In this document: piece by piece, positions 1-64,000 of the stretch | Layout of the letters: every line of letters starts with the position of its first letter | Position numbering within the stretch: the stretch's first letter is position 1 | DNA from: a virus | Lineage: Duplodnaviria; Caudoviricetes | Reading direction: 5' to 3' (one strand) | Virus record (IMG/VR): IMGVR_UViG_3300029288_000072 | Span: 96,001 to 160,000 of that record | Length of the DNA: 64,000 nt | Notes under the pieces: generated by a model | The model's input: the letters and a program-made list of their open reading frames with translations, nothing else | Databases searched by the model: none | Told to the model about the DNA's origin: nothing | Position numbers and translations under genes: made by a program

Positions 1-263
1 CATGAATGTTTTTTCTCAAAACAATCGAATTTTCCGCCATTAAAAAATATTTTGTTTCCAGAACTATCATAATCTAAAATATTACCATATATTAAACTTA
101 ATAATTGGCTATTATTTGAAGACGAATTGTTTAATAAATTTAATAAAAATTGTTGATTATGTAACAATTCTAAATGAGGAAGATTCGCGTTTTCGTCTGT
201 AACGTTAACGCTAGGATTTAATAATGATATGTCTTGAATGAACGAATCGCCAAAATTTGTCAT
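1..263 (-). CDS. 5' part of a probable structural/tail protein that runs off the left edge of the window
   Basis: Not in the ORF track. ATG at 263 follows an AAGGGA SD-like motif, and the frame stays open to position 1 (MTNFGDSFIQDISLLNPSVNVTDENANLPHLELLHNQQFLL...). It lies directly downstream of the 1332-aa gene. Confidence 0.7.
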   Translation of the reverse strand, partial: MTNFGDSFIQDISLLNPSVNVTDENANLPHLELLHNQQFLLNLLNNSSSNNSQLLSLIYGNILDYDSSGNKIFFNGGKFDCFEKKHS

Positions 264-278
264 TTTTTATTATCCCTT

Positions 279-3200
279 TTAGATTATTTCATTCCACCAT
301 TCGATGCCATTCTTGATAACTGCCCAATGTACGATGCAATTTACTGGTGCGCTTGTTTTTATGTTAAAACTATTCATTTCTTTTTCTGTCCAGTACATAT
401 TTATATTTTCGTTGGAGGATAATAGGATTGAATATCCTGGATCTGTTGGATCTATGGACATTTCCCCTGGATCTAAACCAACTTCTGGTTCTATTATAAG
501 TTCGCTATCTACCCAATAATTTAAATTTGGTTCTAATACAACAGGATCACCAGATGTTCCGGTTGTTCCTGTCGTTCCGGATGTTAATGCTGATCCATTT
601 GTTATTTCTCGTTTGCCAACATATAAACTATCTGGTGTAAATATACCACCAAACATATCTTTATGGAATGCCATCCAACATACTTCTCTTGTCAAATAAT
701 GACTTGATGATATGGTAAAACGGTCTTCACATAATTGATTCCAATATAATTTATCATTTGTTGGTGAACAAATAAACATATAATAATCAGTATCTTTAAA
801 TGGTGATATAAATTTAATTGTTTCACTCTTAACTTTTCCAGATATCTTAAAAATACCAGATTTAAATACGCTAGAATTGATTGGCTTTGCAATTACCCAA
901 TCAATTAGTTTGTTATATCCATTATATGAAGTTTTTAGATCAAATGTATTATTTGATAAACGTTCATAAAATGTATTTACGTTTTCATTTGCTGATACTG
1001 CTATCAGACCAGAAAGATTTTTATTGGTTGCCACACCAGCACCCCCTTCTCCTGCTTCCAAAATTTCTATACCAGATATTTTTACATCATTTACTTCTGT
1101 ATATGCGGGTTTAAATACTGAAGCTACATTTTTAATAAATTCAGTAAATTTTAATTTTTTATCATCATCAAATAAAAGACCATCTTCTGTCGGTAAATCC
1201 ATATCTATATTAAAGTAATTAGATTTATAAACTTTAGCTAATCCATAAAAATATTCTTTTTCTATTTTTGTTAATCTTAGTTGATTATCAAATGATTTTT
1301 CATATATTAATGGATCACCAACTTCAAATATTGCACCATTTACGAATGATGTTCTACTATCATCAATAATAAAATCAAAGTGCCATGCACCAATAAATGC
1401 CGTTAAATATAGATTATTTTTTAAATATATATATGAATTTTTTATATCTATATAATTATCTGTTTTATTTATTTTATCATAAAATAGATATAATCTGTTT
1501 GTACTTATACCAAAATCTTTTAATTTTATCCATAAAACTACCATATCTCTATCATAATCATATGTAGAAACTTTAAACTCTAATGGAGTTTTTTGGTTAT
1601 TTTCAGAATAGATTCTTATAGTTTTATCATTTATTGATAATTTATTAAAATCAAATGGGTATTTTACTTCTAAATTATAATTAATAGCAGAATCCGATGC
1701 AGAAACATATGCATTTCCATATAATACCAATGGTATTACTAATTCACCAGATTGTTCTTGCCCTGCTCCTGCTTGTATTATATTATCAATATCAATGATT
1801 CTATAATATTTAAATTCTGATTGTTCAATTTGTCTTTGTGGATTTACGGGCAATTCTTTACTAATATTAATATCCAATTCATTTAATAATATTTTTTGAA
1901 TATTAGGAATATAGTAATTTTTAACAATCCCAGATGAATTAAACACATCAAAATAATTCATATCCATAGAAAATTCTTTTTCTGGATTAATAAATAAATA
2001 ACTTATATTTTTTATATCATTTGAATATGTTGTTACTTCTATTATTGGTTCTGTATTTCCTTTAAAATAAACTTCATATCTAATCATAAACTTATTAACA
2101 TTAAACGAATTTGAATATATATTTCGTATTCCTATATTTACAGATATTGTTTGATAATGATCTAATTCAAAAATATATTGTAAATCTTTTCTAATCAAAG
2201 ACGAATATTCTTTTCCAATTTCAGAATCAGATGATTGACCATCTAACAAATTGTGTATAGTTATAACTTCTTCTAAATTAGTATCTAATGTTTTTGTTCT
2301 CCAAATATTTCTATAAAAATTATATTCAAGTGTAAATGGTACTAATATATTTTCCGATTCTGGAATTGATGATATTATTGGAATCCATATATCTTTATAA
2401 GTTCTATCTATCCAATATTTAGGAATTGACAATGATCCTGCATCAGATAAATCAATTATATTTTTTTGAAACCATGCCAATTCTACTATATCACCATCAA
2501 TAATATTTTCCATTGTATTTGTTGTTAAATATACATCATTTAAACTATTATAAATTGATGTATCATTTCTTATTTTTATAGATGTATCTACAGTAATAGA
2601 CTGCGTTTGTTCTATATCAACAGGCAATTCGTAAGTAACAAATCTATTACCTATTTTAAACTCTTTTCCATGTATTGAATTAATATCTACATATCTACTT
2701 CCATCTAATAAGTATTTTATTTCTCTTGTAGATGATATATCTCTTGATATTTCAGTTGATTCTGAAATTATTAAAGAATTATATTTATTTTTTGCATTAT
2801 TAAATGATGTTATTTGTGATATAGTTGGTATAGAATTTGGTAATAATCTTTGAGAAAATACTTCAGCGTCTTCCCCTGGATAATTATTAAATGAACTATA
2901 TTGTTCAGAGTTATCTAAATCTTTTTCAAAAATATATAATAATTGATTTCTATTTAAATTAACAGATTCTAATTCCAATAATGCTTTATTTTTTGTGTTT
3001 TGTGTAAATAGAATAAATAGATCATCAATTTGTTGCATATTTATAAATGTAGTATATTTTCTTATAATTTTATGATCTAAAACATTATATGTTTCTATTC
3101 TTCTATTATCCCATCCAGTTGATAAGTTTACAAATATTGATGATGTCCAAATATGTGTAAATAATTCATCTACTGATATTCTATCATATCTATCATAATA

Positions 3201-4277
3201 TCCAAAGTAAAATAATGTACATAAATCATTTACTGATACTTCTTCATTCCAAAAAATATAAAATTTATTTTGATCATAATATGATTTTTTTATATCTATA
3301 ATATCTTTTGATACATGTTTTTCTTTTTCAACTAATCCAGAATCAAATACTAGACGTACTTGAACATATTTATTATTGTCTGAAATAGATGATGGTTCTA
3401 TAACCAATAAATAATATAAAGTTGTTAGAGATCCTGTTAATAATTGCGAATAAAATAATAATATCTTATCATCTACAGAAAATATTTGTTTAATATTAAA
3501 CTCAGATACATCTACTTCTTTTGGTATTAATTCTTTCAATATAAATGTTGATCCATCACCAGAAGTTATTGTATAATCAAACCAATTTGATAACGAAACT
3601 CGACCTTTTAATTTTTTATAATCAATTTTTAATGCTGTTGTATCCAGAGTATCATATTCTATAACATTAATTGTAAATGATTCAAATGCTTCATTTTCTG
3701 GCATTTCTGTTTTATCAACAACCAATTCTCTTTTTATCCATAATTTCAAAACGCTATTTGCAGGAATTTCTGATGGTAAATCCGGAAGAGTTAATGTTTT
3801 TGCAAATGTTAATGCTGATAATTTTTCTGTGGAATCATACTCATCATCTAAAAATGATGATGGATTTTGTGGTCGTCTAAAATCAGCAGGAATTGGTCTT
3901 GAAACCTCTGCTAAAGTATAAATTGCTTCTGCTGCAATAGATACATCTGTTAATGTCACCCCAATAAAAACATCCTGTACAACATCACCAACATTTATTT
4001 CATTTAATTGAAAACTTTCCTCTCCGCTATTTAAAATGTATATACATCTATAATTAATATTATTTTTTATAAAATCTGATGGAACAATAGGGTCAAATAA
4101 TTCTTGACTATCGTTTTCTAATTGATGTTCTACTACATATATATTTTCAAGTGTTTCGCTTGTAAATATTTGACCGCCTAAAGATCTACCAAAAACAATT
4201 TTATCAACACTCATTCCTACAGGAAAATTGTCTTTATTACCTCTTGTTAAATGAAATTTAATGTTTTCGTTTGACAT
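279..4277 (-). CDS. Large baseplate/tail-associated structural protein (1332 aa) with a DUF2341-like domain and C-terminal beta-sandwich repeats
   Basis: In the baseplate operon. YPFDFNKLS..KTIRIYSE..LEFKV..VVLWIKL..RLYLFY resembles DUF2341. Three C-terminal ~50-aa beta modules each end in WxA/WxV. Confidence 0.65.
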   Translation of the reverse strand: MSNENIKFHLTRGNKDNFPVGMSVDKIVFGRSLGGQIFTSETLENIYVVEHQLENDSQELFDPIVPSDFIKNNINYRCIYILNSGEESFQLNEINVGDVVQDVFIGVTLTDVSIAAEAIYTLAEVSRPIPADFRRPQNPSSFLDDEYDSTEKLSALTFAKTLTLPDLPSEIPANSVLKLWIKRELVVDKTEMPENEAFESFTINVIEYDTLDTTALKIDYKKLKGRVSLSNWFDYTITSGDGSTFILKELIPKEVDVSEFNIKQIFSVDDKILLFYSQLLTGSLTTLYYLLVIEPSSISDNNKYVQVRLVFDSGLVEKEKHVSKDIIDIKKSYYDQNKFYIFWNEEVSVNDLCTLFYFGYYDRYDRISVDELFTHIWTSSIFVNLSTGWDNRRIETYNVLDHKIIRKYTTFINMQQIDDLFILFTQNTKNKALLELESVNLNRNQLLYIFEKDLDNSEQYSSFNNYPGEDAEVFSQRLLPNSIPTISQITSFNNAKNKYNSLIISESTEISRDISSTREIKYLLDGSRYVDINSIHGKEFKIGNRFVTYELPVDIEQTQSITVDTSIKIRNDTSIYNSLNDVYLTTNTMENIIDGDIVELAWFQKNIIDLSDAGSLSIPKYWIDRTYKDIWIPIISSIPESENILVPFTLEYNFYRNIWRTKTLDTNLEEVITIHNLLDGQSSDSEIGKEYSSLIRKDLQYIFELDHYQTISVNIGIRNIYSNSFNVNKFMIRYEVYFKGNTEPIIEVTTYSNDIKNISYLFINPEKEFSMDMNYFDVFNSSGIVKNYYIPNIQKILLNELDINISKELPVNPQRQIEQSEFKYYRIIDIDNIIQAGAGQEQSGELVIPLVLYGNAYVSASDSAINYNLEVKYPFDFNKLSINDKTIRIYSENNQKTPLEFKVSTYDYDRDMVVLWIKLKDFGISTNRLYLFYDKINKTDNYIDIKNSYIYLKNNLYLTAFIGAWHFDFIIDDSRTSFVNGAIFEVGDPLIYEKSFDNQLRLTKIEKEYFYGLAKVYKSNYFNIDMDLPTEDGLLFDDDKKLKFTEFIKNVASVFKPAYTEVNDVKISGIEILEAGEGGAGVATNKNLSGLIAVSANENVNTFYERLSNNTFDLKTSYNGYNKLIDWVIAKPINSSVFKSGIFKISGKVKSETIKFISPFKDTDYYMFICSPTNDKLYWNQLCEDRFTISSSHYLTREVCWMAFHKDMFGGIFTPDSLYVGKREITNGSALTSGTTGTTGTSGDPVVLEPNLNYWVDSELIIEPEVGLDPGEMSIDPTDPGYSILLSSNENINMYWTEKEMNSFNIKTSAPVNCIVHWAVIKNGIEWWNEII

Positions 4278-7200
4278 CAGATTATATCCTCAAAAATTAT
4301 ATTCAATCTATTATCATTTATATAAACATTGCTAATTATTTTATTAGAAATATCTAAATATTCTGTCAGGCTATCTGTATAAAAAGTTTTATCTTTAATT
4401 AATATTGGATATTCTTTTGTAAATCCTTCATGATATGCCCTTACAAATAATGAATATCTTGCCCACGTACCATTTAATGGCCAATTTATAACTCTATCAC
4501 CAGATATTGTTACTATAACTTCATCATTCACTGTTATCACACTATTAGATCCAGTAATTTCTCCTGATGTACCAGATACATACCCTACCTCTCTTGTAAC
4601 AATATTACCAGTTTCAAATGTTCTATTTATTGTTATTTTAGAAGCATTTGGTATAGTTTGTAATAATTGTTTATATTGTACTACACCATAATTATTTGTA
4701 CCCGCTTCTATAGACCAAGTAAATGTATTGTCTCCTACTGTAAATCTGTTTATACCTATTCCGCTATCACTTAATAATTTTTTCTCTACAATTATAATTT
4801 TGTCATTGACAACTTTAAAAGAATCTACTTTATTTGGATATTTTTCTGGATATGATGTATCAAATTGATAAAATAAATCATCATCAATCAATATTAATAA
4901 CATTCCATTTAGAGTAGAATCGACATTTCTTATTTCCACGTCTGTTTCTAATGTGAATCCACTTTGAATTTTATACAATAAATCATTAAATGCTACTACA
5001 TCAAATGCGGATCCATATGTATATTTTTTAGATACATTTGATGAATATTTAACATTTGATATATAAGTTTTATCGTTAAATACTCTAAAACCACAATATT
5101 GTCCATTTATTGGAAGTGTTGATGCAAATTCTTCTGAGAATTTATCAAATGTAAAGTCTTGGCTTACTTTACTGCTAAGTTTATCTGGATATGTTATTGT
5201 CAATTCTTCTAAACCTATTAATATTGATTGTAATGTTTCATACTCACCTTTTAGATATCTTTCAGTCAATTTCTCATATTTTTTGTTGATGTTATAATTA
5301 ATAATTAATTTTTCTCCATCTCCTTTTTCATTAAAATATATTTTAATATTTTCTGTAGAAACATCTGCTTTAATAGAATACCATTTATCACTTACAACAT
5401 TTCTCATATTATAATCACCAAATGATACTAAGAATGTATCATTTACGATATTTCCATTGATATCGTAAGATCTCATTCCAAGACCAACATCAAACCCATT
5501 AGTTCCTGTTCCTACATAATAAAAATCTGTTATTCCCCATTCGTTTGCGACGGGAATAAACTTAGAATTTGCATTTAAAATTAGTTCAAAATTTCTACTA
5601 TATGGATATGTAGTAATTGTTTTATCAAATATGAAGTCGCATGAAATAGAATAATTATTAGACTCGGTTGTTATTAATTCCATTATATTTCTAAATCCGA
5701 CATTATTAGTAAATCCTACTGTTTTACTATCTATTGATGTATCATTTGATCCAGCAAATTCTTTAATAGTTGTATTATCGAATTTATCTAATGCTTGATA
5801 GACATTACTATTTTTATATTGAGTTATATTGTAAGGAAAAGAGGATCCTGTATATTTTAATTCTGTATCAACACTACGAGTTCCTACAACATAATATTTA
5901 CTATTATCTACACACGTCATCCAATTTATTTCTCTATTATTGTAAAAATCATCATATAATGATGTTGTAGTAGACTCTGATAATGATGGATCAATATATA
6001 ATGACATACTAATATCAGATCCAATAAATTTATTGAAACTATATTTGTCAGTATATAATAATATATTACCATTATCAACATTATATTGGTCTTTATCAAT
6101 AGTATAATAATTTACATTTACAGAATTTATTTGTTTTATCCAATTTATATAATTTTCTAATATAACTGGTATAGAGAAAAATCCTTGATATCCGTCAGAT
6201 GATCCTAATGTAATAGTCTGTTCAATTGCGTCTGGTGTATTATCACCATCTATCTCATAGCAATTTCTGTTACTATATATTATGTTAATTTGGGATCCAA
6301 TTGGAGGAATAGACGTATCATAAAATGCCCAATATTTATTCATTTCAAACACTGGATCTGTTATTTTATAATAAACATTTTTTACTTTAAAACAATTAAT
6401 AAATTGTTGGTTCCAATCTGTTACATCCCATCCAACCATTTCACTTCCAGATATACCATCAGAGTGTGTATGGAACCAGTTAAAAGAACCGACAGGACTA
6501 AAAGTTCTCTTTCCTATGGTTTCAATATTATAATAATTACCAAACATCAGATATTCTTTATTTTGTTCTGTTACCAATTCTAATGAAATTGGTGCAGACA
6601 TAGTATCACCAATTTCTATTATATTGAATGTTCCTGTTATTCCGTTAACATCAAAATATGTTGAATCCCATGATGAAGACGAAACACACCATTCGCCATC
6701 AACAATATATGTACCCAAATCCGCATTAAAATCGTCATCTAATGATAATTTTATTCCAGCAGAATCTATAGTTTGACCATAAAAAGATTCTCCTATATCA
6801 GAATATCCGGTAAATAAAATATTATTACTATTATTTGGATATAACGGGGTTGTCTTTCTACGTAGCCAAATGTTTGTTGGCATCCACCAATTAAACTGAT
6901 TTTCAAACTCATCATCAATTACATTATTTTCCATTACAGGATATAACACTTCAAAATATTTTACTATATTTTGTAATTCATCTGGTAGAAAATATGCATT
7001 TGATACAAAATTTGTACATTCTGTATTGGAAGAATCTCTATATAGATAATTTCCGCTATTACATTCTTCTGGAATATTTTGTTTTATAACAGCATTATTA
7101 TATTTTGTTATTTTTGCTATTAGTGGAATGTCATAATCAATATGATATGTACACTTTACTTTTGATTTATATTGTATTTCAAATGTATTTAAAGAGTCTA

Positions 7201-10200
7201 TTATAAAACATATGTTATTTGTTGTATCTGCAGATGTAAAATGAGATGAATCTAAATGAGCATATACTCCTATTAAATTAATTCCAATATTTGATGATAA
7301 AATTGCAGCAGGAGGCATAAATGTCATATTAGACGAATCTAATTTACCTATAGGTATAAAATATTCTATAGTATTAACATAACTTCCATCTATTTCTATT
7401 GATGTTTCTGGTAATGTTAATTCATATAATCCATAAATTATAGCATGTTCGCAGTATCTACATTGTAATTTTGTAAATGCTTGTGTATTATTTATCTGAA
7501 CTCCAATCTTTTCAGAATTTCTATTTATTATTGTAAAAACTGGGTTTTCTACAATTCCAAGCGTAGGAACTGTTATTGTTTCATTTGCAGAATACGGTAA
7601 TACTTCTTCAAATACACCATTAAATGTTCCTGTATTTGTAGCTTTTATTAATGTATTTAATGTAGTTTCAAGAAGTAATTTTGTATTTTCATCTTCATCT
7701 CTTGTTATACTACTAATATATTCAATAACCAAATCATCATTTTCTCTTAATGCAGCAATTGTATGGGGTCTTATTTTTGCAGATTCCGATATATATTGAT
7801 TGACTGTTATAAATGGATTTTGAGAATATTGTCCAATTGATTCTGACCATTCTACAAATGGCTCATAGAATTTGCCAATCGGAATGACTATAGAATCTAA
7901 AACATCATTAATTGAAGAGAATCTTTCATTTATAAAATCCTCATTAAATAATAAGTTTAAACGAGAACCATCCGAACTTACTACAACATTATCTGTAAAT
8001 ATTTCATTAACATTATTATTTGTTATTGAGTTTAAATATGATGGCAATTCAATTATTGTTTCACCAGCATAATCATCTTTTACTCTTGTTTGAAATTCGG
8101 TATTTGTTGGTTTTGATGAATCATTTATACCATAAGAATTATAATATAATACATCAGATGATCTATTTTCTTGATATTGTGGTTTTATATTTTTCCATTT
8201 ATCAATTGTCGTCAATCTATTATAATCATCATTATCTTTTGATTGTGTTATAAATCTATTGATTTTGAATATAGAATCTACAGAAAAGAATCCATAATAA
8301 CCCTTTTCTGTTATTGGTTCATATTTTTGTGGTATATCAAGTATATTTTTATCAAAATCTAAAGTTTCTGTTTGGACATCATCTTGTAATAAATCAATAT
8401 TTTCTAACAATAGTTGCCATGATTCGGATGCAAAATCATATGTTTTTAAATCAATAGAAATTGATTTTCTAATTTTATCAACTGCTTCTGTAAAAATAGA
8501 ATTTGGTCTATAATATACTGAAACTTTATTATCAGTTACAACCAATTTAAAATCATAATATGTATCATCTTCCATTTCAAGTTGGTGGTCGAGTTCATCA
8601 ACTATATTTTTATAAAATATTCTTTTATCTAAATCAGAACTCTCCGTATTCAAATTTAAATATCTAAAATATGTTGTTTCTATCTCGTCATTATATTCTG
8701 CATTTATTAACGAATATTCTCCGGTATATCCATTCATTATAAATGCATAATATGAGTCTACTGTTGCATATAAATCTTTACCGGAATTGTATCCTCTAAA
8801 TAATATACCAAACGTCTTTTTTGGAATATTAACATTTATTATCGAATCTGTGTTTGATATACTTACTGGAGAAATTCTTATTTCAATATCTAAATCTTTA
8901 TACTTATAATCTGTTGAAATAAATCCGGAAAGATTATTATTTGTATTATGAGAGTTAAAATATACTACTTTAATAGCGTCTCCACCTTCCAATATAGATG
9001 ATGGCATTATTAAATGCCCTTTTCCTATGCTATCTTCAATATCTTTTGAAAATTCATCAAGAGTAATTAATGCAGTAGATGGAATAATAGTTTTTGGCTG
9101 AACCGCCTCAAAAAATGTTCCTGCTTCTCGTATTACTTCATTCCATATTTTCCAGTATAATTTTAATTTTTTTGTAGCAAGAACATTATATGTTGTTTTC
9201 AATTCATATGCATAATATCCTGGCGATAATAAATAAAAGCCAGAATCTTGTGAATAATCATTAAACTCGGAATCCTGATATTCATTCTGTCTTAACTCTA
9301 TTAATCCATATTCCCCAGCTTTACCATATATTGATCTACTTACATCACCATCCGTAACTGTATATGAAAGATCGCCAGATGCTCGTATAAAAGTAAAATC
9401 ATTTAATGAATCGTATTCATTTAATTGATCTTCCGTATATGATACAGTATGTTTTAAACTAAATAGTGCAATGTGATTATTATCAGAATCATCACCATCA
9501 TTTCCAATATCCACAAAGAAATTATAATATCCTTGTGTCGTAACTTTTATAAATCCTCTACATACAACAAATAAATCTCTACTTGAATCTACTTTAGTTA
9601 AAGATGTAGAAAATAATTTATTATTTGTATCTGAGGTTGAAGAATTTATTAATGGTAATATAAACTGATCAGACGGTTTAAAGAAATTAATATCTGTATA
9701 TCCTGGTATATCTGGAGCATGTAATATTCCACTTTTCCAATTTGCCCATAAATAATCATCTGTATTGTTTATAGGATTTTCATCAATTTCGTCATCGCCA
9801 GATGGTAATCTTCCATAAATATTAATCAAACTACTTACATAATTATCCCTTACTCTCCACATTTTTACATTTGTTCCAGATGTTATTTTTCCTATTCCTG
9901 GCCATTCTTCATTAGCCACAATCATTGCACCAGAATCCGTACATGCTTCTCCATCATGTACTGGACAAACTGGCGTACTAAATGATCCACAGGTGGATAT
10001 ATTAGAAATTGATCTTCCATCTTCTCTAATTATTTTTATAATATTTGGAGAAGTTTCGTTTATTTCAAATTTTGCTTCGCATGAATCTTCTGAAATATTA
10101 TCCGTTGGGTATACATGTTTTGTTGAATAATGAAAGTTATCTAATATTAAATTAGATAAATTTGAACTTATATTTGCTGCAGAATTATTAAATCCAGAAA

Positions 10201-11128
10201 CAGATATTTCTTTAAACGCAAACGTATTTTGACTATCTTGTAATGGAATATTATTTAAAAAATTATCTGTTATAGCAGGATATGGTGTAGTACCAAAATT
10301 TGTCGTCCACATTTCTTTAATATCAATTACAAATCCATATAATTTAAAAAATGATTCTAATGCATGTTCTGATCCATTTTCTTTAAACAGTTTTGCAGTA
10401 TTTAATATAAAATTTCTAAATATGTTAAGTTCTTCATCGGTTGCAACATTACGAGAAATTCTGTCAAATATATCATAATCCAAAAATTCGTCTGGATATA
10501 AACTATTTTGTTGAGCAGAGTATCCAACCTTTTTTGCATAAAAGTTTTGATGCCCCAATGTATTAGAAAATATTTCTAAAAATTTTGGAGCAACCTTTTT
10601 AATATCAATTAAATTTAATGTCTCTCCAATTTCTTTATACATTCTGTCAAACATTTTTCCGGTTGATGATACTAAATCATTAAATCCTTGACTTGTTTCC
10701 ATTGCTACTAAGTGTGGTGTTGTCATGTGCTGTTTTAACCAAGCAACGCTCACAGATCCAACATCTACTTCTTTTGTGAAACTGTTCTTTATTCTAAAAA
10801 ATATATTTAATGTTTCGTGATATATTTCTGCCGAATATATAGTTAATTTCACTGGATACAAATTTGTATTTTGATATATATTAGATGGATTTTCTTCTAC
10901 TGATATATTTCCATCACCAAATTCCCATTCATATCTATCAATAGCAGTAACATTAACATTTTCTATATCAATATCAAATAAATCTACTTCATTGCCATCA
11001 GAATCTATTGCTTGTGTAAAATTATCATTAATAGGATTTCCTACTGTAGATCTATTATCAAATCTAACATTTGCAGGAGCATAAATTGCTAATGGATATG
11101 TAGAAAAGTCTGCTTGAAATCGTGACAT
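4277..11128 (-). CDS. Giant baseplate wedge/tail protein (2283 aa): PKD + P2 gpI/T4 gp7-like + PA14-like + ConA/LamG-like domains
   Basis: PKD motif YEWEFGDGNISVEENPSNIY..YPVKLTI. gpI-like LIDIKKVAPKFLEIFSNTLG..LFKENGSEHALESFFKLYG. PA14-like RGFIKVTTQGYYNFF. Follows the gp6-like gene, as baseplate J/I do. Confidence 0.7.
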   Translation of the reverse strand: MSRFQADFSTYPLAIYAPANVRFDNRSTVGNPINDNFTQAIDSDGNEVDLFDIDIENVNVTAIDRYEWEFGDGNISVEENPSNIYQNTNLYPVKLTIYSAEIYHETLNIFFRIKNSFTKEVDVGSVSVAWLKQHMTTPHLVAMETSQGFNDLVSSTGKMFDRMYKEIGETLNLIDIKKVAPKFLEIFSNTLGHQNFYAKKVGYSAQQNSLYPDEFLDYDIFDRISRNVATDEELNIFRNFILNTAKLFKENGSEHALESFFKLYGFVIDIKEMWTTNFGTTPYPAITDNFLNNIPLQDSQNTFAFKEISVSGFNNSAANISSNLSNLILDNFHYSTKHVYPTDNISEDSCEAKFEINETSPNIIKIIREDGRSISNISTCGSFSTPVCPVHDGEACTDSGAMIVANEEWPGIGKITSGTNVKMWRVRDNYVSSLINIYGRLPSGDDEIDENPINNTDDYLWANWKSGILHAPDIPGYTDINFFKPSDQFILPLINSSTSDTNNKLFSTSLTKVDSSRDLFVVCRGFIKVTTQGYYNFFVDIGNDGDDSDNNHIALFSLKHTVSYTEDQLNEYDSLNDFTFIRASGDLSYTVTDGDVSRSIYGKAGEYGLIELRQNEYQDSEFNDYSQDSGFYLLSPGYYAYELKTTYNVLATKKLKLYWKIWNEVIREAGTFFEAVQPKTIIPSTALITLDEFSKDIEDSIGKGHLIMPSSILEGGDAIKVVYFNSHNTNNNLSGFISTDYKYKDLDIEIRISPVSISNTDSIINVNIPKKTFGILFRGYNSGKDLYATVDSYYAFIMNGYTGEYSLINAEYNDEIETTYFRYLNLNTESSDLDKRIFYKNIVDELDHQLEMEDDTYYDFKLVVTDNKVSVYYRPNSIFTEAVDKIRKSISIDLKTYDFASESWQLLLENIDLLQDDVQTETLDFDKNILDIPQKYEPITEKGYYGFFSVDSIFKINRFITQSKDNDDYNRLTTIDKWKNIKPQYQENRSSDVLYYNSYGINDSSKPTNTEFQTRVKDDYAGETIIELPSYLNSITNNNVNEIFTDNVVVSSDGSRLNLLFNEDFINERFSSINDVLDSIVIPIGKFYEPFVEWSESIGQYSQNPFITVNQYISESAKIRPHTIAALRENDDLVIEYISSITRDEDENTKLLLETTLNTLIKATNTGTFNGVFEEVLPYSANETITVPTLGIVENPVFTIINRNSEKIGVQINNTQAFTKLQCRYCEHAIIYGLYELTLPETSIEIDGSYVNTIEYFIPIGKLDSSNMTFMPPAAILSSNIGINLIGVYAHLDSSHFTSADTTNNICFIIDSLNTFEIQYKSKVKCTYHIDYDIPLIAKITKYNNAVIKQNIPEECNSGNYLYRDSSNTECTNFVSNAYFLPDELQNIVKYFEVLYPVMENNVIDDEFENQFNWWMPTNIWLRRKTTPLYPNNSNNILFTGYSDIGESFYGQTIDSAGIKLSLDDDFNADLGTYIVDGEWCVSSSSWDSTYFDVNGITGTFNIIEIGDTMSAPISLELVTEQNKEYLMFGNYYNIETIGKRTFSPVGSFNWFHTHSDGISGSEMVGWDVTDWNQQFINCFKVKNVYYKITDPVFEMNKYWAFYDTSIPPIGSQINIIYSNRNCYEIDGDNTPDAIEQTITLGSSDGYQGFFSIPVILENYINWIKQINSVNVNYYTIDKDQYNVDNGNILLYTDKYSFNKFIGSDISMSLYIDPSLSESTTTSLYDDFYNNREINWMTCVDNSKYYVVGTRSVDTELKYTGSSFPYNITQYKNSNVYQALDKFDNTTIKEFAGSNDTSIDSKTVGFTNNVGFRNIMELITTESNNYSISCDFIFDKTITTYPYSRNFELILNANSKFIPVANEWGITDFYYVGTGTNGFDVGLGMRSYDINGNIVNDTFLVSFGDYNMRNVVSDKWYSIKADVSTENIKIYFNEKGDGEKLIINYNINKKYEKLTERYLKGEYETLQSILIGLEELTITYPDKLSSKVSQDFTFDKFSEEFASTLPINGQYCGFRVFNDKTYISNVKYSSNVSKKYTYGSAFDVVAFNDLLYKIQSGFTLETDVEIRNVDSTLNGMLLILIDDDLFYQFDTSYPEKYPNKVDSFKVVNDKIIIVEKKLLSDSGIGINRFTVGDNTFTWSIEAGTNNYGVVQYKQLLQTIPNASKITINRTFETGNIVTREVGYVSGTSGEITGSNSVITVNDEVIVTISGDRVINWPLNGTWARYSLFVRAYHEGFTKEYPILIKDKTFYTDSLTEYLDISNKIISNVYINDNRLNIIFEDII

Positions 11129-14100
11129 TTATGGAACCACCTCTATAATTATATCACCTAATATCGGAAATTCAAATTTATTTAGATTTATATTTAATGT
11201 AAATACCCATGTACGTTCATTTGTTTCTGTATTTGTCACATCAAATAATGGTTCTACTATTGTTAGTAGAGAAGGATCTTTGGCCAACAATTCTAAAATT
11301 TTTGCACGTTTAACATCTTGAACAGTTTTTGTACTCGTTGCAACAGCATCTATATCATAATCAGTTTCTTTTAATACATCGCCAACATCTTTGTGCATTG
11401 CGACTTCGACATAATCAATTCCGGTCAATACAGAAATATCTGTTAATAAATCAGAATGTTTTATTTCTTCTCCCATTTCATGATTGTTTTCATCAAAGAA
11501 ATTATTAATTATTGTACGAATAGACGCATCAATTGATTCACGGGAAGAATATGATAATGGTTTATATCTTACACGAACATCAATAGGTACTTTTGTTGCA
11601 CTAAAAACTTTATGTTCCACGGTAAGCATAGTTGTTATATTTGAATTTAAAGACTCTGTTATCAAATCCATAACATCTTTTGATAATGATTCCGTATTTC
11701 TTGGTAATGCGATTACAAATATTGTATTAAACCAATATTGTTCTATATCATCCTCTGGCAAAAATCCAGATTCTTTTAACTCATCATATGATAGAACTTC
11801 TGCCTTTATTATATAATCATTAAATGCTTGTTCAATAAATCCTTTATAGTCTCCAAGAGATACTAATCTATTTTGTCTTAGATTTGAAGTAGATGCATTT
11901 CTTCTTAATTCTTCTACTGTTTCAGGAAATGCTCCTCCTATTGCAGAAGTAGGTTGTTTAATTGTTAATTCTTCACTAGTTAGTCGTGTACCATCTGCAT
12001 CATATAATGCTGTTGGATCTGTTCGTTCGTTAGCAGCAACATATGATGATTTTCTTTTCAATCCGAGCAATTGTATAAATTGTGCTTCAAATTGTAAAGT
12101 TATATTATCATCACCTAATATTTGTTTTGATAATGTCAATGATTCTGATAATGTATTAGGTGGTATATTTCCATATTGACCTACAGTTTCAAGCCCAAAT
12201 ATATAAATTTCGTTTCCATATGGGTTTGTACCAAAAGATTCTCCATCACCAAAAGATATTTCTATTTTTTGATACTCATTTACTCTAATAAAAAATACTT
12301 TACTTCCGACATCTATTTCTGTACTTGAAATTAATGCAGATCCTTCTGACCACTCTTCCCAATCACCTGCAGTATTTTTAACAAATACCCTAATATCACT
12401 ATATGATATATTTTCTTGATCACAATATAATTTTATTTCTTGGAATGATGTTCTATCTGCTGTATATTTTAAATTTAAAAAATTATTTTCTTCATTTATT
12501 GCTCCATTACTATTAATAAATGAGAATAATATATTACCTTGTTTTAAATTTCTTATTTTAAATGTTTCTGGAATATTTACAAATCTTAATCCTGGTAGTG
12601 TTCCATTACTACTAACTTGTCCTAAGAAATTTACCATTCCATGTTTTTGATATCTATATTCTGTTGAATAGTCTGCAAACCAATCAATTGTTACTTGTCC
12701 TTCTACAGAATCTTCAATATTAATAGTAAATCCAGATGATGTTTTATTTGTATAGTATACATTAACATTTTTATTCGCTATCATATGCAATCCATAACTA
12801 TCATCAGGAAATACAACATCAAATACTATATCTTTTGTTTTATTTTCATCTGATAAAATTGCTGTTCCTCGTTTTAATGTAGCAGCATTTTGTTCAGAAA
12901 TAACATTTTCGTCTGTGCTATCAAAAACAAAGGTTGACCATGTTACGGTTCCATTAAATGATTTTTCTACATTTATTTTAAATCCCTCTGATGTTTTTTC
13001 TGATGCCCATACTTGAACATTATCAGATGGTGTTAAAAATATTGTATAATCAACATCTTCTCCATCAATTTGTGGGATTGCTTCATCGAAAGAAACATTT
13101 ATTTCTCTTGTTAATGTTGTATCGAATTGTGTTGCTAACCAATATACTTTTCCATCAAATCCAGAATTTGGTTCGACATTTATTATAAATCCATCTTCTG
13201 TTTTGCTAGATACCCATACCTGAACATTGTCGGATGGCGTTAATGATACAACATAATCATCTGGATTTGTTGTAGTAGTATCAGAAAATTTATCAGAGAA
13301 TGTTACATAAACTTTTTCTACACCACTTGCAACTTCAACATATCCTGTTTTTTGTTCTGCTGTATTAAGTTCAATACTTGGAACAGCCTGGAAATCACCA
13401 AATCTATTTCCGGTTGAACGAATAATTGTACTTGTTGATGTTGACGAATCTACATATGACGGATAAATTCTTGCTATAGTTGCTTGATTTGTTCCGGGTT
13501 CATCTGCCGTAACAATTAATTCAGCATTATAATTTAATTGAGATTTTGTTGGACTTACTATACTTAAATTTACATTATAATATTCCGCATTAATATCCCA
13601 ATTATTTCTATTGAAAATTTGTGAGCTTATTCTTCCAGACTCAAACGTGTAAATTGCTCCATCAACTAATATCTGTAATGGTGGTTTATCACCACTCTTA
13701 TTAATATCTAAATGTATTTGTTTTATGCTGTTTGATGTGCCTTCTATAATGTCATATTCAAATGAAACAGAATCTAAATTTGATGCACCAAGTACACCAA
13801 TATAAAATCTGCGCTTAGAATTGTTTTGAACTTCTTTTAAAGTATAATATCCATCAATAGAAGAGGATGGTTCTAAAATTATAGAGGTAATTATATCATC
13901 TCGTCTTTCTTCTAATTGTTCTCCCTCTTCTATAATTGATAAGAAAGGAGCACCTTCAAGTTCATTATAATTCCATATTATATAATATATTGTATTAATA
14001 CTTAATGAAAATGCTGGATCGTTTACATTTATGTTTCTTGTAAATGGCTGTCCTATAGAATTTGAATTGTTTGGGTCAAATAATGGAGCATTATCAGTAT

Positions 14101-14794
14101 CATATCCCCTATAATTATTAGGATCTAATCTATCTAATATAGATAATGGTGCAGTATCAGAACATACCAACTCAATATTTGATGCCAAAAACAATATTGG
14201 TGTTCCAGAAGTTCCTGTTGTTCCAGTAGTACCAGTTGTACCAACGCCAGTCGTTCCTTCTGTTATTCCCCAAAAACTTGCGGGTTTAGTTAATGGTAAT
14301 TGTGATCCACTATAGATAAAATCTGATTGTTCAACAGAATGTATTCCAAATCCTTTTACAATATATGGATATAATGTAGGATTTGTAAAAGCAAAATTTT
14401 GTCCTTCCGGTGTCTTTTTTATAGATGGAAAAATTGAATATGATGGTATTTCAAATCCAATATCTTCTTTTCCTAAACAATATTCGGCAGATAATGATCC
14501 AATAGCATCTACTGTTGCTGCTTTATCTCCGCGTGGATAATATGCTAATAAACTACATATTCTATTTAAATTTTTATAACGCTTTGCTGATGGTAAAAAT
14601 ACTTCATTTGCAACAGAATTAGTATAATAACCAAATAATGATCCTAAATATGCATATAATCCGACAAGTGTATTAATATTTGATGCTTGAAATTCTGCAT
14701 CTTTAAACGTTTGTGTTTCTCTTAAATATTCAATTAATTCATTTTTAAGAACATCAAAGTCATATGCTGTATAATCAATAGTTATTGCACCCAT
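11129..14794 (-). CDS. gp6: Baseplate wedge subunit (T4 gp6/baseplate J-like) with large insertions
   Basis: N-terminal DYTAYDFDVLKNELIEYL..F.D..F..SNI. Also ISFGDG..G..P and GGAFPETVEELR..QNRLVSLGDY. Adjacent to gp25. Confidence 0.88.
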   Translation of the reverse strand: MGAITIDYTAYDFDVLKNELIEYLRETQTFKDAEFQASNINTLVGLYAYLGSLFGYYTNSVANEVFLPSAKRYKNLNRICSLLAYYPRGDKAATVDAIGSLSAEYCLGKEDIGFEIPSYSIFPSIKKTPEGQNFAFTNPTLYPYIVKGFGIHSVEQSDFIYSGSQLPLTKPASFWGITEGTTGVGTTGTTGTTGTSGTPILFLASNIELVCSDTAPLSILDRLDPNNYRGYDTDNAPLFDPNNSNSIGQPFTRNINVNDPAFSLSINTIYYIIWNYNELEGAPFLSIIEEGEQLEERRDDIITSIILEPSSSIDGYYTLKEVQNNSKRRFYIGVLGASNLDSVSFEYDIIEGTSNSIKQIHLDINKSGDKPPLQILVDGAIYTFESGRISSQIFNRNNWDINAEYYNVNLSIVSPTKSQLNYNAELIVTADEPGTNQATIARIYPSYVDSSTSTSTIIRSTGNRFGDFQAVPSIELNTAEQKTGYVEVASGVEKVYVTFSDKFSDTTTTNPDDYVVSLTPSDNVQVWVSSKTEDGFIINVEPNSGFDGKVYWLATQFDTTLTREINVSFDEAIPQIDGEDVDYTIFLTPSDNVQVWASEKTSEGFKINVEKSFNGTVTWSTFVFDSTDENVISEQNAATLKRGTAILSDENKTKDIVFDVVFPDDSYGLHMIANKNVNVYYTNKTSSGFTINIEDSVEGQVTIDWFADYSTEYRYQKHGMVNFLGQVSSNGTLPGLRFVNIPETFKIRNLKQGNILFSFINSNGAINEENNFLNLKYTADRTSFQEIKLYCDQENISYSDIRVFVKNTAGDWEEWSEGSALISSTEIDVGSKVFFIRVNEYQKIEISFGDGESFGTNPYGNEIYIFGLETVGQYGNIPPNTLSESLTLSKQILGDDNITLQFEAQFIQLLGLKRKSSYVAANERTDPTALYDADGTRLTSEELTIKQPTSAIGGAFPETVEELRRNASTSNLRQNRLVSLGDYKGFIEQAFNDYIIKAEVLSYDELKESGFLPEDDIEQYWFNTIFVIALPRNTESLSKDVMDLITESLNSNITTMLTVEHKVFSATKVPIDVRVRYKPLSYSSRESIDASIRTIINNFFDENNHEMGEEIKHSDLLTDISVLTGIDYVEVAMHKDVGDVLKETDYDIDAVATSTKTVQDVKRAKILELLAKDPSLLTIVEPLFDVTNTETNERTWVFTLNINLNKFEFPILGDIIIEVVP

Positions 14795-14807
14795 TTAAAT
14801 CTCCATC

Positions 14808-15194
14808 TCACAAGCGTTCTATAGAAAATAGTACAGTTTCGGGTTTACTTGCATTAATTATTTGATATGTTAATTCTACTTCGTATGAATTATATTGTTG
14901 GTTCATAATAACATTTATATCTAAAATAACAATTCTCTTCTCATAATTTGTTATGCTTTCTCTTAATTCTTCACCAATACGTTTTGCGGTTGAAATGTCA
15001 AAAGGTTCAAATAAAAATCCTCTAATTCTACAACCATAATTGCTCAGAAATACCCTAGATCCTTTTGCCGTTTCTATTATCATTTGCAAACTTTGTTTAA
15101 TTGATTCTTCATTATCGACTGTAGATATATCTCCGGTCGATGTTATTGATATATCAAGGGGTAAATCTCTAAAAAATATTTCTTTATTTGCCAT
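14808..15194 (-). CDS. gp25: Baseplate wedge subunit gp25/GPW-like (start refined to ATG 15194)
   Basis: ESIKQSLQMIIETAKGSRVFLSNYGCRIRGFLFEP..ITNYEKRI is the GPW/gp25 signature. GAGG SD lies upstream of 15194. Confidence 0.92.
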   Translation of the reverse strand: MANKEIFFRDLPLDISITSTGDISTVDNEESIKQSLQMIIETAKGSRVFLSNYGCRIRGFLFEPFDISTAKRIGEELRESITNYEKRIVILDINVIMNQQYNSYEVELTYQIINASKPETVLFSIERL

Positions 15195-15210
15195 GAATGA
15201 CCTCACAGCA

Positions 15211-15218
15211 TATTTATA
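15211..15218 (-). promoter_or_regulatory. T4-type late promoter (TATAAATA) upstream of gp25
   Basis: Exact TATAAATA on the minus strand in the short intergenic gap before a structural gene. Confidence 0.7.
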
Positions 15219-15238
15219 TTTTTTTATATTTTAATTAA

Positions 15239-16870
15239 TTATTTTTCTTTGTTTTCAACAGTTTCTTGTTTGGCTATGCTTGCGGCTTGCGCTTGTGATG
15301 GGGTAGATGGAGAATTTGCTCCTGCACCCGTTCCGCTTCCTTGTCCGGTAGAAACTATTAATCCATGGGCAATTACAGGAGAACCTATGTCAGCAATCCC
15401 TCTATTTCTTAGATATCCACCACAATCTATTCCTGTTTGAACATACATATTTTGTCTAATTCTTGCTGTTCCCCCAATATCACAGTTTCCTCCTATAATA
15501 TTATTTCCACCAATATGAAGATTTCCACTTATTTTTACTTCGGCTGCATTTATATCCATATTATTAGTAGTTAATTTTGTATCACCATTAATTAATATGT
15601 CAGCATTTTGTGCATTAATCTTTGCATCTTTTTCTATTAATATATCACTATTTCCTTTAACCGTGGCTTTTAAATCTTTATCAATTAATAAATTTGCGCT
15701 TCCTTCAATATGGGCATTTAAATTATTTTTAATTCTTGCGTCTACATAACCATTTTGTACATCTATATTTAAATTTCCTTTTTCTAATATTATATCACAA
15801 TCACCAGTACGCGATACTATTCCAACACTCTTTCTGGCATCTATCTGTACATGTTCATCACATTGTATATGTGTTCTACCCTTTATATACATGTCATAAT
15901 TACCAAATACATGCAAAATATGGTTTCCTTCGACACCAATTTCATAATTTGTATTAACATCAGGATCTTTAATCAACGGATTTACAGGATTTTTACTGTT
16001 TTCCGGTTCATTATGATTTCTTTTTCCGATATAAACCTTTCTATTTCCTTCGTCATCAGTATTTTCCATGTAATTTTTATGTATTATAAATATTTGTTCT
16101 TTTCCGGAACTATTATCAACAATAATAGATGTACCATTTAAACTTGTTAAACATGATACATCTCTATTTGGTGTATCTACGTCAATAGGCTTAATTGATA
16201 ATTTTGGTTTTTCTACCAACGCATCAACTTTAGCGTTTTTTGCCCAATCATCACCGATTGCTTCTTTTCTTGGTTCAAATTGTTGTTTAAATCCATCAAT
16301 CTGATTTATTTTTTGATTTATTTCACCAGATCTAAATGATTTTTGGGTGTTCCAATCTGTTCCGCTGGGTGCCATTGCGAAATAAATTGGTTTCATATGA
16401 TTACCGTTTTCAAAGAATAAAAATACCCAATTTCCTCTCTTTGGTACTGTAAAAAATCCACCAGTTCCGCATACATTACCGAAATTATCATAAAATTCGG
16501 TTTGCGTTTTGGTTTTTCCAGAATTTGAGTCTGTTCCTTTATCAAAAATTGAATTTGCAGAAGGAAGTGTTTGTGTTTCTGGACTATCACCAGGAGGACT
16601 TGGATTATATCTTATATCATTTTGATCAGGAGTTTTACCAGAATGATCTTTATTTAAAATATTTCCACCACCAGACCAATATAACCCTAATGCGGGTTCT
16701 GCCCATGGTAGAGAATCTACTGGCAATTCTTTTCCATCTTCTGTATGTAATTGCCATATTCTGACTCTAACTCTTCCAGAATCAAGAGGATCCGAATTAT
16801 CTTCCACAATTCCACGAAATATTCCAGTGAAGTTATAATTAATTTTATTAAAATTATTTAATTCTACCAT
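15239..16870 (-). CDS. gp5: Baseplate hub/puncturing spike (T4 gp5/VgrG-like): OB-fold plus beta-helix, no lysozyme domain
   Basis: FRGIVEDNSDPLDSGRVRVRIW.LH..LPWA and VPKRGNWVFLFFENG..PIY form the gp5 OB-fold. The C-terminus has repetitive xIxGN beta-helix strands. Confidence 0.9.
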   Translation of the reverse strand: MVELNNFNKINYNFTGIFRGIVEDNSDPLDSGRVRVRIWQLHTEDGKELPVDSLPWAEPALGLYWSGGGNILNKDHSGKTPDQNDIRYNPSPPGDSPETQTLPSANSIFDKGTDSNSGKTKTQTEFYDNFGNVCGTGGFFTVPKRGNWVFLFFENGNHMKPIYFAMAPSGTDWNTQKSFRSGEINQKINQIDGFKQQFEPRKEAIGDDWAKNAKVDALVEKPKLSIKPIDVDTPNRDVSCLTSLNGTSIIVDNSSGKEQIFIIHKNYMENTDDEGNRKVYIGKRNHNEPENSKNPVNPLIKDPDVNTNYEIGVEGNHILHVFGNYDMYIKGRTHIQCDEHVQIDARKSVGIVSRTGDCDIILEKGNLNIDVQNGYVDARIKNNLNAHIEGSANLLIDKDLKATVKGNSDILIEKDAKINAQNADILINGDTKLTTNNMDINAAEVKISGNLHIGGNNIIGGNCDIGGTARIRQNMYVQTGIDCGGYLRNRGIADIGSPVIAHGLIVSTGQGSGTGAGANSPSTPSQAQAASIAKQETVENKEK

Positions 16871-16871
16871 A

Positions 16872-17495
16872 TTATTCTATCCGCATTTTATTAAAGGCAT
16901 CAAATATATATATCTTTTTATTTTGTATTGTTTTAGATTTATTGCAAATTAGTTCTAAATTAGTCAATAAAGAATTACAACATTTAATAATTTCACTTGG
17001 GCACAAATATGGTTTTCTTTCAATTCTATTTAATCGTATAGTTCCTACTAATGCAATATTGGACAATCTTTCTTTATATTCGTTTCGTGTATTTTCTGTC
17101 TTAGAATTTTTAAATTTTCTATATATTTTAATTAATTCTTTAATAGTATAAGGAAGTTTACATGATTCGTCCCAACACCAATCATAATATATTTTAAATA
17201 TATCTGTCGCAATAGAATCATTTAAACATATAGAATCAATATCCACTTCAAATGTTGTCTCTTTTGTACCATCTTTTAATTCTACATGTTCAAATTCTGG
17301 TTTATCTTGAAACCACCATTTTATATCTTTTTTAGATGGTAAATTATTAATACTATATTTTTCTATGAGACGACATTTCTCAATATATTCTTCTACAAAC
17401 CCGTCGATTTTCTTTTCAAGATCTTTTTTATTAATATGTTGTTTTAATCTTGTTAAAAGAAGTCTACGAATTTTCTCTTTATCGTTACTTGCCAT
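16872..17495 (-). CDS. Hypothetical protein (207 aa) directly upstream of gp5
   Basis: Long ORF with a GGGG SD, abutting gp5. Confidence 0.7.
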   Translation of the reverse strand: MASNDKEKIRRLLLTRLKQHINKKDLEKKIDGFVEEYIEKCRLIEKYSINNLPSKKDIKWWFQDKPEFEHVELKDGTKETTFEVDIDSICLNDSIATDIFKIYYDWCWDESCKLPYTIKELIKIYRKFKNSKTENTRNEYKERLSNIALVGTIRLNRIERKPYLCPSEIIKCCNSLLTNLELICNKSKTIQNKKIYIFDAFNKMRIE

Positions 17496-17503
17496 AAAAC
17501 ATG

Positions 17504-17534
17504 ATCCCCATTGTATTTATTATACAACGGGGAT
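17504..17534 (-). promoter_or_regulatory. 13-bp hairpin covering the SD of the 207-aa gene, with promoter-like TATAAT/AATAAATA at the loop
   Basis: Minus strand ATCCCCGTTGTAT-AATAA-ATACAATGGGGAT, 8 nt before the ATG. Confidence 0.55.
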
Positions 17535-17567
17535 TAAAATTATAAATTTTAAATATTTAAAAATTAA

Positions 17568-18539
17568 TTATTTAATAGCATTAAGAGTGTGTAACATTAT
17601 ATAATAATTTTTTATTCTTTGGTAATCCATTATTACGGAATCAATCTCTATAGGAATAGGTTCTTCTGATGAATCTAAATTAAATTCTAAAATAGTATCA
17701 ACATTATAAATTGATTTTAAAATCTTTAGATGGTCTACAATTAATATTGCTCCTGATATTATTCTAGAAATAGTTATCGAATTTCCTTCTACATCGTTGG
17801 ATGATTTATTTCCGATGGAAATACTATCAAGATTAATTCCCTTAAATTGATCATGTTTTATATTTTCTCTCAAAGAGAATATATTTTTTTCTAAAATTGG
17901 CATTAAATTAACATACCCCATCATCATATCATAATCACCAGATATTAAACTTATTCCAAATTTATTGTCTGGTTTTTTATATGCAATTATGTATCGTAAA
18001 ATATCAACTGCGTTGTCACCTACATCGGTAACGATTCCCCTACTCATCACATAATCTATATCATTTTTATCCGTATATTGTGTCGGTATAACATTTTCAA
18101 AAATTTTACGAGGATTTGAAGAAAACTTAAATCTTCCTGCTAATGCCGCACATATATTACCATTCGTATATTTTGCGAATAATTGATGCGTAGAATATAT
18201 TCCTAATTTTTGAAATTGCGCTTCTGAACGATGGTCTCCCCCAAACTTCTTTGGATATGTAAGTTTTATACAAGAACTAGGAGAAATACATACAGGAATA
18301 AATATTTCATTTGCGACTATTGTATTATCTATAGTTGGTTGTTTTTCTTTTCTCTCATTATATGCTTTCATTAATGAAGGATATAATATTAATGAATGAT
18401 TTATATATTCTAAACATGATGGAGAATTTGACTTTTCTGTTCCTATATTATTATTTGTATTAATATTGATCATTGTTAGATCAATATTATCAATCTCTGC
18501 ACCGAAAAATAATTTCAATTCTTTTTTTGATGAACTCAT
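17568..18539 (-). CDS. Hypothetical protein (323 aa), coupled to the AAA ATPase gene
   Basis: Long ORF with an ATGA overlap with the upstream ATPase gene. Confidence 0.75.
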   Translation of the reverse strand: MSSSKKELKLFFGAEIDNIDLTMININTNNNIGTEKSNSPSCLEYINHSLILYPSLMKAYNERKEKQPTIDNTIVANEIFIPVCISPSSCIKLTYPKKFGGDHRSEAQFQKLGIYSTHQLFAKYTNGNICAALAGRFKFSSNPRKIFENVIPTQYTDKNDIDYVMSRGIVTDVGDNAVDILRYIIAYKKPDNKFGISLISGDYDMMMGYVNLMPILEKNIFSLRENIKHDQFKGINLDSISIGNKSSNDVEGNSITISRIISGAILIVDHLKILKSIYNVDTILEFNLDSSEEPIPIEIDSVIMDYQRIKNYYIMLHTLNAIK

Positions 18540-19783
18540 GATATGTTACCCAAAATCCTTTCATTTTGTTTATATTCTTTAATTGAATCTAATGCATCTA
18601 AAATATTAGATTCAAGTATTTTTACTAGAAGATTTGGTTTGTTGAATGTTATTATCTTTGACAATAATGATACAATTGAATCTTTTTGAACTACAGGAAT
18701 TGAAAAGAATTTTAATAACCAATCTATATTATCAATTCCATCTTTATATTTATTATTCAACCATCCAACAATCTGATCTTGTGCTCCTTCAAAAATATCA
18801 TTTTTAACTTCTTCTTTTCCTTTAACTATAGTAGTTATAGTTTTCTTTATTATTTCTTCGTTTTCATCAAAATTCATAAGTGTAAATAAATCTAACGCTT
18901 CTAGACGTTCTGTATATTGTGATAACCAATCATCGCGGAAATTTGATCCTAAATATATTCCTAAAATAATACATGCTCGTTCTTTAATCCATTTTGCATC
19001 TTTTTTATCTATATGTGACATTACATTTATTATACTTCTACGCGATGGTTCTACTTCAAATGGCATAGAAAATTGTTTAATTTCAATATATGATGTATTT
19101 TTATGTAGAACCTTCATAGTTGTTCTACCAATCTTATTTTTTGCAAATGCCAAAAATTCATCTGTAGATGGTTCAAGAATAAGGTGTCCGCATCTATCTC
19201 TCAATGCATCATCTGCTTCAAATGAATCATTTACGTTATAATTTCCTGTTGTTGGATTGCATGCCGCAACTACGAAATCGTCTTGTCCAATTTTATGTGT
19301 ATGAATTTTTCCTTCAATTAAAAATGGTAACATTGCGGCAAGAACGAATTGGTTCCCTCGGTTAAATTCGTCAAGAAAATAACATGTCTTAATACCATCA
19401 TTCTTTAACCATTCTGGTTTAGCCCAAATTGTTTTACTTTGTGTTGTTGCACCATCTTTAAAATACGCAGTAATATATTCTTTTTCGTCATGATCTAATG
19501 ATTTTCCAGAAATTGCTTTTGAAAACAAAGAATAAACTTTTTCAGAATCACAATCTCCAGGAACAACTTTCATCATACCAATTAAATCAACAACATCTTG
19601 TGTTGCTAAATGTAATACTACACATCTATATCCACGTTTATCACACCATTGATAAACACCTTGTGTTTTACCAACTGCTTTTATACCCCATACACAAAAT
19701 GGTACTTTTGATTCAGCAGAAAAATCTAATGCATAGTGAAATTGATGCATATCGACTATTTGAACATGTTTTGATTCGCCCAT
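18536..19783 (-). CDS. MoxR/AAA_5-type AAA+ ATPase
   Basis: Walker A GIKAVGKT, DLIGM, Walker B YFLDEFNRG, VVAACNP and DALRDRC. Confidence 0.88.
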   Translation of the reverse strand: MGESKHVQIVDMHQFHYALDFSAESKVPFCVWGIKAVGKTQGVYQWCDKRGYRCVVLHLATQDVVDLIGMMKVVPGDCDSEKVYSLFSKAISGKSLDHDEKEYITAYFKDGATTQSKTIWAKPEWLKNDGIKTCYFLDEFNRGNQFVLAAMLPFLIEGKIHTHKIGQDDFVVAACNPTTGNYNVNDSFEADDALRDRCGHLILEPSTDEFLAFAKNKIGRTTMKVLHKNTSYIEIKQFSMPFEVEPSRRSIINVMSHIDKKDAKWIKERACIILGIYLGSNFRDDWLSQYTERLEALDLFTLMNFDENEEIIKKTITTIVKGKEEVKNDIFEGAQDQIVGWLNNKYKDGIDNIDWLLKFFSIPVVQKDSIVSLLSKIITFNKPNLLVKILESNILDALDSIKEYKQNERILGNIS

Positions 19784-19812
19784 TTAAATCATATTCCTTT
19801 CTTTCTTTAAAA

Positions 19813-19840
19813 AGTATACAGTATTAATATAAGAAGTCAA
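19813..19840 (-). promoter_or_regulatory. sigma70-like promoter TTGACT-16-TATACT
   Basis: Intergenic, upstream of the AAA ATPase gene. Confidence 0.6.
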
Positions 19841-19846
19841 ATAATT

Positions 19847-21730
19847 TTAATTCCACCAATCATTTTCACCATCCTGATGAATAACTTTAAATCCTCTATC
19901 ATGTAGAGATTTACATACCCCCTCGTTTCCAGATGCACTTATGAAAACAACTATTGGATAATCATATGTATTATTTAAATCAGATTCGACCCATCCATCA
20001 GTAAAAACAACTACCAATTTTTTATTTCTTTCGTTTCTAAGCATATCTAATGGTATGCAAAGATTGGTTCCTCCTGTTTCTGGAATACCTATTTTTTTAA
20101 CTTGCTTTAATGGAACTGTTACATCCAATGACACTGTACTATGAAATTGAATATATCTAACATGAGGATGATCTATTTGTTTTGCAATTTTTTCTATTTC
20201 ATTCACGAATCTATTATAATCTTCCATATTAATAGAACCAGAAACGTCCATAACAATTATAAGATCAAAACTTTTTAACCTTGCTTTTCCAGGAAACATT
20301 CCCGGTGCTCCTCTTGCTTCTCGTTTCATAGTATAATCATGAGTTTTTGCACCTAAACATCTCATTATTTGGTTTTTTAATAGTCTATCCCAATCTTTTG
20401 TATCTGTTTTGTATAATCCTTCAATTGCTTTTATAAATGATTTATTTAAATTAAATGGTTTTAAACGTTCAAGATCTGATATATCTTTTATTTCTCCTCT
20501 TGCCAACATTTCATCAACCGTTCTTTTAACATCATTACTTAAAACCTTTTTCATTTCTGATGAAATAGGATTGAAATTTTCAAATTGTGTTTTTCCATTA
20601 TCAGATCTTCCAATACCACCCAATGCATTTTTTATTGCCTCTGCCTTTTCTCCTTCTGACATGTTATCCCATTCATCCGAATCTCCGTCATTTTCTTTTC
20701 CCAAAACGTGTTGGAAGAAATCATACATATCTCCGTCTTCTCCATCGTCTATATCCCCATTATTTTCATCTTTTGATGATTCTTCATTATCATCATTTTC
20801 ATTTTTCTCACCCTTTGCCTTTTTACTTTTCATTCCTTTCTTTAATTTTGATTTTTTTAATACGTTTCCTAAACTTTGTCCTGCTTTTATTAATAAAGAA
20901 TAATAATATTCAAATGGTTGATTTAAAAATAAAGGATCAAACTGTTCAATATTAATTAATTTTATTTCGTTAGATACAGATAATTTGTTTTTTATTCTTT
21001 CTCCTATAAATGCATATAAATTTTTTATTTTCTCATCATCTTTTAATGGTGCCCCGCCTTCATAAAATGTATATAATAATTCTTTATTTAAAGTAGTCAT
21101 AAACATATCATTAAATTCTGCAAAATCTAGCGTTTGATTAATTGCAAAATCTTGTGCAATGTTAGCTATTTTATGTTCTTTTGCTTTTCTATCTTTTGAT
21201 AAATGGTTCCATGCACAATGCATGACTTCATGAACTATAACTGACATAAAACATCGTACTAATGATGTTTGCTGATACCTATCAGAAGTAATAATTTCTT
21301 TAGATGTTAATAAATCTATCCATCTTGAAAATCTATCGGGTAGCCATCCACCATCATGAAATGCATCATTTAATTCTCTATCAATACCATTTATGTATTC
21401 ATTTTTTAATTTTCCAATGCATAGCGGACGAAGTATATAAAACCAAAGTTTATATGGATTTATTCGAATTGTTATTCTTCTAATAGAAGGATTATATTGA
21501 CAACATGCGATTGCATCATGCCAAAAATCATCAATTAAATTAAATCTATTAATTAAACGTTTAATAAACATTCCTGGATCATATACAGAATGTTTATTTA
21601 TAAGTGTATCAACTGTACTAAGATATACATTTACTAACGGGTTAACAGTTAATTTTTTAACTTCTTTTATTTTACCTTTTTCTTCTTCTGAATTAACCTG
21701 TTTATCTACTTTATCAAATTCAACAGACAC
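19847..21730 (-). CDS. vWA-domain/putative metallopeptidase (DUF2201-like) partner of the MoxR ATPase; start refined to GTG 21730
   Basis: HEVMH (HExxH), NIAQDFAINQ, an acidic linker, and a C-terminal vWA domain with MDVSGS, GGTN and VFTDG. AGGAG SD lies before GTG 21730. Confidence 0.87.
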   Translation of the reverse strand: MSVEFDKVDKQVNSEEEKGKIKEVKKLTVNPLVNVYLSTVDTLINKHSVYDPGMFIKRLINRFNLIDDFWHDAIACCQYNPSIRRITIRINPYKLWFYILRPLCIGKLKNEYINGIDRELNDAFHDGGWLPDRFSRWIDLLTSKEIITSDRYQQTSLVRCFMSVIVHEVMHCAWNHLSKDRKAKEHKIANIAQDFAINQTLDFAEFNDMFMTTLNKELLYTFYEGGAPLKDDEKIKNLYAFIGERIKNKLSVSNEIKLINIEQFDPLFLNQPFEYYYSLLIKAGQSLGNVLKKSKLKKGMKSKKAKGEKNENDDNEESSKDENNGDIDDGEDGDMYDFFQHVLGKENDGDSDEWDNMSEGEKAEAIKNALGGIGRSDNGKTQFENFNPISSEMKKVLSNDVKRTVDEMLARGEIKDISDLERLKPFNLNKSFIKAIEGLYKTDTKDWDRLLKNQIMRCLGAKTHDYTMKREARGAPGMFPGKARLKSFDLIIVMDVSGSINMEDYNRFVNEIEKIAKQIDHPHVRYIQFHSTVSLDVTVPLKQVKKIGIPETGGTNLCIPLDMLRNERNKKLVVVFTDGWVESDLNNTYDYPIVVFISASGNEGVCKSLHDRGFKVIHQDGENDWWN

Positions 21731-21756
21731 AACAAAATCTCCTAAATAGATGTTGT

Positions 21757-21784
21757 ATCTTAACCTTAGATATTTTAAAGTCAA
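21757..21784 (-). promoter_or_regulatory. sigma70-like promoter TTGACT-16-TAAGAT
   Basis: Upstream of the refined vWA start. Confidence 0.45.
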
Positions 21785-22279
21785 TTAAAAAATTGCTAGA
21801 ACAGGAATAACAGTCTTTAATGCAGTAGCTCCAGCCCTGACACCAATATCTGTTAGTTTATTTAAAATAACATCTAAAGTATTTTTAAATTCATTCCAAA
21901 ATGAATGTAGTTGTTCTGCTACTGCTGGACCAAGCATTGATGTTTTAGTAATCAATTGTCTATATTGTAATAACTCATCAACTGTTAACTTGTCTAAATC
22001 CTTTATCGACATTAAAAATGCTAAATTTATTGCATATTCTTTTTGTTCTTTCGTTAGTCCTAATAAGACTTTTCCATTGTCTTTTAAAAATTTTATACTC
22101 TCTCCAATAATAACATCTTGTGCATCATCTTTCATTGCAGATAATAATTCTCTAGCCTGAAATTCTCTTTTACCAGCATCAATATCAGTTGATAATTGTA
22201 CAACCTCTTGAGAAGTAGTATTATCAAATAAATCTGCAATAAATTTAAATATTGCTCTTAATATTTTTTGTAAACTCAT
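21785..22279 (-). CDS. Hypothetical helical protein (164 aa)
   Basis: Coupled (ATGA overlap) to the upstream lipoprotein gene. Hydrophobic C-terminal tail. Confidence 0.7.
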   Translation of the reverse strand: MSLQKILRAIFKFIADLFDNTTSQEVVQLSTDIDAGKREFQARELLSAMKDDAQDVIIGESIKFLKDNGKVLLGLTKEQKEYAINLAFLMSIKDLDKLTVDELLQYRQLITKTSMLGPAVAEQLHSFWNEFKNTLDVILNKLTDIGVRAGATALKTVIPVLAIF

Positions 22280-22518
22280 TTACCACCACCATTTTTGATT
22301 GTTTCGGATGTTGCTTTGATTAATTTATTATCTTCTTCTATAATCATACGATATATTTCAAGTTTCTTTTCTATTGGATATTCTTCTGTCTTTTTTAACA
22401 ATTCTTCATTAGTCTCTGCGGCACGATCTAAAATATAAGTATAATTTTCTGGCATCCTCACACACGATGAAGATACTGCTAATAAAATTATTACAGTTGC
22501 TAATAGTGTATTTCTCAT
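22276..22518 (-). CDS. Putative lipoprotein (80 aa)
   Basis: Signal peptide MRNTLLATVIILLAVSSS-C ending in a lipobox-like Cys. AAGGA SD. Confidence 0.65.
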   Translation of the reverse strand: MRNTLLATVIILLAVSSSCVRMPENYTYILDRAAETNEELLKKTEEYPIEKKLEIYRMIIEEDNKLIKATSETIKNGGGK

Positions 22519-22535
22519 ATATATCCTTTTGTATA

Positions 22536-22880
22536 TTATAACTCTTTTAAATGATTTTTAGTTTTTTCGTCATCTGTTAAACAACAGTCTTTTGTCCAAA
22601 CCTCTGTAAATGTTGCTATTATTTTTTCAAAAATATAATTCCACAATTCATCAGACACACCAGGAAGTTTTTGTTTTAAATCGTCTTTACACTTATTTGC
22701 TGTTTCTTTTATTGTTTGTTTCAATGTTTCGTTATATTCTTCTCTATAACCTTTAGCAAATGTTTGTACCCATTCAGTAATTGCCTCTTTTCCTGGGTCT
22801 CTTCCCATTTTTGTACCTTTAATCCATTTATATTTCATCATCTCATTAACTTGATTTTCAAGATACTTTTTAAGGTCCAT
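22536..22880 (-). CDS. DUF4032-like small protein
   Basis: EMMKYKWIKGTKMGRDPGKEAITEWVQTFA resembles the [HY]KW..SEK.G.D.G...A..DW motif. Confidence 0.55.
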   Translation of the reverse strand: MDLKKYLENQVNEMMKYKWIKGTKMGRDPGKEAITEWVQTFAKGYREEYNETLKQTIKETANKCKDDLKQKLPGVSDELWNYIFEKIIATFTEVWTKDCCLTDDEKTKNHLKEL

Positions 22881-22892
22881 GCAATACCTCTT

Positions 22893-23852
22893 TCAAATAT
22901 TTTCTGGATGTTCTGCTGGTTCTTCTTCTATATCTACATCTTTTAATGCAATTTCAAACAATCCTATAGAATAATGTCCTACATTTCCTTGTGTATGATG
23001 TTGTGCATAATCGGCAATTTTAATTCCATCATAATCAGATTCTTCTATTTTTTTAAATAAATTATACTTTTGATATTGCAAATCTGTTAAATCTGATTCT
23101 ATTGTTTCTCCATCGGTCATATCATATATTTTTAAATCCCTTTTTGGTATTATTGTTAATAATCTACCTTTTTCTTTAAAACTTGCAGGATTTAATGTAT
23201 TTCCAGAAGTTTTCAGTTCCCATCTATGATTTTTATCATGAGAACTTTCTTGTTTGGGTATATATCCTAATTCTTTTAATTTAACATTAATATATTCATT
23301 AATTTTATATTCGGGAGAAGTATCATAATATTTTTGTTTTAGTTCTTTTACTTCTTTTTCAAGTTTTGCATATAATTCCATTTTTGATGCAAAAACAGAT
23401 TTTTCGTCATTATATTTAATGCTTTTTTCTAATTCTTTTAAATCATTTTCTTTTTTAATAAGTTCTCTTGATAATTGATTATGAGATTTCCATAAATCTT
23501 GAAATATAGAGGGATATCTAAAACTTTTTGCTCTACCAGTCTGGTCAAATTCTACATCATTATAATCGTATTCTATTCCAATTATCTTTTGTATGTTTTG
23601 GATTGTTTTATCTAATGATGGACCTGCAATATGTTTCGTGTTTAAATGATTTGTTCCTGCTGATACTGGAATATAACTACTTGATATTTTTTTATTTAAA
23701 GAAGTCCAAAAAACATCATCTATTCCTGGTGCTATTTTTTCTTTTTCGTATTGTTCAACTGTCCCATGATATAACTTTGTCCCTTTTGGAACAACTAATG
23801 TATGTCCATCATTTTCTAAAAGTATTTTTAAAACTTTTTTTAGTAACATCAT
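22893..23852 (-). CDS. Putative ADP-ribosyltransferase-fold protein (start refined to 23852)
   Basis: VPKGTKLYHGT..VFWTS..SSSY, plus the C-terminal RDLKIYDM and YDGIKI motifs of viral ART-like proteins. A late promoter lies immediately upstream. Confidence 0.5.
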   Translation of the reverse strand: MMLLKKVLKILLENDGHTLVVPKGTKLYHGTVEQYEKEKIAPGIDDVFWTSLNKKISSSYIPVSAGTNHLNTKHIAGPSLDKTIQNIQKIIGIEYDYNDVEFDQTGRAKSFRYPSIFQDLWKSHNQLSRELIKKENDLKELEKSIKYNDEKSVFASKMELYAKLEKEVKELKQKYYDTSPEYKINEYINVKLKELGYIPKQESSHDKNHRWELKTSGNTLNPASFKEKGRLLTIIPKRDLKIYDMTDGETIESDLTDLQYQKYNLFKKIEESDYDGIKIADYAQHHTQGNVGHYSIGLFEIALKDVDIEEEPAEHPENI

Positions 23853-23860
23853 ATAATTTT

Positions 23861-23868
23861 TATTTATA
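23861..23868 (-). promoter_or_regulatory. T4-type late promoter TATAAATA
   Basis: Exact match just downstream of a terminator and 8 nt before ATG 23852. Confidence 0.65.
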
Positions 23869-23869
23869 C

Positions 23870-23909
23870 AAAAAAACATTAATCCGCTAAAGCATAGCGG
23901 ATTAATGTT
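23870..23909 (-). terminator. Rho-independent terminator
   Basis: Perfect 15-bp inverted repeat AACATTAATCCGCTA/TAGCGGATTAATGTT with a 5-nt loop, followed by a U-tract on the minus strand. Confidence 0.8.
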
Positions 23910-23942
23910 ATGAGTCTATCTAAATTGTTGTTCCGATCTATT

Positions 23943-24146
23943 TCACTTGCCTTGATGTGGATGCTTACCAGGATTGCGATCCTGCTTTGGCATTGGAGGC
24001 ATTGACTTATCGCCCTTGCCTACACCCTTATATCCCTCATTCTTATGAGGATGTTCACGAACTGACTTATCCTTACAAGGACAACCTTTACGGACATCAT
24101 CACCACCAACTTGCTTTGTGCATGGCTTATCTTCTTTAGCTTTCAT
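23943..24146 (-). CDS. Small basic, low-complexity protein (67 aa)
   Basis: Strong AAGGAG SD, own late promoter (24185) and own terminator. Confidence 0.7.
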   Translation of the reverse strand: MKAKEDKPCTKQVGGDDVRKGCPCKDKSVREHPHKNEGYKGVGKGDKSMPPMPKQDRNPGKHPHQGK

Positions 24147-24184
24147 TATATTCTCCTTAGTCCTTTTGGACGTTCTTATGTATT

Positions 24185-24192
24185 TATTTATA
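24185..24192 (-). promoter_or_regulatory. T4-type late promoter TATAAATA
   Basis: Exact intergenic match. Confidence 0.6.
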
Positions 24193-24201
24193 TTTAAAAC
24201 C

Positions 24202-24879
24202 TTAAATTTCTATTTCTTCTTTTTTAGGAAATCTCAATATTTTCATGTGTGCATCTGGATTAGTACCATATCTACATATCCATTTTTGTAACCATTTTAT
24301 ATATAAATGTTTTTGATTATTTTCAAACTCTTTTATATTATCTACTTTAGAAAACTCTTTCCAATGATCTAATAATACATCATATTCTATTTTTAATGCA
24401 TAATCTTCTACCATATGATCTAATGCATAATCTTTATCTATTATTCGTGTCATTGTGCATAAAAACGCATATGCAGCAAATTCTAAATTGGTATATCTAT
24501 CAACTTTTACAATTGTCTCCCTAAATGGGGCTAACGATTTTAAATATCCCATATAATATTTTTCACCACTTAATCCAATTCCTCTAAAAATATGTGTTCC
24601 GTTTCCAGGAACCACAAAATTAGTATCATCCTCGTCCCATATTATAGGCTCTCCTGTAGAATCTACTGGAATTATAGGATAATCAAAATTTGGTACATAT
24701 ACACCTATATTAAATTCTATTATAGGATCTTGTAAATTATCATTGTTGATATCTGGTTTACCATGTAAAACATCTTCAATTACCCGTAATGCTTCTATTT
24801 TACGTTGTTCAGAATCAAAGACATATATGCCTTTTTCAATATTCTTTAATGCTATTCTAGCTAACGTTTTTGGCTTCAT
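24202..24879 (-). CDS. Hypothetical protein (225 aa)
   Basis: Long ORF preceded by a sigma70-like promoter. Confidence 0.75.
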   Translation of the reverse strand: MKPKTLARIALKNIEKGIYVFDSEQRKIEALRVIEDVLHGKPDINNDNLQDPIIEFNIGVYVPNFDYPIIPVDSTGEPIIWDEDDTNFVVPGNGTHIFRGIGLSGEKYYMGYLKSLAPFRETIVKVDRYTNLEFAAYAFLCTMTRIIDKDYALDHMVEDYALKIEYDVLLDHWKEFSKVDNIKEFENNQKHLYIKWLQKWICRYGTNPDAHMKILRFPKKEEIEI

Positions 24880-24887
24880 AATAGTTA

Positions 24888-24915
24888 ATTATACCACATA
24901 AAAATACAAAATCAA
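24888..24915 (-). promoter_or_regulatory. sigma70-like promoter TTGATT-16-(TGG)TATAAT, 8 nt from ATG
   Basis: Read directly from the intergenic sequence; extended -10. Confidence 0.6.
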
Positions 24916-24919
24916 GTTA

Positions 24920-25123
24920 TTATTTCAATCTTGTTTCTAATTCTTCTATAAAGTAAAAGAACCATTTTTCTTCTGGTGTTTTATCATCAGACCGATAATC
25001 GGCATTAGATTCTGCCCCTTTTATAAGCGATCTTGCTAACTTCCTGTTAGAACTATACTTAGATAATAGATCCTTTTTTAGCTTTTCTGCTTTTTCTTGT
25101 AAAAAAATTAAAGTCTTCCCCAT
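24920..25123 (-). CDS. Hypothetical protein (67 aa)
   Basis: AAGGA SD; tiles with its neighbours. Confidence 0.6.
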   Translation of the reverse strand: MGKTLIFLQEKAEKLKKDLLSKYSSNRKLARSLIKGAESNADYRSDDKTPEEKWFFYFIEELETRLK

Positions 25124-25166
25124 ATAATTTTCCTTTTAAAATTAAAAATATAAATTAGGTTTTATT

Positions 25167-25394
25167 TTAAACCGTCTTAAATCTTTCTAAAAATCTTTGA
25201 TACGACTTTTCTGTAAAAAATATTTGTCGTGCTTCAATCCAGTTTTTATTATAAAATGCTTCTATTACTCCATTATGTTCTCTAAATAATATTTCTTTCA
25301 TTTCTACACCTTTTATTTTACAATAACATGCAATTTTTATCCGTTTTGTTTTTTGTGGATTTAATCCTAATAAAGATTTTATCCAATTAAACAT
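25167..25394 (-). CDS. Hypothetical protein (75 aa)
   Basis: AGGAG SD and a late promoter at 25421. Confidence 0.65.
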   Translation of the reverse strand: MFNWIKSLLGLNPQKTKRIKIACYCKIKGVEMKEILFREHNGVIEAFYNKNWIEARQIFFTEKSYQRFLERFKTV

Positions 25395-25420
25395 CTCGGA
25401 TTTCTCCTACCTAATAAATT

Positions 25421-25428
25421 TATTTATA
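25421..25428 (-). promoter_or_regulatory. T4-type late promoter TATAAATA
   Basis: Exact intergenic match. Confidence 0.55.
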
Positions 25429-25728
25429 TCATTGTTGTGTTGTGTATAACGTAATTGATGTTCCGCATTCTGTTGTATGTTTATACAATAGCTCATCGGT
25501 AGAATCACTACATGTGGTCCACATAGGAGGATTTAGCTGCCAGGGATTTATAGGCGTTGCCCATGGATTTGTAGGAGTCACTGGAATAGAAGGAATTACT
25601 ATCTCTTTCTTACCAAATAATCCCTCTAATTGTGTGAATAATTCTTTTGCTTCTTCTAGTGGTAATGACATAGTAGTACCATCTTTTAAAGTTATTTCAA
25701 TTTTTGTTATTTTAACTGTTTTACTCAT
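25429..25728 (-). CDS. Hypothetical protein (99 aa) with a Pro/Trp-rich segment
   Basis: GGGG SD and an ATGA overlap with the upstream gene. Confidence 0.65.
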   Translation of the reverse strand: MSKTVKITKIEITLKDGTTMSLPLEEAKELFTQLEGLFGKKEIVIPSIPVTPTNPWATPINPWQLNPPMWTTCSDSTDELLYKHTTECGTSITLYTTQQ

Positions 25729-25967
25729 TTTAAATCCCCTTCAATTTGTTCTAAAATCAATGCGGTAGATAATTCTTTTGGTGTTATAGATCTTTTTAAA
25801 ACATCTGATAAAACTTTACATATTTCTAATTCACAATTTTTGCGAACAAAACCAGCATACAAAGTCTTATCTACTGTATATATAAGTTTTTCATTTAAAT
25901 AAAGATTTGTTTCTTCATCTGTGCCTTTATACTCTTTTTTTAATTGTATTTTATATTTAATTGACAT
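25725..25967 (-). CDS. Hypothetical protein (80 aa)
   Basis: Tiles between its neighbours; resembles the upstream gene. Confidence 0.6.
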   Translation of the reverse strand: MSIKYKIQLKKEYKGTDEETNLYLNEKLIYTVDKTLYAGFVRKNCELEICKVLSDVLKRSITPKELSTALILEQIEGDLK

Positions 25968-26217
25968 CTTTATCTGCTACTATTATTTTTTTATCGGTTA
26001 AATATTTAACTAAATTTTCTGGATTTATATTTACGCCAATTTCTTTTGAAACGGCATTAGCCAATTTCTCTACTTCTGTTTTTCTTCCATGTATTTCATC
26101 CTCAAATAATGATTGTAAAGACATATTATATATGACTTTACCATTAATTGCATATGGTCTAACGGTGTTTCCTGTCTGGTCAGAAACACATGGTAATGCT
26201 TCAAACGAATATTTCAT
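25957..26217 (-). CDS. Hypothetical protein (86 aa; start refined to 26217, MKYSFEAL)
   Basis: The annotated 5' extension overlaps a promoter and a terminator. Confidence 0.6.
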   Translation of the reverse strand: MKYSFEALPCVSDQTGNTVRPYAINGKVIYNMSLQSLFEDEIHGRKTEVEKLANAVSKEIGVNINPENLVKYLTDKKIIVADKDVN

Positions 26218-26224
26218 GATAATG

Positions 26225-26252
26225 ATTATAACATCTAAAAAATAAAAGTCAA
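26225..26252 (-). promoter_or_regulatory. sigma70-like promoter TTGACT-16-(TGT)TATAAT, 7 nt from ATG
   Basis: Near-consensus -35 and extended -10. Confidence 0.65.
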
Positions 26253-26257
26253 TAATT

Positions 26258-26293
26258 AAAAATGCTCCCATTAAGTTTTTAAGTTAATGGGAG
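26258..26293 (-). terminator. Terminator after the prenyltransferase-repeat gene
   Basis: Inverted repeat CTCCCATTAA/TTAATGGGAG followed by CATTTTT on the minus strand. Confidence 0.65.
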
Positions 26294-26300
26294 TTTAAAA

Positions 26301-27878
26301 TCACATCTTTTTAATCTGTTCTAATAGAGGAAGATATCTTATACCAACCTCTAGAGCAAGCAACTTATATGTATGTAATAATACAGAGGAAGTTTCTGCT
26401 CCATGCCATTCTTCTTTTTCGTGTTTCCATGTGCCATCATAGCAATCTTCTGTTTTGTATTGAGTTTGAACTAGCCAAGGAACGAAACCACTTGTAGGAT
26501 TTCCCCATGTTTCATCCCAATGCTTTCCTTTAATTTGGAAAGATGCTAATGATGCATAATATAATGCATAGCTATTATTTCGATATTTGTTAGTTACAAA
26601 CCATCTATCAGTCATGTCATTTGCTAATGTATCCAATAAAATATCTCCTGGCTTATATCCTAAGAATACACCAGCTAATGCACCGACAAAACTCAAATGG
26701 TCTCTGCTGGTCTTACCATCAATACTGCATGTATATGGAAATACACTTTTTCCATATGGATCAAGATTTTGCCAGTTTGGATTTGCTGACTTCCATGCTA
26801 ATTCTAAGAATTTTTTAGATCCTTCTAATCCATCTTGTACATTCAGATTTGATGCGACAGCAGATTTTAGTGCCATTATATTCCACCCTGAAACGCTTAT
26901 ATCCATACGAGCAGGATTTGGTCTAATATAGTCCCACCCCAATGGATATCCGTCGTTGTCTTTCGTTTGTCTTGCAAGTACAATATCTACTGCTTTCTGT
27001 GCTGGTTCTCTTAATGCTATATCTCCAGACATTGCATATGCTTCTGCTAATGCCATTGCACAAACTGGATGCTCATAATTTCTTTCTCCAATTAAACCAT
27101 CTGCTCCTTGTCTTGCTAATAACCATTCAATTCCTACTTTAACGGTTTTTCTCCACTTACTCATATGTTTGTGATCATAACCAGCACCTAAGAAACAAAG
27201 AGTTGCCAGTCCCGTCATAGCAGCATTTTCATCACCAGCAGCAGTTTTTCCTGGTTCACATTTTGGATTTATTTGGCAGTTTAGGTAATAATTTACACTA
27301 TCCCAATGCCCATCGGGGGATTGGTGAACGGCTAACCATTTTAATGCTGCTTCCATAGTGGATGAAGCAGATTTTGCATTTGGACCATAACAACTTGTCC
27401 ATCTCTTTTTATTTCCCCCTTTTTCTCTTCCGAATGCACCAGATGCCCCGCCACCAGCCCCCATTACAAATGCTACACCTTGACCAGCCATTTCAGCAGT
27501 TGATACAGCATTTTCTCTTCCTTTGATATCGTTATTATTTTCTTCATCTTCTGATTCTAATTTAATATCTTCAAGATCCAAGGTATTAATTAATGTAACT
27601 TCGCTATCAACAGGTTTTGTATGAGGAACAATTATTGGTTTTTCGACAATATCTCTTGTAGGAGGATCTTTTAATTCTGGTGGTAAATCTATTTGCACTA
27701 ATCTAACATTAGGTTGTTCTTTTATCATTTCTTTTACAACAATTAATGTTCCTAAGACTAGTAATATTAATATATGTAAACTTAAAGATATTCCCCATCC
27801 TGTTATTCCGCTTTTTCGTTCGTCAAGTTCTGCATCATTTTCTTCAACATATTCATCTATTTTTTCTAATTCTTCCAT
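26301..27878 (-). CDS. Membrane-anchored prenyltransferase/squalene-oxidase-repeat (alpha/alpha-barrel) protein of Planctomycete type; start refined to 27878
   Basis: TM segment GWGISLSLHILILLVL, a Gly-rich linker, then QW-like repeats ALKWLAVHQSPDGHW, GIEWLLARQGADG, YEHPVCAMALAEAY and DISVSGWNIMALKSA. AAGGAG SD before 27878. Confidence 0.82.
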   Translation of the reverse strand: MEELEKIDEYVEENDAELDERKSGITGWGISLSLHILILLVLGTLIVVKEMIKEQPNVRLVQIDLPPELKDPPTRDIVEKPIIVPHTKPVDSEVTLINTLDLEDIKLESEDEENNNDIKGRENAVSTAEMAGQGVAFVMGAGGGASGAFGREKGGNKKRWTSCYGPNAKSASSTMEAALKWLAVHQSPDGHWDSVNYYLNCQINPKCEPGKTAAGDENAAMTGLATLCFLGAGYDHKHMSKWRKTVKVGIEWLLARQGADGLIGERNYEHPVCAMALAEAYAMSGDIALREPAQKAVDIVLARQTKDNDGYPLGWDYIRPNPARMDISVSGWNIMALKSAVASNLNVQDGLEGSKKFLELAWKSANPNWQNLDPYGKSVFPYTCSIDGKTSRDHLSFVGALAGVFLGYKPGDILLDTLANDMTDRWFVTNKYRNNSYALYYASLASFQIKGKHWDETWGNPTSGFVPWLVQTQYKTEDCYDGTWKHEKEEWHGAETSSVLLHTYKLLALEVGIRYLPLLEQIKKM

Positions 27879-27886
27879 AAGTTGCT

Positions 27887-27938
27887 CCTTGTTGTTTACG
27901 TTAAAGATTACCATGGCGACATGGTAAACGCAACAAGG
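27887..27938 (-). promoter_or_regulatory. Extended stem-loop in the 5' leader overlapping the SD of the prenyltransferase-repeat gene
   Basis: Minus strand CCTTGTTG-CGT-TTACCATG-TCGC-CATGGTAA-TCTTTA-ACG-TAAA-CAACAAGG-AG. Confidence 0.55.
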
Positions 27939-27959
27939 TTCATTTAGTTCAAAATTTTT

Positions 27960-27967
27960 TATAAATA
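27960..27967 (+). promoter_or_regulatory. T4-type late promoter TATAAATA (plus strand)
   Basis: Exact match 7 nt before ATG 27975 of the lone plus-strand gene here. Confidence 0.55.
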
Positions 27968-27974
27968 CTTGTGT

Positions 27975-28187
27975 ATGAACTGGTTACGAAACTTACCGGA
28001 AGAACATCAGAATGCAATAAAAGAAATCCATGAAAACTCAAAAGGATATATTATATTAGTAGTAGATCCTTGTTATGTTGGTCCAATAGAGTCATGTTTA
28101 AAATCGTTTTATAATATTAAAATTATATCAAGTGGTTCTTTATGCGAATTTACTAGAAAAATTATTAATGAATTTAAAAAGAATTAA
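27975..28187 (+). CDS. Hypothetical protein (70 aa), the only plus-strand gene of the left arm
   Basis: Fills an otherwise empty gap and has a late promoter. Confidence 0.55.
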   Translation: MNWLRNLPEEHQNAIKEIHENSKGYIILVVDPCYVGPIESCLKSFYNIKIISSGSLCEFTRKIINEFKKN

Positions 28188-28719
28188 ACATTTCTATTTG
28201 TTCAATTAATTCATCGAAAGAATTTTTCCAATCAGGATCTCTAATATTAATTAATTTAATATTATTCTTTTTAGCTATTCTGGCAGCCATTCCTGTTCCA
28301 CCTTTAATGTTTCCAGAAGAATATCTATCAGCACAACATATAACGAAATCTACTTTTGGATATATATCATATCCAAAAACTTGATGATAATTTCGTGCAT
28401 GATATTTTAAACTAAATTCATCAAGCTTATCATGCAACGGATGCAATTCTTTTGCTACTTTAATTCCTTCTGGACTATCACCAAGTACAAATGAGTCTAA
28501 ACTATTTGAAATATTGTAAAATTTATTATTAAAATTATTATATGGAAGCATTAAAACGCATCTCCCATTCGATGCCATTTCAAATGTTATATCCGATCCG
28601 GTTGCATTACCAGAAAATAAAATATATTCATATGACCACAATTTTCTACCAATATATGTTATATCATTTTCTTCTTTTTTAGATATATTTCTACTACCTA
28701 TTCCCGCAAAAGTTTTCAT
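28174..28719 (-). CDS. SLOG-superfamily (DprA/Smf-like) nucleotide-binding protein
   Basis: MKTFAGIGSRN..SGNATGSDITFE..ARNYHQV.G..VDFVIC..GGTGMAARIA. Confidence 0.8.
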   Translation of the reverse strand: MKTFAGIGSRNISKKEENDITYIGRKLWSYEYILFSGNATGSDITFEMASNGRCVLMLPYNNFNNKFYNISNSLDSFVLGDSPEGIKVAKELHPLHDKLDEFSLKYHARNYHQVFGYDIYPKVDFVICCADRYSSGNIKGGTGMAARIAKKNNIKLINIRDPDWKNSFDELIEQIEMFNSF

Positions 28720-29132
28720 ATTTTTTCCACCGAATCAAACAATTTTGATATTTCTTCCCATATATCTTTATGTTCAAGATTTGGGTAATCATTTTTATAC
28801 ACGATTCTTTTTATACCTGCATTTTTTAATGCACCAATACACCGATGGCATGGTTGTAAAGTTATGTATATTGTACATCCTTTTGTATCAAAAGGACAAT
28901 TCATAATTGCATTTATTTCTGAATGAATAACAAATTGATATTTTAATGGTCTTTCCCATTTTTCTGGTGTTTCTTGAATTCCAGCAGGAAATCCATTATA
29001 TCCAATTGCACATTGTCTATTATCAGGCGTAACAATAACACATCCTACTTTGGTAGTAGGATCTTTAGATAATTTGGAAGTGACTTCCGCGATTTCAATC
29101 CAGTGTAAATCCCATTGTTTTTGTGTTGGCAT
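28716..29132 (-). CDS. cd: dCMP deaminase
   Basis: SKDPTTKVGCVI, GYNGFP, HSEINA and PCHRC zinc motifs. Confidence 0.93.
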   Translation of the reverse strand: MPTQKQWDLHWIEIAEVTSKLSKDPTTKVGCVIVTPDNRQCAIGYNGFPAGIQETPEKWERPLKYQFVIHSEINAIMNCPFDTKGCTIYITLQPCHRCIGALKNAGIKRIVYKNDYPNLEHKDIWEEISKLFDSVEKI

Positions 29133-29500
29133 TATAATTCCTCAATATTTATTATTATCTCATTTTCTTCCATCCATGTCCAATGTTTCCATACCATTAC
29201 AAATTTATTTGGAATATCTTTATTAATATAAAAATCTCTTACATCTTTAAAGTCGTTAAATTCTAAATATTTTTTATATAAAATAATTAAATTATTTTCT
29301 AGTTTTGAATAACCTATACTATCAGTAATAGTATTTGATGAAGTTTCTCTTTTTGATTCGTATAATAATGCATGTAGCCAAGGTAATGATTTTACATACC
29401 TTCCTTCTTGTTTTGATTCTTTTAATAATTCTTTAAATCTTTTAACTTCTGGTGGTATTCCGCCAGAATTTAAAGCATTATTCTTGTTTTTCTGGGTCAT
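29132..29500 (-). CDS. Hypothetical protein (likely start 29500)
   Basis: Abuts dCMP deaminase; the longer annotated start overlaps the upstream ORF heavily. Confidence 0.55.
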   Translation of the reverse strand: MTQKNKNNALNSGGIPPEVKRFKELLKESKQEGRYVKSLPWLHALLYESKRETSSNTITDSIGYSKLENNLIILYKKYLEFNDFKDVRDFYINKDIPNKFVMVWKHWTWMEENEIIINIEEL

Positions 29501-29681
29501 CTTTGTGTAGGTAGTGGGTAGCAAACGATCCAAGTTCATCAATCACTCCTTGTCTAATAGGATGAAAAAATTCCCTTATTATAGAAGAACCATATTCATT
29601 AAAAAGAGTTCCTATGAACCCCTTCATTGAAGGAGTGTTTATTTCTTTTATTACTATTTTTAGTTTAGGTTTGTTTTCCAT
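29478..29681 (-). CDS. Hypothetical protein (67 aa)
   Basis: Starts immediately after the guaC stop codon. Confidence 0.55.
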   Translation of the reverse strand: MENKPKLKIVIKEINTPSMKGFIGTLFNEYGSSIIREFFHPIRQGVIDELGSFATHYLHKDDPEKQE

Positions 29682-29682
29682 G

Positions 29683-30645
29683 TCAGTTTACGCTAACCAA
29701 CTTCATATTTCCTAGTGAGGTTAAATCTTTTCCTCCTGCATAACTAATAGATGATTGTAAATCTTCTTTAATTTCATTAAGAAGATTTTTCATGTCACCT
29801 TTATAATCTAATAATATTTTTTTACCTTCTATTCTATTATATGATTGTTTATTATGTTCCGATGCAGATCCAAAATATACACATCGTAGTTTTCCATCAA
29901 TCTCAATTTTTTCTGAATTACTTTGATCATAACCACTAAACAAACTTCCTGCCATTACCATTGTAGCACCACATGAAATTGCTAATGCAATATCTCCATG
30001 ATGTTCGATACCACCATCTGCTATAATTGGCTTTTTTGCTTCTTCTGAACATTCTAAAATACAAGACACCATCGGCCTATAAACCTTTGTCTTATAACGA
30101 GTTATGCAACTTTTGCCCCCCGCTATGCCAATTTTTGTACAATCCGCCCCCCATTCTTCAATATCTAATAGAGCATCAACTGTGTTATAATTTCCTACAA
30201 TTAAATATGTATTAGGAAATTTGTCTTTCATAAATTTTATCATGTTTTCTGCTTTTGGAGAATGACAAAATGCAATATCTAAAGTTGCATAATGTAATTC
30301 TTTTTCTAATCCTGCATCCTTTATGTTTTTTAATTGATTATATGTGTCTTCGTTTACACCAATTGATATACTTGTAAAATGATTATTAGTTCTCATAAAA
30401 TCAATAAATTTTACTTGATCTACATTAAATCTATGCATAATATAAAACCAGTTATTATCTGCAAAAAATTTGCATGTATTTTGATTAACAACTGCTGGCA
30501 TATTTGCACATATAACAGGAACCGCAAATTTCCTTCCACCGAAAATAACAGAAGTATCACATTCGTTTCTGCTATTAACTACACATTTATTTGGTACTAA
30601 ATATACATCACTATAGTTATATTCTCTTGTTATTGTTTTTTGCAT
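29683..30645 (-). CDS. guaC: GMP reductase
   Basis: YSDVYLVPNKC..SRNECDTS, PVICANM, YIMHRF, KIGIAGGKSCITR, PIIADGGI, YFGSASE and EDLQSSISYAGG. Confidence 0.92.
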   Translation of the reverse strand: MQKTITREYNYSDVYLVPNKCVVNSRNECDTSVIFGGRKFAVPVICANMPAVVNQNTCKFFADNNWFYIMHRFNVDQVKFIDFMRTNNHFTSISIGVNEDTYNQLKNIKDAGLEKELHYATLDIAFCHSPKAENMIKFMKDKFPNTYLIVGNYNTVDALLDIEEWGADCTKIGIAGGKSCITRYKTKVYRPMVSCILECSEEAKKPIIADGGIEHHGDIALAISCGATMVMAGSLFSGYDQSNSEKIEIDGKLRCVYFGSASEHNKQSYNRIEGKKILLDYKGDMKNLLNEIKEDLQSSISYAGGKDLTSLGNMKLVSVN

Positions 30646-30649
30646 TGTA

Positions 30650-30698
30650 ATTCCCCTTAATAGGAGAATATTATAACATCAAAAAATTGAGATATCAA
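30650..30698 (-). promoter_or_regulatory. guaC promoter TTGATA-17-(TGT)TATAAT followed by an SD-occluding hairpin
   Basis: -35 at 30693-30698, -10 at 30670-30675. Hairpin ATTCTCCT-ATTA-AGGGGAAT at 30650-30669. Confidence 0.55.
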
Positions 30699-31129
30699 TT
30701 AAAATTTCCAAATATTCTTTTATGATTTTCTTTTACAGCAAATACAAAATCATTTATTTTAGAATCAAATTTTGCTTCTAATACACCTTTATCAACCAAT
30801 TGACTACACAATTTTAAATATATTATTCTTGTCAATTTTTTTATAATTTCGTCGCATTCATCATTTGTTATATAATATAATTTATCATCTGTTACTTTTA
30901 TTAATGGTGTTAATATATCTAACATAACATTATATTCTACGTATTCATTACATTCATCGTCTGACATTTCTCTTATATGAGAATATTTTTCTTGAAATTC
31001 TTCTTCTGTTTTTGGATATTGTTTTAATAATTCATCAAGTTTTAATAAAAAATAAATAATTGCCTCTTTTCTAACACATATGAAAATATCTTCATAATCT
31101 GGTGATAGATATGCATAATTTTCAGACAT
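30695..31129 (-). CDS. Hypothetical protein (144 aa)
   Basis: Tiles directly after the 2H phosphoesterase gene. Confidence 0.7.
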   Translation of the reverse strand: MSENYAYLSPDYEDIFICVRKEAIIYFLLKLDELLKQYPKTEEEFQEKYSHIREMSDDECNEYVEYNVMLDILTPLIKVTDDKLYYITNDECDEIIKKLTRIIYLKLCSQLVDKGVLEAKFDSKINDFVFAVKENHKRIFGNFN

Positions 31130-31131
31130 TT

Positions 31132-31653
31132 TTATATCTTCTTTTGAAAAATTATTTTATAATCTGATCCTGTAACAACATGTTTTTTAAAAACTAAATT
31201 CATTTTATGTTTATTTAAAAATTTAGGAATTTCTTTTTTTGTTCCTTCTGTTAGTGTTATATGTGGTTTATATATTTTATAATCACTATCTGGGAATCCA
31301 CAATCTATGATAAATTTATTAATTTGTTTAAACCATTTATGTATTTCTGGTGAATCTACTTCCATAACTAAGCATTTGTCTTCGCCAAAAATATTAAAAT
31401 TTTTTGTTACAGCAGATAGTTTTGGCAATTGTATTGCATTTAAATAATCTATTAATGGATCTGGCGACTTATTAGTTTTAACATACCTAATTGTAATATG
31501 GAATTTATTCTTATCTGTTAATTCACCATCTAGATCTAATTCTTTTTGTAATTCTTTTAATTTTGTAGAATATGGTTCGTCTGCATACAACATATAACAA
31601 AATGTTGATACTTTTGCTTCATTTAAAAGAAAATATTCTTTAAAATTGTGCAT
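31132..31653 (-). CDS. acb1: 2H phosphoesterase, Acb1/T4 57B-like anti-CBASS nuclease
   Basis: Two HxT motifs (FHITIRY, YKPHITL). KLKELQKELDL, CLVMEVDS and DSDYKIYKPHITL parallel T4 57B/Acb1 as recalled. Confidence 0.72.
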   Translation of the reverse strand: MHNFKEYFLLNEAKVSTFCYMLYADEPYSTKLKELQKELDLDGELTDKNKFHITIRYVKTNKSPDPLIDYLNAIQLPKLSAVTKNFNIFGEDKCLVMEVDSPEIHKWFKQINKFIIDCGFPDSDYKIYKPHITLTEGTKKEIPKFLNKHKMNLVFKKHVVTGSDYKIIFQKKI

Positions 31654-31658
31654 TATTT

Positions 31659-32324
31659 TTAATCTTTTTCTTCTACTGATGTTGCAACTTTTGGTTTTTT
31701 ATTTTTAATTGGATCCATATCAGCAGATTTTCTAGATTTTTCTAGATTTTTTTCTGCCTGTGTTTTTTCATCACCTTTTGGTGTATTTTTTGCTGCTGCT
31801 TTTCCTTGTTTTTCAGATTCTTTATTTATCTTTTCCATTACATCAATAATATTTTTTAATGCTTCTTTTTGATTTTCTGGCAACTCTTCATTTTTTTCTG
31901 ACATTGCTTTTCCAGGACTGGTATTTGCTGTTAACATTCCTAAAAACCAGAATGGAAGTTTATCTTTAATTAAATTCCATGATTTAGAAATTAAATTTTT
32001 ATCTCTCTTCTCAAATGCCTTTTCAAGAGTAGCTATGTCTTCTTCTACATCAATTCCAGTTTTTGAACATAATGTACGAAGCATTCTAAAATCAAGAGCA
32101 TCTTTAAGATTCATATCTTCTTCTGTAGTAGTCATACCCATTAACAGTTTAATCTGTTTTCTAAATTCTTCTACTGGTAAATATGCAGGATTCTTTCCTT
32201 CTTTTCCATTTCTATCAGTAACATCGTCATGTAAACGATAATTACTATTTGGAAGATTTGAAGTGAATCCAAATTTTTCTTGTAATATTTTTCTAGTTGG
32301 TGTTAATTTATCGTCGGTAGACAT
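31659..32324 (-). CDS. Hypothetical late protein (221 aa)
   Basis: GGGG SD and a late promoter at 32350. Confidence 0.72.
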   Translation of the reverse strand: MSTDDKLTPTRKILQEKFGFTSNLPNSNYRLHDDVTDRNGKEGKNPAYLPVEEFRKQIKLLMGMTTTEEDMNLKDALDFRMLRTLCSKTGIDVEEDIATLEKAFEKRDKNLISKSWNLIKDKLPFWFLGMLTANTSPGKAMSEKNEELPENQKEALKNIIDVMEKINKESEKQGKAAAKNTPKGDEKTQAEKNLEKSRKSADMDPIKNKKPKVATSVEEKD

Positions 32325-32349
32325 ATTTATCCCCTATATTTTACATAAC

Positions 32350-32357
32350 TATTTATA
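32350..32357 (-). promoter_or_regulatory. T4-type late promoter TATAAATA
   Basis: Exact intergenic match. Confidence 0.6.
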
Positions 32358-32366
32358 TTTATTTTT

Positions 32367-32573
32367 CTATTTATTCGATGAACAAGTCCAACAAGGAGAA
32401 GAATAATTAGCTACAAATTCTTTTTTAAATAATTTACAAAAGAATCGTCTTTCTACCACTTGATCCCCATGGCAACATCCAGATTCTCTATTATTTTTTA
32501 TTATTTTTATTTCATCCGATCTATAAGGACAAGGTTTTTGTGCTTGTAAATCTTTGTAATGATCGTAAATCAT
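32367..32573 (-). CDS. Small Cys-rich (putative Zn-binding) protein
   Basis: CPY..GCC..FCK..PCWTC. Confidence 0.55.
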   Translation of the reverse strand: MIYDHYKDLQAQKPCPYRSDEIKIIKNNRESGCCHGDQVVERRFFCKLFKKEFVANYSSPCWTCSSNK

Positions 32574-32579
32574 TCTATA

Positions 32580-33251
32580 TTATATCGTGATTTCCAAATT
32601 ATTCAATGTAGAAACTGATTCTGCTGCTGCTCTTTTATCTTCTTTTTTATGTAATTCGTCAGATTTGCTATCTATATGGTCTCCCATTTCAGATATTAAA
32701 ATTTTTAATTCTTGTTTTAAAGACCGTGATGTATTATACATATAAAGCAATATTGCTTGTTTTCTTTCTTTTATGTCTTTTCTTCTTTCCGAAACAATGG
32801 ATTGTCGTAATTCGTTCATTTCATTGTACGATTTATTTATGACATATTTAATTTTATCAATAATAGTTGACCATTTTCCAACTTCTATTGTATCGAATGT
32901 TGCATAGTCTCCGGTCGAATTTCCGTTTTTGGATATTATATATGCCGCATCTTTTAAATGCTTCATTGCTAATTGTGCCTCTTTTAATGTTGGATTTTGT
33001 TTATTTAACAAATTGAATGCAGGGAAAAAATGATTTTTATAAGCAGTTTGAACTTCCTCATTTTCTGTTAAAACTTTATTTTTTATTAGTTTATTCCAAT
33101 CCTTTTTTCCTTGTTTAATAACATCTTCTTCTATATTATCATATCCTTTATACTCATTACTTGGTATATTAATACCATTAAAAGAATTTTGAGTTTCTTT
33201 TTGGATAGATCTGAATTTATTCCATTGCTCTACTAAATATTTGTGTTTCAT
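32580..33251 (-). CDS. Hypothetical protein, possibly head-internal (223 aa)
   Basis: In the late-transcribed cluster; LxE motifs near the N-terminus. Confidence 0.65.
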   Translation of the reverse strand: MKHKYLVEQWNKFRSIQKETQNSFNGINIPSNEYKGYDNIEEDVIKQGKKDWNKLIKNKVLTENEEVQTAYKNHFFPAFNLLNKQNPTLKEAQLAMKHLKDAAYIISKNGNSTGDYATFDTIEVGKWSTIIDKIKYVINKSYNEMNELRQSIVSERRKDIKERKQAILLYMYNTSRSLKQELKILISEMGDHIDSKSDELHKKEDKRAAAESVSTLNNLEITI

Positions 33252-33252
33252 A

Positions 33253-34188
33253 TCATCCTATATTAAATAAATCTATTTTAGATGATTTTTTATTCATTTT
33301 ATTCCAAGATTCTTTTAGATTATTTGATTCGTCTAAATTTCTCCAATTTTTTTCTATTTTTTTGCCTTCCTGGCGACGTTTTCTTGGATTTTTTCTATCT
33401 TCATCAGTAACCGGATGTCCAATCCGTTCTCTTTCACCAGTTTGTTTACTTATAGATGTTACTGGATCTTTCTTTTTATTTTTCTTACTTTCATCCAGTT
33501 CATTATCTTCTTCCTTATCTTCTTTCTTATCTTCTTTCTTATCCTTTTCTGCTTCTTTTTCCATATCTACAAGATCAGTTCCTTCTGGATTATCATAATA
33601 TTTTTCATTTTCAAAATTATGATCTTTTGAAATTTCTTTTGCTACATCTTCATCATCAGTATGTTCCTTTTCAATTTTTTCTCCAATATCTAATTGTTTT
33701 TTAATTTCTTCTACAGGAACATCATGATGTTTTGCCAAATCTTCTGGAGTCATATCATCTGCCATTCCACCTGGAATTTTGTCTTCTTTTATTTCATTAA
33801 TTTCTTCTTTTAATTTTTGAACTCCTGCTCTTGCTTCATCATATTGTGCCTTTTTTTGGCCTAACAAAGTTGTTTTATTAATTTGTTCTTCCAATTCTTT
33901 TACTTGTTCTGCCAATTTAGCTTTCTTTCTATTTAGGGATTCTATACGTTTTACATATGCTTCTGCAATTTTAACTTCTTCTGGTGTGGCATCGGAAGAA
34001 GTCGCTGGTGCAATATTTTCTGCTGGTTCTACTACATCATTTGTTACTGGATCGGTTGCTGTTGTATCGGCAGCAATTAAATCTGGAACAGTTAAATCTT
34101 CTACACCAGTATTTTCAGTTTCTTGTGGTAAAAGATTTTCTTCTTCTTTTATTTTGCGTGATTCTTTCCAAATCTTTTTAAAATTCAT
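33253..34188 (-). CDS. Acidic coiled-coil protein with a DUF5661-like domain; possible prohead core/internal protein
   Basis: IPGGMAD..QLDIGEKIEKEHTDDEDVAKEISKDH..ENEKYY matches the DUF5661 pattern. Also a KKEDKKEDKEED repeat. Confidence 0.7.
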   Translation of the reverse strand: MNFKKIWKESRKIKEEENLLPQETENTGVEDLTVPDLIAADTTATDPVTNDVVEPAENIAPATSSDATPEEVKIAEAYVKRIESLNRKKAKLAEQVKELEEQINKTTLLGQKKAQYDEARAGVQKLKEEINEIKEDKIPGGMADDMTPEDLAKHHDVPVEEIKKQLDIGEKIEKEHTDDEDVAKEISKDHNFENEKYYDNPEGTDLVDMEKEAEKDKKEDKKEDKEEDNELDESKKNKKKDPVTSISKQTGERERIGHPVTDEDRKNPRKRRQEGKKIEKNWRNLDESNNLKESWNKMNKKSSKIDLFNIG

Positions 34189-35642
34189 GATAAACTCCCT
34201 AAATGTATATCTGGTCCATTATCCTTTTTTTGTTCTGGTTTAACTTCTGTTTTTAATATTTTATTTCTATTGTTTTTCCATATTTCTTGTAATTTAAATT
34301 TTTCTGATACTTTTCTTTGACGCACATATTCATTATCAGGCGATTCATTAATAATAACTTTTATTTTATTAATAAAAGATTCTTGAATTTTTTCAAAATC
34401 TTTATCATCCAACACTACAAAGAAGTCATCAATATTATTTATGATAGATTCCATTGCAGCAGCTTCCTCTTCTGCAGATGTAGCAGCAGGAGCAACTTTT
34501 TCTTTTGCTTTCTTTAAATTATCCAGTTTTCTTAATTTATTTGACAATCCAAGAATTAATGAATTATTAACTTCATATTGTCTCATTAATGATTTTAGGT
34601 TTTCTATTGCTTCTTTTGCACCAACAAATGTTTTGTAATATGGATTTGATTTATTTGATAACCAATTGAAATATCTATCAACTGTTGATTTTGCTGTATG
34701 TGGAGTTTCTGGTGCAATTGCTTCATTTATTTTTTCTATTAAATTCTTTGCTTTATTTGTAACTATTTCTAAATATTTTGGTAATAAATGTCTTTCTGTT
34801 TTTCCTGTTTCGGTATTTGCAATAACTGCATCTAGACCAGATTTATCAAACTCGTTTCTTATTTTTTGTATTTTCTTTTTATAATTAGTTAGTTGATTTT
34901 TTGGAAATTTTTCAGCAGAAACTATTTGATTTAATAAATTTAATTTATTTTCAAACTCTTCATCAGAGATTACATATGCTTGTTCTACTGGTGTTAAAAA
35001 GTTTTTAAAAATATGTTGAGGAGATTTAGAAGCATTTATAATAGATCCTTTTATAGCATTATACTTTTCTTCTGCTGGTAATGATTCAATATTTTCTGGT
35101 AAAATTAGTGCTAAATATAAATCATCTATATTTCCACCACCGCCACCGCCACCAAATTTAGATTTTGCATGACGGCTAGTTATACTATTTGAATTAATCC
35201 ATTCTTCTTCTCTTTTTCCGCCATTATACTTTTTAATTTCTTCAATCATTTTATCTGATAATTCATTTTTTCTATTAAGCAATTCAGCAGTTAATTTTCT
35301 TACATTTTGATAATAATCTTCTCCTGCCATAGAATCTAATTTTTCTTTTCTAATAAAATCTACTATTGCCTTTCTTTTTTCTTCGTCTGTCATCGAAAAT
35401 TGTTCTATTTCGCGTTTAATGTTTTCATCACTTAATGTATTGCTTAATTCTTGCGATGCTTCTTTTCTTTTTTGTCCTATTGTGGTTGCATTTTGACTTG
35501 AAACAACTGGTGTTCCTGTAACATTTACCGATCCTGCTATATTAGATCCTTTAAATCCTGCTTTTGGTACATTTAATTCTTCTTTTAAAAATGATTTAGT
35601 AGATTCTGATATAATTTTTAATTTATTTTTGATATCTGACAT
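34185..35642 (-). CDS. Hypothetical coiled-coil late protein (485 aa)
   Basis: Late promoter at 35671, a Gly7 run and LxE motifs. Confidence 0.72.
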   Translation of the reverse strand: MSDIKNKLKIISESTKSFLKEELNVPKAGFKGSNIAGSVNVTGTPVVSSQNATTIGQKRKEASQELSNTLSDENIKREIEQFSMTDEEKRKAIVDFIRKEKLDSMAGEDYYQNVRKLTAELLNRKNELSDKMIEEIKKYNGGKREEEWINSNSITSRHAKSKFGGGGGGGNIDDLYLALILPENIESLPAEEKYNAIKGSIINASKSPQHIFKNFLTPVEQAYVISDEEFENKLNLLNQIVSAEKFPKNQLTNYKKKIQKIRNEFDKSGLDAVIANTETGKTERHLLPKYLEIVTNKAKNLIEKINEAIAPETPHTAKSTVDRYFNWLSNKSNPYYKTFVGAKEAIENLKSLMRQYEVNNSLILGLSNKLRKLDNLKKAKEKVAPAATSAEEEAAAMESIINNIDDFFVVLDDKDFEKIQESFINKIKVIINESPDNEYVRQRKVSEKFKLQEIWKNNRNKILKTEVKPEQKKDNGPDIHLGSLS

Positions 35643-35670
35643 ATTTACCCCATAATGATTCTTATAGACA

Positions 35671-35678
35671 TATTTATA
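35671..35678 (-). promoter_or_regulatory. T4-type late promoter TATAAATA
   Basis: Exact match just downstream of a terminator. Confidence 0.65.
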
Positions 35679-35688
35679 TATGTCTAAC

Positions 35689-35721
35689 CAAAAAAATAAC
35701 CGGCATTTTTGCCGGTTATTT
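35689..35721 (-). terminator. Rho-independent terminator
   Basis: AAATAACCGGCA-4nt-TGCCGGTTATTT followed by a U-tract on the minus strand. Confidence 0.82.
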
Positions 35722-35741
35722 AAAATCTATATTTAATCAAT

Positions 35742-36638
35742 TCATTTCTTAAATCTGCTTTCTCTCATAGCTTGCCAAGACTTACGACCAGCACGCATTG
35801 GATCTCTTTCTGCTTCTTTTTCTGCTTCTTCTACTTCAGGATCCCTATCGTTACCAATTAAACCTTTCTTACGTAATCTACGGTCTCTAACAGATTCGGT
35901 TAATACGGGTGTTTCTTCCTCTTCTTCTGGTGCTATTTCTTCTTCAGGAGAAACTTCGCCACCTTCTGCTGGAATTTCTGGCTCGACTGGAGCAAGTTCT
36001 CCTCCTTCTACGGGAGGAACCTCACCTTCTGGAGAAATTTCTTCGCCACCTTCTACTGGTTCTTCTGCGTCTAATGGGCTTACATCTGTAGGTTCTTTTA
36101 TTTCTGCAACAGCAGAAATTTGCATATCTGCAGGGAATAATAGAACTTTAAACGCACCATGATGATCATCTTGGAATTCTGCAAAAACTATACCATTATC
36201 ATCTGCGTCTAACGCAACATCGGATGGTAATGATCCTAAATATTGTTGTGCAACTGCATCAGCAGACATTTTCTTTTCCGATGCACCTTCTTCGCCTTGT
36301 GCTGCATCATCAATACCATCTGCATTATCGTCAACAGGAACCTCTAGATCTGTTTCTGGTGCAATTTCTCCACCTTCTACGGGAGGAACCTCACCTTCTG
36401 GTGCAGGAACTATATCTTCTTCTGGCGCAGGAACAACTTCTGGATCTGCCTTTTCTTCTTCTTTGAACGCAGTAGCAGGAAATTTCTTAACTCCCTGTTT
36501 AGTTGCTAGTGTATTTCTATTTGCAACGGCAGCATTTGACGCAGATGAAATTCCTAACATTCTGCTCATTGCTTCCTTTAAACTCTTATTTAGCTTTTGC
36601 TTTTCTTCAAAAAGTTTGTCTCTACTAGAAATGTCCAT
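35742..36638 (-). CDS. Glu/Pro-rich acidic protein (298 aa), scaffold/prohead-core-like
   Basis: Monocistronic unit with a late promoter, AGGAG SD and a strong terminator. Repeated PEGEVPPVEGGE. Confidence 0.7.
   Translation of the reverse strand: MDISSRDKLFEEKQKLNKSLKEAMSRMLGISSASNAAVANRNTLATKQGVKKFPATAFKEEEKADPEVVPAPEEDIVPAPEGEVPPVEGGEIAPETDLEVPVDDNADGIDDAAQGEEGASEKKMSADAVAQQYLGSLPSDVALDADDNGIVFAEFQDDHHGAFKVLLFPADMQISAVAEIKEPTDVSPLDAEEPVEGGEEISPEGEVPPVEGGELAPVEPEIPAEGGEVSPEEEIAPEEEEETPVLTESVRDRRLRKKGLIGNDRDPEVEEAEKEAERDPMRAGRKSWQAMRESRFKK
36004..36401. repeat. 29-bp direct repeat CCTTCTACGGGAGGAACCTCACCTTCTGG (36004-36032 and 36373-36401)
   Basis: Two identical copies inside the 298-aa gene. 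Confidence 0.85.
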
Positions 36639-36674
36639 TGTTGACTCCTATAGTTTTTAATCCTATAACAATTT

Positions 36675-36682
36675 TATTTATA
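36675..36682 (-). promoter_or_regulatory. T4-type late promoter TATAAATA
   Basis: Exact intergenic match. Confidence 0.62.
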
Positions 36683-36698
36683 TTAGTTTTATATTTTT

Positions 36699-37280
36699 TC
36701 AAACAGAAAACTCTACATATATATGAGAATTGGTTTCAACTACTGAATTTTCATTAATTTTTATACCTACTTTTTGTATCATTGGTAATGCTAATTCTGC
36801 AGGAGTAGGATCTTTTTCTTCATCAAAACTAATCATAATATACGGAACATATTCTTTTTTATTATTTTTTACTAATCTAACCATTAATTTTGCTGGATCG
36901 CCATCAACACCTTTAATATTAAGAACAATATATCCAGGTCCACTTTCTACTTCGTTTCCTAATCTCTTTAAATACATTTTAGCAGTAGTCCATGGTTTAA
37001 ATATATCTGGTGCCTCATTTTGAGAGTTAATTTCCACAAAGTCTTCTGGTGTAAATACTTCTATAGGTGTTTGTTTGGTAGATTTCGACAAATCTTCGAT
37101 TTCTTGTTCATGACTTTCTTTCAATGTTCCAAATATTTGTCTAATACTGTCTTGTACACCTTTATTTTTAATTAATTCTCCAATTTCATCAGTTTTAGGT
37201 GGTTCTAATATTTTTTCACCAGATCCAACCCGTTTTAAAATATCTTGTATTTTATTTCTGTAATCATTGTTTTCTGTCAT
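36699..37280 (-). CDS. Hypothetical protein (193 aa)
   Basis: GAGG SD; tiles with its neighbours. Confidence 0.7.
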   Translation of the reverse strand: MTENNDYRNKIQDILKRVGSGEKILEPPKTDEIGELIKNKGVQDSIRQIFGTLKESHEQEIEDLSKSTKQTPIEVFTPEDFVEINSQNEAPDIFKPWTTAKMYLKRLGNEVESGPGYIVLNIKGVDGDPAKLMVRLVKNNKKEYVPYIMISFDEEKDPTPAELALPMIQKVGIKINENSVVETNSHIYVEFSV

Positions 37281-37287
37281 ATTAACC

Positions 37288-37602
37288 TCAAGATGCTACT
37301 TTTAATCGTCTTTTTAGGTATTTGATTCTAAAAACACAATTATCTGATTTGTATTTATATAATTGTAACATAATTTGAATTTTTTTAGATTTTAATATTC
37401 TATCTATATTATTATAATAGTTTCTTAAAATTTTATTTGGATAACAAAAATGTATTACCAAATGACATGTTTCACAAATATATATTGTTTCTTTGCCTTT
37501 TTTCTGACCTTTAAATACAGGAAATAGATGATGATAGGTCATATGTTCTTTTGTATGTTGCCGACCACAAATTGGGCAAATATACATTTCTTGTTTAGGC
37601 AT
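37288..37602 (-). CDS. HNH-family endonuclease-like protein
   Basis: CPICG..TYHHLFP..ICETCHLVIH. Confidence 0.75.
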   Translation of the reverse strand: MPKQEMYICPICGRQHTKEHMTYHHLFPVFKGQKKGKETIYICETCHLVIHFCYPNKILRNYYNNIDRILKSKKIQIMLQLYKYKSDNCVFRIKYLKRRLKVAS

Positions 37603-37639
37603 TATTAATTGATGCCATATTAATAGTTATCATCAATTT

Positions 37640-37647
37640 TATTTATA
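37640..37647 (-). promoter_or_regulatory. T4-type late promoter TATAAATA
   Basis: Exact intergenic match just after the DHFR stop codon. Confidence 0.55.
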
Positions 37648-37648
37648 A

Positions 37649-38149
37649 TTATTTTTTCTTTCTAAACAAAATTGTTGGTCTAAATTCATCATAATCTTCT
37701 TTTGGAAATTCTATATTCCAATCATTCCTGTCAAATTCAGGAAAATAAACATTTCCTTTATATGGATATTTTATTAAGTTTAAATACATTCTATCAATAA
37801 TATCATCTTTTAATGCTTGCTCATATATTTGTGAGCCACCTATTATAAAACATTCTGTTGCAACACCCTCACACCAATCAATTGCTTCTGCAATGCTATT
37901 AACTATTATTAATCCGGTGTTTGGAAGTGACTGTTTCTTATATTTTGGATTTCTTGTTATAACAATATTTTGTCTTCCTGGTAATAATCTACCAATTGAT
38001 TCATGAGTTTTTCTACCCATTATTACAGGATGACCCACTGTTCTACGACGAAAATATGCCATTTCATCAGAAATTTTCCAAGGCATGACACCATCAAGAC
38101 CTATAACGCCTTCTTCTGTCATTGCTGCTATTATTGATGTTGTAACCAT
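37649..38149 (-). CDS. folA: Dihydrofolate reductase
   Basis: IIAAMTEEGVIG..MPW..VIMGRKTHESIGRLLPGRQNIVIT..FIIGGSQIY. Confidence 0.95.
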   Translation of the reverse strand: MVTTSIIAAMTEEGVIGLDGVMPWKISDEMAYFRRRTVGHPVIMGRKTHESIGRLLPGRQNIVITRNPKYKKQSLPNTGLIIVNSIAEAIDWCEGVATECFIIGGSQIYEQALKDDIIDRMYLNLIKYPYKGNVYFPEFDRNDWNIEFPKEDYDEFRPTILFRKKK

Positions 38150-38172
38150 GTGAATATTATACTTGTATTTTG

Positions 38173-38754
38173 TTAATTTTTAACAAACTCTTTGAAAGTC
38201 TTCTTTTCTTCTAAATCTTTTACAAATGTGTAAATATTTTTTATTTGTTCGTCTGTAAATTTCCATCGTTTATTAATGTTTTTGTCGCCCCATGCTTTAG
38301 CAGAATTTCCTCGTTCTTGAGCAACCGCATGCCAATCAGCAACCATTTCTGCTAAAGAAGGCAAATCCATCTTAGTACCGTCAATCATTTCAGTTGGTAT
38401 CGCATCTCTATCATTAGGATCAATCTTACCTTTTTCATTTTGCCAATATTCTGGATGATGTTTACTATTATTAATATGATGTTCTGTTGCTACTATCATA
38501 TCATCTTCGATATTTTCTGGCGTATTAAATTCAATACCATCCTTCTTACACTTATACTTCCATGTAACGTAAATATATGGGGTTAATTCTGGTTCTTGGA
38601 ATTTAGACTTGTCATGATCCATTTTTCTTTGTTCTAATTCATCTTTCATGTCTGGATATTTTGAAATTAAAATATCTAAATTCTTTCTAACTGAATCAAT
38701 ATGCTTTTGTGTACGTTTGTAAAAGTGATCTTCCATTTCTTTTGTTATAGTCAT
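38173..38754 (-). CDS. HD-like (DUF5662-type) protein
   Basis: RTQKHI..HDKSKF..HHINNSKHHPEYW..EMVADW. Confidence 0.7.
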   Translation of the reverse strand: MTITKEMEDHFYKRTQKHIDSVRKNLDILISKYPDMKDELEQRKMDHDKSKFQEPELTPYIYVTWKYKCKKDGIEFNTPENIEDDMIVATEHHINNSKHHPEYWQNEKGKIDPNDRDAIPTEMIDGTKMDLPSLAEMVADWHAVAQERGNSAKAWGDKNINKRWKFTDEQIKNIYTFVKDLEEKKTFKEFVKN

Positions 38755-38763
38755 TATTTTTCC

Positions 38764-39774
38764 TCAAACCGCCATTGGTGCTTTTATTGCTGGATGACAT
38801 TTATATCCTATCAATTCAAAATCTTCAAAAGAAAGATTTTCAATATCTTCAAGAGTTTTAATATCAGTTTTAATATTTAGTTGTGGAAATGGATATGGTT
38901 TTCTTGAAATTTGTTCCTTACATTGTTCAATATGGTTGAGATATATATGCGTATCTCCACCCGAAAATGTCAATGTTCCTGGCTTTAAATTAGTTATCTT
39001 TGCAATAAGATATGTTAATAATGCATAAGATGCGATGTTAAATGGAATTCCGAGTAATGTATCACAACTGCGTTGATACCACTGACAATTTAAATGTCCA
39101 TCAGTCACATCGAATTGATATAACAAATGACAGGGTGGGAGTGCCATCTTATCAAGATTTTCAACATCCCATGCAGAGATAATTATACGTCTATCATTTG
39201 GATTATTAATAATTGTATCAACCGCATTTGCAAGTTGATCTATTCCATTTTTAAACTGACATTTTGATACTTTATAAAAGTAATCGACTGGAGCATGTTT
39301 ATAAGAATATTTTGATCCTTCATAATCTGCCCCCCAATGTCTCCATTCGAACCCATACCCAGGCCCGATTTCTCCAACTGGATAGTCTAAACCTCTCTTA
39401 TCAAGAAATTCTCTTGAAGTATTTCCAACCCAAATCTTGACTCCTTTTGCCTCTAGTTTTTTAGAGTCGGTTTCTCCACGGATAAACCACAATAATTCTT
39501 CTACAACGCCTTTAAAAAATACTTTTTTAGTTGTTAATATTGGAAATGAATGTTCAAGATTGAATTTAAGTTTCGTACCAAAGATACTTTTTGTGCCAAC
39601 ATTTGTTCTATCAGATTTTATAACACCATGTTCAAGAATATCTTCTAGTAGATGAAGATATTGATATTCTTCATGTTGTTTTTTCTGTCTATGTCTTAAT
39701 AAAAGTTTTTCTTCCTCTTTACTTACATAAACAGAATTATCATGTTCATATGATGCATATGAATTTAAATCCAT
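38764..39774 (-). CDS. thyA: Thymidylate synthase
   Basis: DRT.VGT, EELLWF, RRIIISAW, LPPCH, YQRSCD..LGIPFNIASY and GDTHIY. Confidence 0.97.
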   Translation of the reverse strand: MDLNSYASYEHDNSVYVSKEEEKLLLRHRQKKQHEEYQYLHLLEDILEHGVIKSDRTNVGTKSIFGTKLKFNLEHSFPILTTKKVFFKGVVEELLWFIRGETDSKKLEAKGVKIWVGNTSREFLDKRGLDYPVGEIGPGYGFEWRHWGADYEGSKYSYKHAPVDYFYKVSKCQFKNGIDQLANAVDTIINNPNDRRIIISAWDVENLDKMALPPCHLLYQFDVTDGHLNCQWYQRSCDTLLGIPFNIASYALLTYLIAKITNLKPGTLTFSGGDTHIYLNHIEQCKEQISRKPYPFPQLNIKTDIKTLEDIENLSFEDFELIGYKCHPAIKAPMAV

Positions 39775-39790
39775 TTGAAATCCCCTTTAA

Positions 39791-39952
39791 TCATTTTGAA
39801 TCTTCAACTACTTCTTCTTCTAATAGAATTAAAAATGTGCCATTTTCTATTTTAGTTTCTTGTACATTTTTTCCTAGTTTTTTTGAGACGACTTTAGCTA
39901 CTATATTAAGTGCTTCTGCTTCGTCTACTTTAACAGTTTTTTGAACCTTCAT
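39791..39952 (-). CDS. Small hypothetical protein (53 aa) missed by the ORF track
   Basis: AAGGAG SD, then MKVQKTVKVDEAEALNIVAKVVSKKLGKNVQETKIENGTFLILLEEEVVEDSK. Fills the gap before thyA. Confidence 0.65.
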   Translation of the reverse strand: MKVQKTVKVDEAEALNIVAKVVSKKLGKNVQETKIENGTFLILLEEEVVEDSK

Positions 39953-41297
39953 TTAATTCTCCTTTGTTATATGTTTCTAATGCTAGGTTTATACATTTTT
40001 CTTTGAATTGTGCTGGTGTAACTTCTTTATCTTCTTCAAGAACCTTTTCTATTAATTTTTCTTCGTTAATCATACCAGAAAAAATATTTTTTGCAATGAA
40101 CAATTTACCATCTGGTCCTATAGGATCCATCTCATACACATAATCTATTCTTCCTGGCCGGGTTGTTCCGCCACCACCTAATGCAGAATCTATTTTTTCT
40201 GGAAAATTGGTTGTTATGAACGTAACAATTCCGTCATATTTTTTTGCACCATCTAATATATTTAGAATACAATCAAACGATACTGGCTTTCTTCCAGACG
40301 TTGTATTTTTAAGATATATATTATCTCTTTTATCAAATACGGAATCAAAATCTTCAAATACTGCAAAACACGGAGAATATGATCTTAATGATTCCCATTC
40401 TTCCTCTAGATCATCATTTGTCATCGTAGACAAATCAAAAATAAATACTGGAAAATCGAGATATTCTGCCATCGCATTTATAAAACTTGTTTTTCCTGTA
40501 CCAGCGGGTCCGTGTAAAAGTATTCCTCGTTTCCATGATATCCCGCGTGTTTGAAACCATTTTTTATTTTCAACCCATCTAATTAATTTATTTTTTAGAT
40601 CTTTCATATTATTTGTTAAATATAAATTATCAATCATTTTTGTAGACCCATACGCATATGTTATAAACCTATGAAATTCATCTGTTGTATAATTTACTCT
40701 AATTCCAATATTTAAACTTTCTAATTGGAAAAAAGTTAAGCATGATGGATTTATATTACTTGATGGAGAAATATCTCTAGGAGGTTCAGCCGTAACTCCA
40801 CCACCCCGTCTAGGTCTAGAATTTCGTTCACTTTGTTCTGAATAATTTAAACTTCCTCTTTTAAATGATACCATATATCTTTCTATTTTTTCATTATTAT
40901 ATAGAGTATTATAATCTTTCAGAATTTCAGACATAATTTTTTCATGATTTATAAATGGCTTTAATCCAAGTATCATAACAGAACGAGAATCTATTTTTGC
41001 TAAAATAGGACATTTTTTAATAAAAATTAGTCTAAAATTATTAAATCCGTATTCTTTAATAAATATTTTTGCCTCTTTATCAGACCCCAAATATGCATAA
41101 TCATAAATAGGAGATAAAGATTTTTTAAATTTTAATTTTTTCCACACATATGATGCCGCATATTTATAAAATACATCAGTACAATCACATTTACATATAA
41201 AGAAACTTAAAAAATACCAAAGAATTCCTTTTATTTTATCCCACACGGCAACCAACAAAGTTGCAAATATTCCACCTGTTAATATAGGATTCATCAA
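39930..41297 (-). CDS. BCS1-like membrane-anchored AAA+ ATPase
   Basis: N-terminal TM segment. WFQTRGISWKRGILLHGPAGTGKTS, FEDFDSVF, LNILDG and TTNFPEKIDSAL..RPGRID. Confidence 0.82.
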   Translation of the reverse strand: MMNPILTGGIFATLLVAVWDKIKGILWYFLSFFICKCDCTDVFYKYAASYVWKKLKFKKSLSPIYDYAYLGSDKEAKIFIKEYGFNNFRLIFIKKCPILAKIDSRSVMILGLKPFINHEKIMSEILKDYNTLYNNEKIERYMVSFKRGSLNYSEQSERNSRPRRGGGVTAEPPRDISPSSNINPSCLTFFQLESLNIGIRVNYTTDEFHRFITYAYGSTKMIDNLYLTNNMKDLKNKLIRWVENKKWFQTRGISWKRGILLHGPAGTGKTSFINAMAEYLDFPVFIFDLSTMTNDDLEEEWESLRSYSPCFAVFEDFDSVFDKRDNIYLKNTTSGRKPVSFDCILNILDGAKKYDGIVTFITTNFPEKIDSALGGGGTTRPGRIDYVYEMDPIGPDGKLFIAKNIFSGMINEEKLIEKVLEEDKEVTPAQFKEKCINLALETYNKGELNEGSKNC

Positions 41298-41306
41298 AAA
41301 CCCTTT

Positions 41307-41543
41307 CTAAATATCTTCAATAATAATAGTAATTTTTTTCTGGACATTTCTATCTGTAAATATAGCACCGGGATACAATAACCATCTTGAATCCATATGC
41401 AATTCTTTTAATTCTTCTTTTATTTCAGTTTCTATTTTCCAATCTTCCTCTCCACAAATTTCTTTATATGTTTCTTCACCAACATCCCAACAGAAACATT
41501 CTCCATCACCAGTTGATTTTCCATAAAATTCAATTTTCTTCAT
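41307..41543 (-). CDS. Hypothetical protein (78 aa)
   Basis: AGGAG SD; tiles with its neighbours. Confidence 0.6.
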   Translation of the reverse strand: MKKIEFYGKSTGDGECFCWDVGEETYKEICGEEDWKIETEIKEELKELHMDSRWLLYPGAIFTDRNVQKKITIIIEDI

Positions 41544-41937
41544 TATAATCTCCTAACATTTCATCTATTTTCTCGTATATAATATTTAATTCAGTTTCTA
41601 TAATATTTGCATTTTGATAATCACAATTTTTCTCATAATCATCTCTCATATATTGCAACTTTTCTATTCCTTTAGATAATTCTTTTATTAAGTTTGACGC
41701 ATCACTTGCTATGATATCGACTTCATGATCCATTTTTATTCCACATTCTTTACACTGATCCCACAATAATGTTCCGTAGTTCCAATCACCCATTTCTAGA
41801 TATGAACAATAACCATTACAATACTTATCATATTTTTTGTTTCTTGACCAATATGGACAATTTTTTTGCTTTCCGTTTTCGTGTGTATAGCAATACATTC
41901 CTTCTGGAATTACTGATGTATCTTTTTTATTTGACAT
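41530..41937 (-). CDS. Cys-rich hypothetical protein (135 aa)
   Basis: IPEGMYCY..CPYW..YCNGYC..LWDQCKECG; GGAG SD. Confidence 0.65.
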   Translation of the reverse strand: MSNKKDTSVIPEGMYCYTHENGKQKNCPYWSRNKKYDKYCNGYCSYLEMGDWNYGTLLWDQCKECGIKMDHEVDIIASDASNLIKELSKGIEKLQYMRDDYEKNCDYQNANIIETELNIIYEKIDEMLGDYNEEN

Positions 41938-42652
41938 TTTGCATCATCTCCGCCAATTTTTTACTTCTATTTCCTACTTGTGAATACCATTTAGAATCTA
42001 TCATTTCTTCTGCTGCTTTTTTATAATCTTTTTCTTTAATTGCAGCAATCATTTTTTGAAATTTTTGTAATCCAAAAACACCTAAATTAAAACACATATC
42101 AACAAGTATTAATTGGACATCATTAGGTAATAGGGCAAAATCACTAAAAATATTTGTTACTGCTTTTATAGTGTCAATTATATCAAGTTTAAATATTTCA
42201 TAAAGAATATCTTTTTTAACTTGTATTCCATTTAACACAGTTTCATATACATAGCCATATTGTCTTAATTTTTCTTTTGCATCATATCTATTTAAATTAA
42301 ATCCAACACCGATTGTAGGATTTCCTCTGGTATCTGTGTATACAATATCTCTAAATCCTTCATGAGTTTCTACAAATTGCATGAAGTCTTCAAGTTTTAA
42401 TTTATTTTGTGTTTGATTGGATTGAATACAATCTTCAAATCCTATTGTTTTAAGATGAGACATGATCCAATCTGCCCGGTCTTTATGCATACTACAAAAT
42501 TCATATGAATACCCATGTTCACATACTGGCATATAAATTGTTGTTTCATTTTCTTTTATAATATCTTGAATAAGAGATATTAATTCTGTTTTCCAATAGT
42601 CGTTTAGACACGGATTTCGGTCTAAAAATTCTTGTAGATTTAGTAAATTCAT
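41927..42652 (-). CDS. T4-lysozyme-like (GH24) muramidase with an N-terminal extension
   Basis: HEGFRDIVYTDTRGNPTIGVGFNL, DMCFNLG..FQKMIAAI..AAEEMIDSKWYSQVGNR. Confidence 0.88.
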   Translation of the reverse strand: MNLLNLQEFLDRNPCLNDYWKTELISLIQDIIKENETTIYMPVCEHGYSYEFCSMHKDRADWIMSHLKTIGFEDCIQSNQTQNKLKLEDFMQFVETHEGFRDIVYTDTRGNPTIGVGFNLNRYDAKEKLRQYGYVYETVLNGIQVKKDILYEIFKLDIIDTIKAVTNIFSDFALLPNDVQLILVDMCFNLGVFGLQKFQKMIAAIKEKDYKKAAEEMIDSKWYSQVGNRSKKLAEMMQNVK

Positions 42653-42658
42653 ACTATT

Positions 42659-42686
42659 ATTATATCAGATAATATAATGATGTCAA
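42659..42686 (-). promoter_or_regulatory. Consensus sigma70-like promoter TTGACA-16-(TGA)TATAAT, 6 nt from ATG
   Basis: Perfect -35 and extended -10. Confidence 0.7.
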
Positions 42687-43309
42687 TTAACTAAAATCAA
42701 AACCATTCTATTTGTTTTTCTGCCATGATTACGCGCAATATATTGACACGCATTTATGCTTCTCCATGTACCATCATATTTTAATTGTGGAATTCTTAAA
42801 TCTAATACTGTTTCTTTCTTCATTCTCCATGCTCTTTTTAAGGCACCGCCAGTGTCATCAACGGAATGGATACCGTATCCTTCTACATGAATGGTTGATC
42901 CTATTGGTATAAGAGGGCTTCCAGAGGCAATTCCATATGTTCTAATTGCATCTTTTAATATCGCAGTTTTTCCGTCACCCGCACCAATAGAATGATTTAC
43001 TCCATCATCTTTCCATGTATAAGCAGTCGTCGTAACCATAATTGGTTTCCAAATTCTACCATCCAAATCATGATAATACCCATTTTCATCAATTATATAA
43101 GTCTTGTTACCATAAGTAGTTGTAACAAAATTTATTTTGATTTCATTTTCTATATTGTTTTTATAATCATAATATATGTCTAACTCTGGATATGTTTGTA
43201 TTTGGATAGATTTATTTGGTGTCGAATCTTTAGTCTCTTTTGTTGTATTAAACAACAAAATCCCTGTCATAAGTAAACTTATAATATAAGTTATAGGATA
43301 ATTGAACAT
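42683..43309 (-). CDS. Membrane/secreted 3D-domain (MltA-like) cell-wall hydrolase; start refined to 43309
   Basis: N-terminal hydrophobic segment. TTTAYT..GIAS..IPIGSTIHVEGYG..VDDTGGAL..LDL. AGGAG SD. Confidence 0.78.
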   Translation of the reverse strand: MFNYPITYIISLLMTGILLFNTTKETKDSTPNKSIQIQTYPELDIYYDYKNNIENEIKINFVTTTYGNKTYIIDENGYYHDLDGRIWKPIMVTTTAYTWKDDGVNHSIGAGDGKTAILKDAIRTYGIASGSPLIPIGSTIHVEGYGIHSVDDTGGALKRAWRMKKETVLDLRIPQLKYDGTWRSINACQYIARNHGRKTNRMVLILVN

Positions 43310-43331
43310 AAATTCTCCTAAAAGATGGACC

Positions 43332-43399
43332 ATTATAATTGATGATTGGCAAAAGTCAATAAAAACATATTTATAAAAAATAATTATTTTTGATATAAT
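43332..43399. promoter_or_regulatory. Divergent promoter region
   Basis: Minus strand: TTGACT-16-TATAAT (43359-43332) and TATAAATA (43368-43375). Plus strand: TGATATAAT (43391-43399), 7 nt before ATG 43407. Confidence 0.6.
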
Positions 43400-43406
43400 T
43401 TAAAAT

Positions 43407-44492
43407 ATGAAAAAAATATTTGTTTCTGGTTGTTATGACATTATACACGGTGGTCATATAGAATTTTTTAATCAAGTCAAGAACTTGGGTGATTATCTTA
43501 TTGTTAGTATAGCATCAGAAAATGTTTTGTTACATTATAAAAATAGAAAATCATCATTACCAACCGAACATAAAAAAAGATTATTAGAATCTATATCAAT
43601 AATAGATAAAGTTGTCGTTAGTGATTCTATAGAGTTTAATGGGTTGGATTTTATAGATAATTTTAAAGAATTAAAACCCGATGTATTAATATCTACAGAA
43701 GATGATAAGTTTAAAGCAGAAAAGAAATTATTTTGTGATTCGTGTGACTGGAAACCACAATATATTAATTTACCAAAAACACTAAATTATGAAAAAATAT
43801 CAACAACTGATATTGTTAATTGGATAAAAGCACCAAAAGAAGTTCCTCTTAGAGTAGATTTTGCTGGAGGATGGTTGGATGTTCCAAAATTTTCAACTAA
43901 AGGTGCATTTATTGTAAATTGTACTATATCACCAAAAGTAGATTTAAATAACTGGAATTATAATATAGGTGGTGGGCTGGGTGGATCTGCGGCGTATGCT
44001 ATATTAAATGGAAAAAATTCAGTTCAAAGTGAATTAGATCTTGGTGTTGGTTGGCAAGATCCAGCAGCAATACAAGAGACTGGTTTATGTATATGGAGAA
44101 GTGGCTATACTCCAATTTTAGAGGCAAAATATAATCCAGACTGGCTAAATGGTAAAATGGCTTTAAAGTGGACAGGAAAAAATCATACTACATATTCGTT
44201 TACAGACAATAAACGAGATTTTGATAAAATAATATTTGCTGGTCAACAAGCAAAAATAGCTTGCCAGCTAAAATCTTTAACTCAATTAGCATACTCAATA
44301 CATTTATCATATCAATGCCAATTAAATGAAGGAATGGAACCATTAGAAGATTTATCATTGGCAAGAAAATATTGCGGTGGTGGATTTGGTGGTTATGCAT
44401 TATACTTATTTAAATCAAATGATGAAAGAGATTGTTTTGTAGATAAATATAATGGTGTTACAATAGAACCTTATATTAAGGAATATAAATGA
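43407..44492 (+). CDS. Cytidylyltransferase-like (HxGH) + GHMP sugar-kinase fusion
   Basis: VSGCYDIIHGGH at the N-terminus. VPLRVDFAGGWLD, GGGLGGSAA, GWQD and GGGFGG in the C-terminal half. Confidence 0.82.
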   Translation: MKKIFVSGCYDIIHGGHIEFFNQVKNLGDYLIVSIASENVLLHYKNRKSSLPTEHKKRLLESISIIDKVVVSDSIEFNGLDFIDNFKELKPDVLISTEDDKFKAEKKLFCDSCDWKPQYINLPKTLNYEKISTTDIVNWIKAPKEVPLRVDFAGGWLDVPKFSTKGAFIVNCTISPKVDLNNWNYNIGGGLGGSAAYAILNGKNSVQSELDLGVGWQDPAAIQETGLCIWRSGYTPILEAKYNPDWLNGKMALKWTGKNHTTYSFTDNKRDFDKIIFAGQQAKIACQLKSLTQLAYSIHLSYQCQLNEGMEPLEDLSLARKYCGGGFGGYALYLFKSNDERDCFVDKYNGVTIEPYIKEYK

Positions 44493-45868
44493 TAAAATTG
44501 ATAGTATTCGATCTAGATGGTGTATTGGTTGAATCAAAAGAAACACATTTTGAAGCATTAAACATGGCATTGACAGATATAGATAAAAAATATGTGATTT
44601 CACATGATGAACATTTGAAATTTTTTGACGGACTTCCGACCAATAAAAAATTAGAAATATTAACACAAAGAAAAGGATTATTAAAAGAATTTTATCAAGA
44701 AATATGGAATAAGAAACAAAATTATACATTTGATGTTATTAAAAATATTGTAAAAGAAAATAATGAAATTATAGAATTATTTAAAGAATTAAAAAATAGA
44801 GGACTACAAATTTGGGTAGCATCAAACTCAATTAAAAAAACAGTTAAATTATATTTATTAAAACTAGGTTTGATAGAATATGTGGATGATTTCATATCAA
44901 ACGAAGATGTTAAATCACCAAAACCAAAAGCAGAAATGTATCTAAAATGTATGGTAAATACATCATCAGATCCACAAGAAACTGTTGTTGTTGAAGATTC
45001 ATATGTGGGAATAACAGCAGCAAATAAATCTGGCGCACATGTTTGTATTGTAAAAAATTCAACAGAGACTACTAGAAACAAAGTATTATCATTTATTGAT
45101 AAAATAAACGGACAAAATGATTATAAAACAACTTGGGAAGAACCAACCATGAATATTTTAATACCTATGGCCGGTGCGGGTAGTAGATTCGCAACAGCAG
45201 GATATACATTTCCAAAACCATTAATAGAAGTACATGGAAAGCCAATGATTCAAGTTGTAGTAGAAAATATTAATATAAAAGGAAAATACACGTACATTGT
45301 TAGAAAAGAACATCATGAAAAATATAATTTACAATATTTACTGAACATGATAACTCCAAATTGTAATATTGTATGTGTTGATCATTTAACGGATGGTGCC
45401 GCATGCACTACGTTATTAGCAAAAGATTTAATAAATACGGGGGATCCTCTATTAATAGCAAACTCTGATCAATTTGTTGAATGGGATAGTGCATCATTTA
45501 TGTATTCAATGAATTCTGGAATATGGGATGGCGGAATTTTAACATTTGATAATACACATCCAAAATGGAGTTATGTAAAAACTGATGATGATGGATATGT
45601 CACTGAGTTGGCTGAAAAAAAGGTAATTTCAAATACAGCAACAGTTGGAATATATTGGTGGAAAAAGGGTTGTGAATATGTTTCTTATGCTGAACAAATG
45701 ATTAGTAAAAATATTAGGGTTAATAATGAATTCTATGTTGCGCCTGTTTATAACGAAGCAATATCCGATAATAAAAAAATAAAAATATTTAATATAGAAA
45801 GAATGTGGGGTATTGGAACACCAGAAGACCTCGATTACTTCTTAAAAAATTATAAAGGTAAAATATGA
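44489..45868 (+). CDS. HAD phosphatase + sugar-phosphate nucleotidyltransferase fusion
   Basis: FDLDGV, KPKAEMY and VEDS (HAD). ILIPMAGAGSRF..PKPLI, NSDQ, EFYVAPVYN and GTPEDL (nucleotidyltransferase). Confidence 0.88.
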   Translation: MIKLIVFDLDGVLVESKETHFEALNMALTDIDKKYVISHDEHLKFFDGLPTNKKLEILTQRKGLLKEFYQEIWNKKQNYTFDVIKNIVKENNEIIELFKELKNRGLQIWVASNSIKKTVKLYLLKLGLIEYVDDFISNEDVKSPKPKAEMYLKCMVNTSSDPQETVVVEDSYVGITAANKSGAHVCIVKNSTETTRNKVLSFIDKINGQNDYKTTWEEPTMNILIPMAGAGSRFATAGYTFPKPLIEVHGKPMIQVVVENINIKGKYTYIVRKEHHEKYNLQYLLNMITPNCNIVCVDHLTDGAACTTLLAKDLINTGDPLLIANSDQFVEWDSASFMYSMNSGIWDGGILTFDNTHPKWSYVKTDDDGYVTELAEKKVISNTATVGIYWWKKGCEYVSYAEQMISKNIRVNNEFYVAPVYNEAISDNKKIKIFNIERMWGIGTPEDLDYFLKNYKGKI

Positions 45869-46683
45869 AAGTAAATATTTTTATAACAACATATAATGCA
45901 GTTGATGATTTAAATAATTGTTTAAAAAGTTTATTTGAAAGCGATATTAATAAAGTAGAATATTCTGTTAATATTATTAATAATAATACAAATTTTAAAT
46001 TAATTAATAACTATAATGTAAAAATTTATAATAACCAATGTCGTCCAGATTTTTCAACTGGTCATTTGTCTAGAACGTGGAATCAATGTATAATAAATGG
46101 ATTTAAAAGTATAACAAATCCAGATTGTGATGTATTAATTACCATGCAGGATGATCAAATTTTAAAAAATAATTGGTTTTCATTATTATTACCACATATA
46201 GAAAAAAATTCATTTATTGAAATTGGTGGTGGCGATATAATGTGTATATATAAGCCGAGTTCAATATATAATGTCGGTTTATGGGATGAAAGATTTTGTG
46301 GTATAGGTTATCAAGAAGGCGATTATTTTTTAAGACAACTAATTTATAATAAAGAAAATATTTCTATAAACGATTATTGTCATGGAAGAATTTATAATCC
46401 AATTTATGCCATTAGTAATAGAAAGAGAGAAATAGACAACGAATATTTAAGAGTTCCTTCACGTAATAGTGTGCGTAGCACAGCACATCATAAATCTGCC
46501 GCATATCACGATCTTTGTAATAAATTCTTCCTTTTAAAATGGGGAATAGAATCTATTGATTGGAATATTGAACATATAAAGAATAATGTTACTCCGAAAA
46601 TTGATTCATATATTATGTATCCGTATTTTGAATATCAATTAAACCTTCCAGAATTGAGACTCCAACGATATTTTGTTATATAA
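45865..46683 (+). CDS. GT2/GT-A glycosyltransferase
   Basis: IFITTYN, MQDD and VGLWDERF..GYQEGDY. Confidence 0.75.
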   Translation: MKVNIFITTYNAVDDLNNCLKSLFESDINKVEYSVNIINNNTNFKLINNYNVKIYNNQCRPDFSTGHLSRTWNQCIINGFKSITNPDCDVLITMQDDQILKNNWFSLLLPHIEKNSFIEIGGGDIMCIYKPSSIYNVGLWDERFCGIGYQEGDYFLRQLIYNKENISINDYCHGRIYNPIYAISNRKREIDNEYLRVPSRNSVRSTAHHKSAAYHDLCNKFFLLKWGIESIDWNIEHIKNNVTPKIDSYIMYPYFEYQLNLPELRLQRYFVI

Positions 46684-46693
46684 AAGGAAAAAT

Positions 46694-47395
46694 ATGCAAT
46701 TTAGTAATAATGAAAAAGAAATAATAAACACTTCTCAAAAAATTTATGATAGCTTTAATGCTTTTATATTCAGTAATGACACTAAAGTTTTATCGAAATT
46801 AATAGCAAGAACATTATTATTTAATAAAGTAATAGATGTTCCTGGTGATATAGTTGAGTGTGGCGTTTTTAAAGGATCTGGTATTGTATCGTGGTTAAAA
46901 ATAAAAAATATAATCAGTCCAAATATTTTTAAAAAAATTATAGGATTTGATTTCTTTGATACAAATAAATTATTAACTAGTTTAACTGGTGCAGATAAAG
47001 AAAGAATGGAAAATTTATTTTTAAGTAGAAATTTCAATTTAAACGAAAATTATATTCCTATTTTAAAAGAAATTATTAAAAATATAGGATTTGATGAGTC
47101 CAATTTTGAATTAATTTCTGGAGATATTTCTACTACATCTGAAGAATATGTTAGAAATAGACCAGGAGCAAAAATATCTTTGTTATATTTAGATCTAGAT
47201 ATAGAAACCCCAACATATAATACATTAAAACATTTTTGGGATATAATATCATATGGGGGAATAATAGTTTTTGATGAGTATGGATATCATCAATGGTCAG
47301 AAGCAAAGGGGGTTGATGCCTTTTTTAAAGATAAAAAAATAAAAATAAGAAACTTACCATATACAGCACCAACAGCATATGTTATAAAGGAGTAA
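46694..47395 (+). CDS. TylF/MycF-family sugar O-methyltransferase
   Basis: VPGDIVECGVFKGSG, IGFDFF, LLYLDLD and GGIIVFDEY. AAGGA SD before 46694. Confidence 0.85.
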   Translation: MQFSNNEKEIINTSQKIYDSFNAFIFSNDTKVLSKLIARTLLFNKVIDVPGDIVECGVFKGSGIVSWLKIKNIISPNIFKKIIGFDFFDTNKLLTSLTGADKERMENLFLSRNFNLNENYIPILKEIIKNIGFDESNFELISGDISTTSEEYVRNRPGAKISLLYLDLDIETPTYNTLKHFWDIISYGGIIVFDEYGYHQWSEAKGVDAFFKDKKIKIRNLPYTAPTAYVIKE

Positions 47396-47398
47396 TTA

Positions 47399-48106
47399 AT
47401 GAATATTGACATGATAAAAAAATCATTTTTTGAAAATTATAAACATTTTCCTGAAATTGCCCCGCAAAATACACTAATACATAAGATATTTAATGGATGC
47501 AGAATTCATACTAGAAGTGGTATCAAAACACTAATAAAAATTCTAAAACCAAAAAATATTTTAGAAATAGGATCATTGCATTTTGAGACAACAAATCAAA
47601 TGGCATTATCAATGGCTGAATTATTTCCCGCCGACGTTGGTAAAATTCATTCATTTGATATTAAAACTGGTGGATATGATGGTGCAAGACAATGTATTCC
47701 ATTATCAACGAGAATAGTATCTCATATATGGATTCCCCATAAAACATCTTATGATGATTGGAAATACAAAGATGAAGAAATATTAAAAACAGGATTTGCG
47801 GACTTGACAAATGAGCAAATTTTCGAAAAGAATTTGACATATTTAAAATCAATCGCGCCGACTGAAGGATTTGATCTAGTTTATATAGATGGCGATCATT
47901 CATTTCAAGGTACTATGTATGATTATCAATATGCAAAACAAGTAATAAATGAAAACTCTTTTATTGTAGTAGATGATATATGGGATAATAGACTTCATGA
48001 GGTTAGAGAATTTTTTGATAGTCTAAAAAATGATAAATGGGATTTTTATGAGTGGAATATTGCTCACAAAGATATGGTACAAAATATGGGAATATTCAAG
48101 CCATGA
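47399..48106 (+). CDS. Class I SAM methyltransferase (Methyltransf_24-like)
   Basis: KPKNILEIGS, SFDI, FDLVYIDGDHS and IVVDD. Confidence 0.8.
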   Translation: MNIDMIKKSFFENYKHFPEIAPQNTLIHKIFNGCRIHTRSGIKTLIKILKPKNILEIGSLHFETTNQMALSMAELFPADVGKIHSFDIKTGGYDGARQCIPLSTRIVSHIWIPHKTSYDDWKYKDEEILKTGFADLTNEQIFEKNLTYLKSIAPTEGFDLVYIDGDHSFQGTMYDYQYAKQVINENSFIVVDDIWDNRLHEVREFFDSLKNDKWDFYEWNIAHKDMVQNMGIFKP

Positions 48107-48732
48107 TCCATTGTATAGGCAATAGTCATGCAAATGTGTTTGTCGATGCACATCCAGCAAATATGTTTAATACTACATATTTAAACAATTTTTCATCAAC
48201 AAGTATTGGTCCTGTTATAGCATATAATTTTTATGACCATCATTTAAATAAAGTATATGATGTTCTAAAAAAAGTAAAAAAATCACCAAATGACTATGTT
48301 ATGCTAATTGTTGGAGAAGTAGACTGTAGATGGCACTTGCCTAAAAGAATAGACTCTAATAAAGAAGAAATATCTGTAGTAGTAAAAGAATGTATTGATA
48401 GATTCTTTAAATCTGTACTTGAATTGCAATCCCATGGATATAAACTCGTTTCTTGGTGTGGTCATCCCTCCACAACAGCAGGTCACGATGATAATCCAAA
48501 TGAGCCTGTATGGGGAGAATGTTTATTCAGAAATAAAATAAGTATTGAATGGGCAAAATATTTAACTGAAATTAGTAATAATAATAATATTAAGAGTATT
48601 AATATAACAAATGATTTAATAATGGAAAATGGAATTACTAATATGACATATTTTAATGACTATTGCCACTTAAATCATAATAAAATTATGCCATTAGTTT
48701 TAAATAAATGTAGAGAATTAAATATATTATGA
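48103..48732 (+). CDS. SGNH/GDSL-fold protein (esterase/acetyltransferase-like)
   Basis: IGNSH, GEVDCR and a C-terminal DYCH (DxxH). ATGA overlap at 48103. Confidence 0.7.
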   Translation: MIHCIGNSHANVFVDAHPANMFNTTYLNNFSSTSIGPVIAYNFYDHHLNKVYDVLKKVKKSPNDYVMLIVGEVDCRWHLPKRIDSNKEEISVVVKECIDRFFKSVLELQSHGYKLVSWCGHPSTTAGHDDNPNEPVWGECLFRNKISIEWAKYLTEISNNNNIKSINITNDLIMENGITNMTYFNDYCHLNHNKIMPLVLNKCRELNIL

Positions 48733-49352
48733 CCGATATTGTATGTTTTATCCATAGTTATAATATAAACAATTGTAATGAAATATTAAACTATTTCAAT
48801 GAAAAAGGGAAAAATTTTTTTAAAAATTGTAATAATATATTCCATTATAATTATGGCAATAAGCCAGAGAATGACATTTTTAAATCAATAAATTTATTAA
48901 AAGCAGAAGAAATAGAGACTATTAAAAATATATATTCATATTCTCTTAATGAAAATAAAAATACAAAAATATGTTATATTCATACAAAAGGCGTTACTAC
49001 TCCTAATAATATTTGTATAGAAGATTGGCGAAATTATATGTTTTATTTTTGTTGCGAACAGTTTGAAAATATGGTAAAATTATTAGATTCTAATGATACA
49101 TGCGGAGTAGATTTAAAAAATGATCCAGCATTACATTATTCGGGAAATTTTTGGTGGGCAAAGTCTGATTATATTAAAAAATTATGCCATCCAAATAATA
49201 TAAAAAGCCCATTAACAGAAAGACACAAGTCTGAATTTTGGATATGCTCTTCAAATGGCAAACATTTTGGAGTACACGATTCTAAAATTCCAGTATATGA
49301 AAGACATAAATATAGATATCTACCAGAAAACTATAAAGGGCAATTATTATGA
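48729..49352 (+). CDS. Putative glycosyltransferase-associated protein
   Basis: ICYIHTKGV..WRNYM..HYSGNFWWAKSDYI..EFWI, a motif set recalled from viral glycan clusters. Confidence 0.6.
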   Translation: MTDIVCFIHSYNINNCNEILNYFNEKGKNFFKNCNNIFHYNYGNKPENDIFKSINLLKAEEIETIKNIYSYSLNENKNTKICYIHTKGVTTPNNICIEDWRNYMFYFCCEQFENMVKLLDSNDTCGVDLKNDPALHYSGNFWWAKSDYIKKLCHPNNIKSPLTERHKSEFWICSSNGKHFGVHDSKIPVYERHKYRYLPENYKGQLL

Positions 49353-49912
49353 ATTTAAATGATTTGGCAATAAAACATAAAACAGATAAAAGCAACTTGG
49401 GTCACGGATATACAAAATATTATGAGGAATATTTTGAACCTATTAAAGATGATAATTTAAAAATTTTAGAATTGGGTGTTAGAGAAGGATGGTCAATGAC
49501 CATGTGGGAAGAATATTTTCAAAATTCTATTATATATGGGATTGATAATAATTATGAAGGTCTATGCCCAGAAAAATTTGATTCTGAAAGAATAATTTTT
49601 ACTTTATGTTCTCAAACAGATCAAAAAACATTAACTGAATTATCAGAACATGTGGGTGGATTTGATATAATAATAGACGATTGTTCTCATATATCATCAT
49701 TAACAATAAAAAGCTTTTTAATATTATATCCATTATTAAAGCCTAACGGACTCTATGTAATTGAAGATTTACATGTATGTGGATTTTCCGCAGAATATAA
49801 TCCAGATAATTTCACAACAATACAATTTTTAAGCACTCTAAAACATGATGAAGATAAAATCATAAATTTTCATTTAAATCAAAAAATATGTTTTATTAGG
49901 AAAACTTTATAA
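49349..49912 (+). CDS. Class I SAM O-methyltransferase (MycE/TylE-like)
   Basis: TDKS..HGYTKYYE..ILELGV..IYGID..FDIIIDDCSH..GLYVIEDL. Confidence 0.82.
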   Translation: MNLNDLAIKHKTDKSNLGHGYTKYYEEYFEPIKDDNLKILELGVREGWSMTMWEEYFQNSIIYGIDNNYEGLCPEKFDSERIIFTLCSQTDQKTLTELSEHVGGFDIIIDDCSHISSLTIKSFLILYPLLKPNGLYVIEDLHVCGFSAEYNPDNFTTIQFLSTLKHDEDKIINFHLNQKICFIRKTL

Positions 49913-49913
49913 T

Positions 49914-50612
49914 ATGTTTATTATTTCATGTAAATATACTAAAACAAGCAATCATATTATTAATTTAGTGTCTGATATTAGAAAATATCATGATGATGAA
50001 AAAATTTTAGTTGTTGACTCGGATTCATCAGATAAAACATATTTTAATGCTTTAGAAAAATATAATGCAGAAATTTTAGATGTAGCAAATCAAAATTGGA
50101 TGGTAGGTGCATATTGGAAAGGATTTTTTAAATATCCAAATGAAAATTTTTATTATTGTTTTCATGATTCAATGCGTGTAAAAGATAATTTAGACTATTT
50201 AAAACAAAAAGAATTAACAATGTTAGCAACCTTTAATCGGACTGGCCATATAAGTTTTAATGCATGGAATAAAAGAATAAATACTGAAACAAAATATAAA
50301 GTAACAAATACTGGATATGGATGTTATGGTCCAATTTTTATGATTTCTAATAGATTATTTACTAACTTATATAATAATAATGCACATGTTTTATTACCAG
50401 CAAATAAAGCCGAAACTGGATTTATGGAGGGGGCATTTGGGGCATTGTTTGAATGTGAAGGGTTCAATTTAATGGAGTGTTCTTTATATGGAGATATTCT
50501 AGAACAAGAGTCTCCTGGCGGGAAATCATATCCTCAACCTTTTTATACTGGATGGCAATATCCTATAGAAAAATTTTATGCTTCTCATATAGATAATACT
50601 AGGAAACTCTAA
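49914..50612 (+). CDS. Putative GT-A glycosyltransferase
   Basis: ILVVDSDS and YYCFHDSM; cluster context. Confidence 0.55.
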   Translation: MFIISCKYTKTSNHIINLVSDIRKYHDDEKILVVDSDSSDKTYFNALEKYNAEILDVANQNWMVGAYWKGFFKYPNENFYYCFHDSMRVKDNLDYLKQKELTMLATFNRTGHISFNAWNKRINTETKYKVTNTGYGCYGPIFMISNRLFTNLYNNNAHVLLPANKAETGFMEGAFGALFECEGFNLMECSLYGDILEQESPGGKSYPQPFYTGWQYPIEKFYASHIDNTRKL

Positions 50613-51406
50613 TGAAAACTGGATTCATAATATTTGCACATTGTAATGGACATACAAAGGAAGATGTTGATGATATAATAGAAAATATATCAGTTTTTCA
50701 TCCAGAATGTGAATTTTTTATAAATCATCCAACAATTAGTCATGAAAAAATATTTACGACTCACAATTTAGGACCACTTAATAAATCATCATTTATTTTT
50801 GGTGCATTTGTTGATATCATAAATAAACTGTCAATAGAAGATATACATAAATGCGATAATTTTTGTTTGGTTTCGGCTAACCAATATTTTATAGATAATA
50901 TAAAAGCAGAAAAAAATATAAATTATGTACAATTTTATAATACAGACGATTGGACAAATAGATATAATGGTAAAGATTTTTCAACTAATATTATAGGAAC
51001 CCCATTAAGGCAACCCTATGGTGTATGGGATCAAAAATGTTTTTATAAAAAAATTGGGATTTCTAATCCAATGGCGTCTAATTGGGAAGGTGCTATATTA
51101 ACAAAAGAATCAATGATATTATGCAAACAATATATAAATGTTGCTATTCAAGAATATCCAAATTCAGATTTAATATCATTATTTCCCGGTTATATGGCTT
51201 TAAAATCAGGACAAGAATGGAAATTTCCTTCATTTTTTGGTACATTTGATCCATCAAATAGACCTATTTTTAATCATATTATAACAATAGATCAACTTAT
51301 AAATAAAAAACGGGAAGGATATTCAACGATAAAAAGAGTTAATTATGAAAAAAATTGCCCAATTAAAGATTATATAAGAAAAAATTATTATAAAAAGGAA
51401 ATATAA
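50612..51406 (+). CDS. Hypothetical protein, possibly a glycosyltransferase
   Basis: MKTGFIIFAH N-terminus and cluster context only. Confidence 0.45.
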   Translation: MKTGFIIFAHCNGHTKEDVDDIIENISVFHPECEFFINHPTISHEKIFTTHNLGPLNKSSFIFGAFVDIINKLSIEDIHKCDNFCLVSANQYFIDNIKAEKNINYVQFYNTDDWTNRYNGKDFSTNIIGTPLRQPYGVWDQKCFYKKIGISNPMASNWEGAILTKESMILCKQYINVAIQEYPNSDLISLFPGYMALKSGQEWKFPSFFGTFDPSNRPIFNHIITIDQLINKKREGYSTIKRVNYEKNCPIKDYIRKNYYKKEI

Positions 51407-51771
51407 TGAGTACTGATAATAGACCAAAAACAATAATATGCGATATAGATGGAACATTATTTAAACACGAAGGCGATATTACACAGCAACACTTAATTGT
51501 TCCGACTTTATTACCGGGTGTTAAAGAAAAGATACAAGAATGGGATAGAAAAGGATATAGAATTATATTAATGTCTGGTAGAAGAGAGAGTACAAGAAAA
51601 TATACAGAAAAACAATTAACTGATGCTGGTATATTTTTTGATCAATTAATATTGGGTGTAACTGGAGGAATACGAGTTTTAATAAATGATAGAAAACCAA
51701 ATGGTACATTTGATACCGCAGAAGCAATAAATTTAGAACGAAACAGTGGCATGGAGAATATCAATGTATAA
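51406..51771 (+). CDS. Small HAD phosphatase (BcbF/EcbF-like)
   Basis: ICDIDGTL, ILMSGR and LINDRKP. Confidence 0.8.
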   Translation: MSTDNRPKTIICDIDGTLFKHEGDITQQHLIVPTLLPGVKEKIQEWDRKGYRIILMSGRRESTRKYTEKQLTDAGIFFDQLILGVTGGIRVLINDRKPNGTFDTAEAINLERNSGMENINV

Positions 51772-52105
51772 AAAAATAGATAAACCATGGGGATATGAAG
51801 AAATTTTAGAACAAAATGATATGTATGTTGTAAAACGTCTTTTTATGAAGAAAGGAAATAAATGCAGTTTACAATATCATGAAAAAAAGAAAGAAACTTT
51901 TATTTTATTAAGCGGAATCATGAAATTTACATACGGTAATACTCAAAAGAATTTAAAAGAATATATTTACAACCCTGGAGAATTTATTACTATAGATCCT
52001 ATGAAAGTGCATAGAATGGAGGCTATAGAAGATATACTTTATATTGAAGCATCTACTAATTATTTAGACGATGTTATTAGATTACAAGATGTATATGGAA
52101 GATAA
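51764..52105 (+). CDS. Cupin (mannose-6-P isomerase C-terminal-like)
   Basis: KPWGYEE..SLQYHEKKKET..VHRM..EAST..DVIRLQDVYGR. Confidence 0.85.
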   Translation: MYKKIDKPWGYEEILEQNDMYVVKRLFMKKGNKCSLQYHEKKKETFILLSGIMKFTYGNTQKNLKEYIYNPGEFITIDPMKVHRMEAIEDILYIEASTNYLDDVIRLQDVYGR

Positions 52106-52108
52106 AAT

Positions 52109-53659
52109 ATGTATAAAGTGTTATTAACAACAAGCGGAACTGGTAGTAGACTAGGAAATATTACAAAATTTACAAACAAATCTCTTGTAAGAGTTGGGAA
52201 AAAACCATCTATTTCATATATTATAGAACAATATCCTTCTGATGTTGAATTCGTTGTTACATTGGGGTATTTTGGTAGTCAAGTTAAAGATTTCTTAGAA
52301 TTGGCATATCCTAATAAAAAATTTACATTTGTTGAAATTGATAAATATGAGGGTGAAGGAAGTAGTCTTTTATATTCTATTAGTAAAACAGAAAAATATT
52401 TACAAGAGCCATTTATATTTCATGCATGTGATACTATTACATTTGATGAAATATTACCACCAACACAAAATTGGTTGGCCGGGTGTTCTTCTGGCGACCC
52501 ATCACAATATAGATCATTTAATACATTAAATGATAAAGTTATATGTTTAAATGAAAAAGGAGAGAGTAATTGTAATTATTATTATATGGGAATATGTGGA
52601 ATAAAAGATTATGAGTTTTTTTGGGATAGATTAAAAACTATTTTAAAAGAAAATGCAAAAGAACAATCTTTATCAGATTGTCATGTAATACGAGATTTAT
52701 TATTACATAAAGACGTGACATATAAAGAATTTACAAGTTGGTTAGATATAGGAAACATGAAAGGTCTTTCTCATGCAAGAACTCATATAAATGACGAATT
52801 TCATATATTAGATAAAGATGATGAAAGCATTTTTATTTTTGAAAATTTTGTTATAAAATTCTTTTATGATAAAAAAACATGTTTAAATAGAGTAAAACGG
52901 GGTGATATATTATATCCATATGCACCAAAAATGTTAGGATATAGAGATAATTTTTACAAATATGAATATGCTAAAGGAGACTTATTATCCAGAGCAGCTA
53001 CAGAAGAAAATATAGAAAAATTAATAAATTGGGCATCTGCGTGTATCTGGAATACAAAAACAAATGAAGAGTTTGAAAAGATTTGTGAAGACTTTTATAT
53101 AAAGAAAACAGAAAAAAGATTGTTGGATTTTTATAATAAAAATAATATAAAAGATTGTTCTGAAACTATAAATGGATACAAAATTCCTCCATTATTCGAC
53201 TTATTAGGAAGAGCAAAAGAAATATTATTAAAAGATTGCATTCCTACAGGATTCCATGGAGACTTTATTTTAGATAATATATTAATTGATAAAGATAATT
53301 TTATTTTACTTGATTGGAGACAGGATTTCGGTGGAAAAATTGATATAGGTGATATGTATTATGATTTAAGCAAACTAAATCATAATTTTATTGTTAATCA
53401 TGATATTGTAAATAATAATTTATTTACAATTAATATTGATAAAAATAATATATCATGTGATATTTTATGTCATTATAATCTTATAAAATGTCAACAAAGA
53501 TTTTTGGATATAGTTAATAAAAAAGGATTCAACATTAAAAAGATAAAAATATTAACTTCTATTATATGGTTAAATATGTCGCCACTACATGAATATAAGG
53601 TTGGATTATTCTTATATTATTTTGGAAAATATAATCTCTGGAGAACATTAAATGTTTAA
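52109..53659 (+). CDS. Nucleotidyltransferase + APH/choline-kinase-like phosphotransferase fusion
   Basis: SGTGSRLG..NKSL, FHACD and WLDIG in the N-terminal half. FHGDFILDNIL..LLDWR..YYDLSKL in the C-terminal half. Confidence 0.85.
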   Translation: MYKVLLTTSGTGSRLGNITKFTNKSLVRVGKKPSISYIIEQYPSDVEFVVTLGYFGSQVKDFLELAYPNKKFTFVEIDKYEGEGSSLLYSISKTEKYLQEPFIFHACDTITFDEILPPTQNWLAGCSSGDPSQYRSFNTLNDKVICLNEKGESNCNYYYMGICGIKDYEFFWDRLKTILKENAKEQSLSDCHVIRDLLLHKDVTYKEFTSWLDIGNMKGLSHARTHINDEFHILDKDDESIFIFENFVIKFFYDKKTCLNRVKRGDILYPYAPKMLGYRDNFYKYEYAKGDLLSRAATEENIEKLINWASACIWNTKTNEEFEKICEDFYIKKTEKRLLDFYNKNNIKDCSETINGYKIPPLFDLLGRAKEILLKDCIPTGFHGDFILDNILIDKDNFILLDWRQDFGGKIDIGDMYYDLSKLNHNFIVNHDIVNNNLFTINIDKNNISCDILCHYNLIKCQQRFLDIVNKKGFNIKKIKILTSIIWLNMSPLHEYKVGLFLYYFGKYNLWRTLNV

Positions 53660-54209
53660 TATTAACTATGTATCTACCTTATTATCAAGGGAGTTTCCTC
53701 ACATTTTAGAGTTTGGAGTATATAAAGGATATACTATTTCTCAAATCAAAAAATATGTCAGAGAAGATTATAAAATATACGGATTTGATTCGTTTGAGGG
53801 TCTTCCAGAAGATTGGGAAAATACTGTTTGTAAAAAAGGGGTTTTTTCTACTAATGGGGCTATTCCAAGTATTCCCGGTGTTAAATTTTTTAAAGGTTTG
53901 TTTGATGATACAATAAAAGAATATTTAAAAGAAGCAGATAATATATCATTATTACATGTAGATTGTGATTTATATTCATCAACAAAAACTGTTCTTTGGA
54001 ATTTGAATGACTATATAAAGAAAGACACTATTATCGTATTTGATGAGTGGTTTTACTGTTCTGACTATGGTTATAAATTTAATTCAGATCATGAACAAAA
54101 ATGTTTTTATGAGTGGTGTCGGGAGTTTAATAGAGATTATGATTTTTTTGATGATAATACTAGAGACGAAAATGCACACGAAAGAAAATTAGTGAGGATT
54201 ATAAAATGA
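53652..54209 (+). CDS. TylF-like SAM methyltransferase
   Basis: LEFGVYKG, YGFDSFEGLPEDW, LLHVDCDLYSS and IVFDE. Confidence 0.85.
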   Translation: MFNINYVSTLLSREFPHILEFGVYKGYTISQIKKYVREDYKIYGFDSFEGLPEDWENTVCKKGVFSTNGAIPSIPGVKFFKGLFDDTIKEYLKEADNISLLHVDCDLYSSTKTVLWNLNDYIKKDTIIVFDEWFYCSDYGYKFNSDHEQKCFYEWCREFNRDYDFFDDNTRDENAHERKLVRIIK

Positions 54210-55168
54210 AATATTGTATTGGTCCTATGTCAAGAAATGTCGTTGATACTATTATAAATTTTTCAAATAATTATAATATAAAAATAGGTCTTATACCATC
54301 ACGAAGACAAATTGAATTTAATGGTGGTTATTCTAATAATTGGACAACATACGAATTTTCTAAATATGTAAAATCAAAATCAAAAAACATTTTTTTACAG
54401 CGTGATCATGGTGGCCCAAAACAGGGGGCAAAAGATGATGACGGATTTACATCATTTGCTGTAGATAGTTTAACTTTAGATTCAATTCATATTGATCCTT
54501 GGAAATATACAAAGGATTTAACTGAAGGAATAAATAAAACAGTAGAATATATAGATTTCTGTCTATCAATTAATAAAAATATAAAATTTGAGGTTGGTAC
54601 AGAGGAATCAATAAGAAGATTTTCTAATGAAGATTTAGATCAACTTCTAAAAACTCTTGAAAATAAATTAATTGATAAATTTGAAACTATTTTGTATGTT
54701 GTAATTCAAGGAGGAACCGCATTAAAAGAAAATACAAATACTGGCAATTTTGACGAACAAAGATTATCCGATATGATACAAATATGTAAAAAATATAACA
54801 AGTTAACAAAAGAACATAATGGAGACTATATAACACAAGATTGTAAAAATAGAAAATTTAACTTTGGGTTAGACTGTATTAATATTGCACCAGAATTTGG
54901 ATTAATAGAGACAAAAACAATTATGCAATATATAAATGAATATGAATTTGAAACGTTCTTTAATATCTGTTATACATCTAAAAAATGGGAAAAATGGGTT
55001 TCTGCGGATTTCGACCCTTATAAAAATAAAAAAACATTAATAGAAATTTGTGGTCATTATGTTCTTTCTAACCATATAGTCAACTCTTGGATAGAAAATA
55101 AGCATTTACATGCTATAATATATAAAAATATAGAAGGAAAATTAAAAGAATTATATGGAATTAAATAA
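54206..55168 (+). CDS. GatZ/KbaZ-like (tagatose-phosphate epimerase family) TIM-barrel protein
   Basis: SRRQIEFNGGY, RDHGGP, IHIDP, EVGTEE, VVIQGGT, KEHNGDY and NIAPEFG. Confidence 0.72.
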   Translation: MKYCIGPMSRNVVDTIINFSNNYNIKIGLIPSRRQIEFNGGYSNNWTTYEFSKYVKSKSKNIFLQRDHGGPKQGAKDDDGFTSFAVDSLTLDSIHIDPWKYTKDLTEGINKTVEYIDFCLSINKNIKFEVGTEESIRRFSNEDLDQLLKTLENKLIDKFETILYVVIQGGTALKENTNTGNFDEQRLSDMIQICKKYNKLTKEHNGDYITQDCKNRKFNFGLDCINIAPEFGLIETKTIMQYINEYEFETFFNICYTSKKWEKWVSADFDPYKNKKTLIEICGHYVLSNHIVNSWIENKHLHAIIYKNIEGKLKELYGIK

Positions 55169-55484
55169 CATAAAAAATATGATAAAAGGATGGTTTATAG
55201 GAGATATAACACCAGTCGCATTTAAATCGTCCGCATGTGAAGTTGCCTTTAAAGAATATAAAAAAGGTGATTATGATAAGTCACATTATCATAGAATCGC
55301 AACAGAAATAACTTTAATAGTATATGGTAAAGTTGAAATGAATAAAGTTGTTTATGAAAAGGGTGATATTATAACAATAAATCCCAATGATATAACAGAT
55401 TTTCTTGCGTTAGAAGATAGTGCTACAGTTGTTGTAAAAATCCCTGGAGAAAAAAATGATAAATATGAAGTTCATATCTCATAG
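55155..55484 (+). CDS. Cupin-domain protein
   Basis: KGWFIGD..HYHRIATEIT..GDII..VVVKIPG..DKY. Confidence 0.75.
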   Translation: MELNNIKNMIKGWFIGDITPVAFKSSACEVAFKEYKKGDYDKSHYHRIATEITLIVYGKVEMNKVVYEKGDIITINPNDITDFLALEDSATVVVKIPGEKNDKYEVHIS

Positions 55485-55917
55485 AGGTAATATTTTAGGT
55501 AAAAATCCAGAAAAAGAGAATACGTTAGAATATATTTATTCTGCAATAGATCGCGGATTTGATGTTGAAATTGATTTATGGTTTAAAGATGAAACATTCT
55601 ATTTGGGTCATGATGTCCCAACTCATAAAGTTAAACTTTCTGAAATACAACATCCAAATTTATGGATTCATGCAAAAAATCTCGAAGCTTTAAGATTGAC
55701 ATCAAAAATTTTAAATACGTTTTATCATACTGATGAAGACTATGTATTAACATCAAGAGGATATATATGGACATATCCTGGGAAAAAATTAAATTCTGAA
55801 TGTATATGTGTTTTACCCGAAACTGTTAATTATGAATTTGAAGAAATTTTATTATCAAATGGAATATGTTCAGATTATATAGCATCATATAGGAATATGT
55901 TTCCATGTTATCAATAA
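55465..55917 (+). CDS. Glycerophosphodiester phosphodiesterase-like (PLC-like) protein
   Basis: FISHRGN..ENT..FDVEIDLW..LGHD..WIHAKN..GICSD. Confidence 0.8.
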   Translation: MKFISHRGNILGKNPEKENTLEYIYSAIDRGFDVEIDLWFKDETFYLGHDVPTHKVKLSEIQHPNLWIHAKNLEALRLTSKILNTFYHTDEDYVLTSRGYIWTYPGKKLNSECICVLPETVNYEFEEILLSNGICSDYIASYRNMFPCYQ

Positions 55918-56813
55918 ATTTCCTACCATTTGAACGACCACATTTAATGTTAAGAACATTACAAAATTGGTCAAATATAAGCGAAAATTATAAAGATAAA
56001 TTTACAATTAATATTCATACAAAAATAGATGATACTTTTTTTAATCAGATTAAAGATGAGTTTAATAAAAATAATATACTATTAAATATAATATATCATC
56101 CATCTCATCATTATATGACAAAAATATATTCATCATCAAGTACTGAGGCTGAATATTCTATGAAAATTGATGAAGATATTTTTATAAATTTTCATGTACT
56201 TGAATATATTATTGATAATTTACCATTATTAAACAACGAATCTACCCTTATATTAACACCAACATTATCTACAGGAATTCCATCTATAGAAATGTTTATA
56301 GAAGATGTTTGTACGGATGATGAAAAAAATATATTATTTAATTTGTTTAAAAATACTCATATTCCTAGTATATGGGGGGCAAATTATACATCGTTAAATT
56401 ATCATAAAAAAACTTGGGATTATGGCCATTACTATAATATGGTTGCAACACTCTCTCATCATTATAAAGGTATACATCCAGTTAGAGTAAATCGACAGCC
56501 CCAATTATTATTGTGTGATTTGTGTATAAAATATATAGATAAAATAAAAAATAAAAATAATTACTATATTGATTGCAAACATATAACATATATATGTAAT
56601 ACGGTTTTTATAATAAAAACTGATATATGGAGAAATATTATAAATAACAAATCTTTATTTAGAGATGATTATGATGAAGTTCCATTAAATTTATATATGA
56701 AAAATCATAATCATAAAGTGTGTTTTATTAGAAATTCGAATGGTATACATCCAAGTTATAATACACTTGTTGGATATTCAGAAATATCAGATAAATTTTT
56801 TAATGCGTTATAA
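55905..56813 (+). CDS. Putative GT-A glycosyltransferase
   Basis: YSMKIDEDIF (DxD motif); cluster context. Confidence 0.6.
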   Translation: MLSINFLPFERPHLMLRTLQNWSNISENYKDKFTINIHTKIDDTFFNQIKDEFNKNNILLNIIYHPSHHYMTKIYSSSSTEAEYSMKIDEDIFINFHVLEYIIDNLPLLNNESTLILTPTLSTGIPSIEMFIEDVCTDDEKNILFNLFKNTHIPSIWGANYTSLNYHKKTWDYGHYYNMVATLSHHYKGIHPVRVNRQPQLLLCDLCIKYIDKIKNKNNYYIDCKHITYICNTVFIIKTDIWRNIINNKSLFRDDYDEVPLNLYMKNHNHKVCFIRNSNGIHPSYNTLVGYSEISDKFFNAL

Positions 56814-56823
56814 AGGAAACCCC

Positions 56824-57507
56824 ATGAAATTCACATTCGGAATTATAACGGCTGGCAACGATAATTTTATACATAATATAATTAATTCAATAGAATCCCA
56901 AATTCCTCCAGATTGTTATGAAATAATAATAATTGGGAACTCATCTATTAATAAAAACAATACAAAAATTATTCCATTTGATGAAAATATTAAACCCATG
57001 TGGATAACAAAGAAAAAAAATATAATAACAGAAAATGCAAAATTTGAAAATATAGTATATATGCATGATTATATTTCATTAGAATCTAATTGGTATAACG
57101 GATTTTTACAATTTGGTGATGATTTTAATGCATGTATGACTAAAATAATTAATACTGATGGAAGTAGATTTAGAGATTGGACATTGTTTCCGTTATTTTC
57201 TAATGTTCAGGCATTAAATATACCAAAACAAAGAAATTTATTGCCGTATAATATAACTCATATGTCCAAATATCAATATTTTTCCGGTGCTTATTGGGTA
57301 GCAAAAAAATCAATAATGCAAGAATTTCCATTAAATGAAGCATTGTCATGGGGGCAAAGCGAAGATATTGATTGGTCACAAAGATATACATCAAAATATG
57401 TTTTTTCTATAAATCCACTATCAACTGTAAAATTATTGAAATTTAAACCTAGAATTTTTGACGAATTAACGTCACAAGATTTACAAAAAATAAATGGAAT
57501 AAAATGA
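56824..57507 (+). CDS. GT2-like glycosyltransferase (start refined to 56824)
   Basis: FTFGIIT, YEIIIIG, KKNI..AKFENIVYMHDY and WGQSEDIDWS. AAGGA SD. Confidence 0.78.
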   Translation: MKFTFGIITAGNDNFIHNIINSIESQIPPDCYEIIIIGNSSINKNNTKIIPFDENIKPMWITKKKNIITENAKFENIVYMHDYISLESNWYNGFLQFGDDFNACMTKIINTDGSRFRDWTLFPLFSNVQALNIPKQRNLLPYNITHMSKYQYFSGAYWVAKKSIMQEFPLNEALSWGQSEDIDWSQRYTSKYVFSINPLSTVKLLKFKPRIFDELTSQDLQKINGIK

Positions 57508-58301
57508 TTAATATTATTATTTTCAGTAAAGATAGAGCATGTCAATTGCATTATCTTTTAGAAACATTAAAATTAAATTTTAAAGAGTACTATTTTGAAA
57601 AAATAAAAGTTATATATAAATATAAAAATCAAATACATCAAACTGCATATGATATATTAAAAACAACATTTCCTGAAATAGAATATTTTTGCCAAAATAC
57701 AAATAAATTATCGTTTAAAGATTTAATATTACAAAATATAAATGAAAATAACAAATTAACTGTATTTTTTGTAGATGATATGTTTATAAAAAATAGATTT
57801 TCTTTAGATGATGCCGAAATACAAATGATGAATAATAATGAGAATGCGTGCGTTTCTTTAAGGATGAATGATGGGATGAATTATTGTCAGCCAGCAAAAC
57901 TTAAATATACAACAATTCCTACCATTATAGATAATAGATGGAAATGGAGAGGACAACAAGGAGATTGGGGTTATCCTATGTCTCTTGATGGACATATCTT
58001 TAGAACTAATGAAATAAAACATAAAATATCTATTATAAACTTTGAAAATCCAACATATTTAGAATCTCATCTTAGTGGATTATTGCCAGAGCAAGAATAT
58101 ATGATTTGTTATAAAAGATCAATTGTAATAAATAATCCAATGAATAGAGTACATAATTTTAATTTAAATCCGTGTTCAAATATTTCAGAAGATTATTTGT
58201 GTAAAGAATATTTAGATGGAAAAAAATTGAAGAGTACAATACCACCAGAAGAAATTATAAATAATTCCCCACACTATCAGTTAGAAACAATTTTATATTG
58301 A
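57504..58301 (+). CDS. Putative GT-A glycosyltransferase
   Basis: IIIFSKDRACQL, FFVDD and WGYPMSLDGHIF. Confidence 0.65.
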   Translation: MINIIIFSKDRACQLHYLLETLKLNFKEYYFEKIKVIYKYKNQIHQTAYDILKTTFPEIEYFCQNTNKLSFKDLILQNINENNKLTVFFVDDMFIKNRFSLDDAEIQMMNNNENACVSLRMNDGMNYCQPAKLKYTTIPTIIDNRWKWRGQQGDWGYPMSLDGHIFRTNEIKHKISIINFENPTYLESHLSGLLPEQEYMICYKRSIVINNPMNRVHNFNLNPCSNISEDYLCKEYLDGKKLKSTIPPEEIINNSPHYQLETILY

Positions 58302-59113
58302 TCCAAATTTATTTTGGATAATATTACATCTAATATATTATTTTCCGGTGTTAAGTATTTTTTAGATAATTCAAAATTTTCTTTAATATATTCCAATTTT
58401 GAATTATAATCATTTTCAGATATTATATTTAATATATTATTTAATTCTTCAATTGAACTGAATGTATAAAACCCATTATTATTAAAATATTTATGTATGG
58501 AATCACACCCCCAATAAATTGGTATTGTTGCCGTGGCAAAACAATCAATTATTTTTTCTGTAAAATATGTATCTTTTTTGCAATTTTCTATTGATATAGA
58601 ATATCTAAAATCTTTTAATGCCTCAATTTTTTCATTAATCGGTAAATATCCTCTTCCACATATAAAATCTATTTTATTTCTATATTTTGATACTATTTTA
58701 TGCCGCAAATCATGTCCTTCTAAATGTTTTTTGTTGCTCGCAATAATAGATATATTTTTATGTTTATTAAATATTTTTATATTTTCTTTGCTCATCCAAC
58801 AACCACCAAGAAAATATTGTAAATATTTTTCTCCTCTTGATAATAAGTCAGTATCAAATGTTAAAATATAATTAAAATTATTTTCATATTGTTGTATTTC
58901 ATCATATAAATTTTTTGTAACATATGGAGATTCTATTAGTAATGCAATTTTTGTTTTACCAATTGCTGGATTTGAAAAATTTGATGTATAAAATACAACT
59001 TCGTCCATCATAGATACATTTCTATCCCATATAATATTTTGATCCAATTGATGCATATTACCTAAACAATGTATATGAGAAAAAAATGAATCAACAATTT
59101 TTAATTTATACAT
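58277..59113 (-). CDS. GT10 (alpha-1,3-fucosyltransferase-like) glycosyltransferase
   Basis: YSISIENCKKDTYFTEKIIDCFATATIPIYWG matches the GT10 motif. Confidence 0.85.
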   Translation of the reverse strand: MYKLKIVDSFFSHIHCLGNMHQLDQNIIWDRNVSMMDEVVFYTSNFSNPAIGKTKIALLIESPYVTKNLYDEIQQYENNFNYILTFDTDLLSRGEKYLQYFLGGCWMSKENIKIFNKHKNISIIASNKKHLEGHDLRHKIVSKYRNKIDFICGRGYLPINEKIEALKDFRYSISIENCKKDTYFTEKIIDCFATATIPIYWGCDSIHKYFNNNGFYTFSSIEELNNILNIISENDYNSKLEYIKENFELSKKYLTPENNILDVILSKINLDQYKIVSN

Positions 59114-59886
59114 TATTTACACCAATTCCAATTTTTTATAGTATTTTTCAGTTGATCTTTAGACATTCTAGATATTTCATTAAATAATCTTTGGTTATTA
59201 GTGGTTATATCTTTCATGGAGTAATTAATAGAACTTCTATCATGATTTAGATGAAATAAAGATCCATTAACTCTTCCGATTCTAAGTCCCAAAATCCTGC
59301 TTCTTGTAACACGTTCATCATCCTCAAATCCCCAGCCAACAAAATTTTCATTTTCCATTCCAGATTCTATATATTTTTCTTTGTTCCACATAACACATCC
59401 ACCAATTGCATGATCATTCCACCATTCAAGTTTATCTTTTGTGTATAAAGAAAAATCATATCCAGAATCTATTACTGTCTGTGTATTATGTAATCTAACA
59501 TTATAAAAATGTCCATCATATGGATAACACATGTCAAATTGATTGTTTTTTATTAAATTATAACATTCTATTATCTGAGTATTTGGAATAAACGCATCTG
59601 TATCACAATTTAAAATAATTGATGTTTCTGTATTTTTACATAATGTATTAAATGTTTTAGTTTTTAATATATATTCATTGGGATTTTCTAAAAATATATA
59701 CTTTGTTTTGAACTTTTCGCATATATCCAATAATTTAGTTGATTTTTCTTTATTACATTCACAAATAGTAATATTGCAAATAAAACATTGTTTAAAATAA
59801 TTTAAAAGTATAACCAGATTATCAAATCTATCTTGACTATCAATTTTAACAGGTATGTTTATTGATAATTCACTCAAATCAATCAT
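59113..59886 (-). CDS. GT2/GT7-C-terminal galactosyltransferase-like enzyme
   Basis: NCDTD, IGGC, GMENENFVGWGFEDDE and LFHLNH. Confidence 0.82.
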   Translation of the reverse strand: MIDLSELSINIPVKIDSQDRFDNLVILLNYFKQCFICNITICECNKEKSTKLLDICEKFKTKYIFLENPNEYILKTKTFNTLCKNTETSIILNCDTDAFIPNTQIIECYNLIKNNQFDMCYPYDGHFYNVRLHNTQTVIDSGYDFSLYTKDKLEWWNDHAIGGCVMWNKEKYIESGMENENFVGWGFEDDERVTRSRILGLRIGRVNGSLFHLNHDRSSINYSMKDITTNNQRLFNEISRMSKDQLKNTIKNWNWCK

Positions 59887-60692
59887 TTATGCGTATCCCA
59901 AAATATTTTTGCTTCTTGCATTTGCTCTTCGGTTAGTGTTCTAAATGGGTTTGAATCTCTTTGACATATTCTAACTTTCCATTGAGCATACACAGGATCA
60001 TCTTCATGTGGGTGAATAACTGAACAAGTTTCAAAAATTTGTATTGATCTTTTTAAATTATATACATCCATTAAAAAATATGCATCGTCTCCTGCGTATA
60101 CTCCCATAACTTTATATCCACCAATTAATTTCCATAGTTTATTTTCGAAGAAAATGCATCCTCCAGCTATACCCCCCCCACCATCAGGAAAGCAATGTGC
60201 CTCATATCTTCCAAATTTATTATCATATTCTACTCGTTGATTATAACAGAAAGATAAATGGCAGTTGTTTCCTGATTGATTTAAAGATAACATCCCAAAG
60301 GGTATACCTCGTATAACAGGAGATATTTCAGCAGCATTAATAAGACGCTCAAACATCTTATATTCTTCTTTTAAGAATAAAATGTCGCTATCAGCAGTTA
60401 ATACATATTTTGTATCTACATCTTTCATTAATGTATTAACAACTTTTCCTTTACCATAATTCTTGTCAAATTTTTTCAAAATAAACTTCCTTCCTGCAAA
60501 CTCTCTAGTAACAACTTCTGATATTAATGGCCAATATTCGTCCTTTGCCCACCCACCAAAATAAAATTCTATATCATCAAATGGATGACATTGTAAATGA
60601 ACCGACATACTATGTAATGAATCTAAATTTCTATCTAACCGTATCTTATCTGGTGCAAATATAGGCTGCACATATGCCATTATTTTACTCAT
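59883..60692 (-). CDS. GT2-like glycosyltransferase
   Basis: NYGKG..N, TADSD, IAGGC..WKLIGGY and YAGDD. Confidence 0.75.
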   Translation of the reverse strand: MSKIMAYVQPIFAPDKIRLDRNLDSLHSMSVHLQCHPFDDIEFYFGGWAKDEYWPLISEVVTREFAGRKFILKKFDKNYGKGKVVNTLMKDVDTKYVLTADSDILFLKEEYKMFERLINAAEISPVIRGIPFGMLSLNQSGNNCHLSFCYNQRVEYDNKFGRYEAHCFPDGGGGIAGGCIFFENKLWKLIGGYKVMGVYAGDDAYFLMDVYNLKRSIQIFETCSVIHPHEDDPVYAQWKVRICQRDSNPFRTLTEEQMQEAKIFWDTHK

Positions 60693-62008
60693 ATTTTAAT
60701 TTCCTTTAATTCTTTACTATATTCAGCTTTACGCAAATTCTCATTATTACATAATTCTACCAAATATTGTATTTTTTTCTTCAATTCTTTTAATTCTTCT
60801 TTTAATTTATCTACCTCTTCCTTTCCGAATCTATAAATAGGAACATTAATTATTCTTTGAATATTATATTCCTTTATTTCATTATCAACTAATAGTTGTT
60901 CTATTTGTTTCTTATTTAGATCTGGAAACTTTTTAAATATACCCTTTTCTATTACTTTTAATAAATCTCTCTTGAACTCAAACTCTGTTTTGTTTTCTCT
61001 TCCTAATTTCTTATATCTTTTTAAATAGAATGAAAATCTAAAATCAGTAAATTCTTTAATAATATCGGTAACTGTCATTTTTCTAACTTTACCATTAAAA
61101 TCAATGACAGTTATGTTTTCATGCAAAGTATCCCGCAATTTAAACTTTTCATATATTTCTTCGTCTTGCAGTTGAACTTTTAAAGTTATTGTAAAATCAA
61201 ATGTAGATTTACAATCATCTGCATAATTTGAAATTATTTCTTTTTCTTCTAATGAGTCTAAATGTCTAACATAATCTTCTCTATTCCATCCTATAGGCAA
61301 TTCCGTTATTCTTATTTTTCTTTCATTTAATCTATTAAATACGCCTTGGGTTTGCCAAGCAAACGTATCTATCTTTTTTATTTCACCAGTAAATCCCGCA
61401 AAATATACTTTTGGTTCTCTAAATTCCTTTCCTTCTATATAATTTTGCTGACATCTTATAATATCTTCTACTTTTCTTGGTAGAATATTACATGCAAATC
61501 CTACCGCTATCCCTTGTGTAGGATTTAATAATATAGTAGGAATTATAGGAAGGAATGCACTAGGTTCTTTTTCTGTATCATCATAGTTTGGGATCATTTT
61601 AATTAGATCTGAGTCAACATCCATAACGGTTTTAAAACTATTAGATAATTTTACACTAATATATCTTGCTGCACCAATACCTTTTCCTGGACCAGCAATT
61701 CTGGACCCGAATGCCCCTTTACCTTCAAACCAGTTTATATTATTTGATCCTGGAAAGTTTTGTGACATATTTGAAATAGCATCTTCTATTGAAGTATTTC
61801 CATGAGGATGTATTCCCATAGTAGAACCGGCTAATTTGGATACTTTTATATAATCATTTTTTGCAAGATGTCTGGCAATCCATAATGATCTACGATGTAC
61901 TGGTTTTAATCCATCAATTACACTCGGTATTGCCCGTGATTCTAGTACATATCGTGAATAATCATGATATTGCGTATTAATTAATTCTGAAATATTTAAT
62001 TCTCTCAT
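60689..62008 (-). CDS. gp52: DNA topoisomerase II medium subunit (T4 gp52, GyrA/ParC-like); start refined to 62008
   Basis: RAIPSVIDGLKPVHRR, HPHG, GAFGSR, catalytic AARY and GIAVGFACNI. Confidence 0.93.
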   Translation of the reverse strand: MRELNISELINTQYHDYSRYVLESRAIPSVIDGLKPVHRRSLWIARHLAKNDYIKVSKLAGSTMGIHPHGNTSIEDAISNMSQNFPGSNNINWFEGKGAFGSRIAGPGKGIGAARYISVKLSNSFKTVMDVDSDLIKMIPNYDDTEKEPSAFLPIIPTILLNPTQGIAVGFACNILPRKVEDIIRCQQNYIEGKEFREPKVYFAGFTGEIKKIDTFAWQTQGVFNRLNERKIRITELPIGWNREDYVRHLDSLEEKEIISNYADDCKSTFDFTITLKVQLQDEEIYEKFKLRDTLHENITVIDFNGKVRKMTVTDIIKEFTDFRFSFYLKRYKKLGRENKTEFEFKRDLLKVIEKGIFKKFPDLNKKQIEQLLVDNEIKEYNIQRIINVPIYRFGKEEVDKLKEELKELKKKIQYLVELCNNENLRKAEYSKELKEIKI

Positions 62009-62562
62009 AATGATTGTTTTAATCCTTCCTGATAACAAAAGTTGGTCCATTTATGTGCAAGTTCATCTTTAATTATAATATCAACTTTATAATAATATAC
62101 CGCGTATGTAGTATTCCATGTGCAAGCAGGAATTGTATTTGTAGACGATATAATCGGATTATCAGATATAATTGTTCTAAAATCAAATGGATTTGCTAGT
62201 TTTCCCGTTTTAATGCAAAAATTTACCCATGCTTTTGATATAGCATCTTTTGTATCAAATATAGTATATGTATAATTTGAAAGTGAAGTTACATACGATG
62301 GAGGATTTGAGGCCGAATCTATTTCAATTGTAGTATAGTTATTAATATTAACTGGATTGGAAAAATACGTATATGAGGCTTTATAACTTTTTTCATTAAT
62401 ACAAAATTCTACCCATTTTCGGGAAATTTCATCTTTTTTTTCTATTTGTACCCATTCAAATGAATTAAAAACTGTATTTCCTTTTTTACCATTAATAATA
62501 AAATTGTTTTTATTAGGATTATTAAAATAATACATTCCGCCAGTAGTTTTATAGCTCATCAT
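62005..62562 (-). CDS. Hypothetical protein with three KDxxxxxWxxFC repeats
   Basis: KDEISRKWVEFC, KDAISKAWVNFC and KDELAHKWTNFC. Confidence 0.7.
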   Translation of the reverse strand: MMSYKTTGGMYYFNNPNKNNFIINGKKGNTVFNSFEWVQIEKKDEISRKWVEFCINEKSYKASYTYFSNPVNINNYTTIEIDSASNPPSYVTSLSNYTYTIFDTKDAISKAWVNFCIKTGKLANPFDFRTIISDNPIISSTNTIPACTWNTTYAVYYYKVDIIIKDELAHKWTNFCYQEGLKQSL

Positions 62563-63628
62563 CCCCCCATTTACCGATTAATTCAACTTTTAATTTCATT
62601 TTACCAACAGATCCTTTATATAGATTATTATTTATTATATCCATATCGACAGATTTAACATTTAATTTTATAGCTATATCATTTATATCTTTACAATCTC
62701 TAAATTCTTTTGGTGGAATAAAACAAGTTTCTCCCATATTTAATAAGCATAATGATCTTAAATATCCAGTTTTATCTATCCATGGATTATCAAGAATCCA
62801 TACCCGGTTTTTAAACGTTTCTTTAATTAAATCTGCTGTTTGTCCTGTAACGTTTGCATTACATAAAGCAATAGAATTATTTAAAAACATTGAATCTATT
62901 AATCCTTCGCAAATATATACTGTTTCTTCTTTATTTGCGCCATAAAAGTTATATAGTCTATTATCTGGAAATTTTATATCTTTAAACGATGCAGTTAAAT
63001 ATTTTTGTACATATTCTGCATCTTTTGTTTTTGGATTTATATCTCTTCCTTGAAAGTAATATAACATATTATTTTGATCTTTAAATGGTATTATTACTCT
63101 CCATCTATATTTTCCTTTATAACAAAAATAAAAATCTTTCCAGAATTTTTCTTTTATATTTCTTTTTACCATTTGTTTAATCGCATATAATCTAAGTTTT
63201 TCATATAACTCTATATTTGATTTTTCATCTAATTTAATACAATTATCTTCTAAAAACTCCTTTAAAAAATCATTTATTTCTGTCGTTACTTCTCTTTTCT
63301 TTACAATTGTTTTTGCGTGTGTTTTAAAAACTTCTCCACTCTTTATTTGGTCAAAACATCTTAATCTTATTGATTCATACTCTTCTGGATAAAATTCTTT
63401 TAAAAACGATTCTAAATTATTTCTTAAATCGCAGTTATAACAAGTAACAGCATACCAATCATTATCTTCATGAACCCAAAATCTTTTTTTAGATTTATTC
63501 TTTTTAGAATCTCCGCATATAGGACATCGTCCGTTCATTACTAAACGTCCGTCTCCTCTATTCTGTACGGTTGCTCTATCAGAAATTCTCTTTATAAGAG
63601 ATTCTACTTCGGATCGTGGATATTTCAC
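62549..63628 (-). CDS. gp61: DNA primase (T4 gp61-like)
   Basis: Zn ribbon RCPICGDSKKNKSKKRFW..CYNC. Also VIIPF, FQGR, the TOPRIM motif ICEGLIDSMF, LDN and KDIND. Confidence 0.92.
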   Translation of the reverse strand: MKYPRSEVESLIKRISDRATVQNRGDGRLVMNGRCPICGDSKKNKSKKRFWVHEDNDWYAVTCYNCDLRNNLESFLKEFYPEEYESIRLRCFDQIKSGEVFKTHAKTIVKKREVTTEINDFLKEFLEDNCIKLDEKSNIELYEKLRLYAIKQMVKRNIKEKFWKDFYFCYKGKYRWRVIIPFKDQNNMLYYFQGRDINPKTKDAEYVQKYLTASFKDIKFPDNRLYNFYGANKEETVYICEGLIDSMFLNNSIALCNANVTGQTADLIKETFKNRVWILDNPWIDKTGYLRSLCLLNMGETCFIPPKEFRDCKDINDIAIKLNVKSVDMDIINNNLYKGSVGKMKLKVELIGKWGDDEL

Positions 63629-63634
63629 AACAAT

Positions 63635-63662
63635 ATTATATCACAAAAGTTTATGCATTCAA
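63635..63662 (-). promoter_or_regulatory. sigma70-like promoter TTGAAT-16-(TGA)TATAAT, 6 nt from the primase GTG
   Basis: Read directly from the sequence; no SD between the -10 and the start. Confidence 0.6.
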
Positions 63663-64000
63663 GACAATTTTCTTAGAAAATTTAAACTTATGAATTATTT
63701 TATAATTTTTCTTTTCTTCATATGGAAGGACAGGAATTTTCTTTAATAATATTTCAGAAATATCTGCTTTATCTATTGTATCAATGAGATTCCATGACTT
63801 TAATAAATATACTATTGTATTTCTACGAAGTTTATCGTCTTCGTTATATGTAGATTCTCTTCCAGATAAAGGAAATAGTTCTTTAAAATGGACTATTTTA
63901 AATATACCTTCTTGATCTGTTCCAACTATATAACATGATGGAATAAACAATTTTTTCTTTTTGTTTATAACACCTACACGTTCTAATGTTTCTCTAATAA
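63651..64000 (-). CDS. regA: Translational repressor RegA (5' end beyond the window)
   Basis: IRETLERVGV..KKLFIPSCYI..IVHFKELF..G..EDDKLRRNTIVYLLKSWNLI follows the T4 RegA pattern. The frame is open to 64000. Confidence 0.9.
   Translation of the reverse strand, partial: IRETLERVGVINKKKKLFIPSCYIVGTDQEGIFKIVHFKELFPLSGRESTYNEDDKLRRNTIVYLLKSWNLIDTIDKADISEILLKKIPVLPYEEKKNYKIIHKFKFSKKIVLNA

Follow-up and report, generated by a model that had tools for sequence, protein, structure and literature searches.

The window analysed here, a 64,000-nt stretch of the 198-kb contig of an uncultured large T4-like phage, contains at 43407-60692 an island of 23 closely packed genes. Twenty of them lie in one direction on the plus strand (43407-58301) and converge with three on the minus strand (58277-60692), an arrangement that the first-pass annotation had described and that ORF calling bore out; the minus strand also carries 27 of the 28 ORFs of at least 150 aa in 1-43400. 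After the starts of g6, g12, g17 and g19 were reset to the start common to their homologues, neighbouring genes within the island proved to overlap by 1-29 nt or to lie at most 10 nt apart, the convergent g20 and g21 sharing 25 nt. The island is situated between lysis-type genes and a topoisomerase gene, and comprises the following features:

43334..43406, no strand: the island's only intergenic gap, with promoter-like motifs on both strands
43407..44492, plus: g1, TagD/RfaE domain II-like cytidylyltransferase-fold nucleotidyltransferase with a GHMP-type sugar kinase half (Pfam, NCBIfam, PDB, motifs)
44489..45868, plus: g2, fusion of a beta-phosphoglucomutase-like HAD and a sugar-1-phosphate nucleotidyltransferase (Pfam)
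45865..46683, plus: g3, possible GT-A glycosyltransferase, weak (Glycos_transf_2 E 0.0043, below cut-off)
46673..47395, start probably ATG 46694, plus: g4, TylF-like SAM methyltransferase (TylF 2.3e-8, Methyltransf_24 2.6e-6)
47399..48106, plus: g5, Methyltransf_24-class SAM methyltransferase (Pfam; 43% identity in module relatives)
48052..48732, real start about 48103, plus: g6, SGNH/GDSL hydrolase or acyltransferase-type protein (Block I motif)
48729..49352, plus: g7, conserved module protein (29-47% identity in relatives)
49349..49912, plus: g8, Methyltransf_24/31-class methyltransferase (E 3.6e-5, slightly below cut-off)
49914..50612, plus: g9, virus-restricted family, possible GT-A, a lead only (atlas clusters)
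50612..51406, plus: g10, GT-A-fold glycosyltransferase-like protein (atlas structural model)
51406..51771, plus: g11, small IIIA-like HAD phosphatase, core cassette (HAD models)
51746..52105, start probably 51764, plus: g12, PMI-type cupin, aldose-ketose isomerase-like, core cassette (Pfam)
52109..53659, plus: g13, nucleotidyltransferase (residues 1-230) and choline-kinase/APH-fold kinase (about 240-516), core cassette (AF2, PDB profile)
53652..54209, plus: g14, TylF-like O-methyltransferase (TylF 2e-11)
54206..55168, plus: g15, GatZ/KbaZ-type class II aldolase-fold enzyme, core cassette (PDB profile, AF2, Foldseek)
55155..55484, plus: g16, small cupin, weak (Cupin_2 E 0.004)
55456..55917, plus: g17, small conserved protein, GDPD-like candidate with an HRG...E.D...HD motif (motif, phrog_34507)
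55905..56813, plus: g18, possible GT-A glycosyltransferase, weak (Galactosyl_T E 0.006)
56740..57507, real start about 56824, plus: g19, possible GT-A glycosyltransferase, weak (PDB profile)
57504..58301, plus: g20, member of a large unannotated family (1,398 database clusters)
58277..59113, minus: g21, GT10-type (fucosyltransferase-family) glycosyltransferase (Glyco_transf_10 2.2e-7, above cut-off)
59113..59886, minus: g22, GT2 and Glyco_transf_7C glycosyltransferase (Glyco_transf_7C 6.9e-8, above cut-off; GT2 0.0038)
59883..60692, minus: g23, probable GT2 glycosyltransferase (Glycos_transf_2 2.1e-4, 21.7 bits against a cut-off of 23.3)

The only promoter-like site of the operon is a sigma-70-type extended -10 box (TGnTATAAT) on the plus strand of the intergenic gap, whose end is separated by 7 nt from the g1 ATG; a Shine-Dalgarno sequence is lacking. 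The minus strand of the same gap carries a TATAAATA late box, which serves the divergent 3D-domain gene. Because the promoter of g1-g20 is of the sigma-70 rather than the late type, and g21-g23 lie behind the topoisomerase gene, expression of the island is probably not co-timed with that of the virion genes.

Three fusion proteins, g1, g2 and g13, each join a phosphoryl-handling domain to a nucleotidyltransferase, so the phage can make up to three activated donors. First, g1 matched Pfam CTP_transf_like (9.5e-15) and PDB 1coz (1.9e-13), as well as NCBIfam g3p_cytidyltrns (5e-14) and rfaE_dom_II (1.2e-13), both below cut-off, and its kinase half contains the GHMP motifs GGWLD and GGGLGGSAA. Second, g2 (HAD_2 2e-29, NTP_transferase 4.6e-11) is 57% identical to proteins of Synechococcus phages S-CAM9, S-PRM1 and DSL-LC03, and 56-60% identical to its module relatives. 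Last, a profile of g13 retrieved LicC from PDB (2.9e-10), and its AF2 model (pLDDT 93) gave structural Z scores, obtained with VIA, of 26.2 to LicC and 25.8 to RmlA-type enzymes for the nucleotidyltransferase half, and of 16.6 to choline/ethanolamine kinase, 15.9 to fructosamine-3-kinase, 15.8 to LicA and 15.3 to MTR kinase for the kinase half. The first-pass annotation was therefore right to call all three bifunctional sugar-activating enzymes, that is, kinase- or mutase-nucleotidyltransferase fusions. It had also listed a HAD phosphatase, which is g11 (HAD_PNKP 2.6e-8, HAD-SF-IIIA 2e-6), and two cupins, of which g12 is firm (MannoseP_isomer 3.3e-12 along the full profile, Cupin_2 1.2e-7) and g16 is weak, although g16 scored 70% against g12 in hhalign and is 50-55% identical to its relatives.

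The remaining core enzyme, g15, is probably a ketose-phosphate C4 epimerase or aldolase. The conversion of F6P to T6P by GatZ and KbaZ takes place at a site made up of Asp, His, Glu and His (PMC11907403). Pfam PF08013 gave no match to g15, but a profile against PDB retrieved 2fiq (3.2e-6), and Foldseek aligned the AF2 model (pLDDT 92) to 3txv and 2fiq, the Sinorhizobium meliloti and Escherichia coli (GatZ) proteins, with a TM score of 0.73-0.80. The g15 family has invariant residues D67, H68, E133 and H204, which correspond in the alignment to GatZ D87, H88, E171 and H257, so that the GatZ-like enzyme proposed earlier has both the fold and all four catalytic residues. Compared with GatZ and KbaZ, g15 is about 100 residues shorter (12-14% identity in structural alignment) and is surrounded by genes of biosynthesis and nucleotide activation, whereas those two enzymes are found in the context of galactitol or GalNAc catabolism.

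The conserved core, g15, g12, g11 and g13, are neighbours of one another in 19 viral loci; g11 was found in 15 of the viral loci, and L020 and L021 encode g12 and g13 as a single fusion protein. In bacterial and archaeal loci, g13 lies 0.7-5.7 kb from g15 in 33 of 80, accompanied by g12 in 27 of those 33 and by a HAD gene in some, and these cellular copies adjoin LPS-type genes encoding WavE-like, formyltransferase, polysaccharide-deacetylase and multi-TM proteins. Our literature search found no paper describing a core cassette of cupin, nucleotidyltransferase-kinase and GatZ-like genes. The bacterial NDP-heptose pathway uses the GmhA isomerase, the HldE/HddA kinase, the GmhB HAD phosphatase and the HldE/HddC nucleotidyltransferase. 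The same order of steps (isomerization of a ketose phosphate, phosphorylation, dephosphorylation and nucleotidylation) can be envisaged for g12, g13 and g11, and both systems have a kinase-nucleotidyltransferase fusion and a HAD-IIIA-type phosphatase. However, the island uses a cupin rather than a SIS isomerase and a choline-kinase fold rather than a ribokinase/GHMP fold, has an additional GatZ-type step, and its proteins scored far below cut-off with all NCBIfam heptose models.

Among the 8-10 glycosyltransferase-like proteins counted in the first-pass annotation, g10, g21 and g22 are firm, g3, g9, g18, g19 and g23 are sub-threshold, and g7 and g20 gave no glycosyltransferase signal. The atlas model of g10 aligned with a TM score of 0.66-0.73 to GT2/GT7C, Branch (GT14-type) and GT6 clusters, with relatives and look-alike clusters in Uroviricota and Nucleocytoviricota, although no match was found in Pfam, PDB sequences or cultured phages. 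g21 is 34-43% identical to proteins of cyanophages S-T4, S-SM2 and S-SCSM2R (GT10) and of uncultured phages of 636-735 kb. For g3, the PHROG galactosyl transferase family matched at E 0.006; g18 has a conserved DED motif (D89, E90 and D91 invariant); and a profile of g19, whose homologues begin at M29, matched the PDB glycosyltransferase 6p61 (E 0.035) in the N-terminal region alone. The atlas clusters nearest to g9 are 99% viral (394 members), one adjacent cluster being 10% GT2, and g9 had no match in PDB or Pfam and no homologue in cultured phages. Searches of g7 and four homologues against Pfam and PHROG returned no match, and none of the 1,398 database clusters of the g20 family has a Pfam assignment.

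The four predicted SAM methyltransferases comprise two TylF-like proteins, g4 and g14 (93.7% in hhalign), and two of the Methyltransf_24 class, g5 and g8, the latter with homologues in L008, L009, L019, L040 and L111. The only cultured-phage homologues of g14 are in cluster O mycobacteriophages, where the O-methyltransferase Corndog gp35 is 41% identical (E 1e-23). The predicted SGNH protein, g6, has the Block I motif IGDSHS (GDSH) at its conserved start, and four of five homologues match Lipase_GDSL_2 (best E 5.9e-4). g17 matched phrog_34507, of unknown function (1.9e-28), and a 39% identical S-CAM9 protein; its residues H9, R10, G11, E38, D40, H52 and D53 are invariant. Thus, the methyltransferases and the SGNH protein agree with the earlier annotation, whereas the GDPD-like assignment of g17 has the motif but no Pfam match in the six members checked.

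A crude Kyte-Doolittle hydropathy scan, used in place of TMHMM, revealed no membrane segment in any of the 23 proteins (best 19-residue hydropathy below 1.6 in all). The whole 198-kb contig has a single ORF with at least three hydrophobic segments, and searches of it gave no flippase, polymerase, ligase or priming transferase (Bac_transf). These results match the initial description of a soluble cytoplasmic glycan pathway with O-methyltransferase-type enzymes and no exporter, membrane protein or other export machinery. A chimeric assembly, considered at the outset, is contradicted by the uniform GC content of the island (0.24-0.29), by the 4-nt overlap of the g23 start with the topoisomerase II gene stop, and by the finding that at least seven other viral contigs, three of them with gp23-type capsid genes, contain 14-16 of the island's 23 genes as a module. 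Between the island and G003, 14 matches had a median identity of 51.9%, against 31.1% for 15 backbone matches. Together, these results indicate that the island is a genuine phage-borne, horizontally mobile module, most of which other giant aquatic phages carry too.

The enzymes identified here allow us to propose a pathway. We suggest that g15 would epimerize or condense a ketose phosphate, such as fructose-6-P, that g12 would convert the ketose to an aldose, and that the g13 kinase half together with g11 could shift the phosphate to the activating position, from which the g13 nucleotidyltransferase half would form an NDP- or CDP-linked rare sugar, following the logic of NDP-heptose synthesis with other folds. 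The identity of this sugar is pure inference; LicC and LicA, the best g13 fold matches, would fit a CDP-alcohol or phospho-substituent donor equally. The three firm glycosyltransferases, with as many as five weaker ones, could then build an oligosaccharide, which the four TylF/Methyltransf_24 enzymes would O-methylate and g6 may acylate or de-acylate. The least certain step is the acceptor, which might be the poly-Ser protein, collagen-like Gly-Thr-Thr/Ser fibre proteins or the capsid, the outcome being a methylated glycan coat on the virion.

To this reading, a cytoplasmic pathway that decorates the Ser/Thr-rich fibre or capsid proteins of the phage itself with a methylated glycan, we give somewhat less than an even chance. 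The operon is apparently read from a host-type promoter ahead of the late genes, which would put donors and enzymes in place by the time structural proteins appear. Support for a virion acceptor is circumstantial: among the proteins of the phage are a poly-Ser one of 649 aa and collagen-like fibres rich in Gly and Thr, mucin-like proteins with TPT repeats are encoded about 10 kb from the G003 module, a capsid gene lies 7-12 kb from the module in G002-G004, and the g14 homologue in Corndog heads three glycosyltransferase genes. The cluster O enzymes are reported, in the summary given in PMC11600133, to modify capsid and tail tube. Against it, no acceptor gene lies inside or adjoining the island, the operon starts from a sigma-70-type rather than a late box, the three Corndog glycosyltransferases have no homologue in this phage, no mucin-like protein was found near the G002 module, and any glycan could be the substrate of a TylF-type methyltransferase.

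Peripheral GT-A enzymes without TM segments often use lipid-linked acceptors, and a less likely alternative is that the soluble transferases remodel the host envelope, acting at the inner membrane face on undecaprenyl-linked intermediates of LPS, capsule or S-layer glycan, with phage-made donors and a host priming enzyme, flippase and ligase. An altered cell surface would keep out other phages or prevent re-adsorption of progeny, and an early/middle-type promoter suits action on a living host. Homologous cyanophage genes are conventionally taken as host-surface genes, namely the 24 P-SSM2 'LPS' genes and 22 S-SCSM2R cell-wall genes (PMC1079782; PMC12801897), and g2, g17 and g21 have 35-57% identical homologues in such phages; the LPS-type neighbours of the cellular core cassettes point the same way. 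However, that published reading is itself without experimental support, the contig lacks the membrane steps listed above, and eight to ten transferases with four methyltransferases would make most of a glycan rather than a tweak. Moreover, the module is common to very different phages, presumably with different hosts and host glycans, which is more easily explained if the acceptor travels with the phage.

Known DNA glycans include the glucosyl-hmC of T4 and a wider viral set. Pyle et al. 2024, as cited in PMC12619734, report a variety of DNA glycans that viral glycosyltransferases make. A glycan on a modified base that blocks restriction would be in keeping with a T4-like phage, a probably early operon, the adjoining topoisomerase gene and a thymidylate synthase gene 4-5 kb away, as well as with Enterococcus phage 9183, in which a HAD and a g13-like fusion lie amid dUTPase, thymidylate synthase, thymidine kinase and polymerase genes. 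We nevertheless consider it very unlikely, as the numbers of transferases and methyltransferases far exceed those of known DNA glycans and the contig's sole thymidylate-synthase homologue is a true dTMP synthase, which matches eukaryotic TS at E 1e-99 and retains both the catalytic PPCH and the DTHIYLNH Asn. The contig, from which 16% of the genome is missing, has no Tet/JBP, and a search for T4 beta-glucosyltransferase gave no match, as did its control; with that fraction missing, such absences are not proof. Mycobacteria make cytoplasmic methylated glycans (polymethylated polysaccharides) with soluble glycosyltransferases and SAM methyltransferases, but a free methylated oligosaccharide or sugar-phosphate solute, bound to no protein, lipid or DNA, that alters host metabolism or protects against a defence is the least probable product, because, although all enzymes are soluble and no linked acceptor or export gene is present, no homology evidence links the island to the mycobacterial system and three activated donors with a GT10 or GT7C-type enzyme would have no reason.

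The first-pass annotation had considered the system undescribed, which is overstated, because publications from 2005 onward describe T4-like cyanophages with 22-24 clustered sugar genes (PMC1079782; PMC12801897). The clusters of P-SSM2 (24 genes), S-SCSM2R (22 genes, 13 glycosyltransferases), S-SCSM1 and S-CAM9 likewise belong to large T4-like aquatic phages, group 10-25 soluble sugar-nucleotide enzymes and glycosyltransferases, and include TagD-like and GT10 genes with putative functions. Nevertheless, only three of the 23 island genes are shared with them (g2, 57%, S-CAM9 and S-PRM1; g17, 39%, S-CAM9; g21, 34-38%, S-T4, S-SM2 and S-SCSM2R GT10), and SDR epimerase/dehydratase, Kdo and rhamnose genes are missing from the island. 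Cultured cyanophages have no homologue of the GatZ-type cassette, the TylF-type methyltransferases, g9, g10 or g20. What is new here is the conserved 16-gene module and its four-gene GatZ-type activation cassette toward an uncharacterized activated sugar. In cluster O/F mycobacteriophages, the operon for virion glycosylation, Corndog gp35-38 (Freeman et al. 2023, summarised by PMC11600133 and PMC12619734), also combines a phage O-methyltransferase with several soluble glycosyltransferases and no export genes. In contrast to the island, it has four genes, none for sugar activation, its glycosyltransferases are not homologous to those of the island, and it lies inside the structural module by the major head gene rather than between lysis-type and topoisomerase genes.

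In giant viruses of the chlorovirus and mimivirus type, rare and methylated sugars are synthesized in the cytoplasm independently of the host and placed on virion proteins. The resemblance to these clusters noted earlier concerns viruses of eukaryotic hosts with no demonstrated shared pathway genes, but it has some basis in the look-alike clusters of the g10 family in Nucleocytoviricota.

The 23 glycan-synthesis genes g1–g23 (the island, window 43407-60692) belong among the large sugar-gene clusters already known from T4-like aquatic phages; what is new is a portable 16-gene module, a subset of the island that recurs in other viral contigs, and a GatZ-type sugar-activation cassette (g11, g12, g13 and g15) that is common to many uncultured prokaryotes. 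To our knowledge, two decades of cataloguing large sugar-gene clusters in lytic aquatic phages have yielded no demonstrated product or acceptor. The island makes this problem testable, as it offers a compact four-gene cassette, a 16-gene module that passes between jumbo phages of widely differing kinds and candidate acceptors in the same genome.

The source record (198,442 bp, 84% complete by CheckV) encodes a topoisomerase II medium subunit with 32% identity to T4-like phage counterparts and a match to the baseplate hub/tail lysozyme PHROG, and is, as judged from these gene matches, a distant T4-like phage; a gp23-type capsid gene was not found in the 84%-complete contig. ORF calling returned the 23 genes as first described, 20 on the + strand (43407-58301) and three on the - strand (58277-60692), in a window whose other genes are almost all on the - strand. 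The island genes overlap or adjoin throughout, with g20 and g21 convergent over a 25-nt overlap, and the sole intergenic gap (43334-43406) lies 5′ of g1. Lysozyme/3D-domain genes flank the island on one side and the topoisomerase gene, whose stop is overlapped by the start of g23 by 4 nt, on the other; GC content is 0.24-0.29 in the island and 0.24-0.35 in the rest. The first-pass annotation had raised the possibility of a chimeric assembly with a bacterial locus, which was ruled out by the uniform GC, by the junctions (the 4-nt coupling to the topoisomerase gene and phage-type promoter boxes at the left junction) and by the presence of the module in seven other viral contigs.

A g13 query of IMG/VR yielded 19 loci, every one of which carries both g13 and g15, with g12 and g11 alongside in nearly all. 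Seven loci hold 14-16 of the 23 island genes, in a different gene order and at 30-62% identity, and three module-bearing contigs (G002-G004; 156-261 kb, 48-89% complete) have a gp23-type capsid gene (606-614 aa) 7-12 kb from the module. When all ORFs of this phage were compared with the 261-kb contig G003, matches were obtained for 29 of 275, with a median identity of 51.9% for 14 island genes and 31.1% for 15 backbone genes. The module is much more strongly conserved than its carrier phages, which points to horizontal spread or very strong selection and excludes a chimeric assembly. Backbone relatives sought through the topoisomerase amounted to one distant locus only, and no nucleotide-level relatives of the island turned up in a megablast search of 50,697 phage records.

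Among cultured phages, g2 (57% identity) and g17 (39%) match Synechococcus myoviruses such as S-CAM9, and g21 matches several cyanophages, S-T4 and S-SCSM2R (annotated GT10) among them, as well as 636-735-kb uncultured phages, at 34-43% identity. The only close match to g13 and g15 was a marine single-cell viral contig, and g9 and g10 had no matches. The sugar (‘LPS’/CWSM) clusters of cyanomyoviruses likewise place clustered NDP-sugar enzymes and several glycosyltransferases in a T4-like phage, but only three of the 23 island genes (g2, g17 and g21) are common to them, and g9, g10, g13, g14 and g15 have no cyanophage homologue.

The enzyme inventory of the first-pass annotation proved right in outline, except that its count of 8-10 glycosyltransferases was generous. 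One domain of g1 has a TagD/RfaE-II-like cytidylyltransferase fold (Pfam 9.5e-15; PDB 1coz 1.9e-13) and the C-terminal half of the protein carries GHMP-kinase motifs, and g2 is an NTP_transferase fused to a beta-phosphoglucomutase-like HAD domain. The methyltransferases match TylF (g4, g14) or Methyltransf_24 (g5, g8), g11 is a small HAD, g12 matches the type II phosphomannose-isomerase cupin over its full length, g17 has a GDPD-like motif and nothing more, and g6, when read from the start position common to its homologues, is an SGNH protein. Glycosyltransferase assignments exceed Pfam cut-offs for g21 (GT10) and g22 (GT7C/GT2), and g10 has a GT-A fold in its ESM Atlas model; g3, g9, g18, g19 and g23 gave sub-threshold or indirect hints only, and g7 and g20 no glycosyltransferase evidence. 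Pfam searches of the g7, g17 and g20 homologues returned no matches, and PDB-sequence profile searches with g9, g10 and g19 returned nothing significant. An all-against-all hhalign comparison across the 23 families gave no pairs beyond those expected (g4/g14, g2/g13, g2/g11 and g12/g16), with g3, g7, g9, g10, g18, g19 and g20 unlinked to each other and to g22 and g23.

The GatZ-type assignment of g15 comes from fold and residues. In a Foldseek search with its AlphaFold model (pLDDT 92), the GatZ-type structures 3txv (E 1.9e-13) and 2fiq (E 1.7e-12; TM 0.73-0.80 for the two) outranked the class II aldolases FBA and KbaY, and a profile of 14 g15 homologues matched E. coli GatZ 2fiq in the PDB at 3.2e-6. 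GatZ and KbaZ convert fructose-6-phosphate to tagatose-6-phosphate at a site formed by Asp87, His88, Glu171 and His257 (2025; PMC11907403), and this site has two His and a Glu, in contrast to three His in FBA. Residues D67, H68, E133 and H204 of g15 fall on these four positions in an HMM alignment and are invariant in the g15 family. Unlike GatZ, g15 is approximately 100 residues shorter and lies below the Pfam threshold: PF08013 gave no match to g15, and a Prochlorococcus homologue reached 19.7 bits (E 3.7e-4) against a cut-off of 26.7. The protein is best named a predicted GatZ-type enzyme rather than a GatZ orthologue.

In the AlphaFold model of g13 (pLDDT 93), residues 1-230 resemble LicC (Z 26.2) and RmlA-type sugar-1-phosphate transferases (Z 25.8), and LicC is the top hit of the g13 profile (E 2.9e-10). 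The kinase half resembles choline/ethanolamine kinase (Z 16.6), LicA (15.8) and fructosamine-3-kinase and MTR kinase (15.3-15.9), which are tied as nearest kinase relatives in a search that used the whole model and was dominated by the transferase domain. In both halves of g13, the LicC/LicA enzymes of phosphocholine activation are tied with other candidates, namely sugar-1-phosphate transferases in the first half and fructosamine or MTR kinases in the second. In two viral contigs (L020:9623-11530, also L021), g12 and g13 form one 635-aa ORF, and this fusion links their functions.

The same partnership is found in cells. The g15 alignment, run against a set with one genome for each prokaryotic species, gave 80 loci, 33 of which have a g13 homologue 0.7-5.7 kb from g15, and 27 of these 33 also have g12. 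They belong to Legionellales, Flavobacteriaceae, many CPR lineages and DPANN archaea, and further to Prochlorococcus, Pelagibacteraceae, Bdellovibrionota, Planctomycetota and Verrucomicrobiota. One Prochlorococcus cassette is flanked by HAD, formyltransferase, polysaccharide deacetylase and WavE-like genes, which is a surface-polysaccharide setting. A literature search found no description of a cassette of GatZ, cupin and nucleotidyltransferase.

From the observed enzyme folds, conserved adjacency and fusion, and g15 catalytic residues, we infer a pathway. In it, g15 would epimerise (or condense) a ketose phosphate, g12 would convert between the ketose and aldose forms, the kinase half of g13 together with the g11 phosphatase would shift the phosphate to the activating position, and the g13 transferase would make the nucleotide-linked donor last. 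Two further activated donors would be supplied by g1 and g2; the transferases would then assemble an oligosaccharide, which the four methyltransferases would O-methylate and to which the SGNH protein would add, or from which it would remove, an acyl group. The cassette could yield an NDP-hexose belonging to the tagatose, talose or galactose series, or alternatively, given the LicC/LicA-like folds of g13, a CDP-linked phospho-substituent donor. The NDP-heptose route follows the same logic, but its isomerase, kinase and nucleotidyltransferase have folds other than those of the cassette. The NDP-heptose equivalogs GmhA, HldE/HddA, GmhB and HddC had no match at that level and there is no SIS isomerase; g1 scored 51 bits against rfaE_dom_II (cut-off 181) and 38 against HldE (cut-off 521), and g11 matches the generic HAD-IIIA domain only.

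The first-pass annotation had read the island as a pathway without export parts that builds a glycan on a soluble acceptor, most plausibly virion proteins, or else phage DNA or a host glycan precursor. Its account of a soluble pathway was upheld: in a crude hydropathy scan, the best 19-residue Kyte–Doolittle window did not exceed 1.6 in any of the 23 proteins, and no multi-transmembrane flippase, polymerase or exporter was seen in the island. In the whole contig, the same type of scan found a single 210-aa protein with three hydrophobic segments, 70 kb from the island, and no multi-transmembrane WecA-type candidate, and the polyprenyl-phosphate priming transferase (Bac_transf, PF02397), for which a control matched in ten genomes, was absent. 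Compared with Wzx/Wzy- or ABC-dependent polysaccharide loci, this phage contig misses the priming transferase and the multi-transmembrane export parts. As for the acceptor, the evidence points both ways.

For a virion-protein acceptor we counted, first, the kinship of g14 to an operon reported to modify virions. Its only cultured-phage homologues are O-methyltransferases of cluster O mycobacteriophages, encoded ahead of three glycosyltransferase genes (41% identity and E 1e-23 to Corndog gp35; 114 Mycobacterium phage records match), in an operon whose enzymes reportedly act on capsid and tail tube (PMC11600133). The mycobacteriophage operon sits within the structural module, beside the capsid gene; in G002-G004 the capsid gene is 7-12 kb from the glycan module. 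Against this, only the O-methyltransferase of the Corndog operon is homologous to the island: in a tblastn search of the 23 island proteins against the Corndog locus, g14 matched, g4 matched weakly, and the gp36-38 glycosyltransferases had no island homologue. Second, fibre and poly-Ser proteins encoded in the same genome are candidate O-glycan acceptors:

genome 79626-81575, - strand, 649-aa protein with poly-Ser runs interrupted by lone Asp, Phe or Tyr residues
window 11129-14794, - strand, fibre-size protein with Gly-Thr-Thr/Gly-Thr-Ser collagen-like repeats
genome 94515-96263 (window 1-263), - strand, fibre-size protein with the same type of repeats

Third, mucin-like proteins are encoded approximately 10 kb from the module in the 261-kb relative G003. 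No such protein is encoded near the module of G002, which counts against a virion acceptor, and we did not take these neighbours as firm evidence. The movement of the module among unrelated phages is easier to understand if the acceptor is a phage feature.

Also against a virion acceptor, the cellular homologues of the cassette lie in surface-glycan loci, and the box from which the island operon is read is TGnTATAAT, a kind seen repeatedly in the genome, rather than the TATAAATA late box that drives the divergent neighbour of g1. This extended -10 box would predict early expression of the operon. The TGnTATAAT boxes are as follows:

window 43391-43409, box at the island operon start
window 24879, - strand, TGnTATAAT box
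window 42652, - strand, TGnTATAAT box
genome start 71966, TGnTATAAT box
genome start 160043, TGnTATAAT box
genome start 181061, TGnTATAAT box

Consensus promoter and terminator scans performed no better on this AT-rich DNA than on shuffled sequence, TATAAATA showed no overall enrichment, and only the single intergenic gap was informative.

Remodelling of the host envelope by the island enzymes is a serious alternative; it is the published guess for the cyanophage clusters, but it requires the host to provide priming and export enzymes. Modification of DNA is unlikely: within the 84%-complete contig, the sole thymidylate synthase homologue is of the canonical dTMP synthase kind, and a search for Tet/JBP enzymes (Tet_JBP) came up empty. 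Two points temper this, namely the 16% of the genome that the contig lacks and the HAD and g13-like genes that, in an Enterococcus phage, sit within a set of nucleotide-metabolism genes. A search with PF09198 (T4 glucosyltransferase-type) gave no match, nor did its control match anywhere.

Returning to the virion, we tentatively propose a reading in two parts, which we consider rather improbable as a whole: that the quartet would be an unrecognised, widespread route (phages, CPR, DPANN, Prochlorococcus, Pelagibacter, Bdellovibrionota) to a nucleotide-activated rare hexose, for example one of the talose, tagatose or galactose series obtained from fructose-6-phosphate by C4 epimerisation, and that jumbo T4-like phages would have assembled the portable 16-gene module around it, to coat their own Ser/Thr-rich fibres or capsid with a methylated mucin-like glycan. 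If true, it would give T4-like phages their first example of self-sufficient virion glycosylation, a counterpart to the systems of giant viruses. With the virion as acceptor, marine and lake phage particles may bear self-made glycan coats, with consequences for adsorption, grazing, immune-like recognition and particle stickiness; with the host surface as acceptor, lytic phages would rewrite host glycans on a scale known so far only from lysogenic conversion. With either, an activated rare sugar would gain a new biosynthetic route in the GatZ-type cassette, one on which many uncultured bacteria and archaea also draw.

Several further observations concern these genomes. In G003 (4835-11322; L107:4336-10823), two adjacent proteins of 427 and 1,725 aa carry long Thr-Pro-Thr-x mucin-like repeats. 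The thymidylate synthase (window 38764-39774, - strand) matches the shrimp, rat and human enzymes at E 1e-99, keeps the eukaryotic inserts and looks catalytically intact from its sequence. In Enterococcus phage 9183 (ORF046-047; L022:7645-9620), the small HAD and g13-like genes (23% identity over 95% of the query) neighbour genes for dUTPase, thymidylate synthase, RNase H, a ‘nucleotide sugar synthetase-like’ protein, thymidine kinase and polymerase, and may represent a case in which this enzyme pair serves DNA modification.

The extended -10 box TGnTATAAT lies 6-9 nt before the ATG, without a Shine–Dalgarno site, in one gene class, which suggests leaderless mRNAs; early-array genes instead have TTGACA-17-TATAAT approximately 20 nt before an AAGGAG site. 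The strong Shine–Dalgarno sites and canonical TTGACA/TATAAT early promoters across the contig count against a Bacteroidota host, in contrast to the nearest cellular relatives of g15, which are from Flavobacteriaceae. These closest homologues (48-55% identity; for example L027:9995-10960) are single genes of marine Flavobacteriaceae that have no kinase or transferase partner and sit between C-N hydrolase and succinate dehydrogenase genes, a housekeeping setting. Last, the family of g20 (57504-58301) comprises at least 1,398 clusters at 90% identity in a metagenome protein set, all unannotated and without Pfam matches, and is a marker of how much chemistry remains uncharted; several of its members lie on 325-369 kb contigs.
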